A stretch of DNA of 37,641 nucleotides from Thermoanaerobaculia bacterium (GTDB lineage Bacteria > Acidobacteriota > Thermoanaerobaculia > Gp7-AA8), in the NCBI GenBank assembly GCA_035576505.1, contig DATLWH010000298.1, positions 1 through 37,641 of the forward strand, read 5' to 3'. The position numbers and the translations under genes were made by a program. The notes beneath the pieces are model-generated. The model made no database searches. It saw only the letters and a program-made list of their open reading frames with translations, and had not been told where the DNA came from. This document shows, one piece after another, positions 1 through 37,641 of this stretch (the first letter of the stretch is position 1; the number at the start of each line of letters is the position of its first letter).

Positions 1-147
1 GACCTCGTGGAGGCCAATCGTGGCCTCGCGGAGAGCAAGCGTGACCTCGTGGAGAGCAAGCGTGACCTCGTGGAGGCCAAGCGTGACCTCGTGGAGAGCA
101 AGCGTGACCTCGTGAAGGCCAAGCGTGACCTCGTGGAGACCAAGCGT
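1..147 (+). repeat. Seven head-to-tail copies of a 21-bp unit (consensus gacctcgtggagagcaagcgt). In frame 1 they encode the heptad DLVE[SA]KR.
   Basis: Direct reading gives DLVEANR GLAESKR DLVESKR DLVEAKR DLVESKR DLVKAKR DLVETKR. The period is exactly 21 nt and third codon positions are GC-rich in frame 1. The array reaches the window edge, so the copy number is a minimum. Confidence 0.85.
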
Positions 148-384
148 GGCGGAGGTCGCGGATATTCGAGGCCTCGGAGCGTCCCCTTCTCCGCGTCCTC
201 CGTGAGGCCGAGCCCAACACGCGCAAGGCGAACGCCGGCATCGGCGCGCTTGGGGTCTATGCCATCGCCAAACGCGTCGCACTCAATCCTCGCCGATGCC
301 GCGTGGAGGGCCGCGTTTTTCCGCCGAAGTCGATCTCCGGAAGGCACGCCACCGATCAGGATGGAGCGACGGAATTTGGAATAA
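1..384 (+). CDS. 3' end of a hypothetical heptad-repeat protein, 5'-partial, running in from the left edge.
   Basis: Frame 1 is open from nt 1 to the stop at 382-384. The repeat part looks coding, but the post-repeat tail is R/S/P-rich and low complexity, so the true 3' end is uncertain. Confidence 0.3.
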   Translation, partial: DLVEANRGLAESKRDLVESKRDLVEAKRDLVESKRDLVKAKRDLVETKRGGGRGYSRPRSVPFSASSVRPSPTRARRTPASARLGSMPSPNASHSILADAAWRAAFFRRSRSPEGTPPIRMERRNLE

Positions 385-412
385 GCCGGACAGATCGGAC
401 GTAGTATTCGCG

Positions 413-994
413 ATGCCGATTCTGCCGCAGGAGAGAGACTTCTTCCCCGACGACCTGTTCGACCAGCCGATCGAGGAGGCGCCGTGGGAGATCGCGCATC
501 TGCGCAGCCGGCAGGAGAAGTCGGTGGCGCGGCTTCTCATCGACGGCGGCATGCCGTTCTATCTCCCGCAAATCAAACAGACCAAAAAGCGTTCCGGGAG
601 AACGTTCGTTTCCCATCTGCCGCTGTTTCAGGGCTATATCTTTCTGCGCCGCGTGGAGGGTCTTCGCCAGACGCTCTGGCGCACGAGCGCCGTGGTCAAG
701 ATGATCGAGGTGTCGGATCAGGCACAGCTGGCCGCCGAGCTGCTGCAGATCCGGCAGCTCCAGGCCAGCGGGGCCGTTCTCACCCCGCGCATGGATCTGG
801 TCCCGGGCGACCCGGTGCGCGTCAAGGACGGGGCGTTCAGCGGGTACACGGGCGTGGTGACGGAAGAGCGCGGAGCGCTGCGGCTGATCGTGTCGGTGTC
901 GATTCTGCGAAAGTCGGTCTCCGTGGAGTTTCCGCGCGAGATGCTCTCGCAGATGAAACCAGGTGAGTCCGGCCGCGCTCGGCGAAAACTCTGA
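413..994 (+). CDS. NusG-family specialised paralog (RfaH/LoaP/TaA-like transcription antiterminator), NGN plus KOW domains.
   Basis: The NGN-like N-terminus reads WEIAHLRSRQEKSVARLL...FYLP...RTFVSHLPLFQGYIFLR. The KOW-like motif is PGDPVRVKDGAFSGYTGVV. ATG 413 is chosen over the upstream in-frame start at 296 because residues 1-39 of that ORF are low complexity and overlap the previous ORF. Confidence 0.8.
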   Translation: MPILPQERDFFPDDLFDQPIEEAPWEIAHLRSRQEKSVARLLIDGGMPFYLPQIKQTKKRSGRTFVSHLPLFQGYIFLRRVEGLRQTLWRTSAVVKMIEVSDQAQLAAELLQIRQLQASGAVLTPRMDLVPGDPVRVKDGAFSGYTGVVTEERGALRLIVSVSILRKSVSVEFPREMLSQMKPGESGRARRKL

Positions 995-1201
995 CCTGGT
1001 GGTTGCACCCTTCCTCTGTTCCTTCACGACGGATGCGACGCTGTCTCTTTTTGAACAGAACCACCGTTGAGACGCGCGTATGGTCGGGGTGTCGTGAGGG
1101 CATCACCGTGATGTACACGTACAGCCGCGTGTCCATCCTTTCATGTCGCCATACCGATGGCCGCCTCTGAATGGTGAAAGACCCAGCCTTCCCGCCGCGC
1201 A

Positions 1202-1249
1202 GCATTTGCATCCTTCATGCAAAGCAGCTTTTGCATCCTTCATGCAAAG
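1202..1249. promoter_or_regulatory. Two tandem copies, period 25 bp, of a 23-nt unit. Each holds a perfect inverted repeat TTTGCAT-N5-ATGCAAA. Candidate operator or paired RNA hairpins in the operon leader.
   Basis: tttgcatccttcatgcaaag occurs at 1205-1224 and again at 1230-1249. The arms are exact reverse complements. The element is AT-rich in a GC-rich intergenic region, about 190-235 nt upstream of the adaptor gene start. Confidence 0.5.
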
Positions 1250-1437
1250 TAACTTTCATCCGAACCTATGCATCGTCTGTCTTCGTTCGTCATCCGCGGC
1301 GGTTCCTGTAACCGACAGGGCGAAGCTCATTCTCCCGAAAGATCCCCTCGCCGCGACTCCGCGTTGACCGGATCCCGCACCGCGGCGTGCAGTTGCCGCG
1401 GGCCGTGGCAGAGCACGATCAAGAGGGTTGGTCCCTG

Positions 1438-2688
1438 ATGGACCGCGTACGAACAAAATCCAAGGCCTCCCGGATCAAACGCCCGGCCATCATCGCCGGG
1501 GTGGCCATGGTGCTGATCAGCGGTGGTGTGATGCTCGCCAACATCGACTTCAGCACGCATCGAGTCGATCGGACTACGCTCACCGTCGAAACCGTCCAGC
1601 AGGGGACGATGGAAGTCAAGGTCGGCGCCAACGGCCAACTGCTGTCCAAGCACGTCGAACAACTGGCCGCGCAGGTTTCCGCGCGGGTGGCGAAGGCGGA
1701 TATCAAACCGGGCGCGGTCGTACGGGTTGGACAGGTACTGGTGGAGCTCGCCAATCCCGATCTCATCGCCAGCGCGGAGGAAGCGCAGTCGGCGTGGGAA
1801 GGGGCGGTGGCGGAACTGCAATCCTCCGAGGCCGAGCTGCAGACGAACATGCTGAACCAGGAAGTCGTGCTCACCGGGGCGCAATTCAGTTCGGAAAAGG
1901 CGCAAGTGAAGACCGAAGCGGACGAGACCCTGGCTCGTGAGGGCCTTCTTCCGGGAATTGAGCTGAAGCGCTCGCAGCTCGATCGAACCCAACTGAAGAA
2001 GGTTTACGAGATCGAAGGGAGCCGCCTGAAAAAGGTGCGCGACAACATTGGGGTCCAACTGGCTGTCAAGAAATCCAAAGTCGCGCAGCTGGCGCGGGCG
2101 CTGGATCGCGCCAGGACGCAGGCTGCTGACCTGAAGGTCGTGGCCGGCATCAACGGCATCGTGCAGGCCATCACCGTCGAAGTCGGGCAGCAACTGCAGC
2201 CGGGCAGCCCGATCGGCCGCATCGCGCAGCAGGATCAACTGTACGCGGAGCTCAAGGTTCCCGCGCGTGAGGCCACACAGGTGCAAGCGGGACAAAAGGT
2301 CATCGTCGATACCCGCAATGGGACGGTGGACGGCATCGTCACACGCGTCGACCCCGGCGTCACGGACGGCACGGTCGTGGTGGACGTCGATCTGCGGGGT
2401 GTGGTCCCTGCCGGGGCCCGTCCGCAGTTGCCGGTCGAAGGCACCATCTACGTCAGCCAGTTGCCGAACACGCTCTACGTAGGCAAGCCCTCGTACGTCA
2501 AGAACGATACGTCGATGAGCGTGTACAAGCTCGATCCGGCCGGTCAGTATGCGGCGAGGGTCACGATCAAAGCCGGCAAGGTATCGCTCAATTACCTGCA
2601 GGTGCTGCAGGGCTTACAGGCGGGCGACCGCATCATCACCTCCGAAATCGGCGCGTGGCAGGGCCAGGATCGCATCCTGTTGAAATAG
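1438..2688 (+). CDS. HlyD/MacA-type periplasmic adaptor (membrane fusion protein) of an ABC-type efflux system.
   Basis: The N-terminal TM anchor is PAIIAGVAMVLISGGVMLA. It is followed by a barrel-sandwich segment, a long coiled coil (AEEAQSAWEGAVAELQSSEAELQ...LARALDRARTQAADLKV) and beta-barrel-like C-terminal segments. ATG 1438 is preceded by a purine-rich aagaggg. Confidence 0.85.
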   Translation: MDRVRTKSKASRIKRPAIIAGVAMVLISGGVMLANIDFSTHRVDRTTLTVETVQQGTMEVKVGANGQLLSKHVEQLAAQVSARVAKADIKPGAVVRVGQVLVELANPDLIASAEEAQSAWEGAVAELQSSEAELQTNMLNQEVVLTGAQFSSEKAQVKTEADETLAREGLLPGIELKRSQLDRTQLKKVYEIEGSRLKKVRDNIGVQLAVKKSKVAQLARALDRARTQAADLKVVAGINGIVQAITVEVGQQLQPGSPIGRIAQQDQLYAELKVPAREATQVQAGQKVIVDTRNGTVDGIVTRVDPGVTDGTVVVDVDLRGVVPAGARPQLPVEGTIYVSQLPNTLYVGKPSYVKNDTSMSVYKLDPAGQYAARVTIKAGKVSLNYLQVLQGLQAGDRIITSEIGAWQGQDRILLK

Positions 2689-2747
2689 CGTTCGCCGGGC
2701 TGAATCACAAGACCGCCCCGGCCGGCCATCCTGGCAGCAGATTCAAG

Positions 2748-3965
2748 ATGGCAGAGGATGCCATGAGCGAAGATCGTTCGGCTACGTTCCACAAGCTATA
2801 CGGAATCAGAAAGCCGAGGGTTGTCTATTATAAAAGAGATTTCCTCGACTACGTATTGATGATCGTGCTGAGCGCACTCGCTCTCAGTCTGTCGTACGGT
2901 TTTGGCCAAGCCATGTCGATCGCCGGGCTTGCTCTGTGTGCCTTCATGCTGGTCATGTTTGCGGTGAGGCACGGCGTCGAGCTCAGCGTTCCCGTGATCT
3001 TGAGAAGACCGCAGGATGTGCTTTACATGTTCGCGTATAAGCTCCAGAATTTCAAATCTCCGTATCTCATCGCGATCAGTCTCCTGCTGCTGGAAAATCT
3101 CCTGATCGCGGTAACACCGAATCTTCCGCACCATGTGGCATTGGTACGCACGGTCGCTCTCTATCTGTTTTACATCCATTTCCTTTCCATCACCGCGTTC
3201 CGAACAGTCATCCTGATCGATCATCTTCGGAAGAAGGAGCTGGTCCGTGAGGTGTTGATGCAGACCGCGTGGCGGCGGGCCATCACCGAAAAGACGAACA
3301 TCACGCTGGAAATCGTGCATGCGTACATCACCGGGCTTCTGACGCACATCATCCAGATCGCGCCGTGGTATCTCGTGATCCGCTATTTCAGCTTTTCGGT
3401 GATCTTCCTGCCGGTCGTGTGCGCGGTCAATGTCTTCGTCCACTTGAAATGGCTGCAGGGGTTCAATGGATGGTTCTACCGGGATCACTGGCTTGGGCAC
3501 AATTCGGAGGCCGAGTTTATCTTTCTCCACGGCACGCACCATGATGCCATCCCATCCGGGTTGATCGCCGTGGCGGAGAACGGCTTTCTGGAAGGGTTTC
3601 TGCGGTTCACGATCGGCTGGCCCGTGCCGTTCTACAACCCTCTGATCGCGTTTCTCATATGTATGTATGACGTCAGAACGGATATCGTCCAGCATCAGTA
3701 CATTCCTGGCGTCTATCCGAGACTATCGAGACAGTTCCTGGAGGTTTTTCAGCATCCGACGCATCACTATGGATCGCTCGAACCTTACAGCATCGGGGCG
3801 AAAGTGGATCAGCCTGGCGTTGCCGAGGCGTTCAAGAATACGTTTGCGTGGGTTCCTGACGGGATCAAGAACTCGGCCAAGCTGGACGAAGAGCTTACAG
3901 GTTTCAAATGGGACAACCCGACGCATCGGCTGATTCTGAGCCTGTACGACAGGTATCAAAAATGA
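2748..3965 (+). CDS. Polytopic membrane protein with a tripartite His-box (HX3H, HX2HH, HX2HH). Putative membrane di-iron oxygenase of the desaturase/hydroxylase superfamily. Paralog 1.
   Basis: It has multiple hydrophobic helices. The motifs are DHWLGH, HGTHHD, HQYIPG and HPTHHYG. It is homologous along its length to the ORF at 12929-14173. The start is uncertain, with ATG 2748 or 2763 both possible. Confidence 0.65.
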   Translation: MAEDAMSEDRSATFHKLYGIRKPRVVYYKRDFLDYVLMIVLSALALSLSYGFGQAMSIAGLALCAFMLVMFAVRHGVELSVPVILRRPQDVLYMFAYKLQNFKSPYLIAISLLLLENLLIAVTPNLPHHVALVRTVALYLFYIHFLSITAFRTVILIDHLRKKELVREVLMQTAWRRAITEKTNITLEIVHAYITGLLTHIIQIAPWYLVIRYFSFSVIFLPVVCAVNVFVHLKWLQGFNGWFYRDHWLGHNSEAEFIFLHGTHHDAIPSGLIAVAENGFLEGFLRFTIGWPVPFYNPLIAFLICMYDVRTDIVQHQYIPGVYPRLSRQFLEVFQHPTHHYGSLEPYSIGAKVDQPGVAEAFKNTFAWVPDGIKNSAKLDEELTGFKWDNPTHRLILSLYDRYQK

Positions 3966-4017
3966 CGCGATCCCCTGCTAGCGGCTGGAACGGACTTAAG
4001 ACGAGAAGGTACTAACC

Positions 4018-6438
4018 ATGAATCTCTGGTTCGATTTGAAATACGCATGGCGCCTGTTGATGAAATCGAAAGGCTACTCGTTCATGTGCGCGAGCGTCGT
4101 TGCACTGAGTCTGGGGCTCGCAGTATGGACGTGCGAGCTCATTTACAGCCAGGTGCTCAAGCCCCTCCCTTTCCCGAAGTCCAGCGCCTGGTACAGCCTG
4201 CAGATCGGCACGAAAGCCGAGTCCACGCCGCATCCCGGTGTCGATGCCTACACGTATCAGGAGCTGCTGAAGCGCAATCGCTCGGCCGACTACCTCGGGG
4301 CCTTCGCGGAGCAGCCCGTCGTTCTCAGTGAAGGACAGGCGAGCACGCGGTTGCGGGGCGTGGGAATCAGTCCGCGCCTGCTCGCCGCAACGCAGACGCC
4401 GCCTCTCATGGGGCGCATCTTTCAGGAATCGGATGGCAAGTCCGGGGCCGCCCCGGTAGCCATCCTCAGCTACGAGACATGGCAAACGCACTTCGCCGGC
4501 GATTCGAATGTCGTCGGCAAGATGACTCGAATTGACTCGGCGCCGGTGCAGATCATCGGCGTAATGCCGAAAGATTTTCTGGCGTTTCGCGATTTCGAGC
4601 TCTGGGAGCCGCTGCAGATGCCGGCCCTGGCGCGGCCGGCCGACTCGACGATGACATTGATGCCGTTCGTCATCGCGGCGGACAAGAAGAAGGTCGTTGC
4701 GAATCTGAACGAGATGAAGCCGGCGATTGCGGGCGTCAATCACGATCATCCGGAACTGTTCGACTCCGGGCGGCACGTGGCGCTCATTCCTGCCCATCAA
4801 ATGTACACGCATTCCTTTGCGCCGATCGTGATGATGATGAGTCTCCTCGCCGCGGCCGTGTTGCTGATCGGCGGTATGAACATCGGCATGGTATTTCTGG
4901 CGCGATTGCTGGAGCGCAGCCGCGAGATCGCGTTGCGTAATGCACTCGGCGCGTCGCGCGGGCGGCTGATGCGGCTATGCCTGCTGGAGACGGCCTTGAT
5001 CGTTCTGCTCGGGCTCGTGGCCGGGTGGGGGCTGGCGGGACTGGGTGTCCGTTGGACGCAGGGTCTCTATGAATTCGGGTCGCGGATCAAGGGGACCGGA
5101 CGCCCTCCCAACCTACTGCAGTTACGGCCCGCCGATCTGGCGGCGGCATTGATTTGCGCCCTGGCGATCTGGCTGCTCAGTACGCTCGTTCCGGCATGGC
5201 GTGTGGTCAGACAGGACGCGGCCGAAGTGCTGGCGGGCAGCGGCAAGGGAACGTCCCGCCCCGCCGGCAACAGGAGCGTGGCTCTGCTCGTCGGTGTGCA
5301 AGTGGTGGTCTCCTGCCTGGTCCTGGTGGTCTGTACGAATCTGGTGCTGGCCGTCAAGAAGGAGGTGAACAAGCCTACCGGCCTGAACACCGCGGGCGTC
5401 ATCATCGCGACCAACCCTACAGTCTTTGACGCACGCTTTGCCCAGCCGGCCGAGCGCCTGCGTTATTGGGAGGAATTGAAGACGTCAATCGAGAGCAGGG
5501 TCCCGGGTGCCGCAGTGGCCTTTACCACGGAGGTGCCGACGGAACCAGGCAGCGTGCCCGCTGCCATCGAGACGCAGCAAGGCACGACCAACAAGGGTGC
5601 GTTCAAGTTGCCGGCCACGATCGTGTCGGAAGGCTATTTCTCGATGCTTGGGCTGAACGCCCGTTCAGGCCGTTTGTTCGAAAGTACCGACAACAGCACC
5701 TCCCTCAACGTGGCCGTCGTCGATGAGAAACTGGCGGCGCGTTATTGGCCCGATCAAAATGCGCTGGGCAAACGTGTTCAATTGAACCCGACGGAGAATG
5801 GCCCCTGGCTCGCCGTCGTAGGAGTTGTCTCCGCCGTTTCGGCCGGGCCTTACAGCTCCGACGTCGGGATCATTTATCAGCCGTTGCGCCAGGCGCTGCC
5901 GTCGGGCTTCCGGCTGTTGGTCAGACCGCCGAGCACCACCAGCGACAGCCGGAGCGCGATACGAGCCGCTGCCTTTGCGGTCGATCGGGATTTGCCATTG
6001 CAGAACCTGCAAACGGTCGACGACTACGTAGCGTCGCTGAATATCGCGACGTCAGCCCTGGTACCGGCCGTCACCGCCGTGGCGCTCATTACGGCATTGC
6101 TGGCGGCATCCGGTCTGTTCGGGCTGATCAGCCGCTCGGTCGCGCAACGTACGCAGGAAGTGGGCATCCGCCGTGCGCTGGGTGCCTCGCCGTGGCGGGC
6201 CACTTCGAGGTTCACCCGCCAGGGGGCGGTGTATTTGTGCGTGGCGATTGTCGGGGTCGCGCTGGGGGTCATGGTGATGCCCCTTCTCAGCCGCGCGATC
6301 GACAATATTCTCGACCACGTGCTCCTCGGCACGTTTGGGGTCGTCCTTCTCATCGCCGGCGTCATCTTTTTCGCCTCGTATCTGCCCAGCCGTAGCGCGG
6401 TGGCCATGGAACCGGGCGACGCGTTGCGTTACGAATAA
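4018..6438 (+). CDS. Duplicated FtsX/MacB-type ABC transporter permease (ADOP-like, 806 aa, two MacB_PCD plus FtsX halves).
   Basis: The N-terminus is LKYAWRLLMKSKGYSFMCASVVALSLGLAV. The first FtsX block is LERSREIALRNALGASRGRLMRL. The second is AQRTQEVGIRRALGASPWRATSRF, and the C-terminus is SYLPSRSAVAMEPGDALRYE. Confidence 0.9.
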   Translation: MNLWFDLKYAWRLLMKSKGYSFMCASVVALSLGLAVWTCELIYSQVLKPLPFPKSSAWYSLQIGTKAESTPHPGVDAYTYQELLKRNRSADYLGAFAEQPVVLSEGQASTRLRGVGISPRLLAATQTPPLMGRIFQESDGKSGAAPVAILSYETWQTHFAGDSNVVGKMTRIDSAPVQIIGVMPKDFLAFRDFELWEPLQMPALARPADSTMTLMPFVIAADKKKVVANLNEMKPAIAGVNHDHPELFDSGRHVALIPAHQMYTHSFAPIVMMMSLLAAAVLLIGGMNIGMVFLARLLERSREIALRNALGASRGRLMRLCLLETALIVLLGLVAGWGLAGLGVRWTQGLYEFGSRIKGTGRPPNLLQLRPADLAAALICALAIWLLSTLVPAWRVVRQDAAEVLAGSGKGTSRPAGNRSVALLVGVQVVVSCLVLVVCTNLVLAVKKEVNKPTGLNTAGVIIATNPTVFDARFAQPAERLRYWEELKTSIESRVPGAAVAFTTEVPTEPGSVPAAIETQQGTTNKGAFKLPATIVSEGYFSMLGLNARSGRLFESTDNSTSLNVAVVDEKLAARYWPDQNALGKRVQLNPTENGPWLAVVGVVSAVSAGPYSSDVGIIYQPLRQALPSGFRLLVRPPSTTSDSRSAIRAAAFAVDRDLPLQNLQTVDDYVASLNIATSALVPAVTAVALITALLAASGLFGLISRSVAQRTQEVGIRRALGASPWRATSRFTRQGAVYLCVAIVGVALGVMVMPLLSRAIDNILDHVLLGTFGVVLLIAGVIFFASYLPSRSAVAMEPGDALRYE

Positions 6439-6473
6439 CCGATTTTTCAACTGCACGGTCAAGGAGACCACGA

Positions 6474-7205
6474 ATGACTACTCAGCCTCTCATCAGTCTG
6501 CAAGGCATCAAGAAGGTCTTTTACACCGAGGAATTGGAGACAGCGGCGCTAGACGACATTCAGATCGACATCGATCAAGGCGAATATGTTTCGATCAGCG
6601 GTCCGTCCGGCTGCGGGAAATCGACGCTGTTGTCGGTGATTGGACTCCTGCATTCCGCCACCGATGGAAAATATCTTCTCGACGGCAAGGAGGTAACAGG
6701 TCTGCAATCCTCAGAGCAGGCGCGTGTGCGGAACCGGGAGATCGGGTTCATTTTTCAGGCGTTCAACCTGATTCCCGACATGAGCGCGTTCGAGAACGTC
6801 GAACTGCCGTTGACGTATCGCGACGACCTCAATAAGAAACAGCGCCATGACCTTGTCCTGACGGCGCTGGAACAGGTGAATATGGCGGAGCGCCAGAAGC
6901 ACTTCCCCTCGCAGCTGTCCGGCGGTCAACAACAGCGCGTCGCGATTGCCCGCGCTCTGGTCGGGAAACCGAAGGTTCTGCTCGCGGACGAACCGACGGG
7001 GAACCTCGATTCGAAGAACGCGCAGCTCATCATGCAGATGCTCGACGGGCTGCATGGGCAAGGCAGTGCCATCGTCATGGTCACACACGATCCGCGCTTC
7101 GCCGAGCGGGCAGAGCGGCTGATCTCGCTGTTCGACGGACGGATCGTTGAGGATCGGCGCCTTGACGCGAGCAGCTCCCCGGTAGGGGTCGCCGCAAGCG
7201 CCTGA
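6474..7205 (+). CDS. ABC transporter ATP-binding protein (MacB/LolD-type NBD).
   Basis: Walker A is GPSGCGKST, the signature is LSGGQQQRVAIARAL, Walker B is VLLADEPTGNLD and the H-loop is VMVTHD. Confidence 0.95.
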   Translation: MTTQPLISLQGIKKVFYTEELETAALDDIQIDIDQGEYVSISGPSGCGKSTLLSVIGLLHSATDGKYLLDGKEVTGLQSSEQARVRNREIGFIFQAFNLIPDMSAFENVELPLTYRDDLNKKQRHDLVLTALEQVNMAERQKHFPSQLSGGQQQRVAIARALVGKPKVLLADEPTGNLDSKNAQLIMQMLDGLHGQGSAIVMVTHDPRFAERAERLISLFDGRIVEDRRLDASSSPVGVAASA

Positions 7206-7220
7206 AGACGGGAACGCATC

Positions 7221-7469
7221 ATGACGAAGATCGAAATACTCAATCTCATCGCGCAGCATACGCGAGAGATACTGCCAGGCCTCGACGCGCACGAGTTCGT
7301 CGCTGCCGACCGCCTGGTCGACTTGGGCGCCAATTCCGTTGATCGCGCCGAGATCGCCATGGTCGTGCAGGAATCACTGGGCTTGTCGGTGTCGCGCGTC
7401 GAGCTGTTCGGGCCGAAGAACATCGGGGAGCTGGCGGATCTGTTCCTGAATAAAGCGCATGCAGCCTGA
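7221..7469 (+). CDS. Discrete acyl carrier protein, the donor ACP of a beta-branching (HCS) cassette (AcpK/CurB-like).
   Basis: It is 82 aa with the phosphopantetheine attachment motif DLGANSVDRAEI. It overlaps the start of the downstream KS-like gene by 11 nt. Confidence 0.85.
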   Translation: MTKIEILNLIAQHTREILPGLDAHEFVAADRLVDLGANSVDRAEIAMVVQESLGLSVSRVELFGPKNIGELADLFLNKAHAA

Positions 7470-8676
7470 AGCGGTCGTGACCGGGCTGGGCGTCATCTCG
7501 GCCATTGGTCAGGGGAAGGCTTCATTTATGAACGCGTTGCTTGCGGGCGAGACCGCTTTCGGCGTGATGCGGCGCCCGGGCCGCCAGAACGAATCCGCGT
7601 ATCTCGGCGCGGAGATTCTGGAAATCGGTTTCCCTCAAGCGATCACCAGGCAGACGTTGCGCGCGGCCTCGCTTTCTGTGCAGGTGGCTCTGTTCGTACT
7701 GCTGGAGGCGTGGATCGAGGCGCGGTTATACGACGTCGATCCTCGCCGGATCGGCCTCATCGTGGGCGGCTCGAACATTCAGCAGCGCGAATTGACCCAG
7801 GTTCATGAGGCCTATCGCGACTCTCCGGCGTTTCTGCGGCCCACGTACGCCCTGTCGTTCATGGATTCGGATCTCTGTGGCTTTTGTACGGCGCAGTTCG
7901 GAATACGCGGTCTGGCCTACACTGTGGGCGGCGCATCGGCGAGCGGTCAACTGGCGATCGTTCAGGCGGCGCAGGCGGTCGTCACAAAACAGGTCGATGT
8001 CTGTATCGCGGTGGGCGCGCTGATGGATCTGTCGCATTGGGAGTGCCGGGGATTGCGGGCGCTGGGGGCGATGGGGTCGGATCGCTATGCGAACGAGCCC
8101 GCGCTGGCTTGCCGTCCCTTCGACAGGGACCACGACGGATTCATTTTCGGCGAGTCCTGCGGAGCGGTGGTGATCGAGTCGCTGGAGTCGAGTCAGAGCC
8201 GGGGTCTGAAGCCTTACGCAACGTTGCGCGGCTGGGGAATCGCCATGGACGGCAACCGCAATCCCAATCCCTCGCTCGAGGGAGAAATGCAGGCCATTCA
8301 GATCTCACTCGATGCAGCCGGATGGGCGCCCGCGCAGATCGACTATGTGAATCCGCACGGCACGGCCTCGGTCGTCGGCGACGAAACCGAGCTGAAAGCA
8401 CTGCAGGCCTCCGGATTGTCGGGAGTTTTTTTAAACGCGACCAAGTCACTTATTGGTCACGGTCTCAGCGCCGCTGGTACGGTGGAAGTGATTGCCACAC
8501 TGCTGCAGATGCGGGCCGGGCGGTTGCATCCAACCCGCAATCTGGAGAATCCTATCGAGCCGACGCTCAATTGGGTCAAAGACAAGTCGGTCGAGCATCA
8601 AATCGAGAATGCGTTGACGCTGAGCATGGGATTCGGCGGGATCAATACGGCTCTGTGCTGGCAGCGGCAGAATTAG
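7459..8676 (+). CDS. Non-elongating ketosynthase with active-site Cys replaced by Ser (KS-S, malonyl-ACP decarboxylase; PksF/CurC/TaK-like).
   Basis: The fold is a thiolase/KS fold. The active-site position reads GGASASG, with the Ser codon at 7936-7938 where KSs carry Cys. Both catalytic His contexts are kept (NPHGTAS and KSLIGHGLSAAG). Confidence 0.85.
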   Translation: MQPEAVVTGLGVISAIGQGKASFMNALLAGETAFGVMRRPGRQNESAYLGAEILEIGFPQAITRQTLRAASLSVQVALFVLLEAWIEARLYDVDPRRIGLIVGGSNIQQRELTQVHEAYRDSPAFLRPTYALSFMDSDLCGFCTAQFGIRGLAYTVGGASASGQLAIVQAAQAVVTKQVDVCIAVGALMDLSHWECRGLRALGAMGSDRYANEPALACRPFDRDHDGFIFGESCGAVVIESLESSQSRGLKPYATLRGWGIAMDGNRNPNPSLEGEMQAIQISLDAAGWAPAQIDYVNPHGTASVVGDETELKALQASGLSGVFLNATKSLIGHGLSAAGTVEVIATLLQMRAGRLHPTRNLENPIEPTLNWVKDKSVEHQIENALTLSMGFGGINTALCWQRQN

Positions 8677-8679
8677 CTC

Positions 8680-9456
8680 ATGACCCTTGCCGCCTACGAG
8701 ACGATCAAGGTGGAATTCCAGGATTCGATCTGTTTCTTGCAGATCGACCGGCCTGACGCGAACAACACGATCAACAGCGAGCTCATCACCGAGTGCAATG
8801 ATGTGCTGTCGGTGTGCGAGCAGTCCGCAACTGTCGTCGTATTGAGTGGCTCGCCGGAAGTGTTCTGCTTTGGCGCCGATTTCAAGGCCATCGCCCGCGT
8901 ATCGAAGACGGAGCAGGCCGAGGACGAGGGCCCGGGGCCGCTGTATGACTTGTGGCTGCGCATTGCGTCCGGTCCGTACGTGACGATCTCGCATGTGCGC
9001 GGCAAGGTGAATGCGGGAGGCGTGGGGTTCGTCGCAGCGAGCGATATCGTTCTCGCCGACGAGACCGCGGTGTTCAGTTTGTCCGAGCTGCTGTTCGGGC
9101 TGAACCCTGCGTGCGTGCTGCCGTTCCTCATCCGCCGCATCGGGTTTCAAAAGGCGAATTTACTAACGCTGATGACACAGCCCATCTCGGCGAGGCAAGC
9201 CTGCGAATGGGGATTGGTGGACGCGGTCGAGCCGCAGAGCGATGTTCTGGTGCGTCGTTATTTGCAACGGTTGCGGCGACTGTCAAAGACCGCGATTCGA
9301 CGCTACAAGATCTACATGAGCCGCATCAACGTGCCCCTGGAAGCGCAGAGATCGCCGGCACTCGCCGCCAATCGGGAAGTTTTCTCCGACACCGACAATC
9401 TGCAAGCCATTGCCCGGTACGTCGACCACGGTATATTTCCGTGGGAAAAATCGTAG
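8680..9456 (+). CDS. Enoyl-CoA hydratase/crotonase family, ECH1-type (PksH/CurE-like HMG-ACP dehydratase).
   Basis: CFLQIDRPDANNTIN, EVFCFGADF, YVTISHVRGKVNAGGVGF, FSLSELLFGLNPACVLPFLIRRIG and the FPWE C-terminus closely resemble my recollection of B. subtilis PksH rather than PksI. Confidence 0.8.
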   Translation: MTLAAYETIKVEFQDSICFLQIDRPDANNTINSELITECNDVLSVCEQSATVVVLSGSPEVFCFGADFKAIARVSKTEQAEDEGPGPLYDLWLRIASGPYVTISHVRGKVNAGGVGFVAASDIVLADETAVFSLSELLFGLNPACVLPFLIRRIGFQKANLLTLMTQPISARQACEWGLVDAVEPQSDVLVRRYLQRLRRLSKTAIRRYKIYMSRINVPLEAQRSPALAANREVFSDTDNLQAIARYVDHGIFPWEKS

Positions 9457-9489
9457 GAGCGTCGACTGTCATTCTCCGAGACTGTATTC

Positions 9490-10422
9490 ATGTTCTCAGG
9501 CCAGGGGTCGCAGTACTTCCACATGGGAAAGGCACTGTACGATGGCAACGACACTTTCCGGGACTGGATGACCCGGCTCGACGAGATTGCACGGCAGTCA
9601 TCAGGCCAGTCGGTAATCGAGACCCTTTACTCCGGTGCTCACCGCATGGGAGATCCATTCGACCGCACCCTGCTCACGCATCCGGCAATTTTCATGGTGG
9701 AATACTCGCTCGCGCAGTCGTTGATTCACGCCGGCGTGCGGCCGGTCAAGGTCCTGGGCGTCAGCATGGGCTCGTTCGCCGCGGCGGCAGTGGCAGGTTT
9801 CATCGATGCCGGCGATGCATTGACCGCCGTGATCCGGCAGGCGATTGCGATCGAAGAAGGTGGCGAGCCGGGAGGCATGATCGCCGTCCTTGCCGACCCG
9901 GGGCTCTTTGCAGAGGACTTTCTCGGCGGCCGCAGCGAACTGGCGGCCGTCAATTTCTCTTCAAACTTCGTCGTGTCCGCAAGACAAACGGAGCTGGCCG
10001 AGATTGCAACGGCCCTAAAACAACGCAACGTCGCCCACCAACGGCTTCCGGTATCGTTTCCGTTTCATTCGCAGTGGATCGATCAGGCGAAATCGGCCTT
10101 CGGTTCTTTCATGACGTCGATTCCATGTAAGCGCGGCACGTTGCCGCTGGCCTGCTGTGACAAGACCACAATCTTGTCCGACCTGTCCGATGACTACTTC
10201 TGGAACGTCGTCCGTCACCCGATTCGATTCCGCGAAACCACCGCGCGGCTGGAACGAGAGGGTACTCACCGCTACATCGACGTCGGTCCCTCAGGAACCT
10301 TGGCCACCTTTCTGAAGTACGGGCTACCCGCAGCCACCGAATCGACGGTCCATTCCATTCTGACGCCTTTCGGCGTGGATCAGAAGAATCTGGCCGCCGT
10401 GTCGGCGTCGGGCGGACACTAG
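9490..10422 (+). CDS. Acyltransferase-family protein of the PksD/PedC-like clade (putative proofreading acyl hydrolase, AH).
   Basis: MFSGQGSQYFHMGKALY, THPAIFMVEYSLAQ, the nucleophile elbow GVSMGSFAAAAVAG (no His before the Ser), PVSFPFHS and GPSGTLATF all fit. The overall pattern matches PksD-type rather than FabD-type ATs. Confidence 0.8.
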   Translation: MFSGQGSQYFHMGKALYDGNDTFRDWMTRLDEIARQSSGQSVIETLYSGAHRMGDPFDRTLLTHPAIFMVEYSLAQSLIHAGVRPVKVLGVSMGSFAAAAVAGFIDAGDALTAVIRQAIAIEEGGEPGGMIAVLADPGLFAEDFLGGRSELAAVNFSSNFVVSARQTELAEIATALKQRNVAHQRLPVSFPFHSQWIDQAKSAFGSFMTSIPCKRGTLPLACCDKTTILSDLSDDYFWNVVRHPIRFRETTARLEREGTHRYIDVGPSGTLATFLKYGLPAATESTVHSILTPFGVDQKNLAAVSASGGH

Positions 10423-10427
10423 CCCCA

Positions 10428-11189
10428 ATGCGAGTCTTTGCCCTTTCGGACATCCACATCGACTACGCCGTGAACTCCAAGTGGATTGAAGGCCTGTCCG
10501 CCGTTGAATATCAGAACGATGTGCTCATTCTAGCCGGCGACGTGACCCACGCCCCGCGACGGCTGGAATGGTGCCTCAACACGCTCGCGAGGCGTTTTCA
10601 GAAAGTGCTCTTCGTTCCCGGAAACCATGACCTGTGGGTTATCCCCGAAGACCGTAAAAAGAATTCACTGCAAAAGTTCGACGATGTCTGCGCGTTGGTC
10701 GAATCGAGCGGCGCGTCGATGCAAGCGTTTCGCGAGCGGGGTCTGTCGATCATTCCACTGCTGGCCTGGTATGACTATTCCTTCGGCGAGCCGAGCGACG
10801 AATTGAGGTCGATCTGGATGGACTACCGCGCATGCCGTTGGCCGAGCGGATACACCGACAAAGACGTCGCCGTGCACTTTGCGGCGTTGAATGACAAACA
10901 CGTCAGCGTTCTGGGCGACACCGTCATCACGTACTCGCACTTTTTGCCACGCATTGATCTGATGCCGGCGGGCATCCCGCGCTCGGGCAAGCTCCTCTAT
11001 CCAATCCTGGGCTCGGCGAGACTGGACCGCCAGTTGCGAAGGCTAAACGCAAACATTCACGTCTACGGACATAGCCATGTGAACCGTCGCGTGAAGATCG
11101 ACGGCGTAACGTACATCAACAATGCATTCGGCTACCCCAGCGAGACCTGGATCACCTCGAAGGGCCTGATGAGTATCCATGAGTGGTAG
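10428..11189 (+). CDS. Calcineurin-like metallophosphoesterase.
   Basis: The full motif set is present: SDIHID, AGDVTH, GNHDLW, SHF and YGHSH. It overlaps the downstream PPTase start by 11 nt. Confidence 0.85.
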   Translation: MRVFALSDIHIDYAVNSKWIEGLSAVEYQNDVLILAGDVTHAPRRLEWCLNTLARRFQKVLFVPGNHDLWVIPEDRKKNSLQKFDDVCALVESSGASMQAFRERGLSIIPLLAWYDYSFGEPSDELRSIWMDYRACRWPSGYTDKDVAVHFAALNDKHVSVLGDTVITYSHFLPRIDLMPAGIPRSGKLLYPILGSARLDRQLRRLNANIHVYGHSHVNRRVKIDGVTYINNAFGYPSETWITSKGLMSIHEW

Positions 11190-12012
11190 TGCCGCGGACC
11201 GGCGCAGCCAGGCGGAGAGCGGGATCATCCCGCTCACGCCAGCCGAGATTCATGTATGGCTCGCTTTTTACGATGAAATCAGCGACGAGCGCCTGCATGC
11301 CGTCTATCGTCATCTGCTCGATGACGCGGAAAGGGAACAGGAACCACGCTTCTACTTCGCGCGCGACCGGTGTCGTTACCTGGTTACGCGGGCATTGGTG
11401 CGGACGGTATTGTCGCGCTACGCGCCCATCGCGCCCGAGGAATGGATGTTTTCCACGAATGCCTATGGGCGGCCGGCGATCGCGAACGATACTGCGCGCC
11501 ACCTATCGTTCAATATTTCGCACACGCACAGTCTGATTGTTCTCGGCGTGACCAGTCGGCGCGCGTTAGGGTTGGATGTCGAGAACGTCCGCGACCGGCC
11601 AGCGTCGATCGATATCGCGGCTCACTATTTCGCGCCACAGGAAGTTGCGGTGCTTACTGCCGCGCCGCCGCTTCAGCAGCAGGATCGATTTTTTGAGTAC
11701 TGGACGTTCAAGGAATCGTACATCAAGGCGCGGGGCATGGGTTTATCCCTGCCCCTCGACAAGTTCAGCTTTCACTACCCGGATGATCATGCCGTCGAGA
11801 TCGCCATCGATGCCGACCTGGCCGACGATGCGGCACGCTGGCAGTTCTGGCAGTTCCGGCCGAGGCCGGAATACCTGGTCGCGGTCTGCGCCGAGCGAGT
11901 CGGCGCTCAGCCTGCGAGTCTTATCGCTCGGCAGGCAATTCCTATGTTGGCTGACAAACCATTTGTTCTCGACTTCCTCCGGGTTTCAGAACACGCGCAA
12001 CAGGAGAGTTAG
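11179..12012 (+). CDS. Sfp-type 4'-phosphopantetheinyl transferase.
   Basis: FNISHTHSLIVLGV, GLDVE and FEYWTFKESYIKARGMGL (the W/KEA motif) are present. The stop TAG is immediately followed by the ATG of the next gene. Confidence 0.85.
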   Translation: MSGSAADRRSQAESGIIPLTPAEIHVWLAFYDEISDERLHAVYRHLLDDAEREQEPRFYFARDRCRYLVTRALVRTVLSRYAPIAPEEWMFSTNAYGRPAIANDTARHLSFNISHTHSLIVLGVTSRRALGLDVENVRDRPASIDIAAHYFAPQEVAVLTAAPPLQQQDRFFEYWTFKESYIKARGMGLSLPLDKFSFHYPDDHAVEIAIDADLADDAARWQFWQFRPRPEYLVAVCAERVGAQPASLIARQAIPMLADKPFVLDFLRVSEHAQQES

Positions 12013-12885
12013 ATGATCGCCTTTGTATTTCCCGGTCAAGGTTCACAGAAACGTGGGATGGGTCAAGGTTTGTTCGATGAAGTGCCTGAATATGCCGCGG
12101 TTGAGAAGGATGTCGACGCCATTCTCGGCTATTCAATGCGGGCGCTGTGTCTGGAGGACGCGGATAACCGTCTGAGACAGACACAATTCACTCAGCCCAG
12201 TCTCTACGTGGTCAATGCGCTGCACTACTACAAGGCGGCCGGCGAGGGTGCCCGGCCCGCGTACCTGGCGGGCCACAGTCTGGGCGAATACAACGCGCTG
12301 CTCGCGGCGGGCGTGTTCGATTTTCTGACTGGGCTCCGACTGGTGAAGAAGCGGGGGGAGTTGATGTCGCAGGCAAAGAATGGCGGCATGGGCGCGGTGA
12401 TCGGCCTGAGTGCCGGCGCGATTGCCAAGGTCGTAGCCGAGAGCGGACTGCAGAGTCTTGACATCGCCAATTTCAATACACCGTCGCAAACGGTGGTATC
12501 GGGCCCGGTCGACGACATCAGGCGCGCCGGTTCGTTCTTCGAGAAGGCAGGCGCCCAGATGTATATCCCGCTGCAGGTCAGCGCCGCCTTCCATTCGCGA
12601 TATATGGCGGATGCCGCGAACGTGTTCGGTGATTTTCTCGCACCGATGTCGTTTGCTCCGCCGAAAACGCCTGTCGTCGCCAACGTGACCGCCCAGCCGT
12701 ACCCTGCCGACGACAGTTCGGAGTCGGTCAAATCGCTGCTGGTGAATCAGATCACGCATTCCGTCCAATGGGCGCAGAGCATCAGCTTTCTCATCAGTCA
12801 GGGCGTCACGACATTCAGTGAACTGGGTCCTGGAAATGTGTTGACGCGGATGGTGCAACAGATTCAGCAGCGAAAAGCCGCCTGA
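12013..12885 (+). CDS. Malonyl-CoA:ACP transacylase, free-standing trans-AT (FabD-like).
   Basis: FVFPGQGSQ, GHSLGEYNAL and VSAAFHS are present. The size is 290 aa, and all PKS modules downstream lack AT domains. Confidence 0.9.
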   Translation: MIAFVFPGQGSQKRGMGQGLFDEVPEYAAVEKDVDAILGYSMRALCLEDADNRLRQTQFTQPSLYVVNALHYYKAAGEGARPAYLAGHSLGEYNALLAAGVFDFLTGLRLVKKRGELMSQAKNGGMGAVIGLSAGAIAKVVAESGLQSLDIANFNTPSQTVVSGPVDDIRRAGSFFEKAGAQMYIPLQVSAAFHSRYMADAANVFGDFLAPMSFAPPKTPVVANVTAQPYPADDSSESVKSLLVNQITHSVQWAQSISFLISQGVTTFSELGPGNVLTRMVQQIQQRKAA

Positions 12886-12928
12886 CGTATCGCCACGCTT
12901 GCCGAGGCGAATCCCTCGGGAGGAATCT

Positions 12929-14173
12929 ATGGGTAGGACAGCTCCGCGCCGTTCATTCATGATGCAGTACCGCGCGGAAGATTTCCCGCTCTACTTGTTG
13001 GGGCTGGTGCTCGCCGGCACGCTGATCGCGCCCGCACTTCCGAGCCGAAGTGAACAACTGTTGCTGGTTGCCGCTCTCTTGTACATGGTGGCGTTCTTCC
13101 TGATCAAGCACGGCGCGAAATTCGAGGTGCGCTTCTTTCACGATGTTCTCGAGGGGCTGACGCGCTATCCGGTCATGCTGGTGCGCAACTGGTGGATGGC
13201 CCGTCATGCCATAATCCCCATCACCGGCGTATTTTTGCTCGCGCTGACCGGCGAACGCTTCCTGCGTCCCGCGCTTGCCGGCACGAAGTGGCTCAATCGT
13301 TTTCCGTGGTGGTGGGTGGTGTGGACCGCGTTCCTGCTCATCACGTTGTTTCGGGTGACGATTCTGATCGCCCATCTGCTCCGTGCTTCGGTCGTTCGCG
13401 AAGTACTTGAGGACTCGGCGCAGAAAAAGATGATCGAAGTTTTGCCGATGCACCAGCATATCCTCCATGCGTTCATCACCGGCATGCTGGCGCATCTATC
13501 GGTGGTTGCGCCCTGCGTTTTGTTCTACATGCTGACCAAGCCGTCAAACTTGCGCGAGGTGTTGCTCGTAGCCGGCTATGTGGTCTGGTCGGGGGTGGCC
13601 CGCCCTCTGAAGAAGCGCAAGATCATCGAATCGCCGCCAAAAATCGGCTTCAACCTGGTATATCAGAATCATACGATCGCTCACAGGTCGCGGTTCTTTT
13701 TCACCGTTTTTCATGGTCATCACCATGATGCCATCCCGTCGGCATTGATCGGATCCGCCGGCGGAACGGGATTCTTTGAAAACGTCGATCGGGGACTGAC
13801 CTGGCTCGATTTCCTGAATAGCGTCGTGGTCATGCAAATCCTGTGGGGCTATTCGATTCTGTTCGACATGGTCGTTCATCAATACATCCCGGGCGTATTT
13901 CCCTTCGCCAAAGTAACGGTCCTCGGAACCGCTCACCACGTCACCCATCACTTCGGCAGCGCACTTCCTCTGGGACTGATCTTTAACGGGTATATCGAGA
14001 CCCGTGACTACGACAACGGCTACAAGTCGGACAACAAGGTGACCCGCTGGTTCGTCGATCAGGTGGAGCGGCGGGAGGGACTCGACCCGGAGCTCCGCAG
14101 GAAGTACCTGGCATTCGGTCCGACAACGTCTTCACTGTCCAGCGATGCCTCCACCCGTGCCGCGGCCGAATAA
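12929..14173 (+). CDS. Polytopic membrane His-box protein, paralog 2 of 2748-3965 (putative membrane di-iron oxygenase).
   Basis: The motifs are NHTIAH, FHGHHHDAIPS, VVHQYIPGV and TAHHVTHHFGS. It shares VREVL and HAFITGMLAH blocks with paralog 1. ATG 12929 is preceded by gggagg. Confidence 0.7.
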   Translation: MGRTAPRRSFMMQYRAEDFPLYLLGLVLAGTLIAPALPSRSEQLLLVAALLYMVAFFLIKHGAKFEVRFFHDVLEGLTRYPVMLVRNWWMARHAIIPITGVFLLALTGERFLRPALAGTKWLNRFPWWWVVWTAFLLITLFRVTILIAHLLRASVVREVLEDSAQKKMIEVLPMHQHILHAFITGMLAHLSVVAPCVLFYMLTKPSNLREVLLVAGYVVWSGVARPLKKRKIIESPPKIGFNLVYQNHTIAHRSRFFFTVFHGHHHDAIPSALIGSAGGTGFFENVDRGLTWLDFLNSVVVMQILWGYSILFDMVVHQYIPGVFPFAKVTVLGTAHHVTHHFGSALPLGLIFNGYIETRDYDNGYKSDNKVTRWFVDQVERREGLDPELRRKYLAFGPTTSSLSSDASTRAAAE

Positions 14174-14261
14174 GGGCCCATCACGTTGGTCGTTTCCTGT
14201 TCGGTAACCGATTTTGCCGCCTGATTTCATTCGCTGATATCTGCACGTCAAGAGCGCTACA

Positions 14262-14510
14262 ATGACGCAACAGGAACTGCACCGAGATTTGACCGAGTCC
14301 TATCTCAAATCTCTCATTGCCGAGGTTTGCGATTCTTTGAGCTCAGATTTCGACTCGTCGACGGCATTTGGTGAGCTGGGGATCGATTCATTCTATGTGT
14401 TGAAGATCGTCAGAAGGCTGGAGGCGGACTTCGGTACGTTGCCCAAGAGCCTTCTTTTCGAGCACTTCCGCATCAGCGAATTGGCGAACTACTTCGTCAC
14501 GAAACACGCC
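14262..14510 (+). other. ACP0, a carrier domain at the extreme N-terminus of the PKS.
   Basis: The motif is FGELGIDSFYVLKIVRRLE, with the Ser43 codon at 14388-14390. Confidence 0.8.
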
Positions 14511-17500
14511 CAGACGATCAATGCGAAGTTTGCCGCGGAACTGGAGGGTGCGGTTTCGCCCGCTTTGGGCGGCGGCCGGCAACTGGAACTGGTTGCGCCG
14601 ATGGAAATAGTCAAGGTGGCTCCGGTGAAGGCGCGCACGTCCGTGGAGCAAAAGCCCCTCCGCATCCTGGAGAGCAAAGCCCGGACGCATCCCAAGATCG
14701 GGCCGCTCGTCCGGGAGCTTTACGACCGCTATAAGTACGAAGGAACCGCGTCGCGCGGGACGAGAAAGATTGCGCCGAATCTATTCATCGGCGGCTCGAG
14801 GCGCGGCTATTTCAACTACGGGCGAAGCAAGGACATCATCCTGGTGTACGGCTATAGCGGGGCGCAGGACTATCTGCCCACGCTTCGCGAGGAAATGTCC
14901 GGCTATTGTGATGCAAACGGCCTTCAACTCAATTTCTTCAGCGACGGAGAGATTCCGCCGATCGCCGGACGTTCGTTCTCAGCCACGCCGTTCGGCGTAA
15001 TGCAGCGCATCGTGAACCTCAAGGAATTCTCCCTCGAGGGCGGCGCGATGCGCCGCCTGCGATATCAGGTATCCAAGTTCCAGAAAGCCGGCGTGGCCAG
15101 AACGGAAGAGTACCGGAGCGGCACCAGGCCCGACACGGACCAGGACATCGCCCGCGTCATCGATCGATGGTGCGAAGGGAAGACGATGGTCAACCCGCTG
15201 GTGCACGAAGTGAAAGGCGAAATTCTCGCCGGCACGCTGCCCGCGGAGCAGCGGCTGTTCCTCACGTATCTCGACGAGGTCCTCCAGAACGTCATCCTCG
15301 TCGATGAAATGTCGCCCGAAATCAACGGCTACTTGATGGATCTGGAATTCTATCCTCCGGAGATGCCGATGGGAGGGCTGGATCTCGCGATTGTACAAAT
15401 CGTGGCCATTCTCGCCGCGGAAGGCCGCGATGTGCTGAGCCTGGGCGGGACCTACGGTGTCAAGATTGAACCCTCCGCCACCGCGGATCCCGAGCTCGAC
15501 AAGCTCCTGGACAATCTGCGTGAACAGAACATATTCAATGACGAGAGCAATCTTCAGTTCAAGAACAAATTCCGCCCGCTGACCATGCCTATCTTTCTCT
15601 GCCGCCCGATAGGCAGCGGCAATCCCGACAATATCCTCGACATCATCATGATGATTGCCGATCCGGAGAGGATGCAGACGCCGGATGAGGAGACCGACAC
15701 CTTCGGAGATACCGCTCCGCCCGAGGTCGCGACGGTGATTGCAGAACCGGTGGCGCGTCGGTCAATGGCTGTGGCAGCGGCGCTGGCAAGTGCCGATCAG
15801 GTGATCGAAGGGAATGATCGGTCGAGCGTTCTGGCGGAATTCGGTTTCAATCCCCTCAATATTCCGCACGAACATGTCGCGATCGATCTGAAGACCGACT
15901 CGTGGGCGCAACTGGAGATGCCTGCAATCGCGGCGCAAATGAAGCATCTGCATTCACGACTGCAGCAGCCGGCGAGTGTCGACGACAGCTTGAGGGCGGT
16001 CTTTCCGTTCCCGCATTTCGTCCTTACGACCTCCGGGCAGGCGGCCGAGAGCATCTTTTTCAAGACCTGGCCGAAGAAAGGCGTCGTACCGCAGAATCTG
16101 CTGTTTCCCAGCACGATCTTCCATCAGATCGACAAAGGCTTCACGCCGAGGGAGCTGCCTCATCCCGCGGTCTTCCAGTTGAATGCGCGAGAGCCGTACA
16201 AAGGCAACATGGATCTCGATGCGCTACAGGCGCTGGTGGCGCAGGATCCAGCCGCAATTGCCTGTGTCTGCATCGATGTAGGTAACAATGCTTCAGGCGG
16301 CCAACCGGTCTCCTTGCAGCATCTGCGCGACGTCAGAGCGCTGCTCGCCGCACATTCCATCCCACTCGTGATCGACGGCACGCGGGTGATGGAGAATGCG
16401 CAGTTCCTGATCGAACAGGGAAAGGAATGCGGGGGCAAGAGCATTTGGGCGGTCGTGCGGGAGATCTTCTCCTGCGCTGACGCGGTCATCGGAAGCCTGA
16501 CGAAGGATTTCTGCGTCAACAAGGGCGGAATCGTCGCCATCAATGACATCAAGCTGTTCCAGAGACTTCAGGAGGTCGTTCTTGAAGAAGGAGCCGGGCT
16601 CGATCTGATCGATGCGAAACTGATCGCTCTTTCTCTACAGAAGCGAAAGCACATCGAAGCCAAGGTGTTGCGCAGGATGGAGGGTGTGCGCCTCATCTGG
16701 CAGGCCTTGGCCGAGCGTGGCGTTCCGGTCGCGCAACCCGCCGGTGGGCACTGCATTCTGATCGACGTCAAGCAGATTCCAGAATTCAGGGCTCTCGGGA
16801 ATCCGGTCGCGTCATTCCTGGCCTGGTTGTATTTGAACACCGGGATTCGCGCGGGCGCACACAGTGTGGGAATGCAGAAACGTACCCCGATCAATGATCT
16901 TGTCCGTCTGGCCATCCCTGTCGGCTTGAAGCGTGAGCAAATCGACAACGTGATTGACCGGCTTGTCGATGCATTCGGGAAGAAGACGAACATTCCTGAA
17001 ATCGTGATCGAGAGCAGCGTACCACAGCCGCTGGGCAGCGTCTACGCGAAGTTCAGATTAGAGAAATATCATCACGTTTCAGGAGGGATCGCCGCCGGAA
17101 CAGACGCCGCGCCTTCTTCCGTTGCCGGCCCATCGCCAGTTTCACCGGAGCCGGCGGAGGTTTCGTCGCCAGGCGAGGCCGTCGTGGTTGACAGCGTACC
17201 CGCCGAAACTCCATCCGCACCGACTCCCATGAATGCGAGACCGCGCCGCGCGCACAACGTTGCCATTGTCGGAATGGCGGGCCGTTATCCCAAAGCGGGC
17301 AATGTGAGGGAGCTGTGGGAGAATCTGGCCGGCGGCAGAGACTGCATTGAAGAGATTCCCGCCGAGCGCCATGAACGCCGGCTGCAGCATGGAAGCAACG
17401 AGAGGTATCGCGGCGGTTTCATCGACGGCGTCGATAAGTTCGACTCTCTCTTCTTCAACATTTCTCCCAGAGAAGCGGAAATGCTGGATCCGCAAGAGCG

Positions 17501-20500
17501 CCTGTTTCTCGAGGTGGCGTGGGAAGCAATCGAGGACGCCGGCTACTTTCCCGAGATCCTGGCGCGGGAGGATACGTCGCGTACGATCGGTGTATTCGTC
17601 GGGGCCGTATGGGCGATGTACCAGGTCGTCGGCGTCGATGAACAGCGCGCCGGCAATGAGGTCGCTCCGAACTCATTTCTGTGGAGCATCGCCAACCGCG
17701 TCTCCTACTGGATGAATCTGTCCGGCCCCAGCCTGACGGTCGACACGGCATGCTCGTCGAGCCTGACGGCCCTCTATCTGGCGTGCGAGGCTATCCAGGC
17801 CGGCGAATGTTCCGCCGCCATCGTCGGCGGCGTAAACCTCGACCTGCATCCGGCCAAACTGGATATCAATAAGATCGGCGGCGCGCTCTCGCCTGACGGT
17901 GTCTGCCGCACCTTTGGGAAGGGTGCGAACGGGTATGTAGCAGGTGAGGGCATCGGTGCGCTCCTTCTCAAACCTTTGGATCATGCGGAGCTGGACCGCG
18001 ACCACATCTATGGCGTGATCAAGGGCGCCGTGGTCAACCATGGCGGCCGTACGAGTGGATATTTCGTTCCCAATCCGTCGGCGCAAAGCAACGTGATCCA
18101 GTCGGCGCTGCTCAAAGCGAATGTCGCGGCGGGAAGCATCGGGTATATCGAGGCGCACGGTACAGGCACCGAACTGGGTGACCCGATCGAGATCTCGGGT
18201 TTGAATAGCGCGTTCAGCGGGGACAAGGTCGAGAATCAAACCTGCGCCATCGGCTCGATCAAGAGCAACATCGGCCATCTGGAAGCGGCGGCGGGAGTGG
18301 TCGCCGTCTCTAAGGTCCTCTTGCAGATGACCCATCGGCAGCTCGTGCCTTCCCTTCATTCCTCCGAGCCGAACGAGCACATCGATTTCGAGCATTCGCC
18401 TTTCTATGTCGTACAGAAGCTGGAGGAGTGGAAAGCGAAGGAAGTGGATGGGGTGCGGCTTCCCCTACGCGCGGGAATCAGCTCGTTTGGCGCCGGGGGA
18501 GCGAACGCGCACATCATCCTGGAGAGTTATGAGCCCGCCGGACAAGCGACAGAAGAACCGGCCATGCCGTCGGACTTGATCTTCCCTCTCTCAGCCAGGA
18601 ATGAGGATCAGCTGCGCGACGCCGCTGTTCGGCTGGCGCAATTCCTTCGACAGAACCGCGTCGACTTGAGGGACGCAGCCTATACCCTGCAACAGGGGCG
18701 GAAGTCGTTCGAGCAACGTCTGGCAATCATCGCCAAAACCCAGGAAGAATTGATCGAGAAGCTGACACTGGTCATCGACCAGCAGAGGGGCGACGGCATT
18801 GTGGCCGGCCATGTGAAGCTCGCGGAGAGTGTCACGCGGTTACTGAACCGAAGTGAGAGACAGGAGTTCGTTCGGATGCTGTCGGCCGGCCGGGATCCTC
18901 ACAAGATTGCCGCATTGTGGGCTGAAGGACTGCTCACGGACTGGCAGGGGTTTCAATCCAAAGGCACCGAAAAGAGAATCTCGTTGCCCACCTACCCCTT
19001 TGCCGGCAAGCGACACTGGATCGGCGATCCGTCGGCGGTGCGCCGCGCATTGCAGCCGGTGGCGGGCACGCACCCGATGGTCGACACGAACGAGTCCACC
19101 TTTGAGCGGCAGCTCTTCAAGAAGACATTCCACGATCGCGACTTCTTCATTTACGACCATCTTGTGTCGGACATCCCCACGCTACCCGGCGTGGCGTATC
19201 TCGAGCTGGCGCGGGTCGCCGGAGAAATCGCGGCTGGTAGGCCGGTGCGACGTATTCAAAACATTCTTTGGGTGAGTCCGATTGTGGTTGAGAACTCGAT
19301 CCCCAAAGAGGTGTTCATCGAGCTGAAGCCGAGCGGAGACGCCGTACAGTTCGAAGTGTTCAGCGAGTCGGCCGAGGGCGTCAGGCTGCTACACTCACAG
19401 GGAAGACTTCTCTACACGAACAGGCCGGAATCCTCCGCGGATCCGGAGTTCGTCGATTTGGATGCCATTCGCGCACGATGTGCGAAAGGCATCGATGGAA
19501 AGAGCGCCTATCCGCTCTTCAAATCTGTCGGCCTCAGCCTCGGTCCGAGCTTTCAGGTCCTCCAGGAAATCTATCAGAGCGATACGGAAGTCCTCGGAAT
19601 TCTGAAACTCCCCGAGTTCCGTCAACCCGACCTGCAAAGCATGGTTCTCCATCCCTCACTGATCGATGGTTCCCTGCAGGCCGGAATGGCCGCGCGCCTC
19701 GGCGCCAGCATCGGCGAGATGCTGGTGCCCTATTCCATCGGCGAGGTCGAGATCCTCCATCCATTGCAATCCCTCTGTTACAGCTATACGACGGAGGCGG
19801 GCGGTAAGAAGGGCTCGCGCGTTCTGAAATCTAACGTACTGATCCTGGACGAAACCGGGAAAGTCCTGGCAAGAATTCGCGAATCGACCGGCGTGCCTCT
19901 GGGTGATGTCAACAAAAAGTCCGACAGGGATGCGGCGGAGGCGGGCGATGCAAAGGTCTACTATTCGTACGAATGGGGGAAGGCGCCTCTGACTGCTGGT
20001 AGTCCGAGCCGGAATGCACCGCAATCGATTCTGCTGTTCGATACCCAGGAAACACTGCGCGATCTCTATCAGGTCCGGCTGACGGAAGCAGGGGCGACGA
20101 CCGCACAAATCATCCTGGTGCAGCCGGCTGCTTCGTTCCGCGAACTGGACGCTCTCTCTTACGAGATCAATCCACAGAGCAGGGATGACTTTACGCTGCT
20201 CTTCGAATCGCTGGCGGAAAGAAAGTGCCCGATTGACGAGATCTGCTTTGCCTGGCCGGTTGAGCACGTGGATTTCCGTGATGAGCAGCTCCGCGGAGAA
20301 GCATTGGAGAGAGGGGTTTTCTCCTTCCTGTTCCTCTGCCAGTCCGTCATTCAGGCGAAACTCGAAGGAAAGGTGCAGCTCCTTTATCTTTATGCAGCGC
20401 GGCCGGACGAGGCACAGCCGCAGAACGAGGCCATGAGCGCTTTCGTCAAGACGCTGAAGGGGGAGTACCCCAGGTTGCTCTGCAAGGCGCTCGAGATTCG

Positions 20501-23500
20501 GCAGGAGATGGGCGGCTACGGCCAGATCGTCGACGCCGTATGGGCGGAGCTTCGCGCACGCACCGAGGATGCGAGTGTGGTGCGCTATGAGGCGCAGGAG
20601 CGCTTTACAAGGAGGCTCACAGCCTTCGACTTCGAAGAGACCGATGGGCCGCCTTCTTCGGAAGGTTCGCATCTGAGGGAAAAAGGCGTCTATCTCATTA
20701 CGGGAGGAGCCGGCGGGCTCGGCCTCATCTTCGCCGAGTTTCTGGCGAAACAGTACAAGGCACGATTGATCCTCACCGGCCGATCCGCTCTGTCGGCTGA
20801 ACGGGAAGCCGAGCTGGAGGCGCTCCGAGGATACGGCGCGGAAGTGATCTATCTGCTCGCCGATGTCTCCAGCCTCGACGATGTCCGGACTATGGTCAGC
20901 GAAAGCAAGTCGCGTTTCGGAGAGATCAACGGCCTCATCCACGCCGCCGGCGTCGTCAGGGACTCGTACATCAGGAACAAGACGCCGGATGAAATGAGCG
21001 AGGTTTTCGCCCCCAAGGTGCATGGAACGCTGCATCTGGACGAGACAACCCGGAACGAAGCGCTCGATTTCTTCGTGATGTTCTCCTCGCTCGCTGCCGT
21101 CACCGGCAATGTGGGCCAATGTGACTACAGCTTTGCGAACCATTTCATGGATTCGTTTGCGGCCGACCGCGAAAGGCTTCGGGTCCAGGGAGAGCGGTCC
21201 GGAAAGACACTGAGCATCAATTGGTCGTTGTGGGCCGGGGGCGGAATGAAGCCCGACGAACAGACCGAGCTCCTGTTGCGGAAAGCCATGGGCATGAAGC
21301 CGCTGAGCGCGGCCGCGGGCATCGAAGCGTTCGTGCTCGGTCTTGCTTCAGGACGCTCGCAGTTTGCAGTCCTCGAGGGGAATGCCGAGAAGCTGGAACT
21401 GGCTCTGGGAGGGAGAAAGAAGGAGCCTGCGCCTTCGCCGCCACCATCGTCCGATCACGCCGCGGCCGCGGTTGTTGCCGCTGAAGGAGACAGGGATCTT
21501 CGTGAGTTGGTGCAGAACGATCTCTCGAAGATCGTCATGGGGCTCCTGAAGCTTGATGCCGCCGACTTGTCGGCAGACAAGATCCTGCTCGACCTGGGTT
21601 TCGACTCGATCGGCCTGACGACGTTCGCAAACGCGGTGAACGACAAGCTGCAGCTCGACATCACGCCGATCCTGTTCTTCGACTATCCGTCGATCGGTGA
21701 GATCGCGACGCATCTGGCTGACGAGCGGAGGAGCGAGCTTCATCACTTCTATCGAGGTTCTGCGGCCCCCTCGGCCGGTACACCGTTGCCAGCAGCACTA
21801 CAAGCGAAGATCGTCGCCGCTGAGAGCCTATCGGCGACCTTCACGCCCAAGAAGGGGTGGGATCCGGCTGCCTTCGATCGCGAAGCATCGGACAGGAAAG
21901 CAATACCAACGGCTTCCGGCGAAGACGTTTCCGCGGAGCTCCGTTTTGTAAACAAGCCGATGGCAATCGTCGGGATGAGCGGCGTCATGCCGCAATCCGC
22001 GGACCTGGAAGAATTCTGGGATAACCTGAAGAACTCGAAAGATCTGGTCACAGTCATCCCGCCCGATCGCTGGCGCTGGGAGGACTACTTTGGCGATCCC
22101 CTCAAGGAGGCGAACAAGTCGAACTCCAAGTGGGGCGCGTTCATGAAGGAGATCGACAAGTTCGATCCTCTGTTCTTCGGAATCTCCCCAAGAGAAGCGC
22201 AGATGATGGATCCGCAGCAGCGGATCTTCCTCGAGCAAGTGTGGAAGGCGGTGGAGGACTCCGGGCAGAAAGTCTCCCAGCTTGCCGGCACAAAAACCGG
22301 AATATTCGTCGGCGTTGCAACCAATGATTATCTCGAAGTCATCACCGGCGGGGGAGCCGTGCTGGACGGATATAGCGCTTCGGGCAACTCGCACGCCATT
22401 CTCGCGAACCGGGTGTCATTTCTCCTAGGTCTGCGTGGACCAAGCGCACCCCTGGACACCGCTTGTTCCAGCTCATTGGTGGCGATGCACAGAGCCATTG
22501 AATCGATCCATTCGGGAAGCTGTGAGATGGCGATCGTGGGTGGCGTACAGGTAATGCTGAGCCCTGCCGCATACATTTCTTTCTCCTCGGCAGGAATGTT
22601 GAGTCCCGATGGAAAATGCAAGACGTTTGACAAGCGGGCGAACGGCTATGTGAGAGGCGAGGGATGCGGCGCAGTCTTCATCAAGTCGCTCGCGGCCGCC
22701 GAGGCGGATGGAAACCACATATACGCGGTCATCAAGGCGACGGCGGAAAATCACGGCGGGCGGGTGACGGCGATGACTGCACCGAACGCATCCGCTCAAG
22801 CGGAGCTCTTGATCGAGGCTTACGAGAAAGGACATCTCGATCCCGGGACCGTTGGGTATATCGAGTGCCACGGCACGGGAACCAGCCTGGGAGATCCGAT
22901 CGAAACGCAGGCGCTTAGCAAGGCGTTTGCCGAGCTGTACAAGCGGCACGGCAAGGCTCCGGCGGACACGCCTCACTGCGGCTTGAGCTCTGTAAAGACC
23001 AACATGGGACACCTCGAGACCGCAGCCGGGATTGCAGGTATCCTCAAGGCATTGCTCGCCATCAAGCACCAGCAGATTCCGGCGAACATCCATCTGGAAG
23101 AGGTCAATCCCTATATAAACCTCAAGAGGACTCCGTTCTACATCGCGGACAAACTCACTTCATGGAAAGCGCCGGTGAGCGTGGATGGGTCTCCTGCCCC
23201 TCGCACGGCCGGCGTGAGCTCGTTCGGCTTCGGCGGAGCCAATGCTCATGTCGTACTGCAGGAGTACCTCGCTCCACTCCGTCAATCGCTGTCTGCAGCG
23301 TGCGAGCCTCGGTTGATCGTGCTGTCCGCGAAAACTGAAGATCGGCTCCTGGCATACATGCAGTCAATACATTCGTACCTGGAGAGGCTGGATGTCGAGT
23401 TGATCGATCTCGCGTATACGCTGCAGATTGGAAGAGATGAGATGCCGGCAAGACTGGCACTGGTCGTCTCCAGTACAGAGGAGTTGAAACAGAAGCTCGG

Positions 23501-26159
23501 ACAGATTCTCGGCGGTGGCGAGAGGCCGGAGGACTGCTACCGCGGAGTGATCGTAAAGAAAACAAAGACAGGGGACGGTGCCGAGGGCGAGACCGGCATC
23601 CAGGCTCTCATTGATCGGAAGGAGCTCTCCAAGCTGGCGGAACTGTGGGTATCCGGCGCGACAATCGATTGGCGCTTGCTCTATGAACTGGGCGTGCCGA
23701 TGCGTATCTCCGCTCCCACATATCCGTTTGCGAGGGAGCGTCATTGGGTTCAGGGCCTGGAAGGGAATATAGCCAGGGAGGCAAACCAGACGGCCACGAT
23801 TGGTGCGGCGCGCCTGCACCCTCTCGTACACCGCAATGCGTCCACTTTCGAAGAACAGAAATTCTCGACTCGTTTTTCCGGAGACGAGTTCTACTTCACG
23901 GATCACGTCGTCGGGACGCAGAAGATTCTGCCTGGTGTCGCCTATCTGGAGATGGCCAGGGCCGCGGGCGAGATGGCAGCGAATGCGAACGTTCGCGTCA
24001 TTCGAAACCTCGTCTGGGAGAGGCCTCTTATCGTAGGAAACGACGCGACGGAGGTAGAGGTCTCGCTCACGCCGGCTAAGAACGAGGTCATGTTTGCGGT
24101 AAGGACCGTCGGCGGGGATCACGCGATCACGCACTGCACCGGAAGACTGGGATATGAAGTGAACAGCCCCGCGCCGGAACGGCTGGATATCGCCGGGATC
24201 CAGGAGCGCTGTTCTGAGCGGGTGATGTCGCATCAGGAGCTCTATTCTTTTCTGGGCGGGTTAGGGCTGAATTTGGGCAAGGGGTTTCAAATCGTCCGGA
24301 GCATTTGCGCCACTGAGACCGAGTCGCTCGCAATCCTGGAGTTGCCCGAGCACCTGAAAGGCGAGGCAGGGCAGTTCTGGCTGCACCCCGCCTTGATGGA
24401 TGGTTCCCTCCATACCGCGATCGGGCTGATGAAGGCGAACGGAATGGTCGTCCCGCTGAGCCTTCCGTATTCGGTAGGGGAAGTGCAGATCATCCATCCC
24501 CTCCGTGACCTCCACTACGGATACGCAACGTGGGGATTGGATTCCAAGGGCAATCCGGACCGGCAGAAGGTCGCCTTCTACCTTCTTGACAAGAATGGGA
24601 CAGTCCTGGTGCGGCTGAAGGATTTTGTGAACAAGCCGTTACCGCAGAGCGCAACGAACAGTCGGCCTTCCGGGGAGAGCTATTCTAAAGCCGCTCAAGC
24701 CCAGGAAGAGCTCAAGGCTTTCCTTCCGGTTTGGAATCCCGTGCGTTTCGAGCCGAACGCGGGGGTCGTTCTCCCGGAGTCGAACAATATCCTCATGATG
24801 GGCAATCGCGCTCAATTTGATTGGGTCAGGACGTCGTATCCGAATGCGCAACTCCTGGAGTTAACTGCCGCCTCAAGCGTCGACATCATTGTGATGGAAC
24901 TCGGCGATCGTTCGTTCGATCAGTTGCTATGGGTTGCGCCCGACGCGACCTTCGGGACTGACCATCAGAGCGACGGCAATGAGCTGATCATCGAACAGCA
25001 GGAAGAAGGGGTCCTCGCCATTTTCCGCATCATTAAGGCCCTGCTGCGTCTGGGGTATGCCAACAAAAACCTCCAATGGACGATCGTCACGTGCAGGACG
25101 CAGCTGGTTACGAAGGCTGATGCAATACAACCCGTTCATGCCGGGATCGTCGGCTTGGTGGGTAGTCTGGCGAAAGAATACCCCCATTGGGATCTGAGGC
25201 TGCTGGACGTGGATTCGCCGGCGTCCATTTCCGCTCGTGAATGCCTGTCGCTGCCGTGGGACAAGCAAGGCGACGCGCTGGCGCATCGTCATGGCGAATG
25301 GTTCCAGCAAGGACTGGCACTCGTCGCGGCGCTGGAGGAGACGAAGCCCGCATATCGGCAAAAAGGAGTCTACGTGGTGATCGGAGGAGCGGGTGGTGTG
25401 GGCGAAGTGTGGAGTCGCTTCATGATCGAGAACTTTCAGGCAAACATGGTCTGGATCGGGCGGCGCGAGTACAACGCGGCTATCGAAGCGAAGATCAACG
25501 CCCTATCCAAGCTGGGTCCGGCTCCGCTGTACATTTCGGCTGACGCGACGAACCTTGGCGCGCTGGCGCAGGCCCGCAAAACGCTGTTGGAAATTCATCC
25601 TGTCATTCATGGAGTCGTCCACTCGGCCATCGTTCTGCGAGACCAGAGCCTTTCCCGCATGGACGAATCGGCATTCAGAGCCAGCCTGTCTGCCAAGGTC
25701 GACGTCAGCGTGAACATTGACCGCGTGTTCGGTAAGGACGAGCTGGATTTCATGCTGTTCTTCTCCAGCATCATTTCTGTCGTCAAATCACCAGGGCAGT
25801 CCAACTACGCAGCCGGCTGCACCTTCAAGGATAGTTTCGCGCACACGTTGCAGCAACAGCGCCCTTACGCGGTGAAGATCATGAACTGGGGATACTGGGG
25901 CAATGTTGGCGTCGTCGCGGATGAAACTTATAACAGAATCATGCGGCAGATGGGCATCGGCTCCATCGAGCCGCACGAGGGTATGGCATCACTGCAAACC
26001 CTGATCGGCTCCGGGTTGCGTCAGATGGCATTGATCAAAACGCTCAATAGCCAGGCGACCACTGGCCTCAATCTGACTGAGGCGATCACGTTCCACCCGA
26101 CGACGATGCCAACGGTGCTGCCACGGGCACAGCAAGTACTCATGACACCGTCGGTCTGA
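14262..26159 (+). CDS. Trans-AT polyketide synthase, 3965 aa: ACP0 - DUF2156-like - TnaA/TPL-like PLP domain - KS1 - DH - KR - ACP1 - KS2 - DH - KR. It ends mid-module.
   Basis: It is a single long ORF with no AT domains. The domain motifs are listed in the domain-level features below. Confidence 0.97.
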   Translation: MTQQELHRDLTESYLKSLIAEVCDSLSSDFDSSTAFGELGIDSFYVLKIVRRLEADFGTLPKSLLFEHFRISELANYFVTKHAQTINAKFAAELEGAVSPALGGGRQLELVAPMEIVKVAPVKARTSVEQKPLRILESKARTHPKIGPLVRELYDRYKYEGTASRGTRKIAPNLFIGGSRRGYFNYGRSKDIILVYGYSGAQDYLPTLREEMSGYCDANGLQLNFFSDGEIPPIAGRSFSATPFGVMQRIVNLKEFSLEGGAMRRLRYQVSKFQKAGVARTEEYRSGTRPDTDQDIARVIDRWCEGKTMVNPLVHEVKGEILAGTLPAEQRLFLTYLDEVLQNVILVDEMSPEINGYLMDLEFYPPEMPMGGLDLAIVQIVAILAAEGRDVLSLGGTYGVKIEPSATADPELDKLLDNLREQNIFNDESNLQFKNKFRPLTMPIFLCRPIGSGNPDNILDIIMMIADPERMQTPDEETDTFGDTAPPEVATVIAEPVARRSMAVAAALASADQVIEGNDRSSVLAEFGFNPLNIPHEHVAIDLKTDSWAQLEMPAIAAQMKHLHSRLQQPASVDDSLRAVFPFPHFVLTTSGQAAESIFFKTWPKKGVVPQNLLFPSTIFHQIDKGFTPRELPHPAVFQLNAREPYKGNMDLDALQALVAQDPAAIACVCIDVGNNASGGQPVSLQHLRDVRALLAAHSIPLVIDGTRVMENAQFLIEQGKECGGKSIWAVVREIFSCADAVIGSLTKDFCVNKGGIVAINDIKLFQRLQEVVLEEGAGLDLIDAKLIALSLQKRKHIEAKVLRRMEGVRLIWQALAERGVPVAQPAGGHCILIDVKQIPEFRALGNPVASFLAWLYLNTGIRAGAHSVGMQKRTPINDLVRLAIPVGLKREQIDNVIDRLVDAFGKKTNIPEIVIESSVPQPLGSVYAKFRLEKYHHVSGGIAAGTDAAPSSVAGPSPVSPEPAEVSSPGEAVVVDSVPAETPSAPTPMNARPRRAHNVAIVGMAGRYPKAGNVRELWENLAGGRDCIEEIPAERHERRLQHGSNERYRGGFIDGVDKFDSLFFNISPREAEMLDPQERLFLEVAWEAIEDAGYFPEILAREDTSRTIGVFVGAVWAMYQVVGVDEQRAGNEVAPNSFLWSIANRVSYWMNLSGPSLTVDTACSSSLTALYLACEAIQAGECSAAIVGGVNLDLHPAKLDINKIGGALSPDGVCRTFGKGANGYVAGEGIGALLLKPLDHAELDRDHIYGVIKGAVVNHGGRTSGYFVPNPSAQSNVIQSALLKANVAAGSIGYIEAHGTGTELGDPIEISGLNSAFSGDKVENQTCAIGSIKSNIGHLEAAAGVVAVSKVLLQMTHRQLVPSLHSSEPNEHIDFEHSPFYVVQKLEEWKAKEVDGVRLPLRAGISSFGAGGANAHIILESYEPAGQATEEPAMPSDLIFPLSARNEDQLRDAAVRLAQFLRQNRVDLRDAAYTLQQGRKSFEQRLAIIAKTQEELIEKLTLVIDQQRGDGIVAGHVKLAESVTRLLNRSERQEFVRMLSAGRDPHKIAALWAEGLLTDWQGFQSKGTEKRISLPTYPFAGKRHWIGDPSAVRRALQPVAGTHPMVDTNESTFERQLFKKTFHDRDFFIYDHLVSDIPTLPGVAYLELARVAGEIAAGRPVRRIQNILWVSPIVVENSIPKEVFIELKPSGDAVQFEVFSESAEGVRLLHSQGRLLYTNRPESSADPEFVDLDAIRARCAKGIDGKSAYPLFKSVGLSLGPSFQVLQEIYQSDTEVLGILKLPEFRQPDLQSMVLHPSLIDGSLQAGMAARLGASIGEMLVPYSIGEVEILHPLQSLCYSYTTEAGGKKGSRVLKSNVLILDETGKVLARIRESTGVPLGDVNKKSDRDAAEAGDAKVYYSYEWGKAPLTAGSPSRNAPQSILLFDTQETLRDLYQVRLTEAGATTAQIILVQPAASFRELDALSYEINPQSRDDFTLLFESLAERKCPIDEICFAWPVEHVDFRDEQLRGEALERGVFSFLFLCQSVIQAKLEGKVQLLYLYAARPDEAQPQNEAMSAFVKTLKGEYPRLLCKALEIRQEMGGYGQIVDAVWAELRARTEDASVVRYEAQERFTRRLTAFDFEETDGPPSSEGSHLREKGVYLITGGAGGLGLIFAEFLAKQYKARLILTGRSALSAEREAELEALRGYGAEVIYLLADVSSLDDVRTMVSESKSRFGEINGLIHAAGVVRDSYIRNKTPDEMSEVFAPKVHGTLHLDETTRNEALDFFVMFSSLAAVTGNVGQCDYSFANHFMDSFAADRERLRVQGERSGKTLSINWSLWAGGGMKPDEQTELLLRKAMGMKPLSAAAGIEAFVLGLASGRSQFAVLEGNAEKLELALGGRKKEPAPSPPPSSDHAAAAVVAAEGDRDLRELVQNDLSKIVMGLLKLDAADLSADKILLDLGFDSIGLTTFANAVNDKLQLDITPILFFDYPSIGEIATHLADERRSELHHFYRGSAAPSAGTPLPAALQAKIVAAESLSATFTPKKGWDPAAFDREASDRKAIPTASGEDVSAELRFVNKPMAIVGMSGVMPQSADLEEFWDNLKNSKDLVTVIPPDRWRWEDYFGDPLKEANKSNSKWGAFMKEIDKFDPLFFGISPREAQMMDPQQRIFLEQVWKAVEDSGQKVSQLAGTKTGIFVGVATNDYLEVITGGGAVLDGYSASGNSHAILANRVSFLLGLRGPSAPLDTACSSSLVAMHRAIESIHSGSCEMAIVGGVQVMLSPAAYISFSSAGMLSPDGKCKTFDKRANGYVRGEGCGAVFIKSLAAAEADGNHIYAVIKATAENHGGRVTAMTAPNASAQAELLIEAYEKGHLDPGTVGYIECHGTGTSLGDPIETQALSKAFAELYKRHGKAPADTPHCGLSSVKTNMGHLETAAGIAGILKALLAIKHQQIPANIHLEEVNPYINLKRTPFYIADKLTSWKAPVSVDGSPAPRTAGVSSFGFGGANAHVVLQEYLAPLRQSLSAACEPRLIVLSAKTEDRLLAYMQSIHSYLERLDVELIDLAYTLQIGRDEMPARLALVVSSTEELKQKLGQILGGGERPEDCYRGVIVKKTKTGDGAEGETGIQALIDRKELSKLAELWVSGATIDWRLLYELGVPMRISAPTYPFARERHWVQGLEGNIAREANQTATIGAARLHPLVHRNASTFEEQKFSTRFSGDEFYFTDHVVGTQKILPGVAYLEMARAAGEMAANANVRVIRNLVWERPLIVGNDATEVEVSLTPAKNEVMFAVRTVGGDHAITHCTGRLGYEVNSPAPERLDIAGIQERCSERVMSHQELYSFLGGLGLNLGKGFQIVRSICATETESLAILELPEHLKGEAGQFWLHPALMDGSLHTAIGLMKANGMVVPLSLPYSVGEVQIIHPLRDLHYGYATWGLDSKGNPDRQKVAFYLLDKNGTVLVRLKDFVNKPLPQSATNSRPSGESYSKAAQAQEELKAFLPVWNPVRFEPNAGVVLPESNNILMMGNRAQFDWVRTSYPNAQLLELTAASSVDIIVMELGDRSFDQLLWVAPDATFGTDHQSDGNELIIEQQEEGVLAIFRIIKALLRLGYANKNLQWTIVTCRTQLVTKADAIQPVHAGIVGLVGSLAKEYPHWDLRLLDVDSPASISARECLSLPWDKQGDALAHRHGEWFQQGLALVAALEETKPAYRQKGVYVVIGGAGGVGEVWSRFMIENFQANMVWIGRREYNAAIEAKINALSKLGPAPLYISADATNLGALAQARKTLLEIHPVIHGVVHSAIVLRDQSLSRMDESAFRASLSAKVDVSVNIDRVFGKDELDFMLFFSSIISVVKSPGQSNYAAGCTFKDSFAHTLQQQRPYAVKIMNWGYWGNVGVVADETYNRIMRQMGIGSIEPHEGMASLQTLIGSGLRQMALIKTLNSQATTGLNLTEAITFHPTTMPTVLPRAQQVLMTPSV
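14660..15610 (+). other. DUF2156 / LPG_synthase_C-like domain (MprF C-terminal / VlmA-type aminoacyl-tRNA-dependent transferase fold).
   Basis: NLFIGGSRRGYFNYGRSKDIILVYG, EFSLEGGAMRRLRYQVSKFQKAGV and the terminal NLQFKNKFRP resemble the conserved blocks of the MprF C-domain family as I recall them. No HMM search was run. Confidence 0.65.
15816..16990 (+). other. Tryptophanase / tyrosine phenol-lyase-like PLP-dependent beta-eliminating lyase domain.
   Basis: Blocks align with E. coli TnaA as I recall it. They are FNPLNIPHEHVAIDLKTDS, YKGNMDLDALQALV, NNASGGQPVSLQHLRDV...IPLVIDGTRVMENAQFLIEQ and GGHCILIDVKQ...GIRAGAHS...LVRLAIP. The block ADAVIGSLTKDFCVNKGGIV carries the PLP Lys candidate, codon 16503-16505. 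Confidence 0.75.
17256..18530 (+). other. KS1, with the catalytic triad intact.
   Basis: The motifs are VAIVGMAGRYP, DTACSSS (Cys codon 17751-17753), EAHGTGT, SNIGHLEAAAG and GGANAHIILE. Confidence 0.95.
19070..19900 (+). other. DH1, a dehydratase domain.
   Basis: The motifs are HPMV..., YDHLVSDIPTLPGVAYLE and HPSLIDGSLQ. Confidence 0.8.
19960..21400 (+). other. KR1, a ketoreductase domain.
   Basis: The Rossmann motif is GVYLITGGAGGLG. Also present are HAAGVVRD and SSLAAVTGNVGQCDYSFAN. Confidence 0.85.
21494..21725 (+). other. ACP1.
   Basis: The motif is LLDLGFDSIGLTTFANAV. Confidence 0.9.
21940..23270 (+). other. KS2, with the catalytic triad intact.
   Basis: The motifs are MAIVGMSGVMPQS, DTACSSS (Cys codon 22464-22466), ECHGTGT, TNMGHLETAAG and GGANAHVVLQE. 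Confidence 0.95.
23815..24640 (+). other. DH2, a dehydratase domain.
   Basis: The motifs are LHPLVHRN, TDHVVGTQKILPGVAYLE and HPALMDGSLH. Confidence 0.8.
24715..26040 (+). other. KR2, a ketoreductase at the C-terminus of the protein with no following ACP.
   Basis: The motifs are GVYVVIGGAGGVG, HSAIVLRD and SSIISVVKSPGQSNYAAG. Confidence 0.85.
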
Positions 26160-26199
26160 CGGCCCACCGAAGTTCCTGCACACCAACAGAATCCATCCA

Positions 26200-29100
26200 A
26201 TGGCCTATACCATCGCGGCTCTCGAAGCTGAATTGCCAAGCACGGAGATGAATGACCTGACGGCGGAGATTCTTGCGGCCAGTCTGAAGTCCGTCGGTCT
26301 TTTCAGCGATGGAGTTCACGTGATTACCGACCTTACCCTCGACAAGCAGCCAGCGGAATATTACGAGCGCTGGCTGAGCAGCAGCATCGGCTATTTGCAG
26401 CAACAGAACCTGCTTGCTGACGATCTTACGTTCAAGCTCGGTGTGAGGTCACTCGCTGAGCTTTGGAATGAGTGGGAGGCGAAGGTCTCGGCATGGGCAA
26501 GCAATCCCAACCAACAGTCGCAGAGTGTTTTATTGAAGGCCTGTCTCGAAGGCTTGCCAGCGGTTCTGAGCGGAAAGCGACCCGCGACAGATGTCATGTT
26601 TCCAAATTCCTCGATGCGCCTGGTCGAAGGTCTCTATCGTGGTAACCCCCAAGCGGACTATTTCAATGACATCCTCGGCGCAACCTTGAGCGTCTGCATC
26701 GAACAGCTGCTGGAAGCAGATCCGGAGCACAGGATACGCGTTCTGGAAATCGGCGCCGGCACGGGTGGTACGACGGCGACCCTCTTGCCGATACTACGCA
26801 AATACCCAGTTGAGGAATACTGCTATTCGGACCTTTCCCAGGCTTTCCTGATGCACGGGAAAAGGAACTTCGAACCACAATTCCCAGCCCTGACCACGGC
26901 GATATTCGATGTCTCCAAACCGCTGGAATGGCAATCGATCGCCGCTAACCATTACGACTTTGTCATCGCCGCGAACGTACTGCACGCGACGCCCAATATC
27001 AGGGAGACCTTGCGTAATGCGAAGGCTATGCTAAAGAACCAGGGCGTGCTGCTGCTCAACGAAATCGCCGGGTGGACGTTGTTCAACCATCTGACCTTCG
27101 GCTTGTTGGAAGGGTGGTGGCTGTACGAGGATGCGGCGGTACGACTGCCTGGCAGTCCAGGTCTGTCGCCGGCAAAGTGGCGGGAGATTCTGACAGAGGA
27201 AGGATTTGAATCGATCATTCTGCCAGCCGCGGAAGCACATAAGTTCGGCCAGCAGATCGTTGCCGCGGTCAGTGACGGTTGGACGCGCCAGCGCGTCGTG
27301 AGGCACTTGCCGTCGCAGCGCTCCTCCGCCCCGACGCAGGCGGATGTCCAGAGCCTGGAGGTCGCTGCAACACAGGGAAGCCACACGGTGAAAGGCTCGG
27401 AAGAGCTCAGGCAGCGGAGGAGTTTCGAGTATACGCGCCAGATCGTTACCGCGAAGTTGTCCGAGGCGCTGCGAATGGATGTCGCGGCGATCCGCGACGA
27501 TGCGTCATTCGCGGACTATGGCGTTGACTCCATCGTAGGCGTCAATCTCGTTCGTACGATCAGTGAGGCGCTGCGGATCGAGTTGGAGACGACGAGCCTC
27601 TTCGAATACAGCACTGTCGAGCAGTTGAGCCAGCACATCCTCGAAAACTGGCACGACCAGATTACCGCGCAGGTGGCGCAGCCTCAGGGTACTTCGGAAG
27701 CGCCCGCGCGGGTAGCCGAAGATGCGTCGCCCGCCGAGGCCGAAACACGTTCGGAGCACCGTTTCACTGGAAATACCCGATTGTCCAATGTGCGACATGG
27801 GTTCGATGTCGAGGATGAGAACGAGTTGGACACATTCGCTCCCGCTCCCATCGCTATTATCGGGATGAGCGGACGATTTGCGGAGTCGGAGTCACTCGAC
27901 GCTTTCTGGAAGCATCTCGCGCAAGGCGATGATCTGGTGAAACCAGTTTCCCGCTGGAGCCCGGCGGATTGCGTGACGTCAGGGTCCCCGGGCCAAGCGT
28001 ACTGCAGTCAGGGCAGTTTCATCGACTCTATCGATCAATTCGATCCGGATTTCTTCGGGATTTCCCCGCGCGACGCGACGTACATGGATCCGCAACAGCG
28101 CCTTTTCCTCGAGGAATCATGGAGAGCGCTGGAGGACGCAGGCTACGCCGGAAAGAGCGTGGGTGAGAATCGGTGCGGCGTCTATGTCGGCTGTGGAAGC
28201 TCCCACTACGACAACCTCACTGGGAAAGAGCCACCGCCGGAGGCATTTTGGGGAAATTCTCAGGCTGTTACGCCGGCGCGAATCGCATACAGCCTGAATC
28301 TGCACGGGCCCGCGATGGCGATCGATACGGCCTGCTCCAGTTCCCTCGTCGCCATCCATCTGGCTTGTCAGGGGCTATGGGCGGGAGAAACGGAGATGGC
28401 CTTGGCGGGGGGAGTCTTTTTACAGCCAACGCCCGGGTTCTATCAGGTCGCCAATCGTGCGGGCATGCTTTCGCCGGACGGCAAATGTTATAGCTTCGAC
28501 GCGAGAGCCAATGGCTTTGTACCCGGCGAAGGGGTTGGCGTCGTAGTACTCAAGCGCTTGCGGGACGCTCTGGCCGACGGGGACCACATCCATGGAGTGA
28601 TTGCGGGGAGCGGCATCAATCAGGACGGAAAATCGAACGGCCTGATCGCCCCGAATGGCCGCGCGCAGGAGCGGCTCGAGCGTGCGGTATATGACCGGTT
28701 CAAAATCAATCCGGAAACGATTCAGGTCGTCGAAGCGCACGGCACCGGGACGTCGTTAGGCGACTCGATCGAGTACGGAGCGATCACCCGTGCTTTTTGC
28801 CAATATACGAACCAGAAGCAATTCTGTGCCCTTGGCACGGTCAAAACGAACATCGGCCATGCCTCAACGGCCGCCGGCATCGCCGGTGTCCTGAAACTGC
28901 TGTTGTCGCTGAAGCACCGGCAGATTCCTCCTACTCTGCATTTCGCGAAAAGCAATTCAGCCATCGATCTCGAGTCCGGCCCGTTCTATGTCAACACGCA
29001 ACTGCAGCAATGGGCTGTGGAAGGAGATGAAATCCGGCGAGCGGCCATCAGCTCTTTCGGCTTCAGCGGTACGAATGCGCATTTGGTCATCGAAGAAGCT

Positions 29101-32100
29101 CCTTGGATCGAGCGCGCGGCCTTGGAGGCGCCGGCCAGCATGGTGGTGCTGTCGGCCAGGACCTCCGAGCAGCTGAGGCGCCACGTGACCAATCTTCTGA
29201 CGCATCTCGAGCGTACGCCCGGCCTGTCCATGACTGACGTGAGCTTCAGCCTGTTCGTTGGCCGTATGCATCTCACGCATCGCCTGGTTTGCATCGCCCG
29301 CGATCAGGACGAGCTGACTCGTCTTCTGCGGCAATGGGTCGAAACGGGCTCGGCGAGCCAGGTTTATGCAGCGGAGATTCTAGAGGCCAGAGTACGCGAA
29401 CAGGTTTCGCTGAAAAAATTCGGAAACTATTGCATCCAGGAATGCAAGGTCGCGAAGGATGCAGCCGGTTATCAGGAGAATCTGGCGGCCGTCGCCGAGC
29501 TTTATATCCAGGGATATTCGCTCGACTTTCCTGCCCTGTTTTCCGGAGACGCGAAGCGGATACCGTTGCCGACATACCCGTTTGCCCGGGAGCGCTACTG
29601 GGTTGATCCTGTTGGTGTGGGGTCGAAACCAGCGATCGTTGCCACGAGGGCACTTCGCCCGGAGCTCCGGATCAATATGCCGAGCATCGGCGAGCAGAGG
29701 CATGGCACGACCTTCACTGGGTCAGGTGGAGATCTTCGCGCGTCGGTCCAGGAGGAATTGTCGAACATAGCCACGGAGCTCCTGCACATCCCTGCCGGCG
29801 ACATTTCGCCGGACAGGATTTTGATAGATCTGGGATTCGACTCCATCGGCCTGACGAACTTCGCGAAGGCGATCAATGACAGGTTTCAACTCGACATCAC
29901 GCCGGTTCTTTTCTTCGACTACCCGGCTATCGGCGACATTGCGAAGTACCTGGCCGTAGAGTGGGAAAGCGACATTCGGCGAGCCCATCGGGAGAGCGCT
30001 CCCGCGACGCAGGTCGTCGCGGAGCCGGCGGTTTCGCATCTGTCGGCGCAGACCGGGCGAGCGGCTCCGAGTCTTTCTCCCGAACTTCGCTTTGTAAACG
30101 AGCCGATCGCAATCGTAGGTATCGCCGGCGTCATGCCGCAGTCGGAAGATCTCGACGCGCTTTGGGAAAATCTGCGCGACGCGAAGGATCTGGTCACCGA
30201 GATTCCGAGAGATCGCTGGAACTGGGAAGATTACTATGGCGATCCGCTCAGGGAGGTGAACAAGTCGAACTCCAAGTGGGGTGGGTTCATGAAGGAGGTC
30301 GACAAGTTCGACTCGCTGTTCTTTGGAATCTCCCCAAAAGAAGCGCAGATGATGGACCCGCAACAGCGGATCTTCCTGGAGACGGTGTGGAAGGCGATCG
30401 AGGATTCCGGGCAGAAGGTCTCCGATCTGGCGGGCACGAGGACCGGCCTCTTTGTAGGCGTCGGCTCAAATGATTACCTCGACCTCATGCGGCATCAGGA
30501 ATCCGTACTGGATGCCTACACGGCCTCGGGGAATGCCCACTCTGTTTTGGCGAATCGGGTTTCATATCTGCTCAATTTGCGGGGACCCAGCGCGCCGATC
30601 GATACGGCGTGTTCGAGCTCCTTGGTCGCCCTGCACAGAGCCGTTGAGTCAATTCACGCGCGAAGTTCGGACATGGCGATCGTGGGCGGCGTGCAGGTCA
30701 TTCTGAGCCCCGGCGGATACATTTCGTTCGGCATGGCCGGAATGTTGAGCAGCGACGGAAAATGCAAGACGTTCGACAAGCACGCCAATGGCTATGTGAG
30801 AGGAGAGGGTTGCGGAGCCGTGCTCCTAAAACCTCTGGTGGCCGCCGAGGCTGACGGGAATCATATCTACGCTGTCATCAAGGCGACATCGGAAAATCAC
30901 GGCGGGCGGGTGACGACGATGATCGCGCCGAATTCCGCTGCGCAGGCCGAGCTCCTCATCGAGGCCTATGACAAAGCCCAGATCGACCCCACGACTGTCG
31001 GCTACATTGAGTGCCACGGCACTGGAACCACTTTGGGGGACCCGATCGAGATACAAGCTCTGAGCAATGCCTTTTCCGAGTTGTACAAGACGTGCGATCG
31101 AGGCCCGGCGGATAGACCTCACTGCGGCGTGGGGACGATCAAGACCAACATCGGCCACCTGGAGACTGCCGCCGGCATCGCAGGCCTGCTGAAGGTCCTG
31201 CTGGCGATCGATCACAAACAGATTCCGGCGAACATTCACTTCGAAGAGCTCAATCCGTACATTCGGCTCGAGGGAACTCCGTTCTATGTCGTCGATACCC
31301 TTACGGCATGGGAAGCGGTAATGGGCGAGGATGGAGTACCGCTTCCGCGCAGAGCGGGCGTGAGCTCTTTCGGTTTTGGCGGAGCCAATGCGCATGCCGT
31401 CCTGGAGGAATATATCCCGCAACCACGGGAATCCGCCGCTTCCGTGAACGAGCCGCAGCTGATCGCTCTCTCCGCGAAAAATGACCTCGGCATCAGGGCA
31501 TACGTGCAGTCGCTGCGCACGTATCTCGACAAGCATGAGGTCGAACTAGCCGACCTTGCCTATACGCTCCAGGTCGGAAGAGACGAAATGCCGGAGAGGG
31601 TGGCATTCGTCGTCTCGGGCACGGAAGAGCTGAAGCGGCAGCTCGACCATTTTCTGAAGGGCGACGGGCAGACGGAAGGCCGCTGCCGAGCCACTGCCAC
31701 AAACAGCGGCGTTGAGGAAGCTGCCGTCCAAGCTGCTATCGAACGTAAGAATCTAGTCGAGCTGGCGGAGCTTTGGGTGTGCGGCGCGAAGATCGACTGG
31801 CGCTTGCTCTACAAGGCGGGTGTTCCGAGGCGCATCTCCGCTCCCACGTATCCTTTTGCCAGAGAGCGCCATTGGATTCGCAACGCGGAAGCGAAAATCC
31901 GGCGCGTTCCAGCACAGGCAGCTGCACGAGAAGAAGCCGAAGTCGCATTGCGCACGTTCGTGCCGGTTTGGAATCCAGCGCGCGTTGAGACGGGTAAACG
32001 GATCGTTGTACAGGACTCGGCCAAAGTGCTTCTCGTAGGAAGTGATCTTGTTCAACTGGATTGGGTGCGGAAGGCTTGTCCGCGCGCGGAGCTGGTGAAT

Positions 32101-33720
32101 GCTGACAGCCTCGGCGATCGTTCTTTCGACCAGTTGCTCTGGATTGCGCCGGAGAGCGCGAGCGATGAGTCGCTCACCGATCAGCAGGAAAAAGGCGTTC
32201 TGGCTGTCTTCCGCATGATCAAGGCTCTGCTCCATTTGGGGTTTGCGACCAAGAACCTTCTGTGGACGATCGTCACGAGCATGACGCAGCCCGTGACGGA
32301 GCACGAGCCGATTCAGCCCGTCCACGCCGGAGTCGCCGGTCTCATCGGCGGTCTGGCAAAAGAATATCCGCACTGGTCATTGAGGCTGTTGGACGTCGAT
32401 TCACTCGAAACAGTGACGGCTAAGGAATGCTTGTCACTGCCGTGGGACAAGGAAGGGAACGGGCTGGCTCATCGTTTGGGCAAATGGTTCCAGCAGGGAC
32501 TGGAGCCGACGGCAGCCGTGCCGCTGACCACTTCCGCGTATCGCCAAAGCGGTGTTTACGTTGTGATCGGCGGCGCGGGCGGGATCGGCGAATTGTGGAG
32601 CCGGTTCATGATTGAGACCTACCAGGCCAAATTGGTCTGGATTGGCCGCCGTCCATGTGACGCCTCCATTGAAGGGAAGGTCGATTCCTTAAGCCGGCTC
32701 GGCCATGCCCCATTGTACATTTCGACCGATGCGACGAGCCTGGAGGCATTGGCGCGGGCGCGTGACACCATTCTGAAGACGCATCCCGCGATTCACGGAG
32801 TCGTTCACTCAGCGCTGGTTCTGCATGACCGGAGCATCGCTCGCATGGACGAATCAGCATTCAGATCAAGCTTGGCGTCGAAAGTCGACATCAGCGTGAA
32901 TCTGGATCGGGTGTTCGGAAGGGACGAGCTGGATTTCATACTCTTCTTCTCGTCGATCGTCTCCTTTCTTAGGCCAGCCGGGCAATCCAGCTATTCCGCG
33001 GGCTGTATGTTCAAGGACAGCTTCGCGCACATGCTGCAGCAGCAGCGCCCTTATCCCGTAAAAGTGATGAACTGGGGGTACTGGGGCAGTGTCGGCGTCG
33101 CGGCCGATGAATCCCATCGGCAGAATATGGCGCGGTTGGGTCTCGGATCGATCGAGCCGCAGGAAGGTATGACAGCTCTTCGGGCCTTGATGAACTCCGA
33201 GCTAAGTCAGGTCGCCTTGGTCAAGATCACCAGCAGCAAAGTGAGGGCCGCCGCTGCCAACGAGACTACGCTGCGCGTCGGCGCCTCAGCGGAGCTCGCC
33301 GGGCAAACGATCGCCGGCCACATCCGATGGACAATCATCGAGACGTTGTGCGAGGAGCTTAGAATCGACGGCGCTATGATCCGCAATGATGCGCCAATGT
33401 CAGACTACGGCGTCGATTCCATCGCCGGTGTCAACCTCGTTCGTGGGATTAATGAGGCGCTGCAGATTCAACTCGAGCCATCCAGCCTGTTCGATTACAG
33501 AACTATCAATCAGTTAACCGAGCACATACTCGAGAACTGGCAGCAGCAGATTGCATCGCAAGTGGCGCACGATGTGCCCATCGGTACTGGTTCCGCTGGC
33601 AGAACGGCGCCAGCGAGTGCCGGGACGTCAGTGCCAGAAGTGAGTAGTGCTCGGCTATTGGATGAGGTTCTCTGGCAGGACGCGTCAGTTGTTGACAGTT
33701 ACGAAATGCTGACGTTCTGA
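26200..33720 (+). CDS. Trans-AT polyketide synthase, 2506 aa: cMT - ACP2 - KS3 - ACP3 - KS4 - KR - ACP4.
   Basis: It is a single long ORF starting 40 nt after the previous stop. The domain motifs are listed below. Confidence 0.97.
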   Translation: MAYTIAALEAELPSTEMNDLTAEILAASLKSVGLFSDGVHVITDLTLDKQPAEYYERWLSSSIGYLQQQNLLADDLTFKLGVRSLAELWNEWEAKVSAWASNPNQQSQSVLLKACLEGLPAVLSGKRPATDVMFPNSSMRLVEGLYRGNPQADYFNDILGATLSVCIEQLLEADPEHRIRVLEIGAGTGGTTATLLPILRKYPVEEYCYSDLSQAFLMHGKRNFEPQFPALTTAIFDVSKPLEWQSIAANHYDFVIAANVLHATPNIRETLRNAKAMLKNQGVLLLNEIAGWTLFNHLTFGLLEGWWLYEDAAVRLPGSPGLSPAKWREILTEEGFESIILPAAEAHKFGQQIVAAVSDGWTRQRVVRHLPSQRSSAPTQADVQSLEVAATQGSHTVKGSEELRQRRSFEYTRQIVTAKLSEALRMDVAAIRDDASFADYGVDSIVGVNLVRTISEALRIELETTSLFEYSTVEQLSQHILENWHDQITAQVAQPQGTSEAPARVAEDASPAEAETRSEHRFTGNTRLSNVRHGFDVEDENELDTFAPAPIAIIGMSGRFAESESLDAFWKHLAQGDDLVKPVSRWSPADCVTSGSPGQAYCSQGSFIDSIDQFDPDFFGISPRDATYMDPQQRLFLEESWRALEDAGYAGKSVGENRCGVYVGCGSSHYDNLTGKEPPPEAFWGNSQAVTPARIAYSLNLHGPAMAIDTACSSSLVAIHLACQGLWAGETEMALAGGVFLQPTPGFYQVANRAGMLSPDGKCYSFDARANGFVPGEGVGVVVLKRLRDALADGDHIHGVIAGSGINQDGKSNGLIAPNGRAQERLERAVYDRFKINPETIQVVEAHGTGTSLGDSIEYGAITRAFCQYTNQKQFCALGTVKTNIGHASTAAGIAGVLKLLLSLKHRQIPPTLHFAKSNSAIDLESGPFYVNTQLQQWAVEGDEIRRAAISSFGFSGTNAHLVIEEAPWIERAALEAPASMVVLSARTSEQLRRHVTNLLTHLERTPGLSMTDVSFSLFVGRMHLTHRLVCIARDQDELTRLLRQWVETGSASQVYAAEILEARVREQVSLKKFGNYCIQECKVAKDAAGYQENLAAVAELYIQGYSLDFPALFSGDAKRIPLPTYPFARERYWVDPVGVGSKPAIVATRALRPELRINMPSIGEQRHGTTFTGSGGDLRASVQEELSNIATELLHIPAGDISPDRILIDLGFDSIGLTNFAKAINDRFQLDITPVLFFDYPAIGDIAKYLAVEWESDIRRAHRESAPATQVVAEPAVSHLSAQTGRAAPSLSPELRFVNEPIAIVGIAGVMPQSEDLDALWENLRDAKDLVTEIPRDRWNWEDYYGDPLREVNKSNSKWGGFMKEVDKFDSLFFGISPKEAQMMDPQQRIFLETVWKAIEDSGQKVSDLAGTRTGLFVGVGSNDYLDLMRHQESVLDAYTASGNAHSVLANRVSYLLNLRGPSAPIDTACSSSLVALHRAVESIHARSSDMAIVGGVQVILSPGGYISFGMAGMLSSDGKCKTFDKHANGYVRGEGCGAVLLKPLVAAEADGNHIYAVIKATSENHGGRVTTMIAPNSAAQAELLIEAYDKAQIDPTTVGYIECHGTGTTLGDPIEIQALSNAFSELYKTCDRGPADRPHCGVGTIKTNIGHLETAAGIAGLLKVLLAIDHKQIPANIHFEELNPYIRLEGTPFYVVDTLTAWEAVMGEDGVPLPRRAGVSSFGFGGANAHAVLEEYIPQPRESAASVNEPQLIALSAKNDLGIRAYVQSLRTYLDKHEVELADLAYTLQVGRDEMPERVAFVVSGTEELKRQLDHFLKGDGQTEGRCRATATNSGVEEAAVQAAIERKNLVELAELWVCGAKIDWRLLYKAGVPRRISAPTYPFARERHWIRNAEAKIRRVPAQAAAREEAEVALRTFVPVWNPARVETGKRIVVQDSAKVLLVGSDLVQLDWVRKACPRAELVNADSLGDRSFDQLLWIAPESASDESLTDQQEKGVLAVFRMIKALLHLGFATKNLLWTIVTSMTQPVTEHEPIQPVHAGVAGLIGGLAKEYPHWSLRLLDVDSLETVTAKECLSLPWDKEGNGLAHRLGKWFQQGLEPTAAVPLTTSAYRQSGVYVVIGGAGGIGELWSRFMIETYQAKLVWIGRRPCDASIEGKVDSLSRLGHAPLYISTDATSLEALARARDTILKTHPAIHGVVHSALVLHDRSIARMDESAFRSSLASKVDISVNLDRVFGRDELDFILFFSSIVSFLRPAGQSSYSAGCMFKDSFAHMLQQQRPYPVKVMNWGYWGSVGVAADESHRQNMARLGLGSIEPQEGMTALRALMNSELSQVALVKITSSKVRAAAANETTLRVGASAELAGQTIAGHIRWTIIETLCEELRIDGAMIRNDAPMSDYGVDSIAGVNLVRGINEALQIQLEPSSLFDYRTINQLTEHILENWQQQIASQVAHDVPIGTGSAGRTAPASAGTSVPEVSSARLLDEVLWQDASVVDSYEMLTF
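26500..27250 (+). other. SAM-dependent C-methyltransferase domain.
   Basis: The motifs are RVLEIGAGTGGTT, YDFVIAANVLHAT and GVLLLNE. Confidence 0.85.
27430..27650 (+). other. ACP2.
   Basis: The motif is FADYGVDSIVGVNLVRTI. Confidence 0.9.
27847..29097 (+). other. KS3, with the catalytic triad intact.
   Basis: The motifs are IAIIGMSGRFAES, DTACSSS (Cys codon 28333-28335), EAHGTGT, TNIGHASTAAG and GTNAHLVIEE. Confidence 0.95.
29735..29965 (+). other. ACP3. The module has no reductive domains.
   Basis: The motif is LIDLGFDSIGLTNFAKAI. It is near-identical in pattern to ACP1. Confidence 0.9.
30100..31413 (+). other. KS4, with the catalytic triad intact. It is a close paralog of KS2.
   Basis: The motifs are IAIVGIAGVMPQS, DTACSSS (Cys codon 30610-30612), ECHGTGT, TNIGHLETAAG and GGANAHAVLEE. 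Confidence 0.95.
31950..33200 (+). other. KR4, a close paralog of KR2.
   Basis: The motifs are GVYVVIGGAGGIG, HSALVLHD and PAGQSSYSAG. Confidence 0.85.
33310..33545 (+). other. ACP4, close in pattern to ACP2.
   Basis: The motif is MSDYGVDSIAGVNLVRGI. Confidence 0.9.
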
Positions 33721-33733
33721 CCGAGGCCAAGCG

Positions 33734-33895
33734 ATGGAAACAGTGAACGAGTTTCTCAGGACGTTGGTCAGCAAGGGCGTCAAGCTGTCGGCCGTTGCCG
33801 GCCAGCTGAACTGCTATGCCCCGAGCGGGTCGGTCACAAATGACATCAGGAAAGGCATTACCAGGCACAAGCCGGAGATCCTTGCACTATTAGAA
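33734..33895 (+). other. TubC-type N-terminal (beta-hairpin) docking domain.
   Basis: The sequence METVNEFLRTLVSKGVKLSAVAGQLNCYAPSGSVTNDIRKGITRHKPEILALLEG fits the pattern of the TubC_N docking family. Confidence 0.65.
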
Positions 33896-36800
33896 GGCCA
33901 CGCGCAAAGTCAGCCGGCGCAAACCGCCAGAAAGGCTTCGACGGAGCCTCTGGAATTTCCACTGTCCGCGGGGCAGAGAGGGCTTTATATTCTGCAGAAA
34001 CTCAACCCCGCGATGACCGCGTACAACCTGCCGCTCTGTGTCAGGATCAGTGGCGAAATCAACGTCGACCTCCTGCGCAAAGCTTGGAGTTTCGTACTGG
34101 ACCAATATCCTATTCTCACCGCACGTATCGTGGAGAACGATGGTACCTTGTGCCACCGCGTCGATGGGGGCTGCAGAACGACCATACAAGAGACGGCATT
34201 TGCATTCACTGACGAGCAGAGCATGACGTCATTTCTGCGCCAGCGGATGAAGCAGCCGTTCGACCTCGATCGCGGTCCCTTGAGCAGGATTGAGCTATTC
34301 AGGTTGAATGAACGGGAACGGGTCCTACTCATCACCATTCACCACATGATCTTCGACGGCGTTTCTGCCGTGGTGTTGCTGCGCTCACTGCTGGAGAGCT
34401 GTCAGACATTGAGTGAGGGCAGACCGGTCTCCGTATCGCCCGAACTGGGCGGCTACCAGGACTTCGTTGCCTGGGAAGAGGCGATGCTAACATCGGCGGA
34501 AGGGCGGTCGCATGCCGTCTATTGGCAGCGGCGGCTCAGTGGGGAGCTACCAAGCATCGAGCTGTTTCCCGACCTGCCGCGCCTCCCCTCGCCGAGCTTC
34601 GAGGGCGCGTCACTGATCAAGATTCTGCCGACAGATCTTTCCGGCGAGGTTCGTGATTTTGCGAAGGAACAGTCGTTTCTCCCGTCGGTGGTCTTCCTGG
34701 CAGCGTTCAACCTTCTCTTGAATCGATACACGAACCAAGACGACATTGTCATCGGCATGCCGGTGATCGTGCGGCCTGGTCAGAAGTTCGCGACGGAAAT
34801 CGGCTATTTTATCAACATGGTTCCGCTGCGCACGCAGTGCTCCGGTCAGCTAAAACTAACTGAGTTCCTGCGTGAAGTGCGCAATACGATGATGGATGCG
34901 ATTTACCACTCCAGCTATCCGTTCGAGCTCATGCTAGACAAGCTGCGGACGAGGAGCTCGACAAAGAACGCCGTCTTTCATGTGAACTTCGCATATCAGA
35001 ATTTCATTGGCGACGATAGCTTTGCGTCGTTGCCACGACAGCAGGGACTCGATATAACGAATGTCGCGGAAATCGGTCCGGAAGGTTATTCCGATCTCGG
35101 GTTGGAGATATTCGAGAACGAGGCGGTGTTCAGCCTGCACGTCAGGTACAACCCGGACGTATACGCTCGCCCGGCAATCGAGCGTTTCTGCCAGCACTAC
35201 GCGACCCTGTTGAAGAGCATCAGCGGCGATGGAAACCTTCTCTTGCATGAGTACTCCATTGTGCCAGAACAGGAGAAGCGGAAACTCCTGATGGAGTTCA
35301 ACGATACTGCCGCGGACTATCCCAAGGACAAATGCATTCACGACTTGTTTGCCGACCAGGTCATGCTCGACCCCGGCCGGACCGCTGCCTCATTCGCCGG
35401 CCAGACGTTGAGTTATCAGGAACTCCATCGCAAAACCTCCAGCCTCGCCTTCTATCTGCAGTCGCTCGGAGTAAGGCCGGAAAGCGTAGTCGGGCTGTGC
35501 CTGGAAAGATCTCTTGAGATGATGATAGGGATCGTGGGCACCGTGCAGGCGGGCGGAGCTTATCTGCCGCTGGATCCTGATTACCCCGATGACAGATTGA
35601 CGTATATGCTGCAGGACAGTAGTGCCACGATCGTTCTCACTCAGGAGAAATTCAGTGATCGTCTGAGGTCGCTTTTGCCGGCAGGGAGGTCGGTGGTCTG
35701 TCTGGACACCGAATGGGCGGCGATCAGCAGGTGTGCCTTTGATTTAGAGGTCCTGGGCGTGGAATTGCGCCGTGAGGTGACACCTCGCAACGTCTGTTAC
35801 GTGATCTACACCTCCGGTTCTACGGGGAAGCCGAAGGGCGCGGTGATCGAACATCTGGCGCTGGTGAACAGACTTCACTGGATGCAGAAGTGCTATCGGC
35901 TCGACGGGAGCGACGTCGTGTTGCAGAAGACGCCATATAGTTTCGATGTGTCGGTATGGGAGTTCTTCTGGCCATTGACGACTGGTGCCGCGGTGGTCTT
36001 TGCCGGCCCCGATGGGCATAAGGATGTTCGCTACCTGGAAAATCTGATCGACGAGGCAGCAGTGACGACACTGCATTTCGTGCCGTCAATGTTGCGATCC
36101 TTTCTGGACAACGCCAGCGTCAGCTGCAGTAGCGTGAGGCAGATATTTGCGAGTGGTGAGGCGTTGGACCGGCAGTCTGTCGATCGTTACAAAACGAGAT
36201 TTCCGAATGCGGTGTTGCAGAACCTTTACGGTCCGACGGAGGCTGCAATCGATGTGACGTTTTTCGATTGCTCGCACTTGACGTATCCGTTCGTGCCGAT
36301 CGGTGCTCCGATCGACAACATCCAGCTCTACGTACTTGATCCGCACAACCATCCGCAGCCGATCGGGGTGGCGGGTGAGCTTCATATCGCCGGCGACGGC
36401 CTGGCCCGCGGTTATCTGAATCGCCCTGAATTGACGCAGGACAAGTTCGTTCCCAATCCATTCCGTCCGGGCGCCCGCATGTACAGGACCGGCGATCTTG
36501 CCTGTTGGATGGAAGACGGCAACATTCAGTACCTGGGCCGGATCGACACACAAGTCAAGATCCGCGGCTTTCGCGTGGAGATCGGCGAGGTCGAAGCCAC
36601 GCTCAATCAATACCCGCGGGTACAGGAGAGCGCTGTCATCGCCCGGGGTCAGGACTTTGACAAACAGCTCATCGGCTTTTATCGCGCGAACGAGACCACC
36701 ACGGATCACCTCGTGCAACTGCCGAACGAGGATCTCCGGGCGCATCTGTTGCGGACACTGCCGGAGTACATGGTGCCGGCCGCGTTCGTCACGGTGGCCG

Positions 36801-37641
36801 CGATTCCATTGAGCTCGAACGGCAAAGTTGACCGCGGTGCGCTGGCGCGGATGGACGTGACGATTGCGTCGGGCCAGGCGTGGGTAGCGCCGCGGAACGA
36901 CACAGAAAAGCAGCTCGTGGAAATCTGGGAGCAGGTGTTGAGCTTGGCACCGAAGACAATCGGTATCCATGACAACTTCTTCGAGTTGGGCGGCCATTCG
37001 CTACGAGCGGCGCAGCTGATCGCAAAGATTCGTAGACAGCTGGATGTCGACGTACCGCTGAAGGCATTCTTTGAGGGTGGCACCGTCGCCCAATTGGCTC
37101 GATTCATCGCCGGGGCGGGCAACAGCGAGATTCCGGCGATCCGGCCGATCGATCGCTCGCAGTTCGAGCGGCTGCCGCTGAGCTTTGCTCAGGATAGGCT
37201 GTGGTTCATCGACCGACTCGAGCCCGATAGTACCGGTTACAACCTTCCAGGGGCGGTGACAATCAATGGTGAACTGGATATCGATCAACTCGATCAAGCG
37301 TTCAATCTGATCATCGCGCGTCATGAGAATCTGCGCACGGTGTTCCCGAGCGAAGGCGGGCGAGCCCGTCAGCAAATTCTCGATCGCTTTGATTTCCAGC
37401 TGGAACGAGTTGACCTGAGCCACTACGCGGACGGAAGCACGCGCTCGAATGAGGCCGCACAACGATGCCGTGCCGATGCAACGAGGCCATTCGATTTAGA
37501 GAAAGGCCCGCTGCTTCGCGGTACGGTGATCAGGCTCGATGAGCATGAACACGTTCTCATGCTCAACATGCACCACATCATCAGCGACGGGTGGTCGATC
37601 GGCGTATTGATCAACGAACTGCGCGTGATCCTGGAAGCCTA
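33734..37641 (+). CDS. Non-ribosomal peptide synthetase, 3'-partial: docking domain - C - A(Ser) - PCP - C, continuing beyond the window.
   Basis: This gene is absent from the supplied ORF track because the frame has no stop before the window end. My own translation from ATG 33734 gives METVNEFLRTLVSKGVKLSAVAGQL..., and the frame stays open to nt 37641. Typical NRPS core motifs occur throughout. Confidence 0.9.
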   Translation, partial: METVNEFLRTLVSKGVKLSAVAGQLNCYAPSGSVTNDIRKGITRHKPEILALLEGHAQSQPAQTARKASTEPLEFPLSAGQRGLYILQKLNPAMTAYNLPLCVRISGEINVDLLRKAWSFVLDQYPILTARIVENDGTLCHRVDGGCRTTIQETAFAFTDEQSMTSFLRQRMKQPFDLDRGPLSRIELFRLNERERVLLITIHHMIFDGVSAVVLLRSLLESCQTLSEGRPVSVSPELGGYQDFVAWEEAMLTSAEGRSHAVYWQRRLSGELPSIELFPDLPRLPSPSFEGASLIKILPTDLSGEVRDFAKEQSFLPSVVFLAAFNLLLNRYTNQDDIVIGMPVIVRPGQKFATEIGYFINMVPLRTQCSGQLKLTEFLREVRNTMMDAIYHSSYPFELMLDKLRTRSSTKNAVFHVNFAYQNFIGDDSFASLPRQQGLDITNVAEIGPEGYSDLGLEIFENEAVFSLHVRYNPDVYARPAIERFCQHYATLLKSISGDGNLLLHEYSIVPEQEKRKLLMEFNDTAADYPKDKCIHDLFADQVMLDPGRTAASFAGQTLSYQELHRKTSSLAFYLQSLGVRPESVVGLCLERSLEMMIGIVGTVQAGGAYLPLDPDYPDDRLTYMLQDSSATIVLTQEKFSDRLRSLLPAGRSVVCLDTEWAAISRCAFDLEVLGVELRREVTPRNVCYVIYTSGSTGKPKGAVIEHLALVNRLHWMQKCYRLDGSDVVLQKTPYSFDVSVWEFFWPLTTGAAVVFAGPDGHKDVRYLENLIDEAAVTTLHFVPSMLRSFLDNASVSCSSVRQIFASGEALDRQSVDRYKTRFPNAVLQNLYGPTEAAIDVTFFDCSHLTYPFVPIGAPIDNIQLYVLDPHNHPQPIGVAGELHIAGDGLARGYLNRPELTQDKFVPNPFRPGARMYRTGDLACWMEDGNIQYLGRIDTQVKIRGFRVEIGEVEATLNQYPRVQESAVIARGQDFDKQLIGFYRANETTTDHLVQLPNEDLRAHLLRTLPEYMVPAAFVTVAAIPLSSNGKVDRGALARMDVTIASGQAWVAPRNDTEKQLVEIWEQVLSLAPKTIGIHDNFFELGGHSLRAAQLIAKIRRQLDVDVPLKAFFEGGTVAQLARFIAGAGNSEIPAIRPIDRSQFERLPLSFAQDRLWFIDRLEPDSTGYNLPGAVTINGELDIDQLDQAFNLIIARHENLRTVFPSEGGRARQQILDRFDFQLERVDLSHYADGSTRSNEAAQRCRADATRPFDLEKGPLLRGTVIRLDEHEHVLMLNMHHIISDGWSIGVLINELRVILEA
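33950..35230 (+). other. Condensation domain C1, whose donor would be the polyketidyl-ACP4.
   Basis: The motifs are FPLSAGQRGLY and IHHMIFDGVS (HHxxxDG, at 34339-34360). Confidence 0.85.
35290..36830 (+). other. Adenylation domain. The 10-residue specificity code reads DVWHFSLIDK, a Ser-type code.
   Basis: The core motifs are YVIYTSGSTGKPKG, FDVSVWEFFWPL, NLYGPTEAAID, GELHIAGDGLARGY, YRTGD, GRIDTQVKIRGFRVE and NGKVDR. Confidence 0.85.
36890..37100 (+). other. PCP (thiolation) domain.
   Basis: The motif is DNFFELGGHSLRAAQL. Confidence 0.9.
37165..37641 (+). other. Condensation domain C2, truncated by the window edge.
   Basis: The motifs are LPLSFAQDRLWF and MHHIISDGWS. Confidence 0.85.

Follow-up and report, generated by a model that had tools for sequence, protein, structure and literature searches.

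With which unit does the assembly line encoded at this locus begin its product? The window, i.e., the whole stretch of 37,641 nucleotides analysed here, comes from a soil-metagenome contig, most likely of an acidobacterial host, that stops at the window end, inside an NRPS gene, and the front half of the assembly line is visible on it. All genes of the window lie on the + strand and together read as an orphan trans-AT PKS/NRPS operon of which the 5' portion is present. An initial annotation had described a hybrid trans-AT PKS/NRPS cluster, read collinearly from the head of its first PKS protein, with a starter that was possibly amino-acid derived.

Front half of the assembly line

The line comprises two PKS proteins and a docked NRPS. 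PKS1 (14262-26159, 3965 aa) has the order ACP-DUF2156/LPG_synthase_C-Beta_elim_lyase-KS-DH-KR-ACP-KS-DH-KR, and PKS2 (26200-33720, 2506 aa) the order cMT-ACP-KS-ACP-KS-KR-ACP; the NRPS (33734-37641, reaching the window end) carries a TubC_N docking domain followed by C-A(Ser)-PCP-C, with the last domain partial, cut by the contig end. HMMER E-values for these domain matches reach 1e-176, which rules out chance matches. Behind the head of PKS1 lie module 1 (17262..21716; KS-DH-KR-ACP), module 2 (21954..27639), divided between PKS1 and PKS2 as KS-DH-KR / cMT-ACP, module 3 (27847..29952; KS-ACP, devoid of reductive domains) and module 4 (30100..33528; KS-KR-ACP). [quoted passage not shown]

Catalytic motifs are retained throughout: Cys/HGTGT/NxGH in all four modular KSs, His...Pro and DxxxQ/H in both DHs, and the B-type Asp in the three KRs (VRD, LRD and LHD). 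Neither PKS1 nor PKS2 has an Acyl_transf_1 match, RhiE-like/CurL-like linkers follow every KS, and a free-standing malonyl-CoA:ACP acyltransferase (AT) is encoded within the cluster (12013..12885; TIGR00128 fabD 330 bits, above the cut-off; motifs GHSLG and AAFHS), which, going by its FabD-type family, would provide malonyl units in trans. The A-domain code, read by hand in GrsA numbering, is DVWHFSLIDK and corresponds to Ser, and domain scans of the visible part found no thioesterase domain in PKS1, PKS2 or the NRPS. Thus, the AT-less modules, the free-standing AT and the docked NRPS uphold the initial annotation of a hybrid trans-AT system, and its four modules, its Ser-specific C-A-PCP-C NRPS and its statement that the window lacks a TE all stand. 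Judged from domain content, modules 1 to 4 would contribute an enoyl, an alpha-methyl-enoyl, a beta-keto and a beta-hydroxy unit, respectively, after which the chain would be coupled to Ser and at least one further residue.

A predicted sulfur-incorporation unit at the head of PKS1

The proposed amino-acid-derived starter is not supported by the PKS1 N-terminus, which consists of an ACP (aa 14-77), a DUF2156/LPG_synthase_C domain (aa 181-447) and a Beta_elim_lyase domain (aa 514-911), i.e., an ACP-DUF2156-TPL-like PLP lyase arrangement of the sulfur-incorporation type. By sequence, PKS1 opens with a DUF-SH unit, a predicted (thio)cysteine lyase unit whose homology along the full length to the sulfur unit of the leinamycin family is clearly established. 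The tridomain shares 36-38% identity, at 90-97% coverage, with actinomycete proteins ending in DUF-SH-hydrolase. Its ACP (14301..14492; Pfam PP-binding; Ser43 in GIDSF) aligns with the DUF-adjacent ACP of leinamycin-type proteins, and the DUF2156 domain (14679..15671; Pfam LPG_synthase_C 56 bits), the 'DUF' of DUF-SH, has many invariant residues in common with those proteins and adopts the fold of aminoacyl-phosphatidylglycerol synthases (PDB LpiA and AlaPGS matched at E about 1e-4). The SH domain (15801..16994), by its PDB matches a predicted C-S lyase that uses PLP and is kin to tyrosine phenol-lyase (TPL), has as its counterparts 9cen, 'Polyketide Synthase Protein' (E=1.4e-60), and TPL (E=8e-46). 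In this alignment K748 corresponds to TPL K257, D705 to D214 and R882 to R404, and F615 is also aligned, whereas His replaces TPL Tyr71 and the Arg381 loop is deleted. Thus, the PLP Lys and the cofactor and carboxylate residues are kept and the TPL-specific Tyr71 and Arg381 are lost, as in other PKS-embedded TPL-like domains (PMC3870968), and the overall architecture is that of DUF-SH: a DUF2156 followed by a TPL-related PLP domain, beside an ACP, within a PKS.

DUF-SH units install -SH/-SSH on leinamycin-family polyketides, with cysteine or thiocysteine losing only its sulfur (PMC8479088). The biochemistry of SH domains and a suggested role of the DUF have been described (PMC8479088, PMC7618002); lyase activity has been demonstrated only for the SH domains of LnmJ, GnmT and WsmR (PMC8479088), and the function of the DUF is a proposal, the leinamycin family included. 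By analogy, the DUF would attach L-cysteine or L-thiocysteine through sulfur to the beta-carbon of an unsaturated acyl thioester on the N-terminal ACP, and the SH domain would then cleave the cysteinyl C-S bond to leave -SH or -SSH on the chain, releasing pyruvate and ammonia. Because the head of PKS1 is a DUF-SH unit, cysteine would be a sulfur donor rather than a backbone unit.

An amino-acid-derived starter could be rescued if DUF2156 loaded an amino acid on the ACP, like its aminoacyl-tRNA-dependent kin, and the PLP domain remodelled it by beta-elimination or beta-replacement. The aminoacyl-phosphatidylglycerol synthase fold, the membership of the PLP domain in the beta-eliminating lyase family and the lack of both an A domain and a KS upstream in the window are compatible with this; however, the substrates of the closest assayed relatives, themselves SH domains, are S-alkyl-(thio)cysteine adducts with a free carboxylate (PMC8479088), the retained carboxylate-binding Arg is ill-suited to an ACP-thioester-bound amino acid, and tRNA dependence is not reported for any DUF-SH. 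We consider such loading highly improbable.

Beta-branching and accessory genes

Upstream of PKS1 lie a free-standing ACP of the AcpK-like donor type (7221..7469; 82 aa, weakly matching PP-binding, motif GANSV), a free-standing decarboxylating KS0 of the PksF type (7459..8676; NF005490 617 bits, cut-off 445) and a homolog of ECH1-type dehydrating enoyl-CoA hydratases, PksH type (8680..9456; PDB 3hp0, B. subtilis PksH, E=3e-99; 8ahq, VirD, E=1e-27; NF005498 404 bits). In KS0 the active-site stretch GGASASG replaces DTACSS (Cys to Ser), with HGT and GH retained. This set represents the donor ACP, the Cys-lost KS0 and the ECH1 dehydratase of an HMGS cassette, and a free ACP sits beside KS0 in 26 of 68 related loci. 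Domain scans of the window, which is cut short by the contig end inside the NRPS, found no HMGS homolog, nor did Pfam scans of unmatched ORFs that recur among the fetched related loci, whereas in a Tahibacter locus (L091) an HMGS gene follows the PKS genes on their downstream side. Most plausibly, module 3 would be the site of action of the ACP/KS0/ECH1 cassette, with HMGS encoded past the contig end. The suggestion of a beta-branch at module 3, made in the initial annotation, thus gains support from genes that it had overlooked, although no ACP carries the Trp flag six residues past the Ser (I, F, L, F and L occupy this position in the five modular ACPs). Since leinamycin-type acceptor ACPs lack the flag too, its absence does not decide the matter. 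The acyl hydrolase, PPTase and AT genes had likewise been overlooked.

The first cluster gene encodes a NusG-family paralog of the specialised antiterminator type (296..994; Pfam NusG 31.5 bits). It scores below the NCBIfam cut-offs of all three subfamilies (UpxY 68/100, RfaH 49/144 and LoaP 26/125 bits) and is assigned here, from these scores, to the NusG family only. Probably, it would sustain transcription across the long operon. NusG paralogs of the LoaP type are said (the work is attributed to Goodson et al. 2017) to control long polyketide operons, those of difficidin and macrolactin. As in these systems, a NusG paralog heads a long trans-AT PKS operon in the window; in contrast to them, the match to the LoaP model is far below its cut-off, UpxY is the best match, and Rfam searches found no RNA element, the leader region included. 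None of the fetched loci contains the palindrome that the window has at 1199-1256, but most of them do not reach over the corresponding region.

Export of the product would, going by protein family, fall to a HlyD/RND-type periplasmic adaptor (1387..2688, gene caller start near 1438; Pfam HlyD_3 and HlyD_D23; TIGR01730 96.9 bits), a probable ADOP-type duplicated MacB/FtsX permease (4018..6438; two copies each of Pfam MacB_PCD and FtsX; TIGR03434 500 bits over 1-803/803, cut-off 622) and an ABC ATPase (6474..7205; Pfam ABC_tran 123 bits). On the same basis, a PksD-type AT-like acyl hydrolase (AH; 9490..10422; PDB 8avz, PksD, E=2.3e-77; motif GVSMG), which scores only 86 bits against FabD, would proofread, and an Sfp-type phosphopantetheinyl transferase (PPTase; 11179..12012; Pfam ACPS and AASDHPPT_N) would prime carrier domains. 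Between the two lies a metallophosphoesterase (10428..11189; Pfam Metallophos; TIGR03729 81.6 bits, below the cut-off; PDB 6unc E=2e-18), which is found in 25 of 68 related loci, always between AH and PPTase.

Two His-box membrane proteins complete the set. The first (2655..3965, gene caller start 2763) is remotely FA_hydroxylase-like (Pfam E=0.0014, below the cut-off), and the second (12899..14173, gene caller start 12929) is its paralog (30% identity, E=1e-31). Three His boxes (H258/H262, H272/H275/H276 and H347/H350/H351) are invariant in eight homologs and follow the HX3H, HX2HH, HX2HH pattern of the FA_hydroxylase superfamily in a multi-helix membrane protein; PF04116 (FA_hydroxylase) is the sole Pfam match of the family, found below the cut-off in seven of the eight. 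Sequence and profile searches against the PDB gave His-tag artefacts only, and an AlphaFold2 model of protein 2, with the paralog as the only alignment partner, was unusable (pLDDT 36). In several loci (L001, L008/L030, L017, L019, L038 and L078) the gene immediately preceding that of ACP-DUF-SH encodes a homolog of protein 2. The accessory genes named in the initial annotation (NusG paralog, two His-box proteins, metallophosphoesterase and ADOP-like exporter) are all present, but their combination is not unique to this locus: AH-metallophosphoesterase-PPTase-AT, ACP-KS0-ECH1 and ADOP-ABC are blocks that it shares with many related orphan loci.

Loading module or mid-line module

Relatives of the ACP-DUF-SH tridomain, searched in GTDB genomes, are encoded in at least 250 species genomes; the 80 best loci were examined, 68 of which show at least 8 kb upstream. 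In each of the 80 the alignment begins within query residues 1-13 and so takes in the N-terminal ACP, this ACP is the protein start in all 12 loci checked, and a modular KS occurs upstream in only 5 of the 68. Because the 80 best open a protein with the unit and so few have an upstream KS, the unit is probably a sulfur-installing loader, and on balance we favour the tridomain of PKS1 as a true loading module, with a product that starts with a beta-thiolated acyl unit. A NusG-like gene is often immediately upstream of the ACP-DUF-SH gene (upstream in 17 of the 68 loci by tblastn; directly upstream in L039, where Pfam alone detected it). Massilia and Steroidobacter relatives encode a single protein of the order ACP-DUF-SH-KS-ACP-reductase, and downstream in relatives there are docked NRPS modules or a TE, never a KS-terminated PKS among those examined.

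Additionally, KS1 of PKS1 falls in a clade restricted to KSs directly behind SH domains (76 of 83 such KSs inside, none of 86 others), which suggests that this KS receives the modified unit. The clade argues against an acetyl starter, formed on the N-terminal ACP through malonyl-ACP decarboxylation by KS0, with DUF-SH acting in trans at a later beta-branch, e.g., on the module 3 ACP. Module 3 is a KS-ACP module that suits beta-branching, KS0, ACP and ECH1 are encoded in the window, and sulfur addition follows beta-branching in the leinamycin type (PMC7618002). Nevertheless, the loci differ in their downstream architectures but not in the ACP-DUF-SH-KS-DH-KR head, the visible parts of L014 and L015 contain no KS-ACP module, and we regard this reading as very unlikely.

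An objection to a loader is that, without an upstream KS, there is no obvious route for an alpha,beta-unsaturated or beta-keto acyl group onto the N-terminal ACP. The adjoining ACP/KS0/ECH1 set, lacking ECH2, is what leinamycin-type modules use to create the Michael acceptor, a route that needs a beta-ketoacyl chain and hence a KS. ACP-DUF-SH may instead be the second half of a split mid-line module, the KS of which ends a PKS protein beyond the contig; ACP/KS0/ECH1 and an unseen HMGS would build a carboxylated beta-branch on the N-terminal ACP before sulfur is added, as in leinamycin module 8, and modules 1 to 4 would not be the first modules. Indeed, in six relatives the ACP-first protein is served by another PKS protein, encoded upstream, whose last domains are KS or KS-DH, so an N-terminal ACP alone does not prove a loader: in L015, L016 and L021 the upstream protein ends in KS-DH and the next gene begins with the homologous ACP, and in L001, L068 and L075 AT/ECH/ACP/His-box genes separate the KS-terminated protein from the ACP-DUF-SH gene. 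The N-termini are of the same kind in loci with and without the upstream KS protein, the post-SH KSs of both locus types share one clade, and ECH1 occurs without ECH2 in the window as in weishanmycin module 8 (PMC7618002). On the other hand, besides the scarcity of upstream KSs, the upstream flank of the window ends with the NusG gene together with a repeat protein of non-PKS type, what follows in relatives is NRPS modules, non-PKS genes or a TE, and L014 has the ACP-DUF-SH unit with no ACP/KS0/ECH in the 10 kb upstream. We therefore hold a split module to be a serious but doubtful alternative to the loading module. The possibility that the KS before the ACP in the mid-line relatives does not elongate, being the KS0 of a dehydrating bimodule, was rejected because this KS keeps Cys/His/His. 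The collinear reading from the PKS1 head is likely, yet it stays unproven given the six loci fed from upstream.

Comparison with known systems

As the initial annotation had supposed, literature, PDB and plasmid searches yielded no characterised cluster matching the window; their sole matches were leinamycin-type PKSs, with about 37% identity across ACP-DUF-SH. In the plasmid protein search, all matches were either leinamycin-type PKSs of Streptomyces/Kitasatospora or ordinary tyrosine phenol-lyases. Module 8 of the leinamycin family (LnmJ, GnmT and WsmR; KS-ACP-ACP-DUF-SH-TE) has the homologous ACP-DUF2156-SH, with the PLP Lys/Asp/Arg conserved, and the window shares with it the trans-AT context and a donor ACP, KS0 and ECH1 in the absence of ECH2. 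However, the unit of the window opens the first PKS protein that is visible, with one ACP and then a KS, whereas that of leinamycin stands at the C-terminal off-loading end, with two ACPs and then a TE. The terminal KS-ACP-ACP-DUF-SH-TE and eight-module NRPS/PKS architecture that define the family (PMC7618002) are missing from the window, as is a visible HMGS, and the hosts are Gram-negative soil lineages rather than actinomycetes.

Further counterparts are the orphan, non-leinamycin DUF-SH PKSs of Lysobacter sp. ATCC 53042 (F8TUA6/AEH59109) and Kordia algicida (A9ECY5) (PMC3870968, PMC8479088, PMC7618002), which have the same head (CP-DUF2156-PLP-KS-KR...), with a single ACP and no TE; they differ from the window in downstream modules and His-box genes. 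Relatives from Lysobacter and Kordia share 47-51% identity with the window tridomain. The window cluster is thus an orphan variant of a kind already noted in the literature. No product for any non-leinamycin DUF-SH PKS was found in the literature, so the comparison does not reveal that of the window cluster.

The accessory enzymes find their best solved-structure and NCBIfam matches in the bacillaene system (pks/bae) of Bacillus subtilis (PksC/PksD/PksF/PksH/AcpK), where PksD corresponds to the acyl hydrolase, PksH to ECH1, PRK07103 (PksF type) to KS0 and the FabD/PksC type to the AT. In contrast to bacillaene, the window has neither PksG (HMGS) nor PksI (ECH2), and its assembly line is unrelated; bacillaene has no sulfur unit. 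Likened by architecture, FK228/romidepsin (dep/tdp) is likewise an AT-less PKS/NRPS hybrid in which a thiol-bearing polyketide head is joined to a peptide, but its thiol stems from a cysteine that is loaded by an NRPS and subsequently loses its nitrogen, with no DUF-SH (bioRxiv 10.1101/2025.03.13.642940).

Implications

Enzymatic insertion of sulfur into polyketide chains is rare and has been studied only for the DUF-SH module, C-terminal in position, that the family of the antitumour antibiotic leinamycin possesses. If the unit acts as a first module, it would be a new way of placing a thiol or hydropersulfide at the start of a polyketide. A bolder proposal, which we rate as unlikely at present, is that ACP-DUF-SH is a widespread A-domain-free loader that uses cysteine as sulfur donor only and supplies a beta- or omega-mercapto (or hydropersulfide) acyl starter, the window cluster making a longer, thiol-headed lipopeptide-like compound in soil Acidobacteria. 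After its head, L014 has the module order KS-DH-KR, KS-KR, C-A; should the loader reading be true, L014-like relatives with a three-carbon thiolated starter would yield 3-hydroxy-7-mercapto-4-heptenoyl-peptides and so arrive at the warhead with which romidepsin-type HDAC inhibitors bind zinc, along a path that has no relation to the known cysteine/nitrogen-deletion pathway. As a first module, the unit would also be a portable module for engineering thiol 'warheads', and the at least 250 species-level genomes of Acidobacteriota, Bacteroidota and Proteobacteria that encode a relative would be a source of unknown sulfur-bearing polyketide-peptides. Cultured relatives exist, which opens the question to experiment.

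An ACP-DUF-SH unit at the head of PKS1

The first 1000 residues of PKS1 (14262-26159, forward strand) contain no conventional loader but an ACP (residues 14-77), a DUF2156/LPG_synthase_C domain (181-447) and a β-eliminating-lyase domain (514-911), i.e., an ACP followed by DUF-SH, the sulfur-incorporation unit of leinamycin-family PKSs. The top solved-structure match of this head is a 'Polyketide Synthase Protein' (PDB 9cen, E=1.4e-60), with tyrosine phenol-lyases ranking behind. A DUF2156-PLP pair is listed in leinamycin LnmJ and is N-terminal in Lysobacter and Kordia PKSs (PMC3870968). S-alkyl-cysteine adducts are cleaved by the PLP ('SH') domains from LnmJ, GnmT and WsmR, and thiocysteine adducts with 50-106-fold higher efficiency, leading to the installation of -SSH; the DUF was proposed by the same authors to form the adduct via conjugate addition (PMC8479088). 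According to the structure-match alignment, K748 (PLP lysine), D705 (PLP aspartate), R882 (carboxylate arginine) and F615 (stacking Phe) are all conserved in the SH domain of the window, which lacks the phenol-lyase Tyr71 and Arg381 loop, a loss given as the pattern of the PKS-embedded type (PMC3870968). The tridomain also shares 36-38% identity, over 90-97% of its length, with actinomycete proteins ending in DUF-SH-hydrolase. Taken together, this homology, the kept and lost SH residues and the published SH activity lead us to conclude that cysteine would act here as the sulfur donor and not as a backbone starter, in place of the amino-acid-derived starter proposed in the initial annotation.

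Loading module or part of a mid-line module

Scanning a single genome for each GTDB species yielded at least 250 loci with a relative of this unit, from Acidobacteriota, Bacteroidota, and Gamma- and Betaproteobacteria, and the best 80 were fetched (handles such as L001 denote related loci). Cultured carriers include Massilia atriviolacea SOD, Massilia rhizosphaerae NEAU-GH312, Steroidobacter agaridevorans SA29-B, Caballeronia udeis LMG 27134, Aquimarina muelleri DSM 19832 and Fulvivirga kasyanovii JCM 16186, and two close relatives lie on long contigs (L022, 5.1 Mb; L023, 340 kb). In all 80 the match starts at query residues 1-13, so as to take in the N-terminal ACP, and this ACP opens the protein in 12 of 12 loci checked. 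On balance, ACP-DUF-SH is somewhat better read as the first, loading module than not. In 68 loci the visible upstream flank measures 8 kb or more; of these, only five contain a modular KS there and one contains NRPS modules, and in many a NusG-like gene is immediately upstream. In line with a loading role, the Massilia and Steroidobacter relatives are a single protein, ACP-DUF-SH-KS-ACP-reductase, and the downstream genes comprise docked NRPS modules in L092, C-A-PCP-TE followed by MatE and carbamoyltransferase genes in L090 (KS3/KS4 82-83% identical), and, in L093, one NRPS module with non-PKS genes after it.

Other loci point to a different role, which we consider rather unlikely, namely that ACP-DUF-SH is the second half of a split mid-line module. 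The protein before the ACP-first gene ends in KS-DH in L015, L016 and L021, and an upstream protein ends in KS-DH (L001) or KS (L068, L075) with AT, ECH, ACP or His-box genes in between; these upstream KSs keep Cys/His/His. Moreover, the ACP-first N-termini are alike in both arrangements, and across both the post-SH KSs form one exclusive neighbour-joining clade (76 of 83 post-SH KSs inside, 0 of 86 other KSs). This shared clade suggests that the post-SH KS takes a similar modified unit in either arrangement.

The related loci show further variation. The Massilia/Steroidobacter protein measures 2140-2168 aa (L057 9839-16342, also L061 and L080), with a LuxR gene, a NusG-like gene, a donor ACP and KS0 upstream, and genes for an NAD-epimerase-like protein and a GMC oxidoreductase downstream. 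In Bacteroidota (Fulvivirga, Aquimarina), a class-III aminotransferase domain lies past the second KS-DH (L039 20508-22277, also L041-L047), giving ACP-DUF-SH-KS-DH-KR-ACP-KS-DH-AMT-ACP. Paraburkholderia sp. (L002/L003 10001-12280) encodes ACP-DUF-SH as a free-standing 759-aa protein that lacks PKS neighbours, adjoins transposase genes and is probably a remnant.

Modules of PKS1, PKS2 and the NRPS

Beyond its ACP-DUF-SH head, PKS1 continues as KS-DH-KR-ACP-KS-DH-KR, followed by PKS2 (26200-33720; cMT-ACP-KS-ACP-KS-KR-ACP) and a partial NRPS (33734 to the window end; TubC_N dock-C-A-PCP-C). Pfam domain scans thus bear out the domain order first proposed, and found no AT or TE domain inside the visible part of the three megasynthases. 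All four modular KSs keep Cys, HGTGT and NxGH, so that none looks non-elongating. Both DHs carry the His...Pro and DxxxQ/H motifs, and the B-type reductase Asp is found in KR1, KR2 and KR4, a motif from which alone B-type stereochemistry is inferred. The A-domain code, read by hand on GrsA numbering as DVWHFSLIDK, is a serine code, upholding the original assignment, and a 72%-identical relative runs on as C-A(Ser)-PCP-C-A(Ser)-PCP.

Partial β-branching cassette and AT-like genes

Upstream of PKS1 lie genes whose identities the initial annotation had overlooked. A free 82-aa ACP (7221-7469) precedes a free KS (7459-8676) in which Ser replaces the active-site Cys (GGASASG) and which scores 617 bits on a PksF-type model, hence a predicted decarboxylating KS0. 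The adjacent ECH (8680-9456), whose best solved structure is PDB 3hp0 (E=3e-99), is assigned by similarity as a PksH/VirD-type ECH1 dehydratase. These genes account for all but one of the four core components of an HMGS β-branching cassette; HMGS and ECH2 are absent from the window. In Tahibacter caeni (L091) the HMGS gene follows the PKS genes, so its absence here may reflect only the contig end. Of the two AT-like genes, the first (9490-10422) matches PDB 8avz (E=2e-77), indicating a PksD-type acyl hydrolase, and the second (12013-12885) encodes a FabD-type malonyl transferase (330 bits).

The Trp flag six residues past Ser occurs in no modular ACP of the window, and is also missing from leinamycin-type acceptor ACPs. 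The KS-ACP module M3, suggested earlier as a β-branch site, is still the obvious candidate; were ACP-DUF-SH half of a split module, its N-terminal ACP would be another possible site.

Eight acidobacterial loci (L009 5164-5973 and seven others) encode, between ECH1 and the acyl hydrolase, a 269-aa protein that starts with an ACP and has an uncharacterised C-terminal half; it is missing from the window. Likewise absent are a pair of ~400- and ~510-aa proteins, 47-56% identical between L093 (13574-18223) and L017 (3334-6093) and without a Pfam match, and a 232-aa family, also without one, found in 13 loci.

Gene array and accessory genes

Pfam and NCBIfam scans place all genes of the window (ENA contig ERZ27256710:k141_712097) in one co-directional array on the forward strand, with a G+C content of 57-63%, up to the contig end inside the NRPS gene. 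The whole array fits a single operon, because neighbouring genes overlap or abut in several places (e.g., 7459/7469, 11179/11189 and 12012/12013). It begins with a NusG paralog (296-994), which falls under all cut-offs of the UpxY, RfaH and LoaP models. An HlyD adaptor (1387-2688), an ADOP permease (4018-6438) and an ABC ATPase (6474-7205) constitute a predicted MacAB-like pump. His-box proteins 1 (2655-3965) and 2 (12899-14173) are paralogs (30% identity, E=1e-31) and probably membrane di-iron oxygenases or desaturases, as the three His boxes are invariant in 8 homologs and a weak FA_hydroxylase match is the sole one (7 of 8 homologs). Such genes recur, often in two to three copies, in some acidobacterial loci, e.g., that of Candidatus Angelobacter Gp1-AA117 (L017). 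A metallophosphoesterase (10428-11189), whose sole relative in the PDB is 6unc, an unnamed Metallophos protein, precedes an Sfp-type PPTase (11179-12012); in the inspected related loci (L006-L030) the metallophosphoesterase gene is likewise flanked by those for the acyl hydrolase and the PPTase, and 25 of 68 loci carry it.

Two repeats accompany the array. At the extreme window start (1-148), a 21-nt unit occurs seven times in tandem (87% matches), encoding in frame KRDLVEx heptads that belong to a truncated, non-PKS ORF upstream. Within the 390-nt gap from the NusG-like to the HlyD gene, a 25-nt repeat occurs twice (1199-1256), each copy with a perfect 7-bp palindrome, TTTGCAT-N5-ATGCAAA; this could be an operator or RNA hairpin pair, and the motif is absent from the fetched related loci and has no Rfam match.

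Relationship to known DUF-SH pathways

A KS-ACP-ACP-DUF-SH-TE module at the end of an eight-module line is the defining feature of the leinamycin family; because this arrangement is not seen here, the cluster, as judged by its architecture, is not a leinamycin-family one. Three non-leinamycin families of DUF-SH PKSs have been noted, with one ACP, no TE and unassigned products (PMC8479088; PMC7618002), and full-text literature searches returned no paper on an acidobacterial or other non-leinamycin DUF-SH product. The thiol warhead of FK228 is made differently, from an NRPS-loaded cysteine with nitrogen deletion. Thus, the window is a new variant of a DUF-SH PKS architecture class already seen in sequence surveys.

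Follow-up and report, generated by a model that had tools for sequence, protein, structure and literature searches.

Is the NusG-like protein encoded beside a long trans-AT PKS/NRPS operon in an uncultured acidobacterial class the dedicated transcription factor of that operon, and at which site would it be recruited? To our knowledge, NusG paralogs that activate very long antibiotic or capsule operons have been studied in only a few cases, namely RfaH, UpxY, LoaP and TaA. Among the paralogs linked to PKS genes, the recruitment signal of LoaP is an RNA hairpin. We addressed the question on a window, meaning the whole stretch of DNA analyzed, which is an entire contig, G000:C298, 37.6 kb long, from the fragmented MAG (990 contigs, 79% complete, 5.4 Mb) of an uncultured soil acidobacterium; named relatives put it in Thermoanaerobaculia, Acidobacteriota. 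The genome of the window is referred to as G000, other sampled genomes carry G labels and further loci carry L labels; the main sample comprised 201 Thermoanaerobaculia genomes.

A NusG paralog upstream of a trans-AT PKS/NRPS operon

A first-pass annotation of this DNA had placed an NGN plus KOW protein at positions 413-994 (+), ahead of a co-directional gene train longer than 36 kb. Translation and domain matches agree with this placement, and all 15 genes 3' of the paralog lie on the + strand. The tight junctions described there proved exact: genes overlap by 11 nt at 7459/7469 and at 11179/11189, and a TAG-ATG abutment lies at 12012/12013. The largest gap within the train is 88 nt, and the sole large gap, of 392-442 nt, lies between the paralog and HlyD. 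Based on gene calls and domain searches, the operon spans 1437..37641 (+) and continues past the contig end, giving a length of more than 36 kb; the same gene set was found in relatives.

The operon opens with HlyD (1437-2688), whose start was set to the ATG at 1437 by alignment with relatives. This is followed by a membrane FA-hydroxylase-like protein (2655-3965), MacB (4018-6438) and an ABC ATPase (6474-7205), with the HlyD, MacB and ABC genes making up an exporter. Next come a free-standing ACP (7221-7469), KS (7459-8676), ECH (8680-9456), an AT of the trans-AT type (9490-10422), a metallophosphoesterase (10428-11189), a PPTase (11179-12012), a second trans-AT (12013-12885) and the second of the two FA-hydroxylase-like membrane proteins (12899-14173). 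Two trans-AT PKS megasynthases, of 3965 aa (14262-26159) and 2506 aa (26200-33720), precede an NRPS that begins at 33734 and runs to the open contig end. All of these genes are encoded on the + strand.

The paralog is distinct from housekeeping NusG and from the curated paralog families

The paralog, P0001, reads stop-free over 413-994 (+) and is 193 aa long; an N-terminal extension (MPIL..E..FP..LF) precedes the NGN domain, and the C-terminal domain is KOW-like. The Pfam NusG NGN domain matched residues 25-98 with 32.1 bits (cut-off 22.2). The NCBIfam UpxY, RfaH and NusG models span residues 25-177 with the KOW part included, which indicates that a KOW-type C-terminal domain is present; PDB NusG KOW chains match residues 120-174. 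AlphaFold2, run with 42 family members as input, predicted the NGN domain confidently (pLDDT 80-93) with the N-terminal extension packed onto it, and predicted residues 122-180, the C-terminal domain, as beta strands at low confidence (pLDDT 44-58). Foldseek searches with the predicted structure returned NusG, RfaH (including RfaH-ops complexes) and Spt5, with a best whole-chain TM-score of 0.47 in the PDB search, to the "NusG-RNA complex" 8f5g. The N-terminal MPIL..E..FP..LF extension is found family-wide, together with an invariant RSRQEK motif that opens helix 1.

The first-pass annotation had regarded the protein as a specialized NusG rather than the housekeeping one, and the rest of the genome bears this out. 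The canonical nusG (195 aa) is located on contig G000:C725 in the arrangement rpmG-secE-nusG-rplK-rplA, whereas the neighbors of the paralog gene in the window are a repeat-protein ORF and hlyD. Against the housekeeping NusG model (TIGR00922), P0001 scored 31.4 bits, below the cut-off of 135.7. Its best HMM match was UpxY (NF033644; 69.2 bits, cut-off 100), followed by two RfaH models (TIGR01955, 49.8 bits, cut-off 144.5; NF006534, 39.2 bits, cut-off 124) and LoaP (NF033641; 26.8 bits, cut-off 125). When ten relatives were scored, UpxY was always the best model, at 66-82 bits. P0001 is a non-housekeeping NusG paralog and, by the curated cut-offs, is not LoaP, RfaH or UpxY. LoaP, UpxY, TaA and ActX entered the comparison through curated HMM scores and the literature.

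The paralog is linked to the PKS cluster across genomes

Relatives of P0001 were found in 68 of the 201 Thermoanaerobaculia genomes and, weak or partial matches aside, these fall into two tiers. Tier 1 comprises about 50 genomes with proteins 40-55% identical to P0001; at the tier-1 loci examined, the paralog heads a polysaccharide locus encoding UDP-glucose dehydrogenase, GDP-mannose dehydratase, epimerases and glycosyltransferases. Tier 2 comprises G000 and six other genomes, with proteins 68-84% identical to P0001. Using the metallophosphoesterase as a marker of the PKS cluster (at least 71% identity), we found it in exactly the tier-2 genomes (7/201), on one contig with the paralog except in one fragmented assembly, and tblastn maps show that the full cluster gene set adjoins the tier-2 paralog. 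Since the clade and the cluster co-occur wherever either is found, their arrangement is not due to chance.

The position of the paralog relative to the cluster varies. It lies at the head and is co-directional in the window and in G127, G115, G002, G151 and G103, is divergent from the operon in G183 and L006, sits mid-cluster in L012 and, in L011, separates the accessory genes from PKS1. Because the linkage survives these rearrangements of position and orientation, a functional tie of the paralog to the PKS cluster is strongly supported.

To place the family, we built a maximum-likelihood tree with E. coli RfaH (identical to PDB 2OUG_A) and the NusG of G000 itself as outgroups. The PKS-linked proteins formed one clade (support 100/95) that is far from both outgroups and nested among the polysaccharide-type proteins, being sister to those of the same genus with moderate support (90/88). 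This nesting suggests that the cluster regulator was derived from a polysaccharide-locus regulator of the same lineage, which we consider its most likely origin. The best 80 named relatives all belong to Acidobacteriota, except for one Myxococcales-labelled MAG and one unclassified "bacterium." More distant members sharing the family N-terminus are common in Planctomycetota; an apparent shared downstream motif in these relatives was discarded, as the k-mer enrichment traced back to codons at the C-terminal end of the paralog itself (DWQVE).

The operon has its own leader

Within the window, 995-1436 is the sole long stretch without coding sequence, and no + strand ORF of at least 100 aa is present within 995-1386. 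On the other side of the paralog gene, a -10-like hexamer, TAGTAT (402..407, +), can be read 5 nt 5' of the paralog ATG, and TACTAG, TAGTAG or TTAGAAT stands equally far from the paralog start in relatives. A consensus promoter scan did not return the TAGTAT at 402-407, and no Shine-Dalgarno sequence is visible before the paralog ATG. The hexamer may conceivably be the paralog's own promoter, in which case its mRNA would be leaderless or nearly so. Just 3' of the paralog gene, a terminator-like hairpin with a T-tract (1028..1055, +) lies inside a block that is conserved in the closest relatives (CTGTCyCTTTyTGmACAG). We also considered a sigma-54 reading of CTGTCTCTTTTTGAACAG (1041-1058) and rejected it, given that the -24 GG and the -12 GC are unconserved and that a terminator of the paralog gene fits better.

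Further into the leader, the palindrome TTGCATccttcATGCAA occurs in two copies 25 nt apart (1206-1222 and 1231-1247, +), and was seen only in the G000 genome. The pair occupies the site at which relatives have TTGACA-N17-TAnnnT promoters; these promoters are clear upstream of hlyD in G103 (twice), G183, L012, G002 and L079. The palindrome pair is probably an operator, and we regard 1206-1247 as a candidate operator-promoter region. The consensus scan of the window returned no sigma-70-like site between 995 and 1437. Terminator-like structures number 20 in the window, mildly above the 11.4 ± 3.7 found in shuffles, and none lies between 1327 and 1437.

These features bear on the earlier description of the paralog as heading the operon, which stands as a statement of position and probably does not carry over to transcription. 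A leader of its own precedes the operon, which in relatives also has a TTGACA-type promoter to itself. The paralog gene therefore seems to be a separate transcription unit, and its product would probably act in trans.

A conserved ops-like element in the leader

The first-pass annotation had proposed searching the leader for a cognate recruitment element, and this search yielded a good candidate at 1300-1326 (+), about 110 nt 5' of hlyD. The element consists of a hairpin, CGGTT-CCTGT-AACCG (1300-1314), a spacer, ACAG, and a mini-hairpin motif, GCGAAGC (1320-1326), so that the CGGTT..AACCG hairpin is followed by GGGCGAAGC. The DNA heptamer d(GCGAAGC) is a classic mini-hairpin of unusual stability. 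In relatives, the consensus is CGGTTnnnGTAACCGAC(A/G)GGGC(G/A)AAGC, and the element lies 45-130 nt beyond the TTGACA-type promoter. The sequence AACCGASRGGGCRAAGC has one exact match in the 5.4-Mb G000 genome, at 1310-1326, and matches exactly once or twice per genome in G127, G115, G002 and G183. Every one of these matches falls in the leader of the cluster and shares the strand of the operon. With reverse-pattern controls there were 0-1 matches, despite one mismatch being allowed. A one-mismatch match in G000:C215 lies inside an ORF and was attributed to chance.

The placement of the element follows the operon. At the divergent-paralog loci G183 and L006, it goes with the operon and not with the paralog. 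In the L011 genome, whose paralog is located 10 kb inside the cluster, an element was predicted upstream of hlyD, and it was found there, in L079, as CGGTTCCTGTAACCGAAAGGGCGAAGC. G127 has two copies, of which the second lies 53 nt ahead of another transcription unit that encodes an ABC transporter. Eight of 19 further PKS-tier loci had no element within 3 kb, which would be consistent with a mid-cluster placement of the paralog at these loci. The element exists at this position, is unique and is conserved family-wide; we propose 1300-1326 as the candidate recruitment and pause site of the paralog, by analogy with the sites described next.

The ops site of RfaH forms a non-template hairpin, GCGGTAGC (Saba et al. 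2024, PMC11685472). The sites of Bacteroides UpxY proteins are regions of ~40 bp in which a pause-hairpin-encoding region is followed by a YGCGNAGCR non-template hairpin, for example the PSE ops CTGCGAAGCATA and, in PSA, cggtttg..caaaccgcgtagcgca (PMC11685472). Because a GCGAAGC core that matches these published sites directly follows the hairpin and because the best HMM match of the protein is UpxY, we read the acidobacterial element as ops-like. A search with Rfam 15 across the leader and ten related loci matched no family, JUMPstart/ops included. The E. coli ops 12-mer GGCGGTAGnnTG has two one-mismatch matches in the window, both deep in coding sequence, compared with 1.93 expected. RfaH reads ops through H20, R23, Q24 and R73, and these residues are not conserved here, as expected of a protein with a different specificity.

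A sister element at polysaccharide loci

The polysaccharide-type paralogs are accompanied by a sister element, tTCGGTg-N4-6-cACCGAArGGGGCGrAGCC, located 60-570 nt downstream on the same strand. The exact sequence ACCGAARGGGGCRRRGCC is present in 38 of the 201 genomes, once in each, compared with 4 matches in total for the controls. Of these 38 genomes, 36 have the paralog, as against 68/201 overall, and in 29 the element follows the paralog on the same strand at a distance of up to ~600 nt. A second, independent set, drawn from named genomes, gave the sister element at 38 of 61 loci, all on the strand of the paralog. Matches in G002:C1, which have neither the hairpin nor polysaccharide-locus genes nearby, were dismissed as chance.

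Common to both element types are a hairpin with the 3' arm ACCG(A), a short G-rich spacer and the motif GC-GNA-GC. A covariance model (R1), trained on polysaccharide-type elements only, recovered the polysaccharide element of G000 at 37.8 bits. Of the PKS-type elements it found four at E ≤ 0.1, and it missed the element of the window itself. The kinship of the two types is therefore seen in the motif rather than in the strength of a model score.

Proposed mechanism and alternatives

P0001 has an NGN domain, exists in addition to the housekeeping nusG of the same genome, and is linked to one long, horizontally mobile operon, features by which a specialized NusG paralog (NusG-SP) is recognized. 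Our preferred reading, which we hold to be probable with a fair margin of doubt, is that P0001 is a UpxY/RfaH-like yet distinct NusG-SP that acts in trans as the cluster-specific processivity (antitermination) factor of the >36-kb trans-AT PKS/NRPS operon. This supports the first-pass annotation, which had reasoned from TaA and LoaP that such a role is probable. In such a mechanism, the paralog would be produced from its own small transcription unit. RNA polymerase would start at an operon promoter located 3' of the paralog gene and 5' of hlyD, and would transcribe the leader. At 1300-1326, a CGGUU..AACCG hairpin in the nascent RNA and a GCGAAGC mini-hairpin in the non-template strand would pause the polymerase and form a docking surface, by analogy with RfaH-ops and UpxY-opsX. 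The NGN domain would then bind the element and displace housekeeping NusG, and the paralog would travel with the polymerase, lessening pausing and Rho-dependent or intrinsic termination along the megasynthase genes, of 12 and 7.5 kb, and across gaps that are not translated. Antitermination, element binding and pausing by the paralog are what we infer from these parallels. Several observations weigh against this reading: covariation in the hairpins is weak, the covariance model misses the element of the window, leader terminators of the kind that would make antitermination obligatory were seen in G103 only, the terminator-like count of the window exceeds shuffles just mildly, the ops-reading residues of RfaH are not conserved, the promoter scan returned no sigma-70-like site in the leader, and eight PKS-tier loci show no element within 3 kb.

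A different mode of recruitment, of the LoaP type, appears unlikely, though it accounts for part of the data. Here, a hairpin in the nascent RNA (CGGUU..AACCG, or the GGGC-GAA-GCCC stem of the sister element) would recruit the protein via its KOW domain, and the main task of the protein would be read-through of intrinsic terminators. The element does hold two potential RNA hairpins, with a high capacity for pairing (87% of cells, compared with at most 42% in slid controls). The innermost pair of hairpin 1 is G:C, T:A or A:T in different loci, and L033 shows one compensatory change (GAC..GUC). This is the one compensatory pair in 17 sequences, and 27 of 500 shuffles do equally well, a weak covariation. 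The hairpins are thus backed by conserved pairing potential rather than by covariation, and the conservation of the element could reflect any kind of sequence recognition. In G103, the leader is tandemly duplicated, with a strong intrinsic terminator directly 3' of the element in each copy, and the best structural match of P0001 (TM-score 0.47) is to a NusG-RNA complex. However, intrinsic terminators are absent from eight of the nine PKS-type leaders, G103 being the only one to have them, and P0001 scores lower with the LoaP model (27 bits vs. 125) than with UpxY and RfaH. The most invariant part of the element, GGGCGAAGC, resembles the ops/opsX DNA-hairpin motif, and L006, L012 and L103 retain the 3' part despite a replaced or shifted 5' arm of hairpin 1.

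We judge it slightly less likely again that the element serves something other than the paralog, either as the operator of another regulator or as a cis-acting RNA (attenuator- or riboswitch-like), with the paralog recruited elsewhere or acting independently of a site. The weak covariation leaves room for this. A MarR_EPS-like gene adjoins the element at some polysaccharide loci, and the separate palindrome pair at 1206-1247 must bind something. Yet the paralog is the sole gene common to all element loci, polysaccharide and PKS alike, and the PKS loci are without a MarR_EPS gene. Moreover, the element always shares the strand of the operon that follows it and lies within the transcribed leader rather than at the promoter, and it matches no Rfam family. 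Finally, the paralog could regulate polysaccharide or cell-envelope genes in general and be no more than a neighbor of the cluster, or it could be a negative (pro-pausing or pro-termination) factor that silences the cluster, given that its sister proteins head polysaccharide loci, that G000, G151 and G183 keep a polysaccharide-type element without a second paralog and that class-2 UpxY proteins enhance pausing (PMC11685472), but this is improbable: the PKS clade accompanies the cluster in 7/7 genomes as a clade of its own with a cluster-specific element variant, and mere neighborhood would not outlast the observed rearrangements.

A possible retargeting from polysaccharide to polyketide genes

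Each cluster-bearing genome has one family member. G000 (C805:4573), G151 and G183 have one polysaccharide-type element each, which in G000 and G151 lies at a polysaccharide locus beside the MarR_EPS-like gene. Just upstream of the G151 element lies what remains of a polysaccharide-type paralog, its frameshifted C-terminal part. Speculatively, the cluster-borne paralog may have taken over the older polysaccharide target as well.

A broader proposal, which we offer tentatively and would not yet rate as probable, is that acidobacterial paralogs use an ops-type non-template mini-hairpin (GCGAAGC) with a pause hairpin ahead of it, like RfaH in Proteobacteria and UpxY in Bacteroidota, that co-evolution of protein and element in this lineage moved the system from a polysaccharide locus to a mobile PKS/NRPS cluster, and that the sole copy in G000, G151 and G183 may drive both. 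If true, recruitment by an ops hairpin would be either ancestral to NusG paralogs across phyla or repeatedly reinvented by them. The locus would then be a case of natural retargeting from polysaccharide to polyketide genes, and it suggests that a GCGNAGC-type non-template hairpin is a cross-phylum recruitment code. For an uncultured acidobacterial class, a paralog family with a unique, conserved candidate docking site makes a testable protein-site pair. In practical terms, the paralog and the element at 1300-1326 should stay with the operon when such acidobacterial trans-AT PKS clusters are expressed in a heterologous host.

Comparison with known NusG paralogs

A literature search found no paper joining NusG paralogs with gene clusters of Acidobacteria or Thermoanaerobaculia, and we compared the locus with the four systems named at the outset. 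UpxY, from the capsule operons of Bacteroides, is the best HMM match. As judged by sequence, the two would share a leader element in which a hairpin-encoding region is followed by GCGNAGC, and the acidobacterial sister proteins also occur at polysaccharide loci. P0001 scores 69 bits where the UpxY cut-off is 100, and its host phylum is Acidobacteriota. The upxY gene is the first in its operon, lies 3' of the ops site and is followed by the gene of the UpxZ inhibitor. Here, unlike in UpxY systems, the element either lies 3' of the paralog gene or belongs to a different transcription unit or to the far side of a divergent promoter region, and P0001 is followed by hlyD and not by a UpxZ-like gene. 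In addition, the acidobacterial family has the MPIL..E..FP..LF extension, and the P0001 clade would target a PKS/NRPS cluster.

With RfaH of Enterobacteria, P0001 shares the NGN+KOW architecture and Foldseek matches to RfaH-ops complexes. Also shared would be action in trans from its own gene, as proposed here, and a GC-closed mini-hairpin in the leader (GCGGTAGC for RfaH, GCGAAGC here). It differs in scoring 50 bits against the TIGR01955 cut-off of 144.5, in 12-mer ops matches that are at chance level and in ops-reading residues that are unconserved. The C-terminal domain of RfaH is autoinhibited and alpha-helical and refolds to a KOW barrel; for that of P0001, AlphaFold2 predicts beta strands, at low confidence. 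Finally, the RfaH gene is unlinked to its target, while the P0001 gene is linked.

LoaP of Bacillus velezensis, which serves the dfn and mln trans-AT PKS operons, resembles P0001 in being a NusG paralog beside a trans-AT PKS operon whose leader is long; the likeness extends, in G103 only, to intrinsic terminators after the leader element. P0001 scores 27 bits with the LoaP model NF033641, far from its cut-off of 125. LoaP has been proposed to bind an RNA hairpin and bypass leader terminators, while most leaders here are without terminators and the motif is DNA-ops-like. The likeness to TaA of Myxococcus xanthus, as a NusG-like protein at a trans-AT PKS/NRPS operon, is one of context. According to the account in PMC7819879, which draws on Paitan 1999, TaA is required for expression of the ~40-kb myxovirescin/TA trans-AT PKS/NRPS operon; the same account gives its mechanism and site as not known. 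Set beside these systems, P0001 is a new lineage or variant of the known specialized NusG paralogs for long secondary-metabolite operons, and it comes with a candidate cis element.

Leader elements of the window and its relatives

The ops-like element upstream of hlyD (window 1300-1326), which is the candidate recruitment site for the specialised NusG paralog, is preceded at a short distance by two identical copies of the palindrome TTGCATccttcATGCAA (window 1206-1222 and 1231-1247), 25 nt apart. The pair probably acts as an operator that overlaps the operon promoter and binds a dimeric regulator, and no such pair was seen in the relatives' leaders that we compared with that of the window. Further downstream, a promoter-like CTGATA-18-TACAAT site (window 14234-14263) lies inside the 88-nt gap ahead of the first PKS gene and extends to that gene's ATG; it may serve as an internal promoter.

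Additional copies of the element were found in relatives. On G103:C66 (L020/L059), the leader between the paralog gene and hlyD holds two tandem copies of a module of ~356 nt that consists of a TTGACA promoter, the element and a strong intrinsic terminator (-23 to -38 kcal/mol). On G127:C35 (L050), a second copy of the element (14160-14176) lies within the cluster, 53 nt upstream of a second ABC-transporter gene; the flanks of this copy are the nearest match to the window's own leader.

Polysaccharide-type elements in cluster-bearing genomes

The sister element of polysaccharide loci, ACCGAAGGGGGCGAAGCC, occurs as a single exact copy in the window's own genome (G000:C805:4573-4590, minus strand; L069/L080), where it sits between a MarR_EPS-like gene and genes for an epimerase and UDP-glucose dehydrogenase, without an adjoining paralog gene. 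In another genome, G151, a frameshifted paralog remnant covering residues 110-178 (L074 621-826, on C32) shares 79-84% identity with a polysaccharide-type paralog from the same genus; a MarR_EPS gene and a polysaccharide-type element lie downstream of it. Besides this remnant, G151 has the PKS cluster with an intact paralog.

Other features of the cluster and contig start

The genes at window 2655-3965 and 12899-14173 encode polytopic membrane proteins that are paralogous to each other and show a weak fatty-acid-hydroxylase (His-box) signature. They are kept in every version of the cluster, with three copies in locus L012 of a relative. At the extreme end of the contig, a 21-nt unit is repeated seven times in tandem (window 1-148), encoding DLVE[AS]KR-type heptads; the repeat-protein ORF (window 1-384, plus strand), open at the contig start, had no Pfam match. 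These repeats probably caused the assembly break.

Wider paralog family

Two named Thermoanaerobaculia MAGs, DASQJY (L092/L097) and DASUSN (L096/L100), each carry two paralogs of the PKS-linked clade on different contigs, and may thus possess two clusters per genome. Across Planctomycetota, a wider family with an MPIL..E..FP..LL N-terminus is widespread (L163-L276); a quick k-mer screen of these loci revealed no downstream motif in common. Cultured members of the phylum carrying this family include Singulisphaera, Paludisphaera, Aquisphaera, Tautonia and Telmatocola.

Follow-up and report, generated by a model that had tools for sequence, protein, structure and literature searches.

What primes a polyketide assembly line whose first ketosynthase is preceded, in the same protein, by a carrier and two enzymes that are not PKS domains? 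We addressed this question for PKS1 in a Thermoanaerobaculia (Acidobacteriota) MAG. The window is the entire 37.6-kb contig (37,641 nucleotides), and the gene inventory covers that contig. The N-terminus of PKS1 has the order carrier protein, DUF2156/LPG_synthase_C, PLP β-eliminating lyase and KS1, as follows.

14262-26159, + strand: PKS1, an ORF of 3965 amino acids; a start upstream of 14262 is not possible
14301-14492, + strand: ACP0, the N-terminal carrier of PKS1, aa 14-77 (PP-binding, 38.1 bits; cut-off 20.8)
14670-15665, + strand: DUF domain (DUF2156/LPG_synthase_C; MprF-like tandem GNAT), aa ~137-468
15801-16994, + strand: SH domain, a fold-type I PLP β-eliminating lyase (cysteine/thiocysteine C-S lyase type), aa 514-911
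17253-18359, + strand: KS1, by its motifs a condensation-competent ketosynthase, starting near aa 998 (nt 17253)
19062-21716, + strand: rest of module 1, DH-KR-ACP1 (Pfam and motifs)

All three N-terminal Pfam domains exceeded their gathering cut-offs and the expected motifs were present, in agreement with the order read in the first-pass annotation. The phosphopantetheine serine of ACP0 is Ser43, within a GIDS motif (codon 14388-14390), and was invariant in 60 of 60 aligned relatives. Among PKSs with an internal DUF-SH, the closest matches of ACP0 were the ACPs immediately 5′ of the DUF, and these pre-DUF ACPs and ACP0 have the common signature DSF..L..(x)LE..FG.L.K.LLFE.

The DUF domain belongs by its Pfam score and motifs to the aaPGS/MprF family PF09924. 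LPG_synthase_C/DUF2156 matched aa 181-447 with 54.1 bits (cut-off 27.5). Matches to the aaPGS/MprF structures 6lv0, 7f47 and 4v34 were weak but consistent (E-values 1e-4 to 1e-5), and the motifs LR.., DL..P..P.G and FK.KF.P were common to all. When 60 N-terminal-type and 3 leinamycin-type sequences were aligned, 65 positions of the DUF were identical, including D360, QFKNKFRP (432-438) and C447. In contrast to the MprF/aaPGS synthases, this domain lies within a PKS and lacks a membrane flippase domain, and the reaction proposed for it is thiol conjugate addition, not aminoacyl transfer. FemX, VlmA and DhpH-C share just the GNAT fold with it (PMC6103681).

In the SH domain, Beta_elim_lyase matched aa 571-824 with 105.4 bits (cut-off 27). 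The PLP lysine is Lys748 (codon 16503-16505), and Arg882, the equivalent of Arg404 in tyrosine phenol-lyase (TPL), is the α-carboxylate arginine. Lys748, Arg882 and Arg708 were conserved in 60 of 60 relatives and Asp705 in 59 of 60. The top PDB match was 9cen_A, 'Polyketide synthase protein' (1.4e-60), with tyrosine phenol-lyases behind (1e-45). SH has the fold, the Lys, the Asp-x-x-Arg and the carboxylate Arg of tyrosine phenol-lyase and tryptophanase but falls far below the NCBIfam equivalog cut-offs (TIGR02618, 171 vs 720.7; TIGR02617, 119 vs 825.8; PRK13238, 224.6 vs 285). The phenol-protonating Tyr and Arg381 are missing from the PKS-embedded lyase group (PMC3870968).

DUF2156 directly followed by a Beta_elim_lyase-type PLP domain in an AT-less PKS constitutes a DUF-SH didomain, and PKS1 has this organization, with ACP0 as the carrier directly 5′ of the DUF. 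Trans-AT linker families were present in PKS1 and a cis AT was not found (Pfam). The first-pass annotation had suggested that the priming logic might be undescribed. However, CP-DUF2156-PLP3-KS-KR-CP-KS was tabulated in 2013 (Milano et al.) for Lysobacter F8TUA6 and Kordia algicida A9ECY5, and the same source lists LnmJ of leinamycin as ...CP-CP-DUF2156-PLP3-TE (PMC3870968). The Lysobacter and Kordia entries have the N-terminal layout of the window but are catalogue lines without product, substrate or mechanism, whereas the window is acidobacterial and has its own downstream modules (KS-DH-KR/MT-ACP, KS-ACP, KS-KR-ACP and NRPS). Downstream of a close orthologue of the PKS2 in the window come DH-ACP and a TE-containing NRPS. 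Lysobacter sp. ATCC 53042 AEH59109 was among the DUF-SH proteins aligned by Meng et al. 2021, where non-leinamycin DUF-SH families were also reported. In vitro, SH is a (thio)cysteine C-S lyase whose substrates are polyketide-S-cysteine adducts with a free carboxylate, an activity demonstrated only for LnmJ-, GnmT- and WsmR-SH (PMC8479088). The role of the DUF is a proposal only, even in leinamycin (PMC8479088, PMC7618002).

The window tridomain was 36% identical to P0027, P0028 and P0030, which carry DUF-SH and an alpha/beta-hydrolase (E-values 1e-114 to 1e-164), and 37% identical to Streptomyces plasmid-borne leinamycin-type PKSs over 84-92% of the query. Between the N-terminal and leinamycin types, 108 positions in the tridomain were identical. 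In both types an AT-less PKS has a carrier followed by the DUF and then SH, with the PLP Lys and carboxylate Arg conserved. They differ in context. The leinamycin unit forms the last module, KS-ACP-ACP-DUF-SH-TE, of an eight-module NRPS-PKS and acts after HMGS β-branching; the unit in the window opens PKS1 at its very N-terminus, has one ACP and no cis KS, and leads into a KS, with no TE. The locus thus lies outside the narrow definition of a leinamycin-family BGC: the cassette is N-terminal, and the window has no HMGS and no leinamycin-type NRPS-PKS scaffold.

We found 324 representative proteins matching at E<1e-30. In the closest ~20 full-length representatives (clusters counted at 50% identity) the DUF started at residue ~105-170, while in more distant ones it was internal or C-terminal. 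The 69 related loci came from several phyla, mainly Acidobacteriota but also Bacteroidota, Pseudomonadota and Fibrobacteres, and the carrier was at the protein N-terminus in all of them. Lysobacteraceae, Kangiellaceae and Bacteroidota relatives were recovered at 50-58% identity. The spacing recurred across phyla (KS at ~1150-1200, KR at ~2140, ACP at ~2440, KS2 at ~2720), and DH-KR-ACP1 was kept together with the cassette in all relatives. Cultured carriers of the cassette are Fulvivirga kasyanovii, F. marina, F. imtechensis, Kordia algicida and Lysobacter sp. ATCC 53042.

This conservation bears on the possibility, named beforehand as a refuting outcome, that both inserted domains are inactive relics and that priming takes an unrelated route. 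Its only support is that no product is known. Across 60 loci from several phyla, 196 of ~1000 positions of the tridomain were at least 97% conserved, all checked catalytic residues included (59-60 of 60), and the cassette was intact in phyla sharing only 50-57% identity. Because Ser43, the PLP lysine and the α-carboxylate arginine are invariant, the domains are not relics, an idea that we regard as scarcely credible; judged from this alignment, the tridomain is under strong purifying selection.

KS1 carries the motifs DTACSS, with Cys1164 (codon 17751-17753), HGTGT and NIGH. The first-pass annotation had suspected a special type of KS and proposed a phylogeny. In a neighbor-joining tree of 38 KS domains, KS1 and all KSs located behind an SH domain, whether of the N-terminal or the internal type, formed a single clade, and KS2 and KS4 fell outside it; the suspicion was thus borne out. 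A post-SH KS was the best BLAST match of KS1 in 7 of 9 internal DUF-SH proteins carrying KS domains. Most internal modules read KS-DH-(KR)-ACP(n)-DUF-SH-KS, so that the DUF usually comes after an enoyl-forming module, and the order ACP, DUF, SH was seen in every internal or C-terminal example. For example, P0294, P0296, P0305 and P0324 (KS-DH-KR-ACP-DUF-SH-KS) contain the same four-domain cassette, ACP-DUF-SH-KS, with an ACP and a KS orthologous to ACP0 and KS1, but their enoyl-forming KS-DH-KR is in cis, while the window has no cis enzyme that makes a Michael acceptor.

These observations also bear on the priming logic first proposed for the tridomain, in which the MprF-like DUF would move Ser or Cys from an aminoacyl-tRNA to the ACP0 thiol and the PLP lyase would edit it to a dehydroalanyl or pyruvoyl starter. 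The DUF does belong, above the Pfam cut-off, to the aa-tRNA-dependent aaPGS family, it retains FK.KF.P and, in alignment, the Asp of the P. aeruginosa AlaPGS 'SLDLM' motif, and the upstream genes include no other activating enzyme. On the other hand, conservation of Arg882, which in TPL-family enzymes binds a free α-carboxylate, argues against an aminoacyl thioester as the SH substrate. We know of no transfer from tRNA to a carrier thiol. The unit ACP-DUF-SH-KS also occurs mid-line behind KS-DH-KR, where the ACP is already loaded with polyketide, and KS1 groups with the KSs of such modules. The characterized SH homologs, moreover, use S-substituted cysteine with a free carboxylate (PMC8479088). 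A loose precedent in favor of the proposal is DhpH, in which a PLP domain is joined to a tRNA-dependent GNAT domain (cited in PMC6103681). We therefore consider the proposed logic very improbable, the DUF2156 and lyase pair being the published DUF-SH; the DUF step itself may or may not draw on tRNA.

Upstream of PKS1 are genes for a NusG-like protein, HlyD, a protein of unknown function, MacB, an ABC protein, a small donor ACP, a PksF-type KS0, a PksH-type ECH, AT1, a metallophosphoesterase, a PPTase, AT2 and a His-box membrane protein. The following are needed below.

7221-9456, + strand: partial β-branching set (donor ACP, 7221-7466; KS0, 7459-8676; ECH1, 8680-9456)
9490-10422, + strand: AT1, a divergent acyltransferase-like protein (Pfam, NCBIfam and alignment)
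12013-12885, + strand: AT2, a FabD-type malonyl-CoA:ACP transacylase (TIGR00128 fabD, 330 bits; cut-off 260.9)
12899-14173, + strand: His-box membrane protein (di-iron desaturase/hydroxylase-like; weak FA_hydroxylase match), directly upstream of PKS1

Pfam and NCBIfam scans of the window genes detected no A domain, CoA ligase, FkbH or GNAT loader upstream of PKS1, and no canonical trans-AT loading domain (GNAT-ACP, FkbH-ACP, A/CoL-ACP, KSQ or AMT) in PKS1 and all 12 upstream genes. The earlier statement that no standard starter-activating enzyme lies upstream of KS1 therefore holds for these genes. Within the window, the tridomain stands at the front of the block of PKS genes. DUF2156 itself has a GNAT-superfamily fold, a caveat to the absence of a GNAT loader. 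An A domain is present in the window, but downstream of PKS1, in the NRPS at 33734-37641.

The two ATs had been read as a FabD-like malonyl trans-AT and a PksD-like putative hydrolase. The first assignment was upheld: AT2 carries GHSLG and AAFH motifs and is, judged by these and its fabD score, the trans-AT of the assembly line. AT1 has GVSMG in place of GHSxG and Gln at the position of FabD Arg117; it might work as a proofreading hydrolase or, alternatively, be the enzyme that transfers a non-carboxylated starter to ACP0. The order AT1, metallophosphoesterase, PPTase, AT2 was kept in Acidobacteriota and Lysobacteraceae loci of the N-terminal type (N-type). The His-box protein, with three His boxes (HTIAH, HGHHH and HHVTHH) and hydrophobic N-terminal segments, has a paralog at 2655-3965 and adjoins PKS1 in one to three copies in many relatives; any functional link with the cassette is tentative. 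In L009 and several loci of Bacteroidota, a NusG-type antiterminator precedes PKS1 by no more than ~1 kb.

The donor ACP, KS0 and ECH went unmentioned in the first-pass annotation. KS0 is of the decarboxylating PksF type, with Cys replaced by Ser (active site GGASASG), ECH1 is of the PksH type, and the set, whose target may be ACP0 or ACP3, scored 617 bits with NF005490 and 404 bits with NF005498. The donor ACP shares 78% identity with its counterpart in locus L036. ECH2 was not present in the window. HMG-CoA synthase was absent from the window, the examined upstream flanks and the first ~10 kb of PKS1 in N-type loci; it was found only beside PKS genes ending in KS-DH and a stop codon (L035, L036 and the contig of P0179). 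The presence of donor ACP, KS0 and ECH nevertheless implies an HMG-CoA synthase, possibly beyond the contig ends.

Trans-AT lines often begin from malonyl-ACP. ACP0 might accordingly be charged with malonyl or acetyl by AT2, with decarboxylation by KS1 or free KS0, while DUF-SH acts in trans on a later intermediate, such as the enoyl-ACP1 or a β-branched glutaconyl-type chain on ACP3, as in leinamycin module 8. Module 1 does yield an enoyl thioester, and a set with donor ACP, KS0 and ECH1 but no ECH2 is what provides DUF-SH with a carboxylated branch in the leinamycin family. We still find ordinary priming improbable: ACP0 is orthologous to pre-DUF carriers and has their signature, the order ACP, DUF, SH is constant, KS1 and not KS2 or KS4 is in the post-SH clade, and L079 and L026 have the cassette with no donor ACP, KS0 or ECH nearby.

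In another explanation, ACP0 serves a mid-line module, and a different PKS protein carries the KS-DH (or KS-DH-KR) of that module at its C-terminus. The chemistry would be that of our preferred reading, with an enoyl built on ACP0 and then thiolated by DUF-SH; only the position in the line would differ. At L031, a PKS that ends KR-ACP-KS-DH-stop, lacking its own ACP, lies 3 kb upstream of the ACP0-DUF gene, in the order KS-DH-stop (KS Cys/His/His intact), AT, 87-aa ORF, His-box protein, ACP0-DUF. Orthologous proteins ending KS-DH-stop without an ACP were found in L035, L036 and L078, adjoining accessory genes that also occur upstream of PKS1 in the window, namely those for the donor ACP, an ECH (81% identical), a MacB-type transporter (only ~28%) and a His-box protein. 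The fused order KS-DH-ACP-DUF-SH-KS-DH-KR-ACP occurs in P0283 and P0308, and internal DUF-SH usually follows an enoyl-forming module. The L031 gene and the fused P0283, from which ACP0 could be the carrier of a split mid-line module, count against our preferred reading.

L031 was, however, the only locus with a PKS gene within 10 kb upstream; the other 67 of 68 loci with usable upstream sequence had none. Five loci are bounded on the left by non-cluster genes (L022, L079, L008, L014 and L027). For example, L022 is a compact cluster whose left edge is an oppositely oriented glycosyltransferase and whose single PKS begins with ACP0, the left boundary of L079 is pyruvate kinase, and the L008 genes that precede NusG have no connection with the cluster. 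In L036 the PKS block opens with a KR/MT-ACP stretch colinear with module 2 of N-type PKS1 (54-68% identity), so that its KS-DH-stop looks like the end of a line started by ACP0. Behind the accessory genes of L078 and of the P0179 contig, the PKS/NRPS block begins with an AMP-binding domain. No KS was fused ahead of ACP0 in the ~20 full-length N-type representatives, and only 13 residues precede ACP0 in PKS1, which leaves no space for a docking domain. Taken with these observations, a split module appears unlikely, though it deserves more weight than the other alternatives.

We therefore favor, as somewhat better than an even bet, the explanation that ACP0-DUF-SH-KS1 is a leinamycin-type β-sulfur-installing cassette heading a trans-AT PKS-NRPS line. 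The cassette probably supplies a starter bearing a thiol, not a new tRNA-based mode of priming, and ACP0 most likely carries an electrophilic, enoyl-type starter that becomes a β-thiol or hydropersulfide. First, holo-ACP0 would receive in trans an acyl group with an electrophilic β-carbon, most simply an α,β-enoyl such as acryloyl, crotonyl or a longer 2-enoyl chain; candidate sources are the divergent AT1, an ECH acting on 3-hydroxyacyl-ACP0 and a KS-DH partner protein. The DUF, by homology and analogy with the leinamycin proposal, would then couple L-cysteine or L-thiocysteine through sulfur to the β-carbon. SH would cut the cysteinyl C-S bond by PLP-dependent β-elimination, releasing pyruvate and ammonia and leaving β-SH or β-SSH, as suggested by the in vitro chemistry of leinamycin-type homologs and, in the window, by the conserved residues. 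Finally, KS1 would extend the β-thio acyl starter, and module 1 (DH-KR-ACP1) would give a 2-enoyl product. The predicted final product is a thiol- or persulfide-headed polyketide-peptide. Against this explanation, no enzyme in the window is known to put an enoyl group on a carrier protein, and no product is known for any member of the N-terminal DUF-SH family.

Glutarimide trans-AT PKSs have ACP-AMT-KS loaders, in which an N-terminal carrier is loaded in trans and an embedded non-PKS enzyme modifies the acyl group before the first KS. They are a functional analogy to the cassette in the window; the enzyme there is an amidotransferase, and there is no sequence relationship. The FK228/thailandepsin pathways use a mercapto starter, 3-hydroxy-7-mercapto-4-heptenoate being built from a C3 thiol starter. 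The post-cassette order in the short relatives L031 and L080 (KS-DH-KR-ACP, KS-KR-ACP, C-A-PCP) matches the logic for that compound, but in those pathways the cysteine is NRPS-loaded, the line in the window is longer, and again there is no sequence relationship.

A bolder version, which we rate as doubtful, would make the cassette a self-contained starter factory and a new priming mode for PKSs. A simple acyl group provided in trans (for example by AT1) would become a β-thiol or β-hydropersulfide starter on ACP0, with the cysteine brought by the DUF from cysteinyl-tRNA or through LanB-like, tRNA-type activation of a β-hydroxyl. This would be the first tRNA-dependent step in a polyketide line, and thiol-headed polyketide-peptides, possibly with FK228-like zinc-binding warheads, would form a widespread family in Acidobacteriota, Bacteroidota and Gammaproteobacteria.

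The analysis also removes a false lead: on present evidence, this architecture does not prime by a new transfer from tRNA to carrier. No PKS-embedded machinery other than DUF-SH is known to place -SH or -SSH directly on a growing polyketide, and DUF-SH has been studied only in the leinamycin-type last module. Here it appears to open the assembly line in a coherent and phylogenetically wide clade, together with dedicated ACP and KS types. The N-terminal system isolates the question of the MprF-like DUF, as it has one carrier, no upstream KS and cultured hosts in Fulvivirga, Kordia and Lysobacter. If the cassette does head the line, the clusters of this clade would be expected to make thiol- or persulfide-headed polyketide-peptides, a class with no product known from the taxa of the clade.

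A single co-directional trans-AT PKS-NRPS cluster lies on this contig of a Thermoanaerobaculia (Acidobacteriota) MAG. The window is the entire contig record (about 37.3-37.6 kb); because the contig ends at the window ends, neither an HMG-CoA synthase nor the end of the assembly line is visible. The genes are as follows.

296-994, NusG/LoaP-like antiterminator
1387-7205, HlyD, protein of unknown function, MacB and ABC
7221-7466, small donor ACP
7459-8676, PksF-type decarboxylating KS0 (Cys to Ser)
8680-9456, PksH-type ECH1
9490-10422, AT1, divergent AT
10428-11189, metallophosphoesterase
11179-12012, PPTase
12013-12885, AT2, FabD equivalog
12899-14173, His-box membrane protein
14262-26159, PKS1, ACP0-DUF2156-lyase-KS1-DH-KR-ACP1-KS2-DH-KR
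26200-33720, PKS2, MT-ACP2-KS3-ACP3-KS4-KR-ACP4
33734 to contig end, NRPS, TubC_N-C-A-PCP-C...

The contig starts with a 21-bp tandem repeat in seven copies (1-148; consensus GACCTCGTGGAGACCAAGCGT, 87% matches), which in one frame reads as a KRDLVES-like heptad repeat, with the NusG-like gene just downstream. The metallophosphoesterase gene lay between the AT1 and PPTase genes in a constant order, AT1-metallophosphoesterase-PPTase-AT2, in the cassette-bearing loci of Acidobacteriota and Lysobacteraceae; in the related cluster L078, which opens with an AMP-binding loader, the metallophosphoesterase was missing.

The first-pass annotation had described PKS1 as beginning with a carrier protein followed by two non-PKS enzymes, and this layout was confirmed. 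ACP0 (aa 14-77, Ser43), LPG_synthase_C/DUF2156 (aa 181-447) and Beta_elim_lyase (aa 571-824) each scored above the Pfam cut-off, KS1 starts at about aa 998, and a start of the ORF upstream of 14262 is impossible. It was equally correct that no standard loader precedes KS1: an A domain, a CoA ligase, an FkbH and a GNAT loader were all absent upstream.

The two inserted domains have known counterparts. In a 2013 survey of assembly-line PLP domains, leinamycin LnmJ was listed as ...CP-CP-DUF2156-PLP3-hydrolase, and proteins of Kordia algicida (A9ECY5) and Lysobacter sp. ATCC 53042 (F8TUA6) as CP-DUF2156-PLP3-KS-KR-CP-KS (PMC3870968). Given these listings, the pair in PKS1 is the 'DUF-SH' didomain. 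A 2021 paper counted 109 PKS proteins with DUF-SH and grouped them into four clusters, of which three are non-leinamycin; Lysobacter AEH59109 is among those aligned in its supplement (PMC8479088). SH acts in vitro as a PLP-dependent cysteine/thiocysteine lyase that leaves the polyketide with -SH or -SSH, and for the DUF the role so far only proposed is the addition of (thio)cysteine to an unsaturated thioester on an ACP (PMC8479088, PMC7618002). The tridomain of the window was 36% identical to leinamycin-type proteins (E 1e-114 to 1e-164). Among structure matches of its SH, the PKS lyase 9cen ranked above tyrosine phenol-lyases, and its score was far below the curated cut-offs for genuine tyrosine phenol-lyase and tryptophanase. 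A literature search on PDB entry 9CEN returned unrelated papers only. By sequence, and in how it likely works, the cassette is a broad-sense member of the DUF-SH sulfur-incorporation family. Assignment to the leinamycin family in the narrow sense was rejected: terminal-module position, a TE and beta-branching characterize the leinamycin cluster, whereas the window does not match it in these features.

Related loci numbered 69: 27 from one GTDB genome scan, 41 from one JGI metagenome scan, and L079 from a protein look-up. The GTDB scan covered Thermoanaerobaculia, Terriglobia, Ca. Angelobacter and Blastocatellia within Acidobacteriota, and also Bacteroidota (Fulvivirga and others), Fibrobacteres, Lysobacteraceae, Kangiellaceae and Phenylobacterium. 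In all related loci the carrier was at the protein N-terminus, with constant ACP-DUF-SH-KS-DH-KR-ACP-KS spacing. Among named strains, the cassette is carried by Fulvivirga kasyanovii JCM 16186 (NZ_BAAAFL010000029.1, near 256.9-279.9 kb), F. marina 29W222, F. imtechensis AK7, Kordia algicida OT-1 and Lysobacter sp. ATCC 53042, in finished or draft genomes. An exhaustive HMMER search gave 324 representative proteins at E<1e-30; in the closest 20 or so full-length matches (44-76% identity) the DUF started at residue ~105-170, and in more distant ones the didomain was internal or C-terminal. When PLSDB plasmids were searched by tblastn for a fully annotated cluster of the N-terminal type, only leinamycin-type Streptomyces sequences matched.

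The first-pass annotation had allowed that the inserted domains might be inactive relics, which the conservation argues against. In an alignment of 60 N-terminal-type and three leinamycin-type sequences, Ser43, PLP-Lys748, Arg708 and Arg882 were invariant, and Asp705 was present in 59 of the 60. Across both types, 65 DUF positions were identical, including D360, QFKNKFRP and C447. These residues, with the wide spread of the cassette, argue that the DUF-SH of the window is neither a relic nor rare. Two Thermoanaerobaculia MAGs each carried two separate N-terminal-cassette clusters (L008 and L025 in GCA_038230535.1; L007 and L080 in GCA_036375075.1), which means that duplication or recombination has brought the cassette into different lines of the same genome. 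A seemingly stand-alone ACP-DUF-SH of Paraburkholderia (P0020; L029/L030:10001-12280, 759 aa) was set aside as a gene truncated within SH; it adjoins IS elements and efflux genes and is probably a remnant.

The internal versions of the didomain indicate what the cassette might do. Internal DUF-SH modules were mostly KS-DH-(KR)-ACP(n)-DUF-SH-KS (proteins P0283, P0294, P0296, P0305 and P0324), and the module before the DUF usually yields an alpha,beta-enoyl thioester, whether or not beta-branching occurs. The top matches of ACP0 in these proteins were the ACPs immediately preceding the DUF. In trans-AT PKSs, KS clades follow the alpha/beta chemistry of the incoming chain. The first-pass annotation had proposed a phylogenetic placement of KS1, and when 38 KS domains were compared in an NJ tree, all post-SH KSs, KS1 among them, formed a single clade (six N-terminal-type KS1s and eight internal ones); the remaining KSs of these proteins fell outside it. 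The intermediate of KS1 would therefore be of the same kind as that of the internal post-SH KSs, that is, KS1 should receive a beta-thio-substituted acyl chain. Comparison of KS1 with trans-AT KS structures in the PDB gave no substrate information.

SH also retains the arginine that binds a free alpha-carboxylate, consistent with an S-linked cysteine adduct as substrate but not with an aminoacyl thioester. For this reason, and because the pair is the known DUF-SH, the earlier proposal that an aminoacyl-tRNA primes the carrier is not supported. In a motif-level comparison the DUF retained the motifs of the aaPGS family, so that tRNA may still take part in the DUF step, here as in leinamycin.

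Two variants of the architecture were seen. A second ACP lay between SH and the next KS (ACP-DUF-SH-ACP-KS) in L027:10001-16017 and P0305, reminiscent of the in-series tandem ACPs of leinamycin-type module 8. One PKS protein, P0283 (6145 aa), had two DUF domains, one internal with SH and one at the extreme C-terminus after three tandem ACPs, the SH of the latter being presumably on the next protein.

No enzyme in view is known to put an enoyl unit on a carrier. AT1 has a GVSMG motif and Gln at the position of FabD Arg117; since it lacks the malonyl-binding arginine, a point that the first-pass annotation had not considered, it could handle a non-carboxylated acyl group. Candidate sources of the starter are AT1, the ECH if it dehydrates 3-hydroxyacyl groups, and the His-box di-iron proteins. 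The membrane proteins at 12899-14173 and 2655-3965 are paralogues (~32% identical), both with three His boxes typical of di-iron fatty-acid desaturases/hydroxylases and with no or only a weak Pfam match; one to three such genes adjoin the N-terminal-type PKS gene in many acidobacterial relatives, three consecutively in L068.

The first-pass annotation had also not mentioned the donor ACP-KS0-ECH1 trio upstream of PKS1. This trio implies an HMG-CoA synthase, and none was present in the window or in the examined flanks of any N-terminal-type locus (upstream flanks among L001-L077). L022 has the trio with no HMG-CoA synthase in 23 kb. Either the synthase is encoded far off or the trio has another job. 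L079 and L026 carry the cassette without the trio, so beta-branching is not an obligatory partner of the N-terminal cassette. The trio may serve ACP3; none of the five ACPs showed the Trp 'flag' of beta-branching ACPs, which thus does not assign the branching site. Some relatives had extra genes just upstream of the PKS gene (L011:7350-8780; L024:4561-6075 and 8336-9913; L001:5164-5973; L022:4958-5767), encoding either an ACP-like N-terminus fused to an ATP-grasp amino-acid ligase or a protein of 269 aa whose N-terminus is an ACP and whose GNAT-like tail is weak or undetected. Neither kind was found in the window.

We slightly favor a position of the cassette at the head of the line. Among 68 loci with usable upstream sequence, only L031 had a PKS gene within 10 kb upstream. 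L009 and several Bacteroidota loci have a NusG-type gene no more than ~1 kb upstream of PKS1, unrelated genes lay upstream of NusG in L008, and pyruvate kinase formed the left boundary of L079. The compact cluster L022 has at its left edge an oppositely oriented glycosyltransferase gene, then NusG, donor ACP, KS0, ECH, an ACP-containing protein, AT1, phosphoesterase, PPTase, AT2, its sole PKS (ACP0-DUF-SH-KS1-DH-KR-ACP1-KS2), MatE and a GMC oxidoreductase. Downstream, L034 has a close orthologue of the window's PKS2, then DH-ACP, an NRPS with a TE, and transport and tailoring genes. A complete line from start to release was not found on any single related contig walked.

That ACP0 is instead the carrier of a mid-line module begun on another PKS protein seems improbable to us, at roughly one chance in five. 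In L031, a protein that ends KR-ACP-KS-DH[stop], keeps Cys/His/His intact and lacks a carrier after this end is encoded 3 kb before ACP0-DUF; it has orthologues in L035, L036 and L078, the accessory genes of L036 resemble in kind those that precede PKS1 in the window, and P0283 has the fused order KS-DH-ACP-DUF-SH-KS. However, at the start of the L036 PKS block a KR|MT-ACP segment is colinear (54-68% identity) with the second module of N-terminal-type PKS1, so that KS-DH[stop] looks like the end of an ACP0-initiated line, and in L078 and the P0179 contig the block past the accessory genes starts with an AMP-binding domain. Traced through these loci, the split-module explanation was weakened.

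A KS-DH end with no carrier after it (L035:10001-15113; L036:10001-15245; L078:10001-14491; L031:1921-6945) is an unusual, recurrent end-of-line arrangement in acidobacterial trans-AT clusters. Its terminal KS is apparently elongation-competent. An MBL-fold hydrolase follows, directly or past a NusG gene, in L035, L036 and L078 and not in L031; an HMG-CoA synthase also follows in L035, L036 and the P0179 contig.

In the short relatives L031:10001-21785 and L080:1-13441, the cassette is followed by KS-DH-KR-ACP, KS(-KR-ACP) and C-A-PCP. In FK228-type depsipeptides this order builds the 3-hydroxy-7-mercapto-4-heptenoate warhead from a C3 thiol starter, and by analogy it may serve as a lead for product prediction.

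The N-terminal CP-DUF2156-PLP-KS layout had been catalogued, though never analysed, and the cassette is not a categorically new mechanism. What is new is the breadth of the clade, the co-evolution of its ACP and KS types, the enoyl-forming setting in which internal DUF-SH versions occur, and the evidence for a head-of-line position. The cassette is a good lead for genome mining and enzymology: its predicted products are polyketide-peptides headed by a thiol or persulfide, and it offers a minimal setting for work on the DUF step, which is still unsolved.

Follow-up and report, generated by a model that had tools for sequence, protein, structure and literature searches.

A DUF2156/LPG_synthase_C-type domain of an acidobacterial-type trans-AT polyketide synthase as the probable DUF half of a DUF-SH sulfur-insertion unit

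The window, i.e. the whole stretch of 37,641 nucleotides of DNA analysed here, contains a new example of the DUF-SH device, which is known although mechanistically unsolved, and not a new mode of starter loading from tRNA. The segment of interest is probably the DUF of an ACP0-DUF-SH sulfur-insertion unit of an uncharacterised acidobacterial-type trans-AT PKS/NRPS, in which the DUF would add sulfur instead of loading a starter from an aminoacyl-tRNA. The DUF-SH assignment is made because the DUF directly precedes a Beta_elim_lyase domain, for which the SH domain of a PKS is the top match in the PDB. The features of the window are the following.

296..994, plus strand: NusG/LoaP-like transcription antiterminator, head of the gene row (PF02357, 31.5 bits, cutoff 22.2)
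7459..8676, plus strand: KS^S, free-standing decarboxylating ketosynthase (PksF/CurC type) of a beta-branching cassette (NF005490, 617 bits, cutoff 445)
8680..9456, plus strand: ECH1-type (PksH-like, dehydrating) enoyl-CoA hydratase homologue (PF00378, 200 bits; NF005498, 404 bits)
9490..10422, plus strand: PksD-like acyltransferase homologue (PDB 8AVZ (PksD), 2.3e-77)
10428-11189: conserved metallophosphoesterase, 5' of the PPTase
11179..12012, plus strand: Sfp/HetI-type phosphopantetheinyl transferase (PF01648, PF22624, NF042922)
12013..12885, plus strand: trans-acting malonyl-CoA:ACP acyltransferase, FabD type (TIGR00128, 330 bits, cutoff 261)
14262..26159, plus strand: PKS1, trans-AT, ACP0-DUF-SH-KS-DH-KR-ACP-KS-DH-KR (profile matches)
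14301..14492, plus strand: ACP0, carrier directly 5' of the DUF (PF00550, 34 bits, aa 14-77)
14658..15659, plus strand: DUF, DUF2156/LPG_synthase_C-type tandem GNAT, half of DUF-SH (PF09924, 59 bits; AlphaFold2; Foldseek)
15042-15086, 15339-15353 and 15558-15572: key positions of the DUF, namely the basic helix (aa 261-275), D360-L-E-F363-Y and F433-K-N-K-F437
15774..17096, plus strand: SH, PLP-dependent cysteine/thiocysteine C-S lyase of the tyrosine-phenol-lyase family (PF01212 Beta_elim_lyase, 105 bits)
17256..18362, plus strand: KS1, elongating (C-H-H) ketosynthase, of a clade of KSs always found after SH
26200..33720, plus strand: PKS2, MT-ACP (completing the split module)-KS-ACP-KS-KR-ACP
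33734..37641, plus strand: NRPS, TubC-type docking domain-C-A-PCP-C..., cut by the contig end (the window spans almost all of the metagenomic ENA contig ERZ27256710 k141_712097)

The product of the ORF at 14262-26159 is 3,965 residues long, and the segment matching PF09924 (LPG_synthase_C) covers residues ~133-466. The interval to which the original prediction had assigned the fold of the MprF C-terminal domain (14660-15610) corresponds to residues 133-450, and includes EFSLEGGAMRRLRYQVSKFQKAGV at residues 255-278 (nt 15024-15095) and NLQFKNKFRP at residues 430-439 (nt 15549-15578). The assignment of fold and family was borne out. In Pfam profile searches PF09924 matched the excised segment with an E-value of 5.2e-16 (59.0 bits) and the whole protein with 54.1 bits, against a gathering cutoff of 27.5 bits, and positions 32-297 of the 298 in the profile were aligned; no other Pfam family matched the segment even at E<=1. 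The AlphaFold2 model (mean pLDDT 91.6, pTM 0.88) is a tandem (double) GNAT fold, for which the top 16 Foldseek matches in the PDB were all A-PGS, L-PGS or MprF synthase domains (E 5e-17 to 1.5e-14; TM 0.58-0.75), followed by the aminoacyl-tRNA-dependent Sbb17/Sba18 (2e-11) and FemX (5e-10). The presence of a PF09924/MprF-like fold in this segment, with its flanking ACP and PLP domains, is confirmed far beyond chance.

The GNAT_L domains of CurA and PedI also belong to the GNAT superfamily and take an N-terminal place beside a PKS ACP, but they are single GNATs and acyl-CoA-dependent, whereas the DUF is a tandem GNAT. That the DUF is such a decarboxylating loading domain is contradicted by the lack of any acetyltransferase Pfam match at E<=1 and by the TM values of acyl-CoA-dependent tandem GNATs against the model (0.3-0.45 at most).

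The domain order ACP-DUF-PLP-KS, also as predicted, is given by matches to PF00550, PF09924 and PF01212 followed by the KS. Ser43 of ACP0 sits in GIDSF (nt 14379-14393), and the PLP-binding Lys748 of SH in SLTKDF (nt 16494-16511). The best PDB match of SH is 9CEN, a 'Polyketide Synthase Protein' (3e-61), with the Lys motifs (SLTKDF/SLSKDF) in register; tyrosine phenol-lyases come behind at ~2e-46.

PKS1 is the first megasynthase of the gene row and ACP0-DUF-SH stands at its N-terminus, so that this part of the original prediction holds as well. PKS1 has RhiE-like and CurL-like KS linkers and no cis-AT domain, and two discrete ATs are present in the window. That of the FabD type has all three of the GHSLGE, Arg and AFHS motifs. 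In the PksD-like protein the position of FabD R117 is occupied by Gln, the Arg that binds the malonyl carboxylate being gone, but the protein still has GxSxG and the catalytic His; it is probably an acyl-hydrolase proofreader, and its gene is the most widely conserved accessory gene (28 loci). The KS^S, which matches the family named 'polyketide beta-ketoacyl:ACP synthase' (NF005490), has Ser in place of the active-site Cys (GGASASG versus DTACSSS of the modular KSs), and the ECH1 homologue matches PDB 3HP0 (B. subtilis PksH) at 3e-99. ECH2 is absent from the 37.6-kb window, in which no HMGS, donor ACP or LnmK is visible either. At least 30 related loci likewise have a NusG/LoaP-like gene directly 5' of the ORF that encodes ACP-DUF-SH.

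The original prediction held that no PKS module with this fold in cis had been described, which is not the case. The DUF-SH didomain was described in LnmJ, GnmT and WsmR (PMC8479088, PMC7618002), and the label DUF2156 was already used in 2013, when Table 2 of Milano et al. (PMC3870968) gave 'CP-DUF2156-PLP3-KS-KR-CP-KS' for Kordia algicida and Lysobacter sp. ATCC 53042, an N-terminal ACP-DUF2156-PLP-KS architecture. Meng et al. 2021, like Milano et al., provided a catalogue of 'non-LNM-type' DUF-SH PKSs, among which the literature counts the N-terminal type of Lysobacter, and reported 30-57% identity of the DUF across DUF-SH families (Supplementary Fig. 4 legend); the window DUF shares 42-44% identity with P0041, a DUF construct of the LNM type from Amycolatopsis. 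In LnmJ, GnmT, WsmR and the non-LNM DUF-SH PKSs, as in the window, the same two domains follow an ACP directly, in the same order, within a trans-AT PKS. The window further resembles the LNM family in having KS^S and ECH1 without ECH2. It differs in that HMGS, a donor ACP and LnmK are not visible beside KS^S and ECH1, and LNM module-8 is a KS-ACP-ACP-DUF-SH-TE module of an eight-module NRPS/PKS. The window unit opens the first PKS, has only one ACP, lacks a TE and continues from SH into a KS, which places it in the 'non-LNM' type.

As for function, the SH domains of LnmJ, GnmT and WsmR have been shown in vitro to break the C-S bond in polyketide mimics that bear a cysteine or thiocysteine adduct. 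Their substrates are adducts with a free amino-acid moiety, thiocysteine being preferred 50-106-fold. In the LNM family a carboxylated unsaturated branch has been proposed as the Michael acceptor, and conjugate addition catalysed by the DUF is a proposal of the literature, where a search for an assay of the DUF found none; the DUF-SH papers examined make no mention of tRNA. By transferring this scheme to the window, ACP0 would carry an electrophilic alpha,beta-unsaturated thioester, and the DUF would dock the acidic ACP0, possibly through its basic helix, and bind L-cysteine or L-thiocysteine in a pocket homologous to the aminoacyl pocket of MprF, in which Asp360 is kept. The DUF would then add the sulfur nucleophile onto the beta-carbon, and SH, by homology with the domains assayed in vitro, would cut the cysteinyl C-S bond, leaving -SH or -SSH on the chain and releasing pyruvate and ammonia, so that KS1 could take the thiolated chain for elongation. 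In relatives of the window unit the enoyl group would come from an upstream KS-DH, or from a KS and an HMGS/ECH1 beta-branching cassette.

No KS, DH or HMGS able to put a Michael acceptor on ACP0 was seen in the window; this missing enoyl source, in a row that opens with a NusG-like gene, counts against the reading that we favour, as does the similar lack of a visible enoyl source in one-module relatives with the order ACP0-DUF-SH-KS-ACP-R. The latter have no PKS within 10 kb upstream nor in the downstream flank examined.

The DUF-SH unit is present in 272 species-level genomes of at least five phyla, and the order ACP-DUF-SH-KS in 80/80 loci examined; in L082 ACP0 is a separate gene of 110 aa. 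The unit occurs in in-line, split, N-terminal and one-module variants. In an NJ tree of 45 KSs, those that follow SH group in a single clade, whether they come from N-terminal, one-module or in-line types. Among the carriers of DUF-SH variants are cultured strains of Massilia and Steroidobacter, the cluster of Massilia rhizosphaerae being of the one-module type. In ~75 of the 81 N-terminal-type loci ACP0-DUF-SH opens the first megasynthase of the row, often right after the NusG-like gene. Six related loci feed it from an upstream KS-DH or from a KS and HMGS cassette, five of these units being 58-80% identical to that of the window. In L015, L027, L028 and L030 the upstream ORF ends with ...KS-KR-ACP-KS-DH and the next one opens with an ACP0-DUF-SH-KS that is 63-80% identical to the window's, while in L080 the upstream PKS ends with ...KR-ACP-KS and is followed by HMGS, ECH, KS^S, AT and then ACP0-DUF-SH. 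The sixth locus, L086, has KS-DH-ACP-DUF-SH mid-line, with a DUF 41% identical to that of the window, and also a terminal ACPx5-DUF without TE or SH. HMGS adjoins the unit in L027, L030 and L080, and in L030 HMGS and a LnmK homologue (PDB 4HZN, 7e-86) are directly upstream. On account of these upstream modules, the ACP0 of the six loci carries an electrophilic polyketide chain and no aminoacyl starter. The DUF is also found outside PKSs: free-standing homologues with 35% identity adjoin a discrete PKS-type DH, an AMP-ligase and an MBOAT acyltransferase in a non-PKS operon, without SH.

The comparison with MprF and the other aminoacyl-phosphatidylglycerol synthases (4V34/35/36, 5VRV, 6LV0) shows what the DUF has retained and what it has lost. 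The two share the Pfam family, the tandem GNAT fold (TM 0.64-0.75) and the motifs F-x-L-x-G-G...L-R, D-L...P-x-G and F-K-x-K-F-x-P, but identity is only 14-19%, and the DUF has Phe at the position of the essential Arg753, an invariant Glu at that of Met752 and Leu at that of Met763. Moreover, MprF has a flippase and a lipid acceptor, whereas the DUF is a soluble domain joined to an ACP and a PLP lyase, the putative acceptor being an ACP-bound acyl chain. Sbb17/Sba18 and FemX, as well as VlmA, PacB and DhpH/K according to the literature, have the same superfold, the similarity of Sbb17/Sba18 and FemX to the DUF being much weaker than that of the aminoacyl-phosphatidylglycerol synthases; unlike the DUF, none is fused to a PKS or paired with a C-S lyase. 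The DUF appears to be a tandem GNAT descended from aminoacyl-tRNA transferases.

In MprF, D750 is at the aminoacyl (lysinamide) site; R753 of AfMprF contacts the aminoacyl alpha-carbonyl and has been proposed to activate the ester; and F824 has been proposed to stack on the tRNA ribose. The D750A, R753A and F824A variants are inactive. The tRNA acceptor stem is bound by the alpha(+) helix, which has a positive charge and connects GNAT I with GNAT II (PMC7334510, PMC8913301), and its charge reversal abolishes the activity of ErgS. Conservation was measured over 90 DUF sequences. The counterpart of D750 (D360) is Asp in 90/90, and F433, the counterpart of F824, is as invariant as K434, K436 and F437 of the F-K-x-K-F motif (each 90/90), while at the position of R753 (F363) Phe is found in 88/90 and Leu in 2/90, with Arg or Lys in 0/90. 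The K/R-rich helix of MprF has its counterpart in helix 5 of the model (aa 261-275, GAMRRLRYQVSKFQK), an equivalence drawn from the alignment and the model topology, and the basic residues of helix 5 are well conserved (R267 in 90/90, R264 in 88/90, R265 in 87/90, K272 in 79/90 and K/R275 in 82/90). About 40 positions are invariant among DUFs of 35-77% identity, including the polar D360, E362, N430, K434, K436 and R438, which lie where the ancestral enzyme has its active site. With a median pI of 5.5 the DUF domains are acidic overall, and docking of the acidic ACP0 (pI 4.9) would be just as plausible a role for the basic helix. The retained hallmarks of tRNA dependence, namely the R264, R265, R267, K272 and K275 helix, Phe433 and the fold matches to aminoacyl-tRNA transferases, count against the favoured reading.

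Four other readings of the DUF have been weighed. The first, in which it moves an acyl group between carriers or from a carrier to an acceptor, the sulfur addition being spontaneous or due to SH, is rather unlikely. It would fit the LNM family, where the ACP adjacent to the DUF takes no part in condensation and beta-branching and yet is the sole ACP unloaded by the TE, a transfer from ACP to ACP that its authors ascribe to 'an unknown transferase'; it would also fit the ACPx5-DUF end of L086 and the AMP-ligase and MBOAT neighbours of the free-standing homologues. However, the DUF lacks the Arg with which MprF activates the acyl carbonyl, DUF and SH are coupled almost universally (80/80 loci), and the single ACP of non-LNM modules makes ACP-to-ACP transfer unneeded there.

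A tRNA-dependent DUF is unlikely too. It would draw on Cys-tRNA(Cys) for cysteine, or its persulfide, as the sulfur donor while acting on the ACP0-bound chain, with the tRNA serving as a recognition handle or the cysteinyl group being transiently transferred. The best structural matches (aminoacyl-phosphatidylglycerol synthases at 5e-17, then Sbb17/Sba18 and FemX) are all to aminoacyl-tRNA transferases, the kept alpha(+)-type helix and the invariant Asp360 and Phe433 correspond to elements essential in ErgS or MprF, and no reconstitution of the DUF with free Cys is reported in the literature examined. Against this, the residue that polarises the aminoacyl ester is Phe or Leu throughout the 90 sequences, thia-Michael addition needs no activation of the carboxyl group, SH domains process free-carboxylate adducts efficiently, the domains are net acidic with a helix that may serve ACP0 instead, and the window contains neither a tRNA gene nor one for an aaRS, which is also lacking among the conserved neighbours of the related loci. 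It is similarly doubtful that the DUF has kept Cys-tRNA(Cys) or its persulfide as ancestral substrate, by way of the helix, Asp360 and Phe433, and that ACP0-DUF-SH is a self-contained sulfur-starter loading module in the window-type and one-module lines.

Far less probable is the model of the original prediction, a starter taken from the tRNA pool, in which the DUF aminoacylates holo-ACP0 and the PLP domain makes the starter for KS1 (e.g. aminoacrylyl or pyruvoyl from Cys or Ser). The place of the unit at the head of the first megasynthase, the one-module lines without PKS within 10 kb upstream, and the same fold and helix evidence speak for it. Against it stand the six loci where ACP0, clearly belonging to an in-line or a split module, takes over a polyketide chain and so cannot be reserved there for an aminoacyl starter, the loss of the catalytic Arg, and the characterised SH homologues, which cleave C-S bonds of S-substituted cysteines with a free amino-acid end and not thioester-tethered amino acids; the DUF moreover occurs without SH, after five tandem ACPs and in the non-PKS operon. 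Finally, a non-catalytic scaffold that presents ACP0 to SH, which would agree with the loss of one ancestral catalytic residue and with the lack of reported activity in the literature examined, is highly improbable given the ~40 invariant positions with their polar active-site clusters and the occurrence of the DUF without SH.

The reading that we favour, sulfur addition by the DUF of a DUF-SH unit, concerns a device that has no known equal so far among PKSs in giving the growing chain a thiol or hydropersulfide. From the description of the leinamycin cluster onwards its DUF half has been, according to the literature examined, a 'domain of unknown function'. If the Cys-tRNA reading were true, this would be the first step of an assembly-line PKS to be fed from the aminoacyl-tRNA pool, which might explain the absence of reported DUF activity. 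The window adds an uncultured Acidobacteriota-like member to the large non-leinamycin DUF-SH group, and from the comparison it is learned that the DUF has an MprF-type fold in which the Asp of the amino-acid site, the Phe of the ribose site and the basic helix are kept and the catalytic Arg is lost, and that it recurs beside enoyl-forming enzymes (DH, or HMGS, ECH1 and LnmK). Thus, with simple systems identified, the question of the DUF can now be reduced to concrete assays of free Cys or thiocysteine versus Cys-tRNA and of point mutants.

The domain of about 335 residues that follows the carrier protein ACP0 in the polyketide synthase PKS1, hereafter DUF, precedes a PLP Beta_elim_lyase domain (SH; PF01212, 105 bits) and a ketosynthase (KS1).

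14262-26159, + strand: PKS1, 3,965 aa, with the domain order ACP0-DUF-SH-KS-DH-KR-ACP-KS-DH-KR
aa 14-77 of PKS1: ACP0 (PF00550), with Ser43 in GIDSF

Both motifs from which the original prediction had derived an MprF-like fold were located, at aa 255-278 and 430-439 of PKS1, and the fold assignment was borne out. In a Pfam search, the excised DUF region matched PF09924 (LPG_synthase_C) with 59.0 bits and an E value of 5.2e-16 (gathering cutoff, 27.5 bits) over profile positions 32-297 of 298, and no other family was found on it even at E ≤ 1. The AlphaFold2 model, built from an input alignment of 15 homologues, has a mean pLDDT of 91.6 and a pTM of 0.88; its top 16 Foldseek matches in the PDB are exclusively C-domains of alanyl- or lysyl-phosphatidylglycerol synthases (MprF; E values, 5e-17 to 1.5e-14; TM, 0.58-0.75), followed by the aminoacyl-tRNA-dependent peptide synthases Sbb17/Sba18 (2e-11) and FemX (5e-10). 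Neither an unrelated fold nor a GNAT-type loading domain emerged as the best match. A CurA-type loading domain (GNAT_L) was ruled out, there being no acetyltransferase Pfam match and only poor structural ones, with TM values of 0.3-0.45 at most for acyl-CoA tandem GNATs in Foldseek.

DUF and SH of the window are a new, uncultured member, of non-leinamycin type, of a known pair, named the DUF-SH didomain by the Shen laboratory (PMC8479088). The claim that no PKS with this fold in cis had been described was mistaken, as examples were listed in 2013: DUF2156 followed by Beta_elim_lyase in LnmJ of leinamycin (LNM; Q8GGP2), and an N-terminal 'CP-DUF2156-PLP3-KS-KR-CP-KS' arrangement in Kordia algicida and Lysobacter sp. 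ATCC 53042 (Milano et al. 2013, PMC3870968, Table 2). The Lysobacter protein was included in the DUF-SH alignment of the later work, which assigned 109 dereplicated DUF-SH clusters to four similarity groups, three of them of non-leinamycin type (PMC8479088). There, the SH domains of LnmJ, GnmT and WsmR were found to be PLP-dependent cysteine lyases, and better thiocysteine lyases (preference, 50-106-fold), which cleave the C-S bond of L-Cys or L-thiocysteine adducts of polyketide mimics and place -SH or -SSH at C-3 (PMC8479088). For DUF, those authors proposed, leaving it for future study, that conjugate addition yields the adduct of Cys or thiocysteine with the polyketide (PMC8479088). No assay of DUF was found in the DUF-SH literature examined, and the terms tRNA, GNAT and MprF are absent both from the supplement of PMC8479088 and from a 2024 Angewandte article about the ACPs next to DUF. 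No link between a PKS DUF and aminoacyl-tRNA was found in the literature searched, and a 2026 preprint on 'cryptic starter amidation' proved to have no bearing on the pair. For the SH domain of the window, PDB 9CEN ('Polyketide Synthase Protein'; 3e-61) scores ahead of tyrosine phenol-lyases (approx. 2e-46), and the PLP-lysine motif of the domain, SLTKDF, aligns with SLSKDF of 9CEN. DUF is 42-44% identical to the LNM-type domain P0041. The latter, labelled 'GNAT family N-acetyltransferase, partial [Amycolatopsis sp.]' in the database, begins with MGSSHHHHHHSQDP...ENLYFQSA, a His-tag and TEV site, and by this N-terminus looks like an LNM-type DUF expression construct deposited as if it were a genomic protein.

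DUF2156 aminoacyl-tRNA transferases adopt a double GNAT fold, in which an alpha(+) helix lies between GNAT I (acceptor) and GNAT II (aminoacyl-tRNA) and charge reversal kills activity (PMC7334510, PMC8913301), with an Arg on the aminoacyl alpha-carbonyl (PMC6103681). In Agrobacterium MprF (PDB 5VRV), the D750A, R753A, M752L, M763L and F824A substitutions each abolish Lys-PG synthesis (bioRxiv 10.64898/2026.04.24.720753). With residue roles drawn from this Agrobacterium LpiA preprint and from reviews, the DUF profile was aligned to 5VRV and the residues were counted in 90 DUF sequences.

MprF residues and their DUF counterparts
MprF D750: DUF D360, kept in 90/90
MprF F824: DUF F433, kept in 90/90, inside the invariant F-K-N-K-F
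MprF M752: DUF E362, Glu in 90/90
MprF M763: DUF L373, Leu in 89/90
MprF R753: DUF F363, Phe in 88, Leu in 2, never basic

In the model, GAMRRLRYQVSKFQK (aa 261-275) forms helix 5, the final one of GNAT I; it aligns with the K/R-rich MprF helix and remains basic, R267 being present in 90/90 sequences, R264 in 88/90 and R265 in 87/90. Of the five ancestral sequence hallmarks, four survive in DUF, and the one that is gone is the proposed activator of the aminoacyl ester. The acidic ACP0 (pI 4.9) is an equally conceivable docking partner for the basic helix. DUF domains are net acidic (median pI, 5.5), which is a weak test of tRNA binding given that the MprF fragment is near neutral too.

The remaining genes of the window are as follows.

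296-994, + strand: NusG-like antiterminator (LoaP/UpxY-type; PF02357, 31.5 bits), first of the row
Next in the row: HlyD gene
2655-3965, + strand: membrane protein with His boxes, 424-436 aa (FA_hydroxylase, 17-19.5 bits, below cutoff)
Between it and KS^S: MacB and ABC transporter genes
KS^S: free-standing ketosynthase with Ser in place of the active-site Cys (NF005490, 617 bits)
After KS^S: ECH1, PksH-like (PDB 3HP0, 3e-99)
After ECH1: AT1, PksD-like AT homologue (PDB 8AVZ, 2.3e-77), with the FabD Arg replaced by Gln
10428-12012, + strand: overlapping genes of a metallophosphoesterase (TIGR03729-like, below cutoff) and then a PPTase
Between the PPTase and the second His-box membrane protein: FabD-type malonyl AT
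12899-14173, + strand: second His-box membrane protein, 424-436 aa (FA_hydroxylase, 17-19.5 bits, below cutoff)
PKS2: MT-ACP-KS-ACP-KS-KR-ACP
NRPS: TubC-type docking domain-C-A-PCP-C..., interrupted by the contig end

The Cys-His-His triad is intact in each of the four modular KSs of the window, and the KR|MT-ACP split module together with the docking domain argue for PKS1, PKS2 and NRPS working in this order. HMGS, ECH2, a donor ACP, a tRNA gene and an aminoacyl-tRNA synthetase gene were all absent from the window. AT1, which lacks the malonyl Arg, was considered for the dedicated loading of an enoyl starter, an idea downgraded because it is a close homologue of PksD, an acyl-hydrolase proofreader. 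The two His-box membrane proteins, one possibility for which is an acyl desaturase or hydroxylase, are paralogues, one on either side of the transporter and accessory block, with counterparts in a few acidobacterial loci (L002, L003, L004, L009 and L058 of the related loci, which carry L numbers). The metallophosphoesterase-PPTase pair is kept in about 20-25 related loci of several phyla, and the former is conceivably an ACP-phosphodiesterase-like recycler. The window corresponds approximately to the whole of one metagenomic contig (ENA ERZ27256710 k141_712097), and the cluster ends where the contig ends; the ENA record otherwise matches but is without the first 302 nt (37,339 versus 37,641 nt). 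At the extreme edge (1-148), a 21-nt unit, GACCTCGTGGAGACCAAGCGT, is repeated in 7 copies at 87% match, and in one frame it translates to DLVE(A/S)KR heptads.

When GTDB was scanned by pattern, with one genome per species, 272 loci encoding relatives emerged, of which the best 80 (56-76% identity) were compared closely. Among these 80, the closest genome match is an Acidobacteria MAG with a 76% identical DUF; the 80 belong to Acidobacteriota, Bacteroidota (Aquimarina, Fulvivirga, Chitinophaga), Oxalobacteraceae (Massilia, Pseudoduganella), Lysobacteraceae, Steroidobacteraceae, Kangiellaceae and others. ACP-DUF-SH-KS is encoded in a single reading frame in 80/80, with the ACP approx. 110-150 aa from the ORF start; in L082 and L083, ACP, DUF and SH-KS... 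are separate genes. The N-terminal type, with no PKS within 10 kb upstream, accounts for about 75 loci including the window. At least 30 related loci (L005, L031-L075) have a NusG-like homologue as the gene that directly precedes their ACP-DUF-SH ORF. One-module lines are a context of their own, with the architecture ACP0-DUF-SH-KS-ACP-R (R, thioester reductase) of approx. 2,130 aa, in Massilia, Steroidobacter and others. Such loci occur in cultured strains, as in L032 (Massilia rhizosphaerae NEAU-GH312; 9608-15997), and in L069 and L067 (Steroidobacter/Peristeroidobacter; 9614-16000); SDR/epimerase and GMC-type FAD oxidoreductase genes follow, and besides these L032 encodes a LuxR regulator of the autoinducer-binding type, KS^S and two ATs. 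In 18 loci of Bacteroidota, Lysobacteraceae and others (L038, L043-L066, L074), a class-III aminotransferase domain (PF00202, 85 bits; position about 20,000-21,000) opens the next megasynthase, which suggests beta-amination later in those assembly lines.

Not every upstream KS match is a free KS^S: modular PKS ORFs lie upstream in L015, L027, L028, L030 and L080. In the first four, whose ACP0-DUF-SH-KS units are 63-80% identical to that of the window, the upstream ORF terminates in ...KS-KR-ACP-KS-DH and the following one opens with ACP0-DUF-SH-KS. The survey of neighbouring families reported only those present in at least three loci, and HMGS was found by a separate targeted search in L027, L030 and L080. 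In L027 and L030 it lies between the two ORFs, and L030 also has a clear LnmK homologue (PF18238, 214 bits; PDB 4HZN, 7e-86). In L080 (Pseudoduganella), the upstream PKS terminates in ...KR-ACP-KS, and behind it lie a metallo-beta-lactamase-fold protein, HMGS, ECH, KS^S, AT and then ACP0-DUF-SH-KS, a layout that follows the logic of leinamycin module 8, but mid-line. In L086 the unit is internal to a PKS (KS-DH-ACP-DUF-SH-KS...). The same marine metagenome locus has a second DUF (8971-11722), without SH or TE, after five ACP0-like ACPs in tandem, of which three close the 4,485-aa PKS and two belong to a separate 573-aa protein, with an ABC transporter and an NRPS next. Four acidobacterial pairs (L002/L015, L019/L028, L026/L030 and L004/L027) are different ACP-DUF-SH PKS loci of one MAG each, the first kind resembling the window, its accessory genes as a block upstream, and the other of the split-module type, after ...KS-DH, with or without HMGS and LnmK. 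Free-standing DUF2156-like proteins (L084, 5360-12511; L085) of 367 aa, 35% identical to DUF and from clusters of 87-103 sequences, are encoded in a soil-metagenome operon that runs from a 118-aa protein of no known family through an SDR, an AMP-binding ligase, a 399-aa protein likewise unassigned, the DUF and a discrete PKS-type DH to an MBOAT; this operon has neither SH nor a megasynthase.

By taking these contexts into account, we favour, as the reading that is probably correct, conjugate addition: DUF, having bound Cys or thiocysteine, would attach the sulfur of either to the beta-carbon of an alpha,beta-unsaturated thioester carried by the ACP; after cleavage by SH, -SH or -SSH would stay on the chain, and the thiolated chain would pass to KS1. 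The lyase chemistry of SH and branch formation by ECH1/HMGS on an LNM-family ACP have been shown experimentally in other systems, and we infer all of the DUF steps and the transfer to KS1. This reading is favoured because ACP-DUF recurs directly after enoyl-forming machinery (a DH domain; HMGS and ECH1, with or without LnmK; or, for the free-standing homologues, a discrete DH), and also by the obligate C-S lyase partner, by the ECH1-only cassette of the window and by the loss of the acyl-activating Arg while the Asp of the amino-acid site is retained. KS clades of trans-AT PKSs follow the incoming alpha/beta functionality, and in a neighbour-joining tree of 45 KS domains every post-SH KS falls in one clade regardless of context, which suggests the same chemistry throughout, although co-inheritance explains the clade equally well.

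No enzyme able to place a Michael acceptor on ACP0 is visible in the window, in the about 75 N-terminal loci or in the one-module lines. ACP0 of the window may be a true loading ACP, as suggested by the NusG-like gene with which the row begins, the lack of an upstream megasynthase and the existence of one-module synthases, or the ACP of a split module with its KS half beyond the contig end, as suggested by the close relatives L015, L027, L028, L030 and L080 and by the fact that the window has KS^S and ECH1 but not the HMGS that goes with them; the two are about equally likely.

As alternatives to conjugate addition, a transacylase function of DUF, suggested by DUFs without SH and by a transfer between ACPs that lacks an explanation in the LNM family, seems rather unlikely. 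Still doubtful, and slightly more so, is Cys-tRNA as the donor of the sulfur nucleophile. The aminoacyl starter placed on ACP0 from tRNA, as first envisaged, is very improbable, conflicting with six loci in which ACP0 is evidently in-line.

The one-module ACP0-DUF-SH-KS-ACP-R loci are the simplest systems for studying DUF, and, along with the MprF residues that are retained or lost, they make its function directly testable.

Follow-up and report, generated by a model that had tools for sequence, protein, structure and literature searches.

Accessory genes and the assembly line

The window, by which we mean the whole stretch of 37,641 nucleotides that was analysed, contains a hybrid PKS/NRPS locus whose features discussed here all lie on the forward strand. 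The upstream part includes three accessory genes of the beta-branching type, encoding a donor ACP (7221-7469), a KS0 with a Cys-to-Ser exchange (7459-8676; PRK07103, 617 bits, above the cut-off) and an ECH1-type crotonase (8680-9456; PRK07112, 404 bits, above the cut-off), and these three genes (7221-9456) are syntenic in Acidobacteriota relatives. An HMG synthase gene was found neither in the 37.6-kb window, which represents an incomplete contig, nor within 10 kb upstream in the relatives. The ORF of 424 aa at 12899-14173 was considered as a candidate HMG-CoA synthase and rejected, as it gave no Pfam or NCBIfam match above threshold and shows membrane His-boxes, and the gaps of 1.2-1.6 kb in relatives proved to be occupied by a gene of ACP-GNAT-like type or one for a flavoprotein, not by one for an HMG synthase. 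The next genes encode a trans-acting acyltransferase (AT1, 9490-10422, a GVSMG variant), a metallophosphoesterase (10428-11189), a PPTase (11179-12012) and a second discrete, FabD-like acyltransferase (AT2, 12013-12885), and the gene order across 9490-12885 is conserved in relatives that include a Lysobacteraceae MAG. A search of the window for a loader of the FkbH, adenylation or CoA-ligase type gave none, and we could name no enzyme in it that would make an enoyl starter on the first carrier protein (ACP0, see below). An Rfam scan of the window gave no match.

The assembly line itself is encoded by three genes. PKS protein A (14262-26159, 3965 aa) has the domain order ACP0-DUF-SH-KS-DH-KR-ACP-KS-DH-KR and lacks an in-line AT; its ORF begins at the ATG at 14262, because an in-frame stop codon lies at 14235, and its domain order recurs in P0064, which at 78% identity is its nearest full-length relative. 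PKS protein B (26200-33720, 2506 aa, MT-ACP-KS-ACP-KS-KR-ACP) completes the module that is split from protein A between KR and MT, and a TubC_N dock links protein B to an NRPS (33734-37639, TubC_N docking-C-A-PCP-C..., delimited by the open frame, Pfam matches and the gene call on ENA contig k141_712097), the gene of which runs off the end of both the window and the source contig (ENA ERZ27256710 k141_712097). The full line thus reads, module by module, ACP0-DUF-SH, KS-DH-KR-ACP, KS-DH-KR/MT-ACP, KS-ACP, KS-KR-ACP, C-A-PCP and C..., and its context is that of a trans-AT system, with no AT domain in proteins A and B and two discrete ATs encoded upstream.

The first ketosynthase, KS1 (17256-18536, from aa 999; PF00109, E 1.9e-76), follows the SH domain after a Pro/Ala/Ser linker, as was to be expected from the original prediction of a lyase placed in-line before the first KS. 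KS1 carries the motifs DTACSSS (1161), HGTGT (1297) and NIGH (1336), and since its Cys1164-His-His triad is complete it is an elongating ketosynthase.

The N-terminal ACP-DUF2156-SH unit

Protein A opens with a carrier protein (ACP0, 14301-14492, aa 14-77; PF00550, E 6.7e-8), for which a motif scan located the phosphopantetheine Ser43 in G-I-D-S (nt 14388-14390). It is followed by a DUF2156 (LPG_synthase_C-like) domain (14802-15602, aa 181-447; PF09924, E 6.8e-15, 55 bits against a cut-off of 27.5) that comes without a membrane domain and is embedded in the PKS. In the PDB this DUF domain has weak matches to the aminoacyl-phosphatidylglycerol synthase domains of LpiA, MprF and A-PGS (E 1e-5 to 1e-4), and with the profile of that synthase (NF033480) it scores just 22 bits where 600 are required; it shares PF09924 with the C-terminal domain of these enzymes and is a very distant member. 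Both domains ahead of the lyase, the ACP (aa 14-77) and the DUF2156 domain (aa 181-447), had been missed in the original prediction.

The third domain is a PLP-dependent beta-eliminating lyase of the PKS cysteine/thiocysteine-lyase type (SH domain, 15804-17018, aa 515-919). A tryptophanase or tyrosine phenol-lyase (TPL)-like PLP domain had been proposed at 15816-16990; this segment lies within the single ORF at 14262-26159 (3965 aa), its translation is as quoted and the ends of the domain fall within about 10 codons of those claimed. Its match to the lyase family is far beyond chance. The PF01212 (Beta_elim_lyase) hit expected from an HMM search was obtained for aa 571-824 (E 1.1e-30, 107 bits, cut-off 27), and the tryptophanase subfamily PRK13238 aligned to aa 518-919, i.e. 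to approximately the whole lyase (E 3.6e-66). All curated cut-offs were nevertheless missed: PRK13238 scored 223.8 against 285, TIGR02618 (tyrosine phenol-lyase, E 6e-50) 170 against 720.7 and TIGR02617 119 against 825.8. A phmmer search of the PDB gave 9cen_A as top match (E 3.4e-61), followed by TPLs at about 2e-46, with tryptophanases no better than 1e-34; in BLAST the similarity to GnmT-SH (33% identity, 191 bits) and to TPL (33%, 180 bits) was about equal. An AF2 model of the domain, made with an alignment of 24 sequences as input, reached a pLDDT of 91, and its top fold match was again 9cen (TM 0.82-0.86, rmsd 2.5-2.8 A), the PDB title of which is 'thiocysteine lyase (SH) domain from guangnanmycin A pathway'. 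The fold and family expected beforehand (Beta_elim_lyase) were thus right. Single-sequence AF2 modelling of aa 1-963 gave no usable model (pLDDT 39.7). In an NJ tree every PKS-embedded lyase domain, including GnmT-SH and that of the window, fell into one clade on a long branch from TPL, within which the SH domains of N-terminal type formed a clade of their own and those of the leinamycin family were placed elsewhere. The segment is therefore very probably an SH-type domain belonging to an ACP-DUF-SH unit of a trans-AT PKS.

The catalytic residues were compared with those of TPL in a MAFFT alignment. The predicted Schiff-base lysine for PLP, K748 (codon 16503-16505, motif S745-L-T-K-D749), takes the position of TPL K257, where 90% or more of the 24 homologues aligned also have Lys (K252 in the alignment); the lysine at the PLP position noticed before has thus not been lost. 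Likewise D705 corresponds to TPL D214, the Asp that pairs with the pyridine N and had been thought to be kept, R882 to the alpha-carboxylate Arg R404 and T545 to T49, and all three are conserved. Retained in the window in TPL numbering are K257, D214, T216, R217, N185, F123, S254 and R404, and each of these was found in most or all homologues compared, down to 33% identity. Of the further residues that the original prediction had proposed to align, the carboxylate-binding Arg stood together with the PLP Lys and the Asp, and the other two did not: the Lys neighbouring the PLP lysine (TPL Lys256) is Thr, by which the Lys-Lys pair is lost, and the general acid Tyr71 is His (H564). In addition, TPL Arg381 and Tyr291 are deleted, the site for K+ or another monovalent cation is altered (G52 deleted, E69 to Ile) and the ligand of the PLP phosphate, R100, is Gln593 in the window and its closest relatives (Arg in most other SH domains). 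The pattern made up of the eight kept residues, Thr for K256, His for Tyr71 and the deletion of Arg381 and Tyr291 is common to the LNM-type matches and 9cen in our alignment, and was reported for PKS lyases by Milano 2013 (PMC3870968).

Two further conclusions follow from these residues. The reading as a fusion of a genuine tryptophanase or TPL with a PKS was rejected, as the curated cut-offs are missed and the specificity residues are absent, and Trp and Tyr were rejected as substrates on the same grounds: with TPL Tyr71 replaced by His and Arg381 deleted, these two are unlikely members of the Ser/Cys/Trp/Tyr set that had been put forward, of which Cys holds in characterised relatives, as a sulfur donor. 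Furthermore, the strict retention of R882 and T545, whose equivalents R404 and T49 are invariant or nearly so across the PKS SH domains compared, suggests that a substrate with a free carboxylate is favoured and a thioester-bound amino-acid starter disfavoured.

Comparison with known systems and distribution

TPL and tryptophanase share with the window domain the fold (TM 0.77-0.85) and most PLP- and carboxylate-binding residues, at an identity of about 29-33% for TPL and 24-25% for TnaA. They are, however, free tetrameric catabolic enzymes that keep the general acid Tyr71 (Y74 in TnaA), Arg381, Lys256 and the K+ site, whereas the window domain has kept none of these, lies inside a megasynthase and reaches none of the curated NCBIfam cut-offs. 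Lyases of this family within PKSs have been on record since 2013 (PMC3870968), and work on the PKSs for leinamycin, guangnanmycin and weishanmycin identified their SH domains first as cysteine lyases and later as thiocysteine lyases (PMC8479088). The recruitment of a catabolic lyase into a PKS is therefore not novel here, and what had looked like a new in-line use of a free catabolic enzyme is a known kind of domain (PMC3870968, PMC8479088). C-S lyase activity on cysteine and thiocysteine adducts is known only for the SH domains of GnmT, LnmJ and WsmR (PMC8479088), and SH domains were found to be dimeric in solution (PMC8479088, Suppl. Fig. 12).

Like these leinamycin-family domains (GnmT-SH (9CEN), LnmJ-SH and WsmR-SH), the window domain is a PLP domain of Beta_elim_lyase fold in an AT-less PKS, follows an ACP and a DUF2156 domain, has the lysine motif S-L-[S/T]-K-D and lacks TPL Tyr71, Lys256 and Arg381; it differs in being only about 33% identical, in its clade and in having Gln for R100. 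The hosts differ as well, Streptomyces for the leinamycin family and an uncultured Acidobacteriota-like bacterium for the window. The terminal module 8 of LNM type (KS-ACP-ACP-DUF-SH-TE) is an off-loading module, whereas in the window the unit opens its protein, contains just one ACP and leads into a KS instead of a TE. Module 8 is associated with an HMGS cassette without ECH2, which supplies a carboxylated beta-branch acceptor; the window has the donor ACP, KS0 and ECH1-type crotonase, and no HMGS was seen on this incomplete contig. To our knowledge, no PKS domain other than SH introduces an intact hydropersulfide or thiol into a polyketide, and it is to sulfur warheads of this type that leinamycin owes its ability to alkylate DNA. 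Previous work on the ACP-DUF-SH unit has dealt only with the terminal module of pathways from Streptomyces.

The N-terminal layout as such has been seen before. DUF2156 was entered for LNM-type PKSs in Table 2 of PMC3870968, and the arrangement CP-DUF2156-PLP-KS appears in the same table and, under 'non-LNM' DUF-SH PKSs, in PMC8479088 (Suppl. Fig. 4-5): an N-terminal ACP-DUF2156-lyase-KS was listed in 2013 for Kordia and Lysobacter (PMC3870968) and the 'non-LNM' PKSs were described in 2021, with entries for Lysobacter sp. ATCC 53042 (F8TUA6/AEH59109), Kordia algicida (A9ECY5), Chromobacterium vaccinii and Tahibacter (PMC3870968, PMC8479088). The window and its relatives have the same N-terminal order and belong to this group; the earlier entries are catalogue items without product or biochemistry, and the window adds a new member of acidobacterial type. 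In the literature searched we found no characterised N-terminal ACP-DUF-SH unit, and nothing relevant on products of Fulvivirga or Acidobacteria or on 9CEN. That the unit opens a hybrid line of PKS and NRPS, here in an Acidobacteriota-like bacterium of soil that is uncultured, is thus unusual and not unique. As a result of genome scanning the SH domain is an ordinary find that current annotation (Pfam, antiSMASH 7) would label, an SH profile being included in antiSMASH 7.

In all 27 genome loci recovered, from at least six phyla, the ACP-DUF-SH unit stands at the start of a PKS protein, with an ORF start motif M-x-x-Q/K-E-L-L common to the 27 relatives and with KS1 directly after the unit, in cis, in every relative. 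The window protein is 66-78% identical to MAG proteins and identical to no named one; loci of Lysobacteraceae and Flavobacteriaceae show 52-61% identity. A gene for a NusG/UpxY antiterminator lies directly upstream in the Bacteroidota and Fibrobacteres loci, and in one relative only (L022) a gene for a free-standing FkbH ACP-loading enzyme does so. Among the representative full-length proteins that were domain-mapped, an ACP directly precedes DUF-SH in 27 of 27, and ACP-DUF-SH is one conserved unit. Where the unit is internal in these mapped proteins the host module is usually KS-DH-(KR)-ACP-DUF-SH, which gives an enoyl-ACP, and C-terminal units belong to a KS-ACP-ACP-DUF-SH module of the beta-branch enoyl type; enoyl-type modules ahead of DUF-SH fit a conjugate addition to an enoyl thioester, which has been proposed as the role of the DUF domain (PMC7618002).

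Proposed role and alternatives

We propose, with a probability of about 0.58 for the statement as a whole, that the N-terminal ACP-DUF2156-SH unit is the sulfur-incorporation loading end of a trans-AT PKS/NRPS, which leaves an -SH or -SSH on the starter. ACP0 as loader, the direction of the chemistry and the role of the DUF domain are what we infer here; taken by itself, the idea of a sulfur-bearing starter loaded by the unit has slightly better than even odds. The case for a loader is built on the ORF of protein A, which opens at the ACP in the window and in 27 of 27 relatives, and on the order of the line, from A to B through the split KR/MT-ACP module and from B to the NRPS through TubC_N. 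The antiterminator gene just ahead of the unit in Bacteroidota and Fibrobacteres loci, and the FkbH gene at the same place in one relative, also speak for a loader. Those SH domains that have been characterised split adducts of cysteine and thiocysteine and install -SSH (PMC8479088). If GnmT, LnmJ and WsmR are taken as models, an alpha,beta-unsaturated acyl group would be loaded in trans onto ACP0, and the DUF domain would attach L-cysteine or L-thiocysteine through its sulfur to the beta-carbon of the bound acyl group. The SH domain would then form the external aldimine via K748, abstract the alpha-proton and eliminate the ACP-bound alkyl (per)sulfide, the released aminoacrylate would decay to pyruvate and NH3, and KS1 would receive a starter bearing -SH or -SSH. 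The most likely role, judged from these relatives, would thus be to equip an unsaturated starter, bound to the ACP, with -SH or -SSH, the amino acid being discarded as pyruvate and ammonia. The beta-elimination expected beforehand agrees with the chemistry of the characterised SH relatives; the amino acid had been envisaged as the starter, giving an aminoacrylate or pyruvoyl unit, and in those relatives it is instead the sulfur donor, through its side-chain S.

The sole detectable homologues of the DUF domain are aminoacyl-tRNA-dependent transferases (those of known function being LpiA, MprF and A-PGS), which hints at a different chemistry. The DUF2156 domain could move Cys or Ser from an aminoacyl-tRNA to ACP0, after which the lyase would expel H2S or H2O and present a dehydroalanyl- or pyruvoyl-ACP to KS1; the loading-module position of the unit and the absence from the window of an obvious source of an enoyl starter would suit such a route. 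We nevertheless consider it decidedly improbable, since the nearly invariant R404 (R882) and T49 (T545) make little sense with a substrate whose carboxyl group is thioesterified, the characterised SH domains use cysteine adducts with a free carboxylate (PMC8479088), the unit also occurs after DH-containing modules, where the ACP is already loaded with a polyketide, and the MprF match (22 bits against 600) is far under the family cut-off. Put more broadly, the N-terminal unit might be a distinct type of loading module, which would make either a dehydroalanyl or pyruvoyl starter from tRNA-charged Cys or Ser, or a persulfide or thiol starter from an unsaturated acid loaded in trans; this we hold to be unlikely, and we know of no demonstration of either way of starting a chain.

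There is a small but appreciable chance that ACP0-DUF-SH is not a loader at all and receives a chain from a PKS or NRPS protein encoded past the contig end, by which a non-colinear split module '...KS | ACP-DUF-SH' would arise, or, after the example of leinamycin module 8, services a later intermediate in trans, for instance a beta-branched chain on module 3. Non-colinearity is frequent in trans-AT clusters, this one is incomplete as the contig stops within the NRPS gene, and module 3 (KS-ACP) would yield a beta-keto group suited to branching. The set of donor ACP, KS0 and ECH1 without ECH2 moreover resembles the leinamycin-type cassette that makes the substrate of the DUF domain (PMC7618002). 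Against this, ACP0 is not preceded by a docking region, as the position of Ser43 leaves room for the normal ACP helix I only; the N-terminal position is kept in 27 loci, in several phyla with the gene first after that of the antiterminator; KS1 follows in cis in all relatives; and the separate clade of N-terminal-type SH domains suggests a dedicated role. That the SH domain is a degenerate, structural remnant without catalysis, for which the change of R100 to Gln and the loss of G52, E69, Tyr71, Lys256 and Arg381 could be cited, is very improbable, as the PLP Lys, D214, F123, N185, T216, R217, S254 and R404 are all present and conserved in most or all homologues, the fold is confident (pLDDT 91) and the same losses are seen in the enzymatically active domains of GnmT, LnmJ and WsmR (PMC8479088; alignment).

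The clade of the sulfur-loading unit proposed here is widely distributed among uncultured Acidobacteriota of soil (Ca. Angelobacter, Terriglobales, Thermoanaerobaculia), Bacteroidota and Lysobacteraceae. The gene neighbourhood is repeated in more than 12 acidobacterial MAGs, which points to a widespread and uncharacterised family of lipopeptide/polyketide products that probably carry sulfur. With about 930 aa, ACP-DUF-SH is a compact three-domain system for finding the role of the DUF domain.

A lyase domain of the polyketide synthase type

The segment at 15816-16990, originally predicted to be a tryptophanase/tyrosine phenol-lyase (TPL)-like PLP domain, is contained in a single ORF of 3965 aa (protein A, 14262-26159, + strand), and its translation is identical to the residues quoted in that prediction. 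The Pfam domains of protein A follow each other in the order PP-binding (the N-terminal ACP, ACP0; aa 14-77), LPG_synthase_C/DUF2156 (hereafter DUF; aa 181-447, 55 bits versus a cut-off of 27.5), Beta_elim_lyase (the expected PF01212; E 1.1e-30, 107 bits versus a cut-off of 27) and ketosynthase (from aa 999). NCBIfam profiles aligned almost the whole lyase (aa 518-919), all with scores under their curated cut-offs: PRK13238 (tryptophanase subfamily, E 3.6e-66, 223.8 versus 285), TIGR02618 (tyrosine phenol-lyase, E 6e-50, 170 versus 720.7) and TIGR02617 (119 versus 825.8). Given these profile matches and the exact translation, the lyase segment is real, lies where the prediction placed it and is far beyond chance.

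The nearest solved structure is that of a PKS protein and not that of a catabolic lyase. In a PDB sequence search the top match was 9cen_A ('Polyketide Synthase Protein', E 3.4e-61), followed by tyrosine phenol-lyases (about 2e-46) and tryptophanases (1e-34 or weaker). The entry, released on 2024-09-25, is titled 'thiocysteine lyase (SH) domain from guangnanmycin A biosynthetic pathway' (GnmT-SH). It was also the best fold match (TM 0.82-0.86, rmsd 2.5-2.8 A) of an AlphaFold2 model of aa 497-929 (24-sequence alignment as input, pLDDT 91.1), with TPLs next at similar TM and an rmsd of 4.5-6.2 A; the best hit is not to another PLP fold type.

A MAFFT alignment (Citrobacter freundii TPL numbering) placed the PLP lysine K257 at K748 (nt 16503-16505, + strand). 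Also kept are T49/D50/S51 (545-547), G99, F123 (615), N185 (676), D214 (D705), T216/R217 (707/708), S254, D258, N262 and the carboxylate-binding R404 (R882). Of the other TPL residues, Y71 is replaced by H564, K256 by T747, Q98 by S and R100 by Q593, R381 and Y291 are deleted, and in the cation site G52 is deleted and E69 is Ile. Like the window domain, GnmT-SH and the leinamycin-type, thioesterase-ending proteins P0031, P0036, P0041 and P0043 have an S-L-[S/T]-K-D motif and lack Tyr71, Lys256 and Arg381, and exactly this residue pattern was reported for PKS-embedded Beta_elim_lyase domains by Milano et al. 2013 (PMC3870968).

Relation to known DUF-SH synthases

The original prediction took beta-eliminating lyases to be free, tetrameric enzymes of catabolism as a rule, a premise that is out of date in this setting, as SH domains of PKSs are known. 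The fusion was observed correctly but belongs to an already known type of PKS domain, and the interpretation given for it is supported in part. The DUF-SH didomain was first found in LnmJ of the leinamycin PKS. SH was characterised first as a PLP-dependent cysteine lyase and later as a thiocysteine lyase, which installs the -SSH at C-3 of leinamycin, guangnanmycin and weishanmycin (PMC8479088), and for DUF a role in conjugate addition of thiocysteine to a beta-branched enoyl thioester was proposed (PMC7618002). antiSMASH 7 includes a 'thiocysteine/beta-eliminating lyase (SH)' profile. Meng et al. sorted 109 DUF-SH clusters into four similarity groups, of which three are 'non-LNM' (DUF-SH PKSs other than those of leinamycin type), with hosts including Lysobacter sp. 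ATCC 53042, Chromobacterium vaccinii, Tahibacter, Burkholderia, Corallococcus and an Alteromonadaceae bacterium; according to Phillips et al. a non-LNM module contains just one ACP and lacks a TE. The unit in the window is an acidobacterial-type addition to this non-LNM class. Its N-terminal architecture equals that of Kordia algicida A9ECY5 ('CP-DUF2156-PLP3-KS-KR-CP-KS') and Lysobacter F8TUA6 ('CP-DUF2156-PLP3-KS-KR-CP-KS-KR'), both tabulated by Milano et al. (PMC3870968). Although the layout is thus catalogued, no biochemical characterisation of it was found in the literature searched.

The closest proteins in a collection of 5.8 billion were Acidobacteriota MAG fragments (70-75% identity). 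Scanning one genome per species gave 27 loci, from Ca. Angelobacter, Terriglobales, Terriglobia, Thermoanaerobaculia and Blastocatellia (66-75% identity) and from Fulvivirga, Flavobacteriaceae, Bacteroidales, Fibrobacteres, Lysobacteraceae, Kangiellaceae and Phenylobacterium (52-61%). The ORF starts at the ACP, with a shared M-x-x-Q/K-E-L-L start, in all 27, and a KS follows the lyase in every locus that is long enough (two stop inside or just past the lyase). Of 1.84 billion cluster representatives searched exhaustively with HMMER, 321 proteins matched at E <= 1e-30; among the best 150 matches, those covering the full didomain in proteins of 2000 aa or more comprise 16 N-terminal, 19 internal and 18 C-terminal units. 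In the domain maps DUF-SH always has an ACP directly in front of it; the preceding domains are mostly KS-DH-(KR) for internal units and KS-ACP-ACP for C-terminal units. A rough NJ tree sets the PKS lyase domains apart from TPL as one clade; within it, GnmT-SH groups with the other C-terminal domains and the window domain with the other N-terminal ones, each type in a sub-clade of its own. BLAST identity is 33% between the window domain and GnmT-SH and again 33% between the window domain and TPL, but 27% between GnmT-SH and TPL, indicating that the N-terminal clade diverged less from the free lyases.

In two representatives of about 6145 aa (P0076 and P0077) an internal ACP-DUF-SH is accompanied by a second DUF at the C-terminus, placed behind three ACPs and with no SH detected. 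In a Kangiellaceae MAG (locus L022) a free-standing FkbH gene (6087-7175; TIGR01686, 285 bits versus a cut-off of 147) lies immediately upstream of the ACP-DUF-SH PKS gene, which hints at loading of a glycerate-derived unit on the N-terminal ACP in that lineage.

Putative role of the ACP-DUF-SH unit

Protein A (ACP0-DUF-SH-KS-DH-KR-ACP-KS-DH-KR) is followed on the + strand by protein B (26200-33720; MT-ACP-KS-ACP-KS-KR-ACP) and an NRPS (33734-37639; TubC_N dock-C-A-PCP-C) that is open past the end of the window. The window corresponds to ENA metagenome contig k141_712097 (ERZ27256710), which stops within the NRPS gene. The PKS is AT-less and all four KS domains have Cys-His-His. Minus-strand ORFs over the NRPS region (e.g. 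36086-36997) are antisense artefacts.

The identity, order, residues, position and distribution of the ACP-DUF-SH unit are established, and its best-supported reading is that of a sulfur-installing loading unit. DUF would add the sulfur of cysteine or thiocysteine to an unsaturated acyl group on ACP0, after which SH, through K748, would break the cysteinyl C-S bond by beta-elimination, leaving a starter with -SH or -SSH for extension by the first KS and releasing pyruvate and ammonia. The SH chemistry is inferred from homology with three characterised SH domains, and an enoyl acceptor is suggested by the DH- or beta-branch-containing modules that precede ACP-DUF-SH elsewhere. The unit is invariably N-terminal, has no docking region and comes first in the operon, and the line runs on from A through B to the NRPS; these points suggest a loader.

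The rival nearest to the original prediction, which envisaged an amino-acid-derived starter, is tRNA-dependent loading: DUF, whose distant kinship with aminoacyl-PG synthases is the one point in favour, would load ACP0 with Cys or Ser taken from aminoacyl-tRNA, and a dehydroalanyl or pyruvoyl starter would then arise through the lyase. However, the carboxylate ligands of the lyase are invariant or nearly so, and ACP-DUF-SH is also found after ordinary modules. As the contig is incomplete, ACP0-DUF-SH may instead receive or service a chain from elsewhere, against the positional evidence for a loader. That SH is a dead domain is unlikely in view of its residue conservation. The N-terminal unit would be of greater significance only if its chemistry proved different from the leinamycin paradigm.

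Gene surroundings

The acidobacterial loci have a KS0-ECH-AT-phosphoesterase-PPTase-AT neighbourhood in common. In the window a donor-type ACP (7221-7469), KS0 with its active-site Cys replaced by Ser ('GGASASG'; 7459-8676; PRK07103, 617 bits) and an ECH1-type crotonase (8680-9456; PRK07112, 404 bits) are contiguous (7221-9456, all + strand) and point to beta-branching chemistry; no HMG synthase was found in the window. This HMG synthase-less arrangement is syntenic in many acidobacterial relatives, with an ACP-GNAT-like fusion or a flavoprotein as extra genes. The nucleophile elbow of a divergent AT (AT1, 9490-10422, +) reads GVSMG where GHSxG is canonical, and its FabD match is weak; AT1 may act in proofreading as an acyl hydrolase, or else as a loader dedicated to the starter. 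AT2 (12013-12885, +) is FabD-like and typical. Between them lie genes for a calcineurin-like metallophosphoesterase (10428-11189, +) and a PPTase (11179-12012, +), which overlap by 11 nt, a pair kept there in acidobacterial and Lysobacteraceae relatives.

The genes at 2655-3965 and 12899-14173 (+) encode membrane proteins that are paralogues of each other, some 430 aa long, with His-box motifs (HGHHHD and HHVTHH) and sub-threshold FA_hydroxylase matches only; the second gene is directly upstream of the PKS gene, and homologues occur in five relatives (L007, L009, L011, L020 and L024). HlyD/MacB/ABC export genes are found at 1387-2688, 4018-6438 and 6474-7205. Upstream of the cluster is a UpxY/RfaH-like NusG paralogue (296-994, +). 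In Bacteroidota and Fibrobacteres loci a NusG-like antiterminator gene is directly upstream of the PKS gene (L012, 8702-9274; L014, 8931-9506; L017, 7025-7645; L019, 2216-2794), which suggests processive antitermination of very long operons.

A 21-nt tandem repeat (seven copies, 87% matches) at 1-148 of the window encodes KRDLVE[S/A/T] heptads in a + strand frame that is open over 1-381 and runs off the window start, and two copies of a 25-nt direct repeat (92-96% matches) occupy 1199-1256, in the intergenic stretch ahead of the HlyD-like gene.
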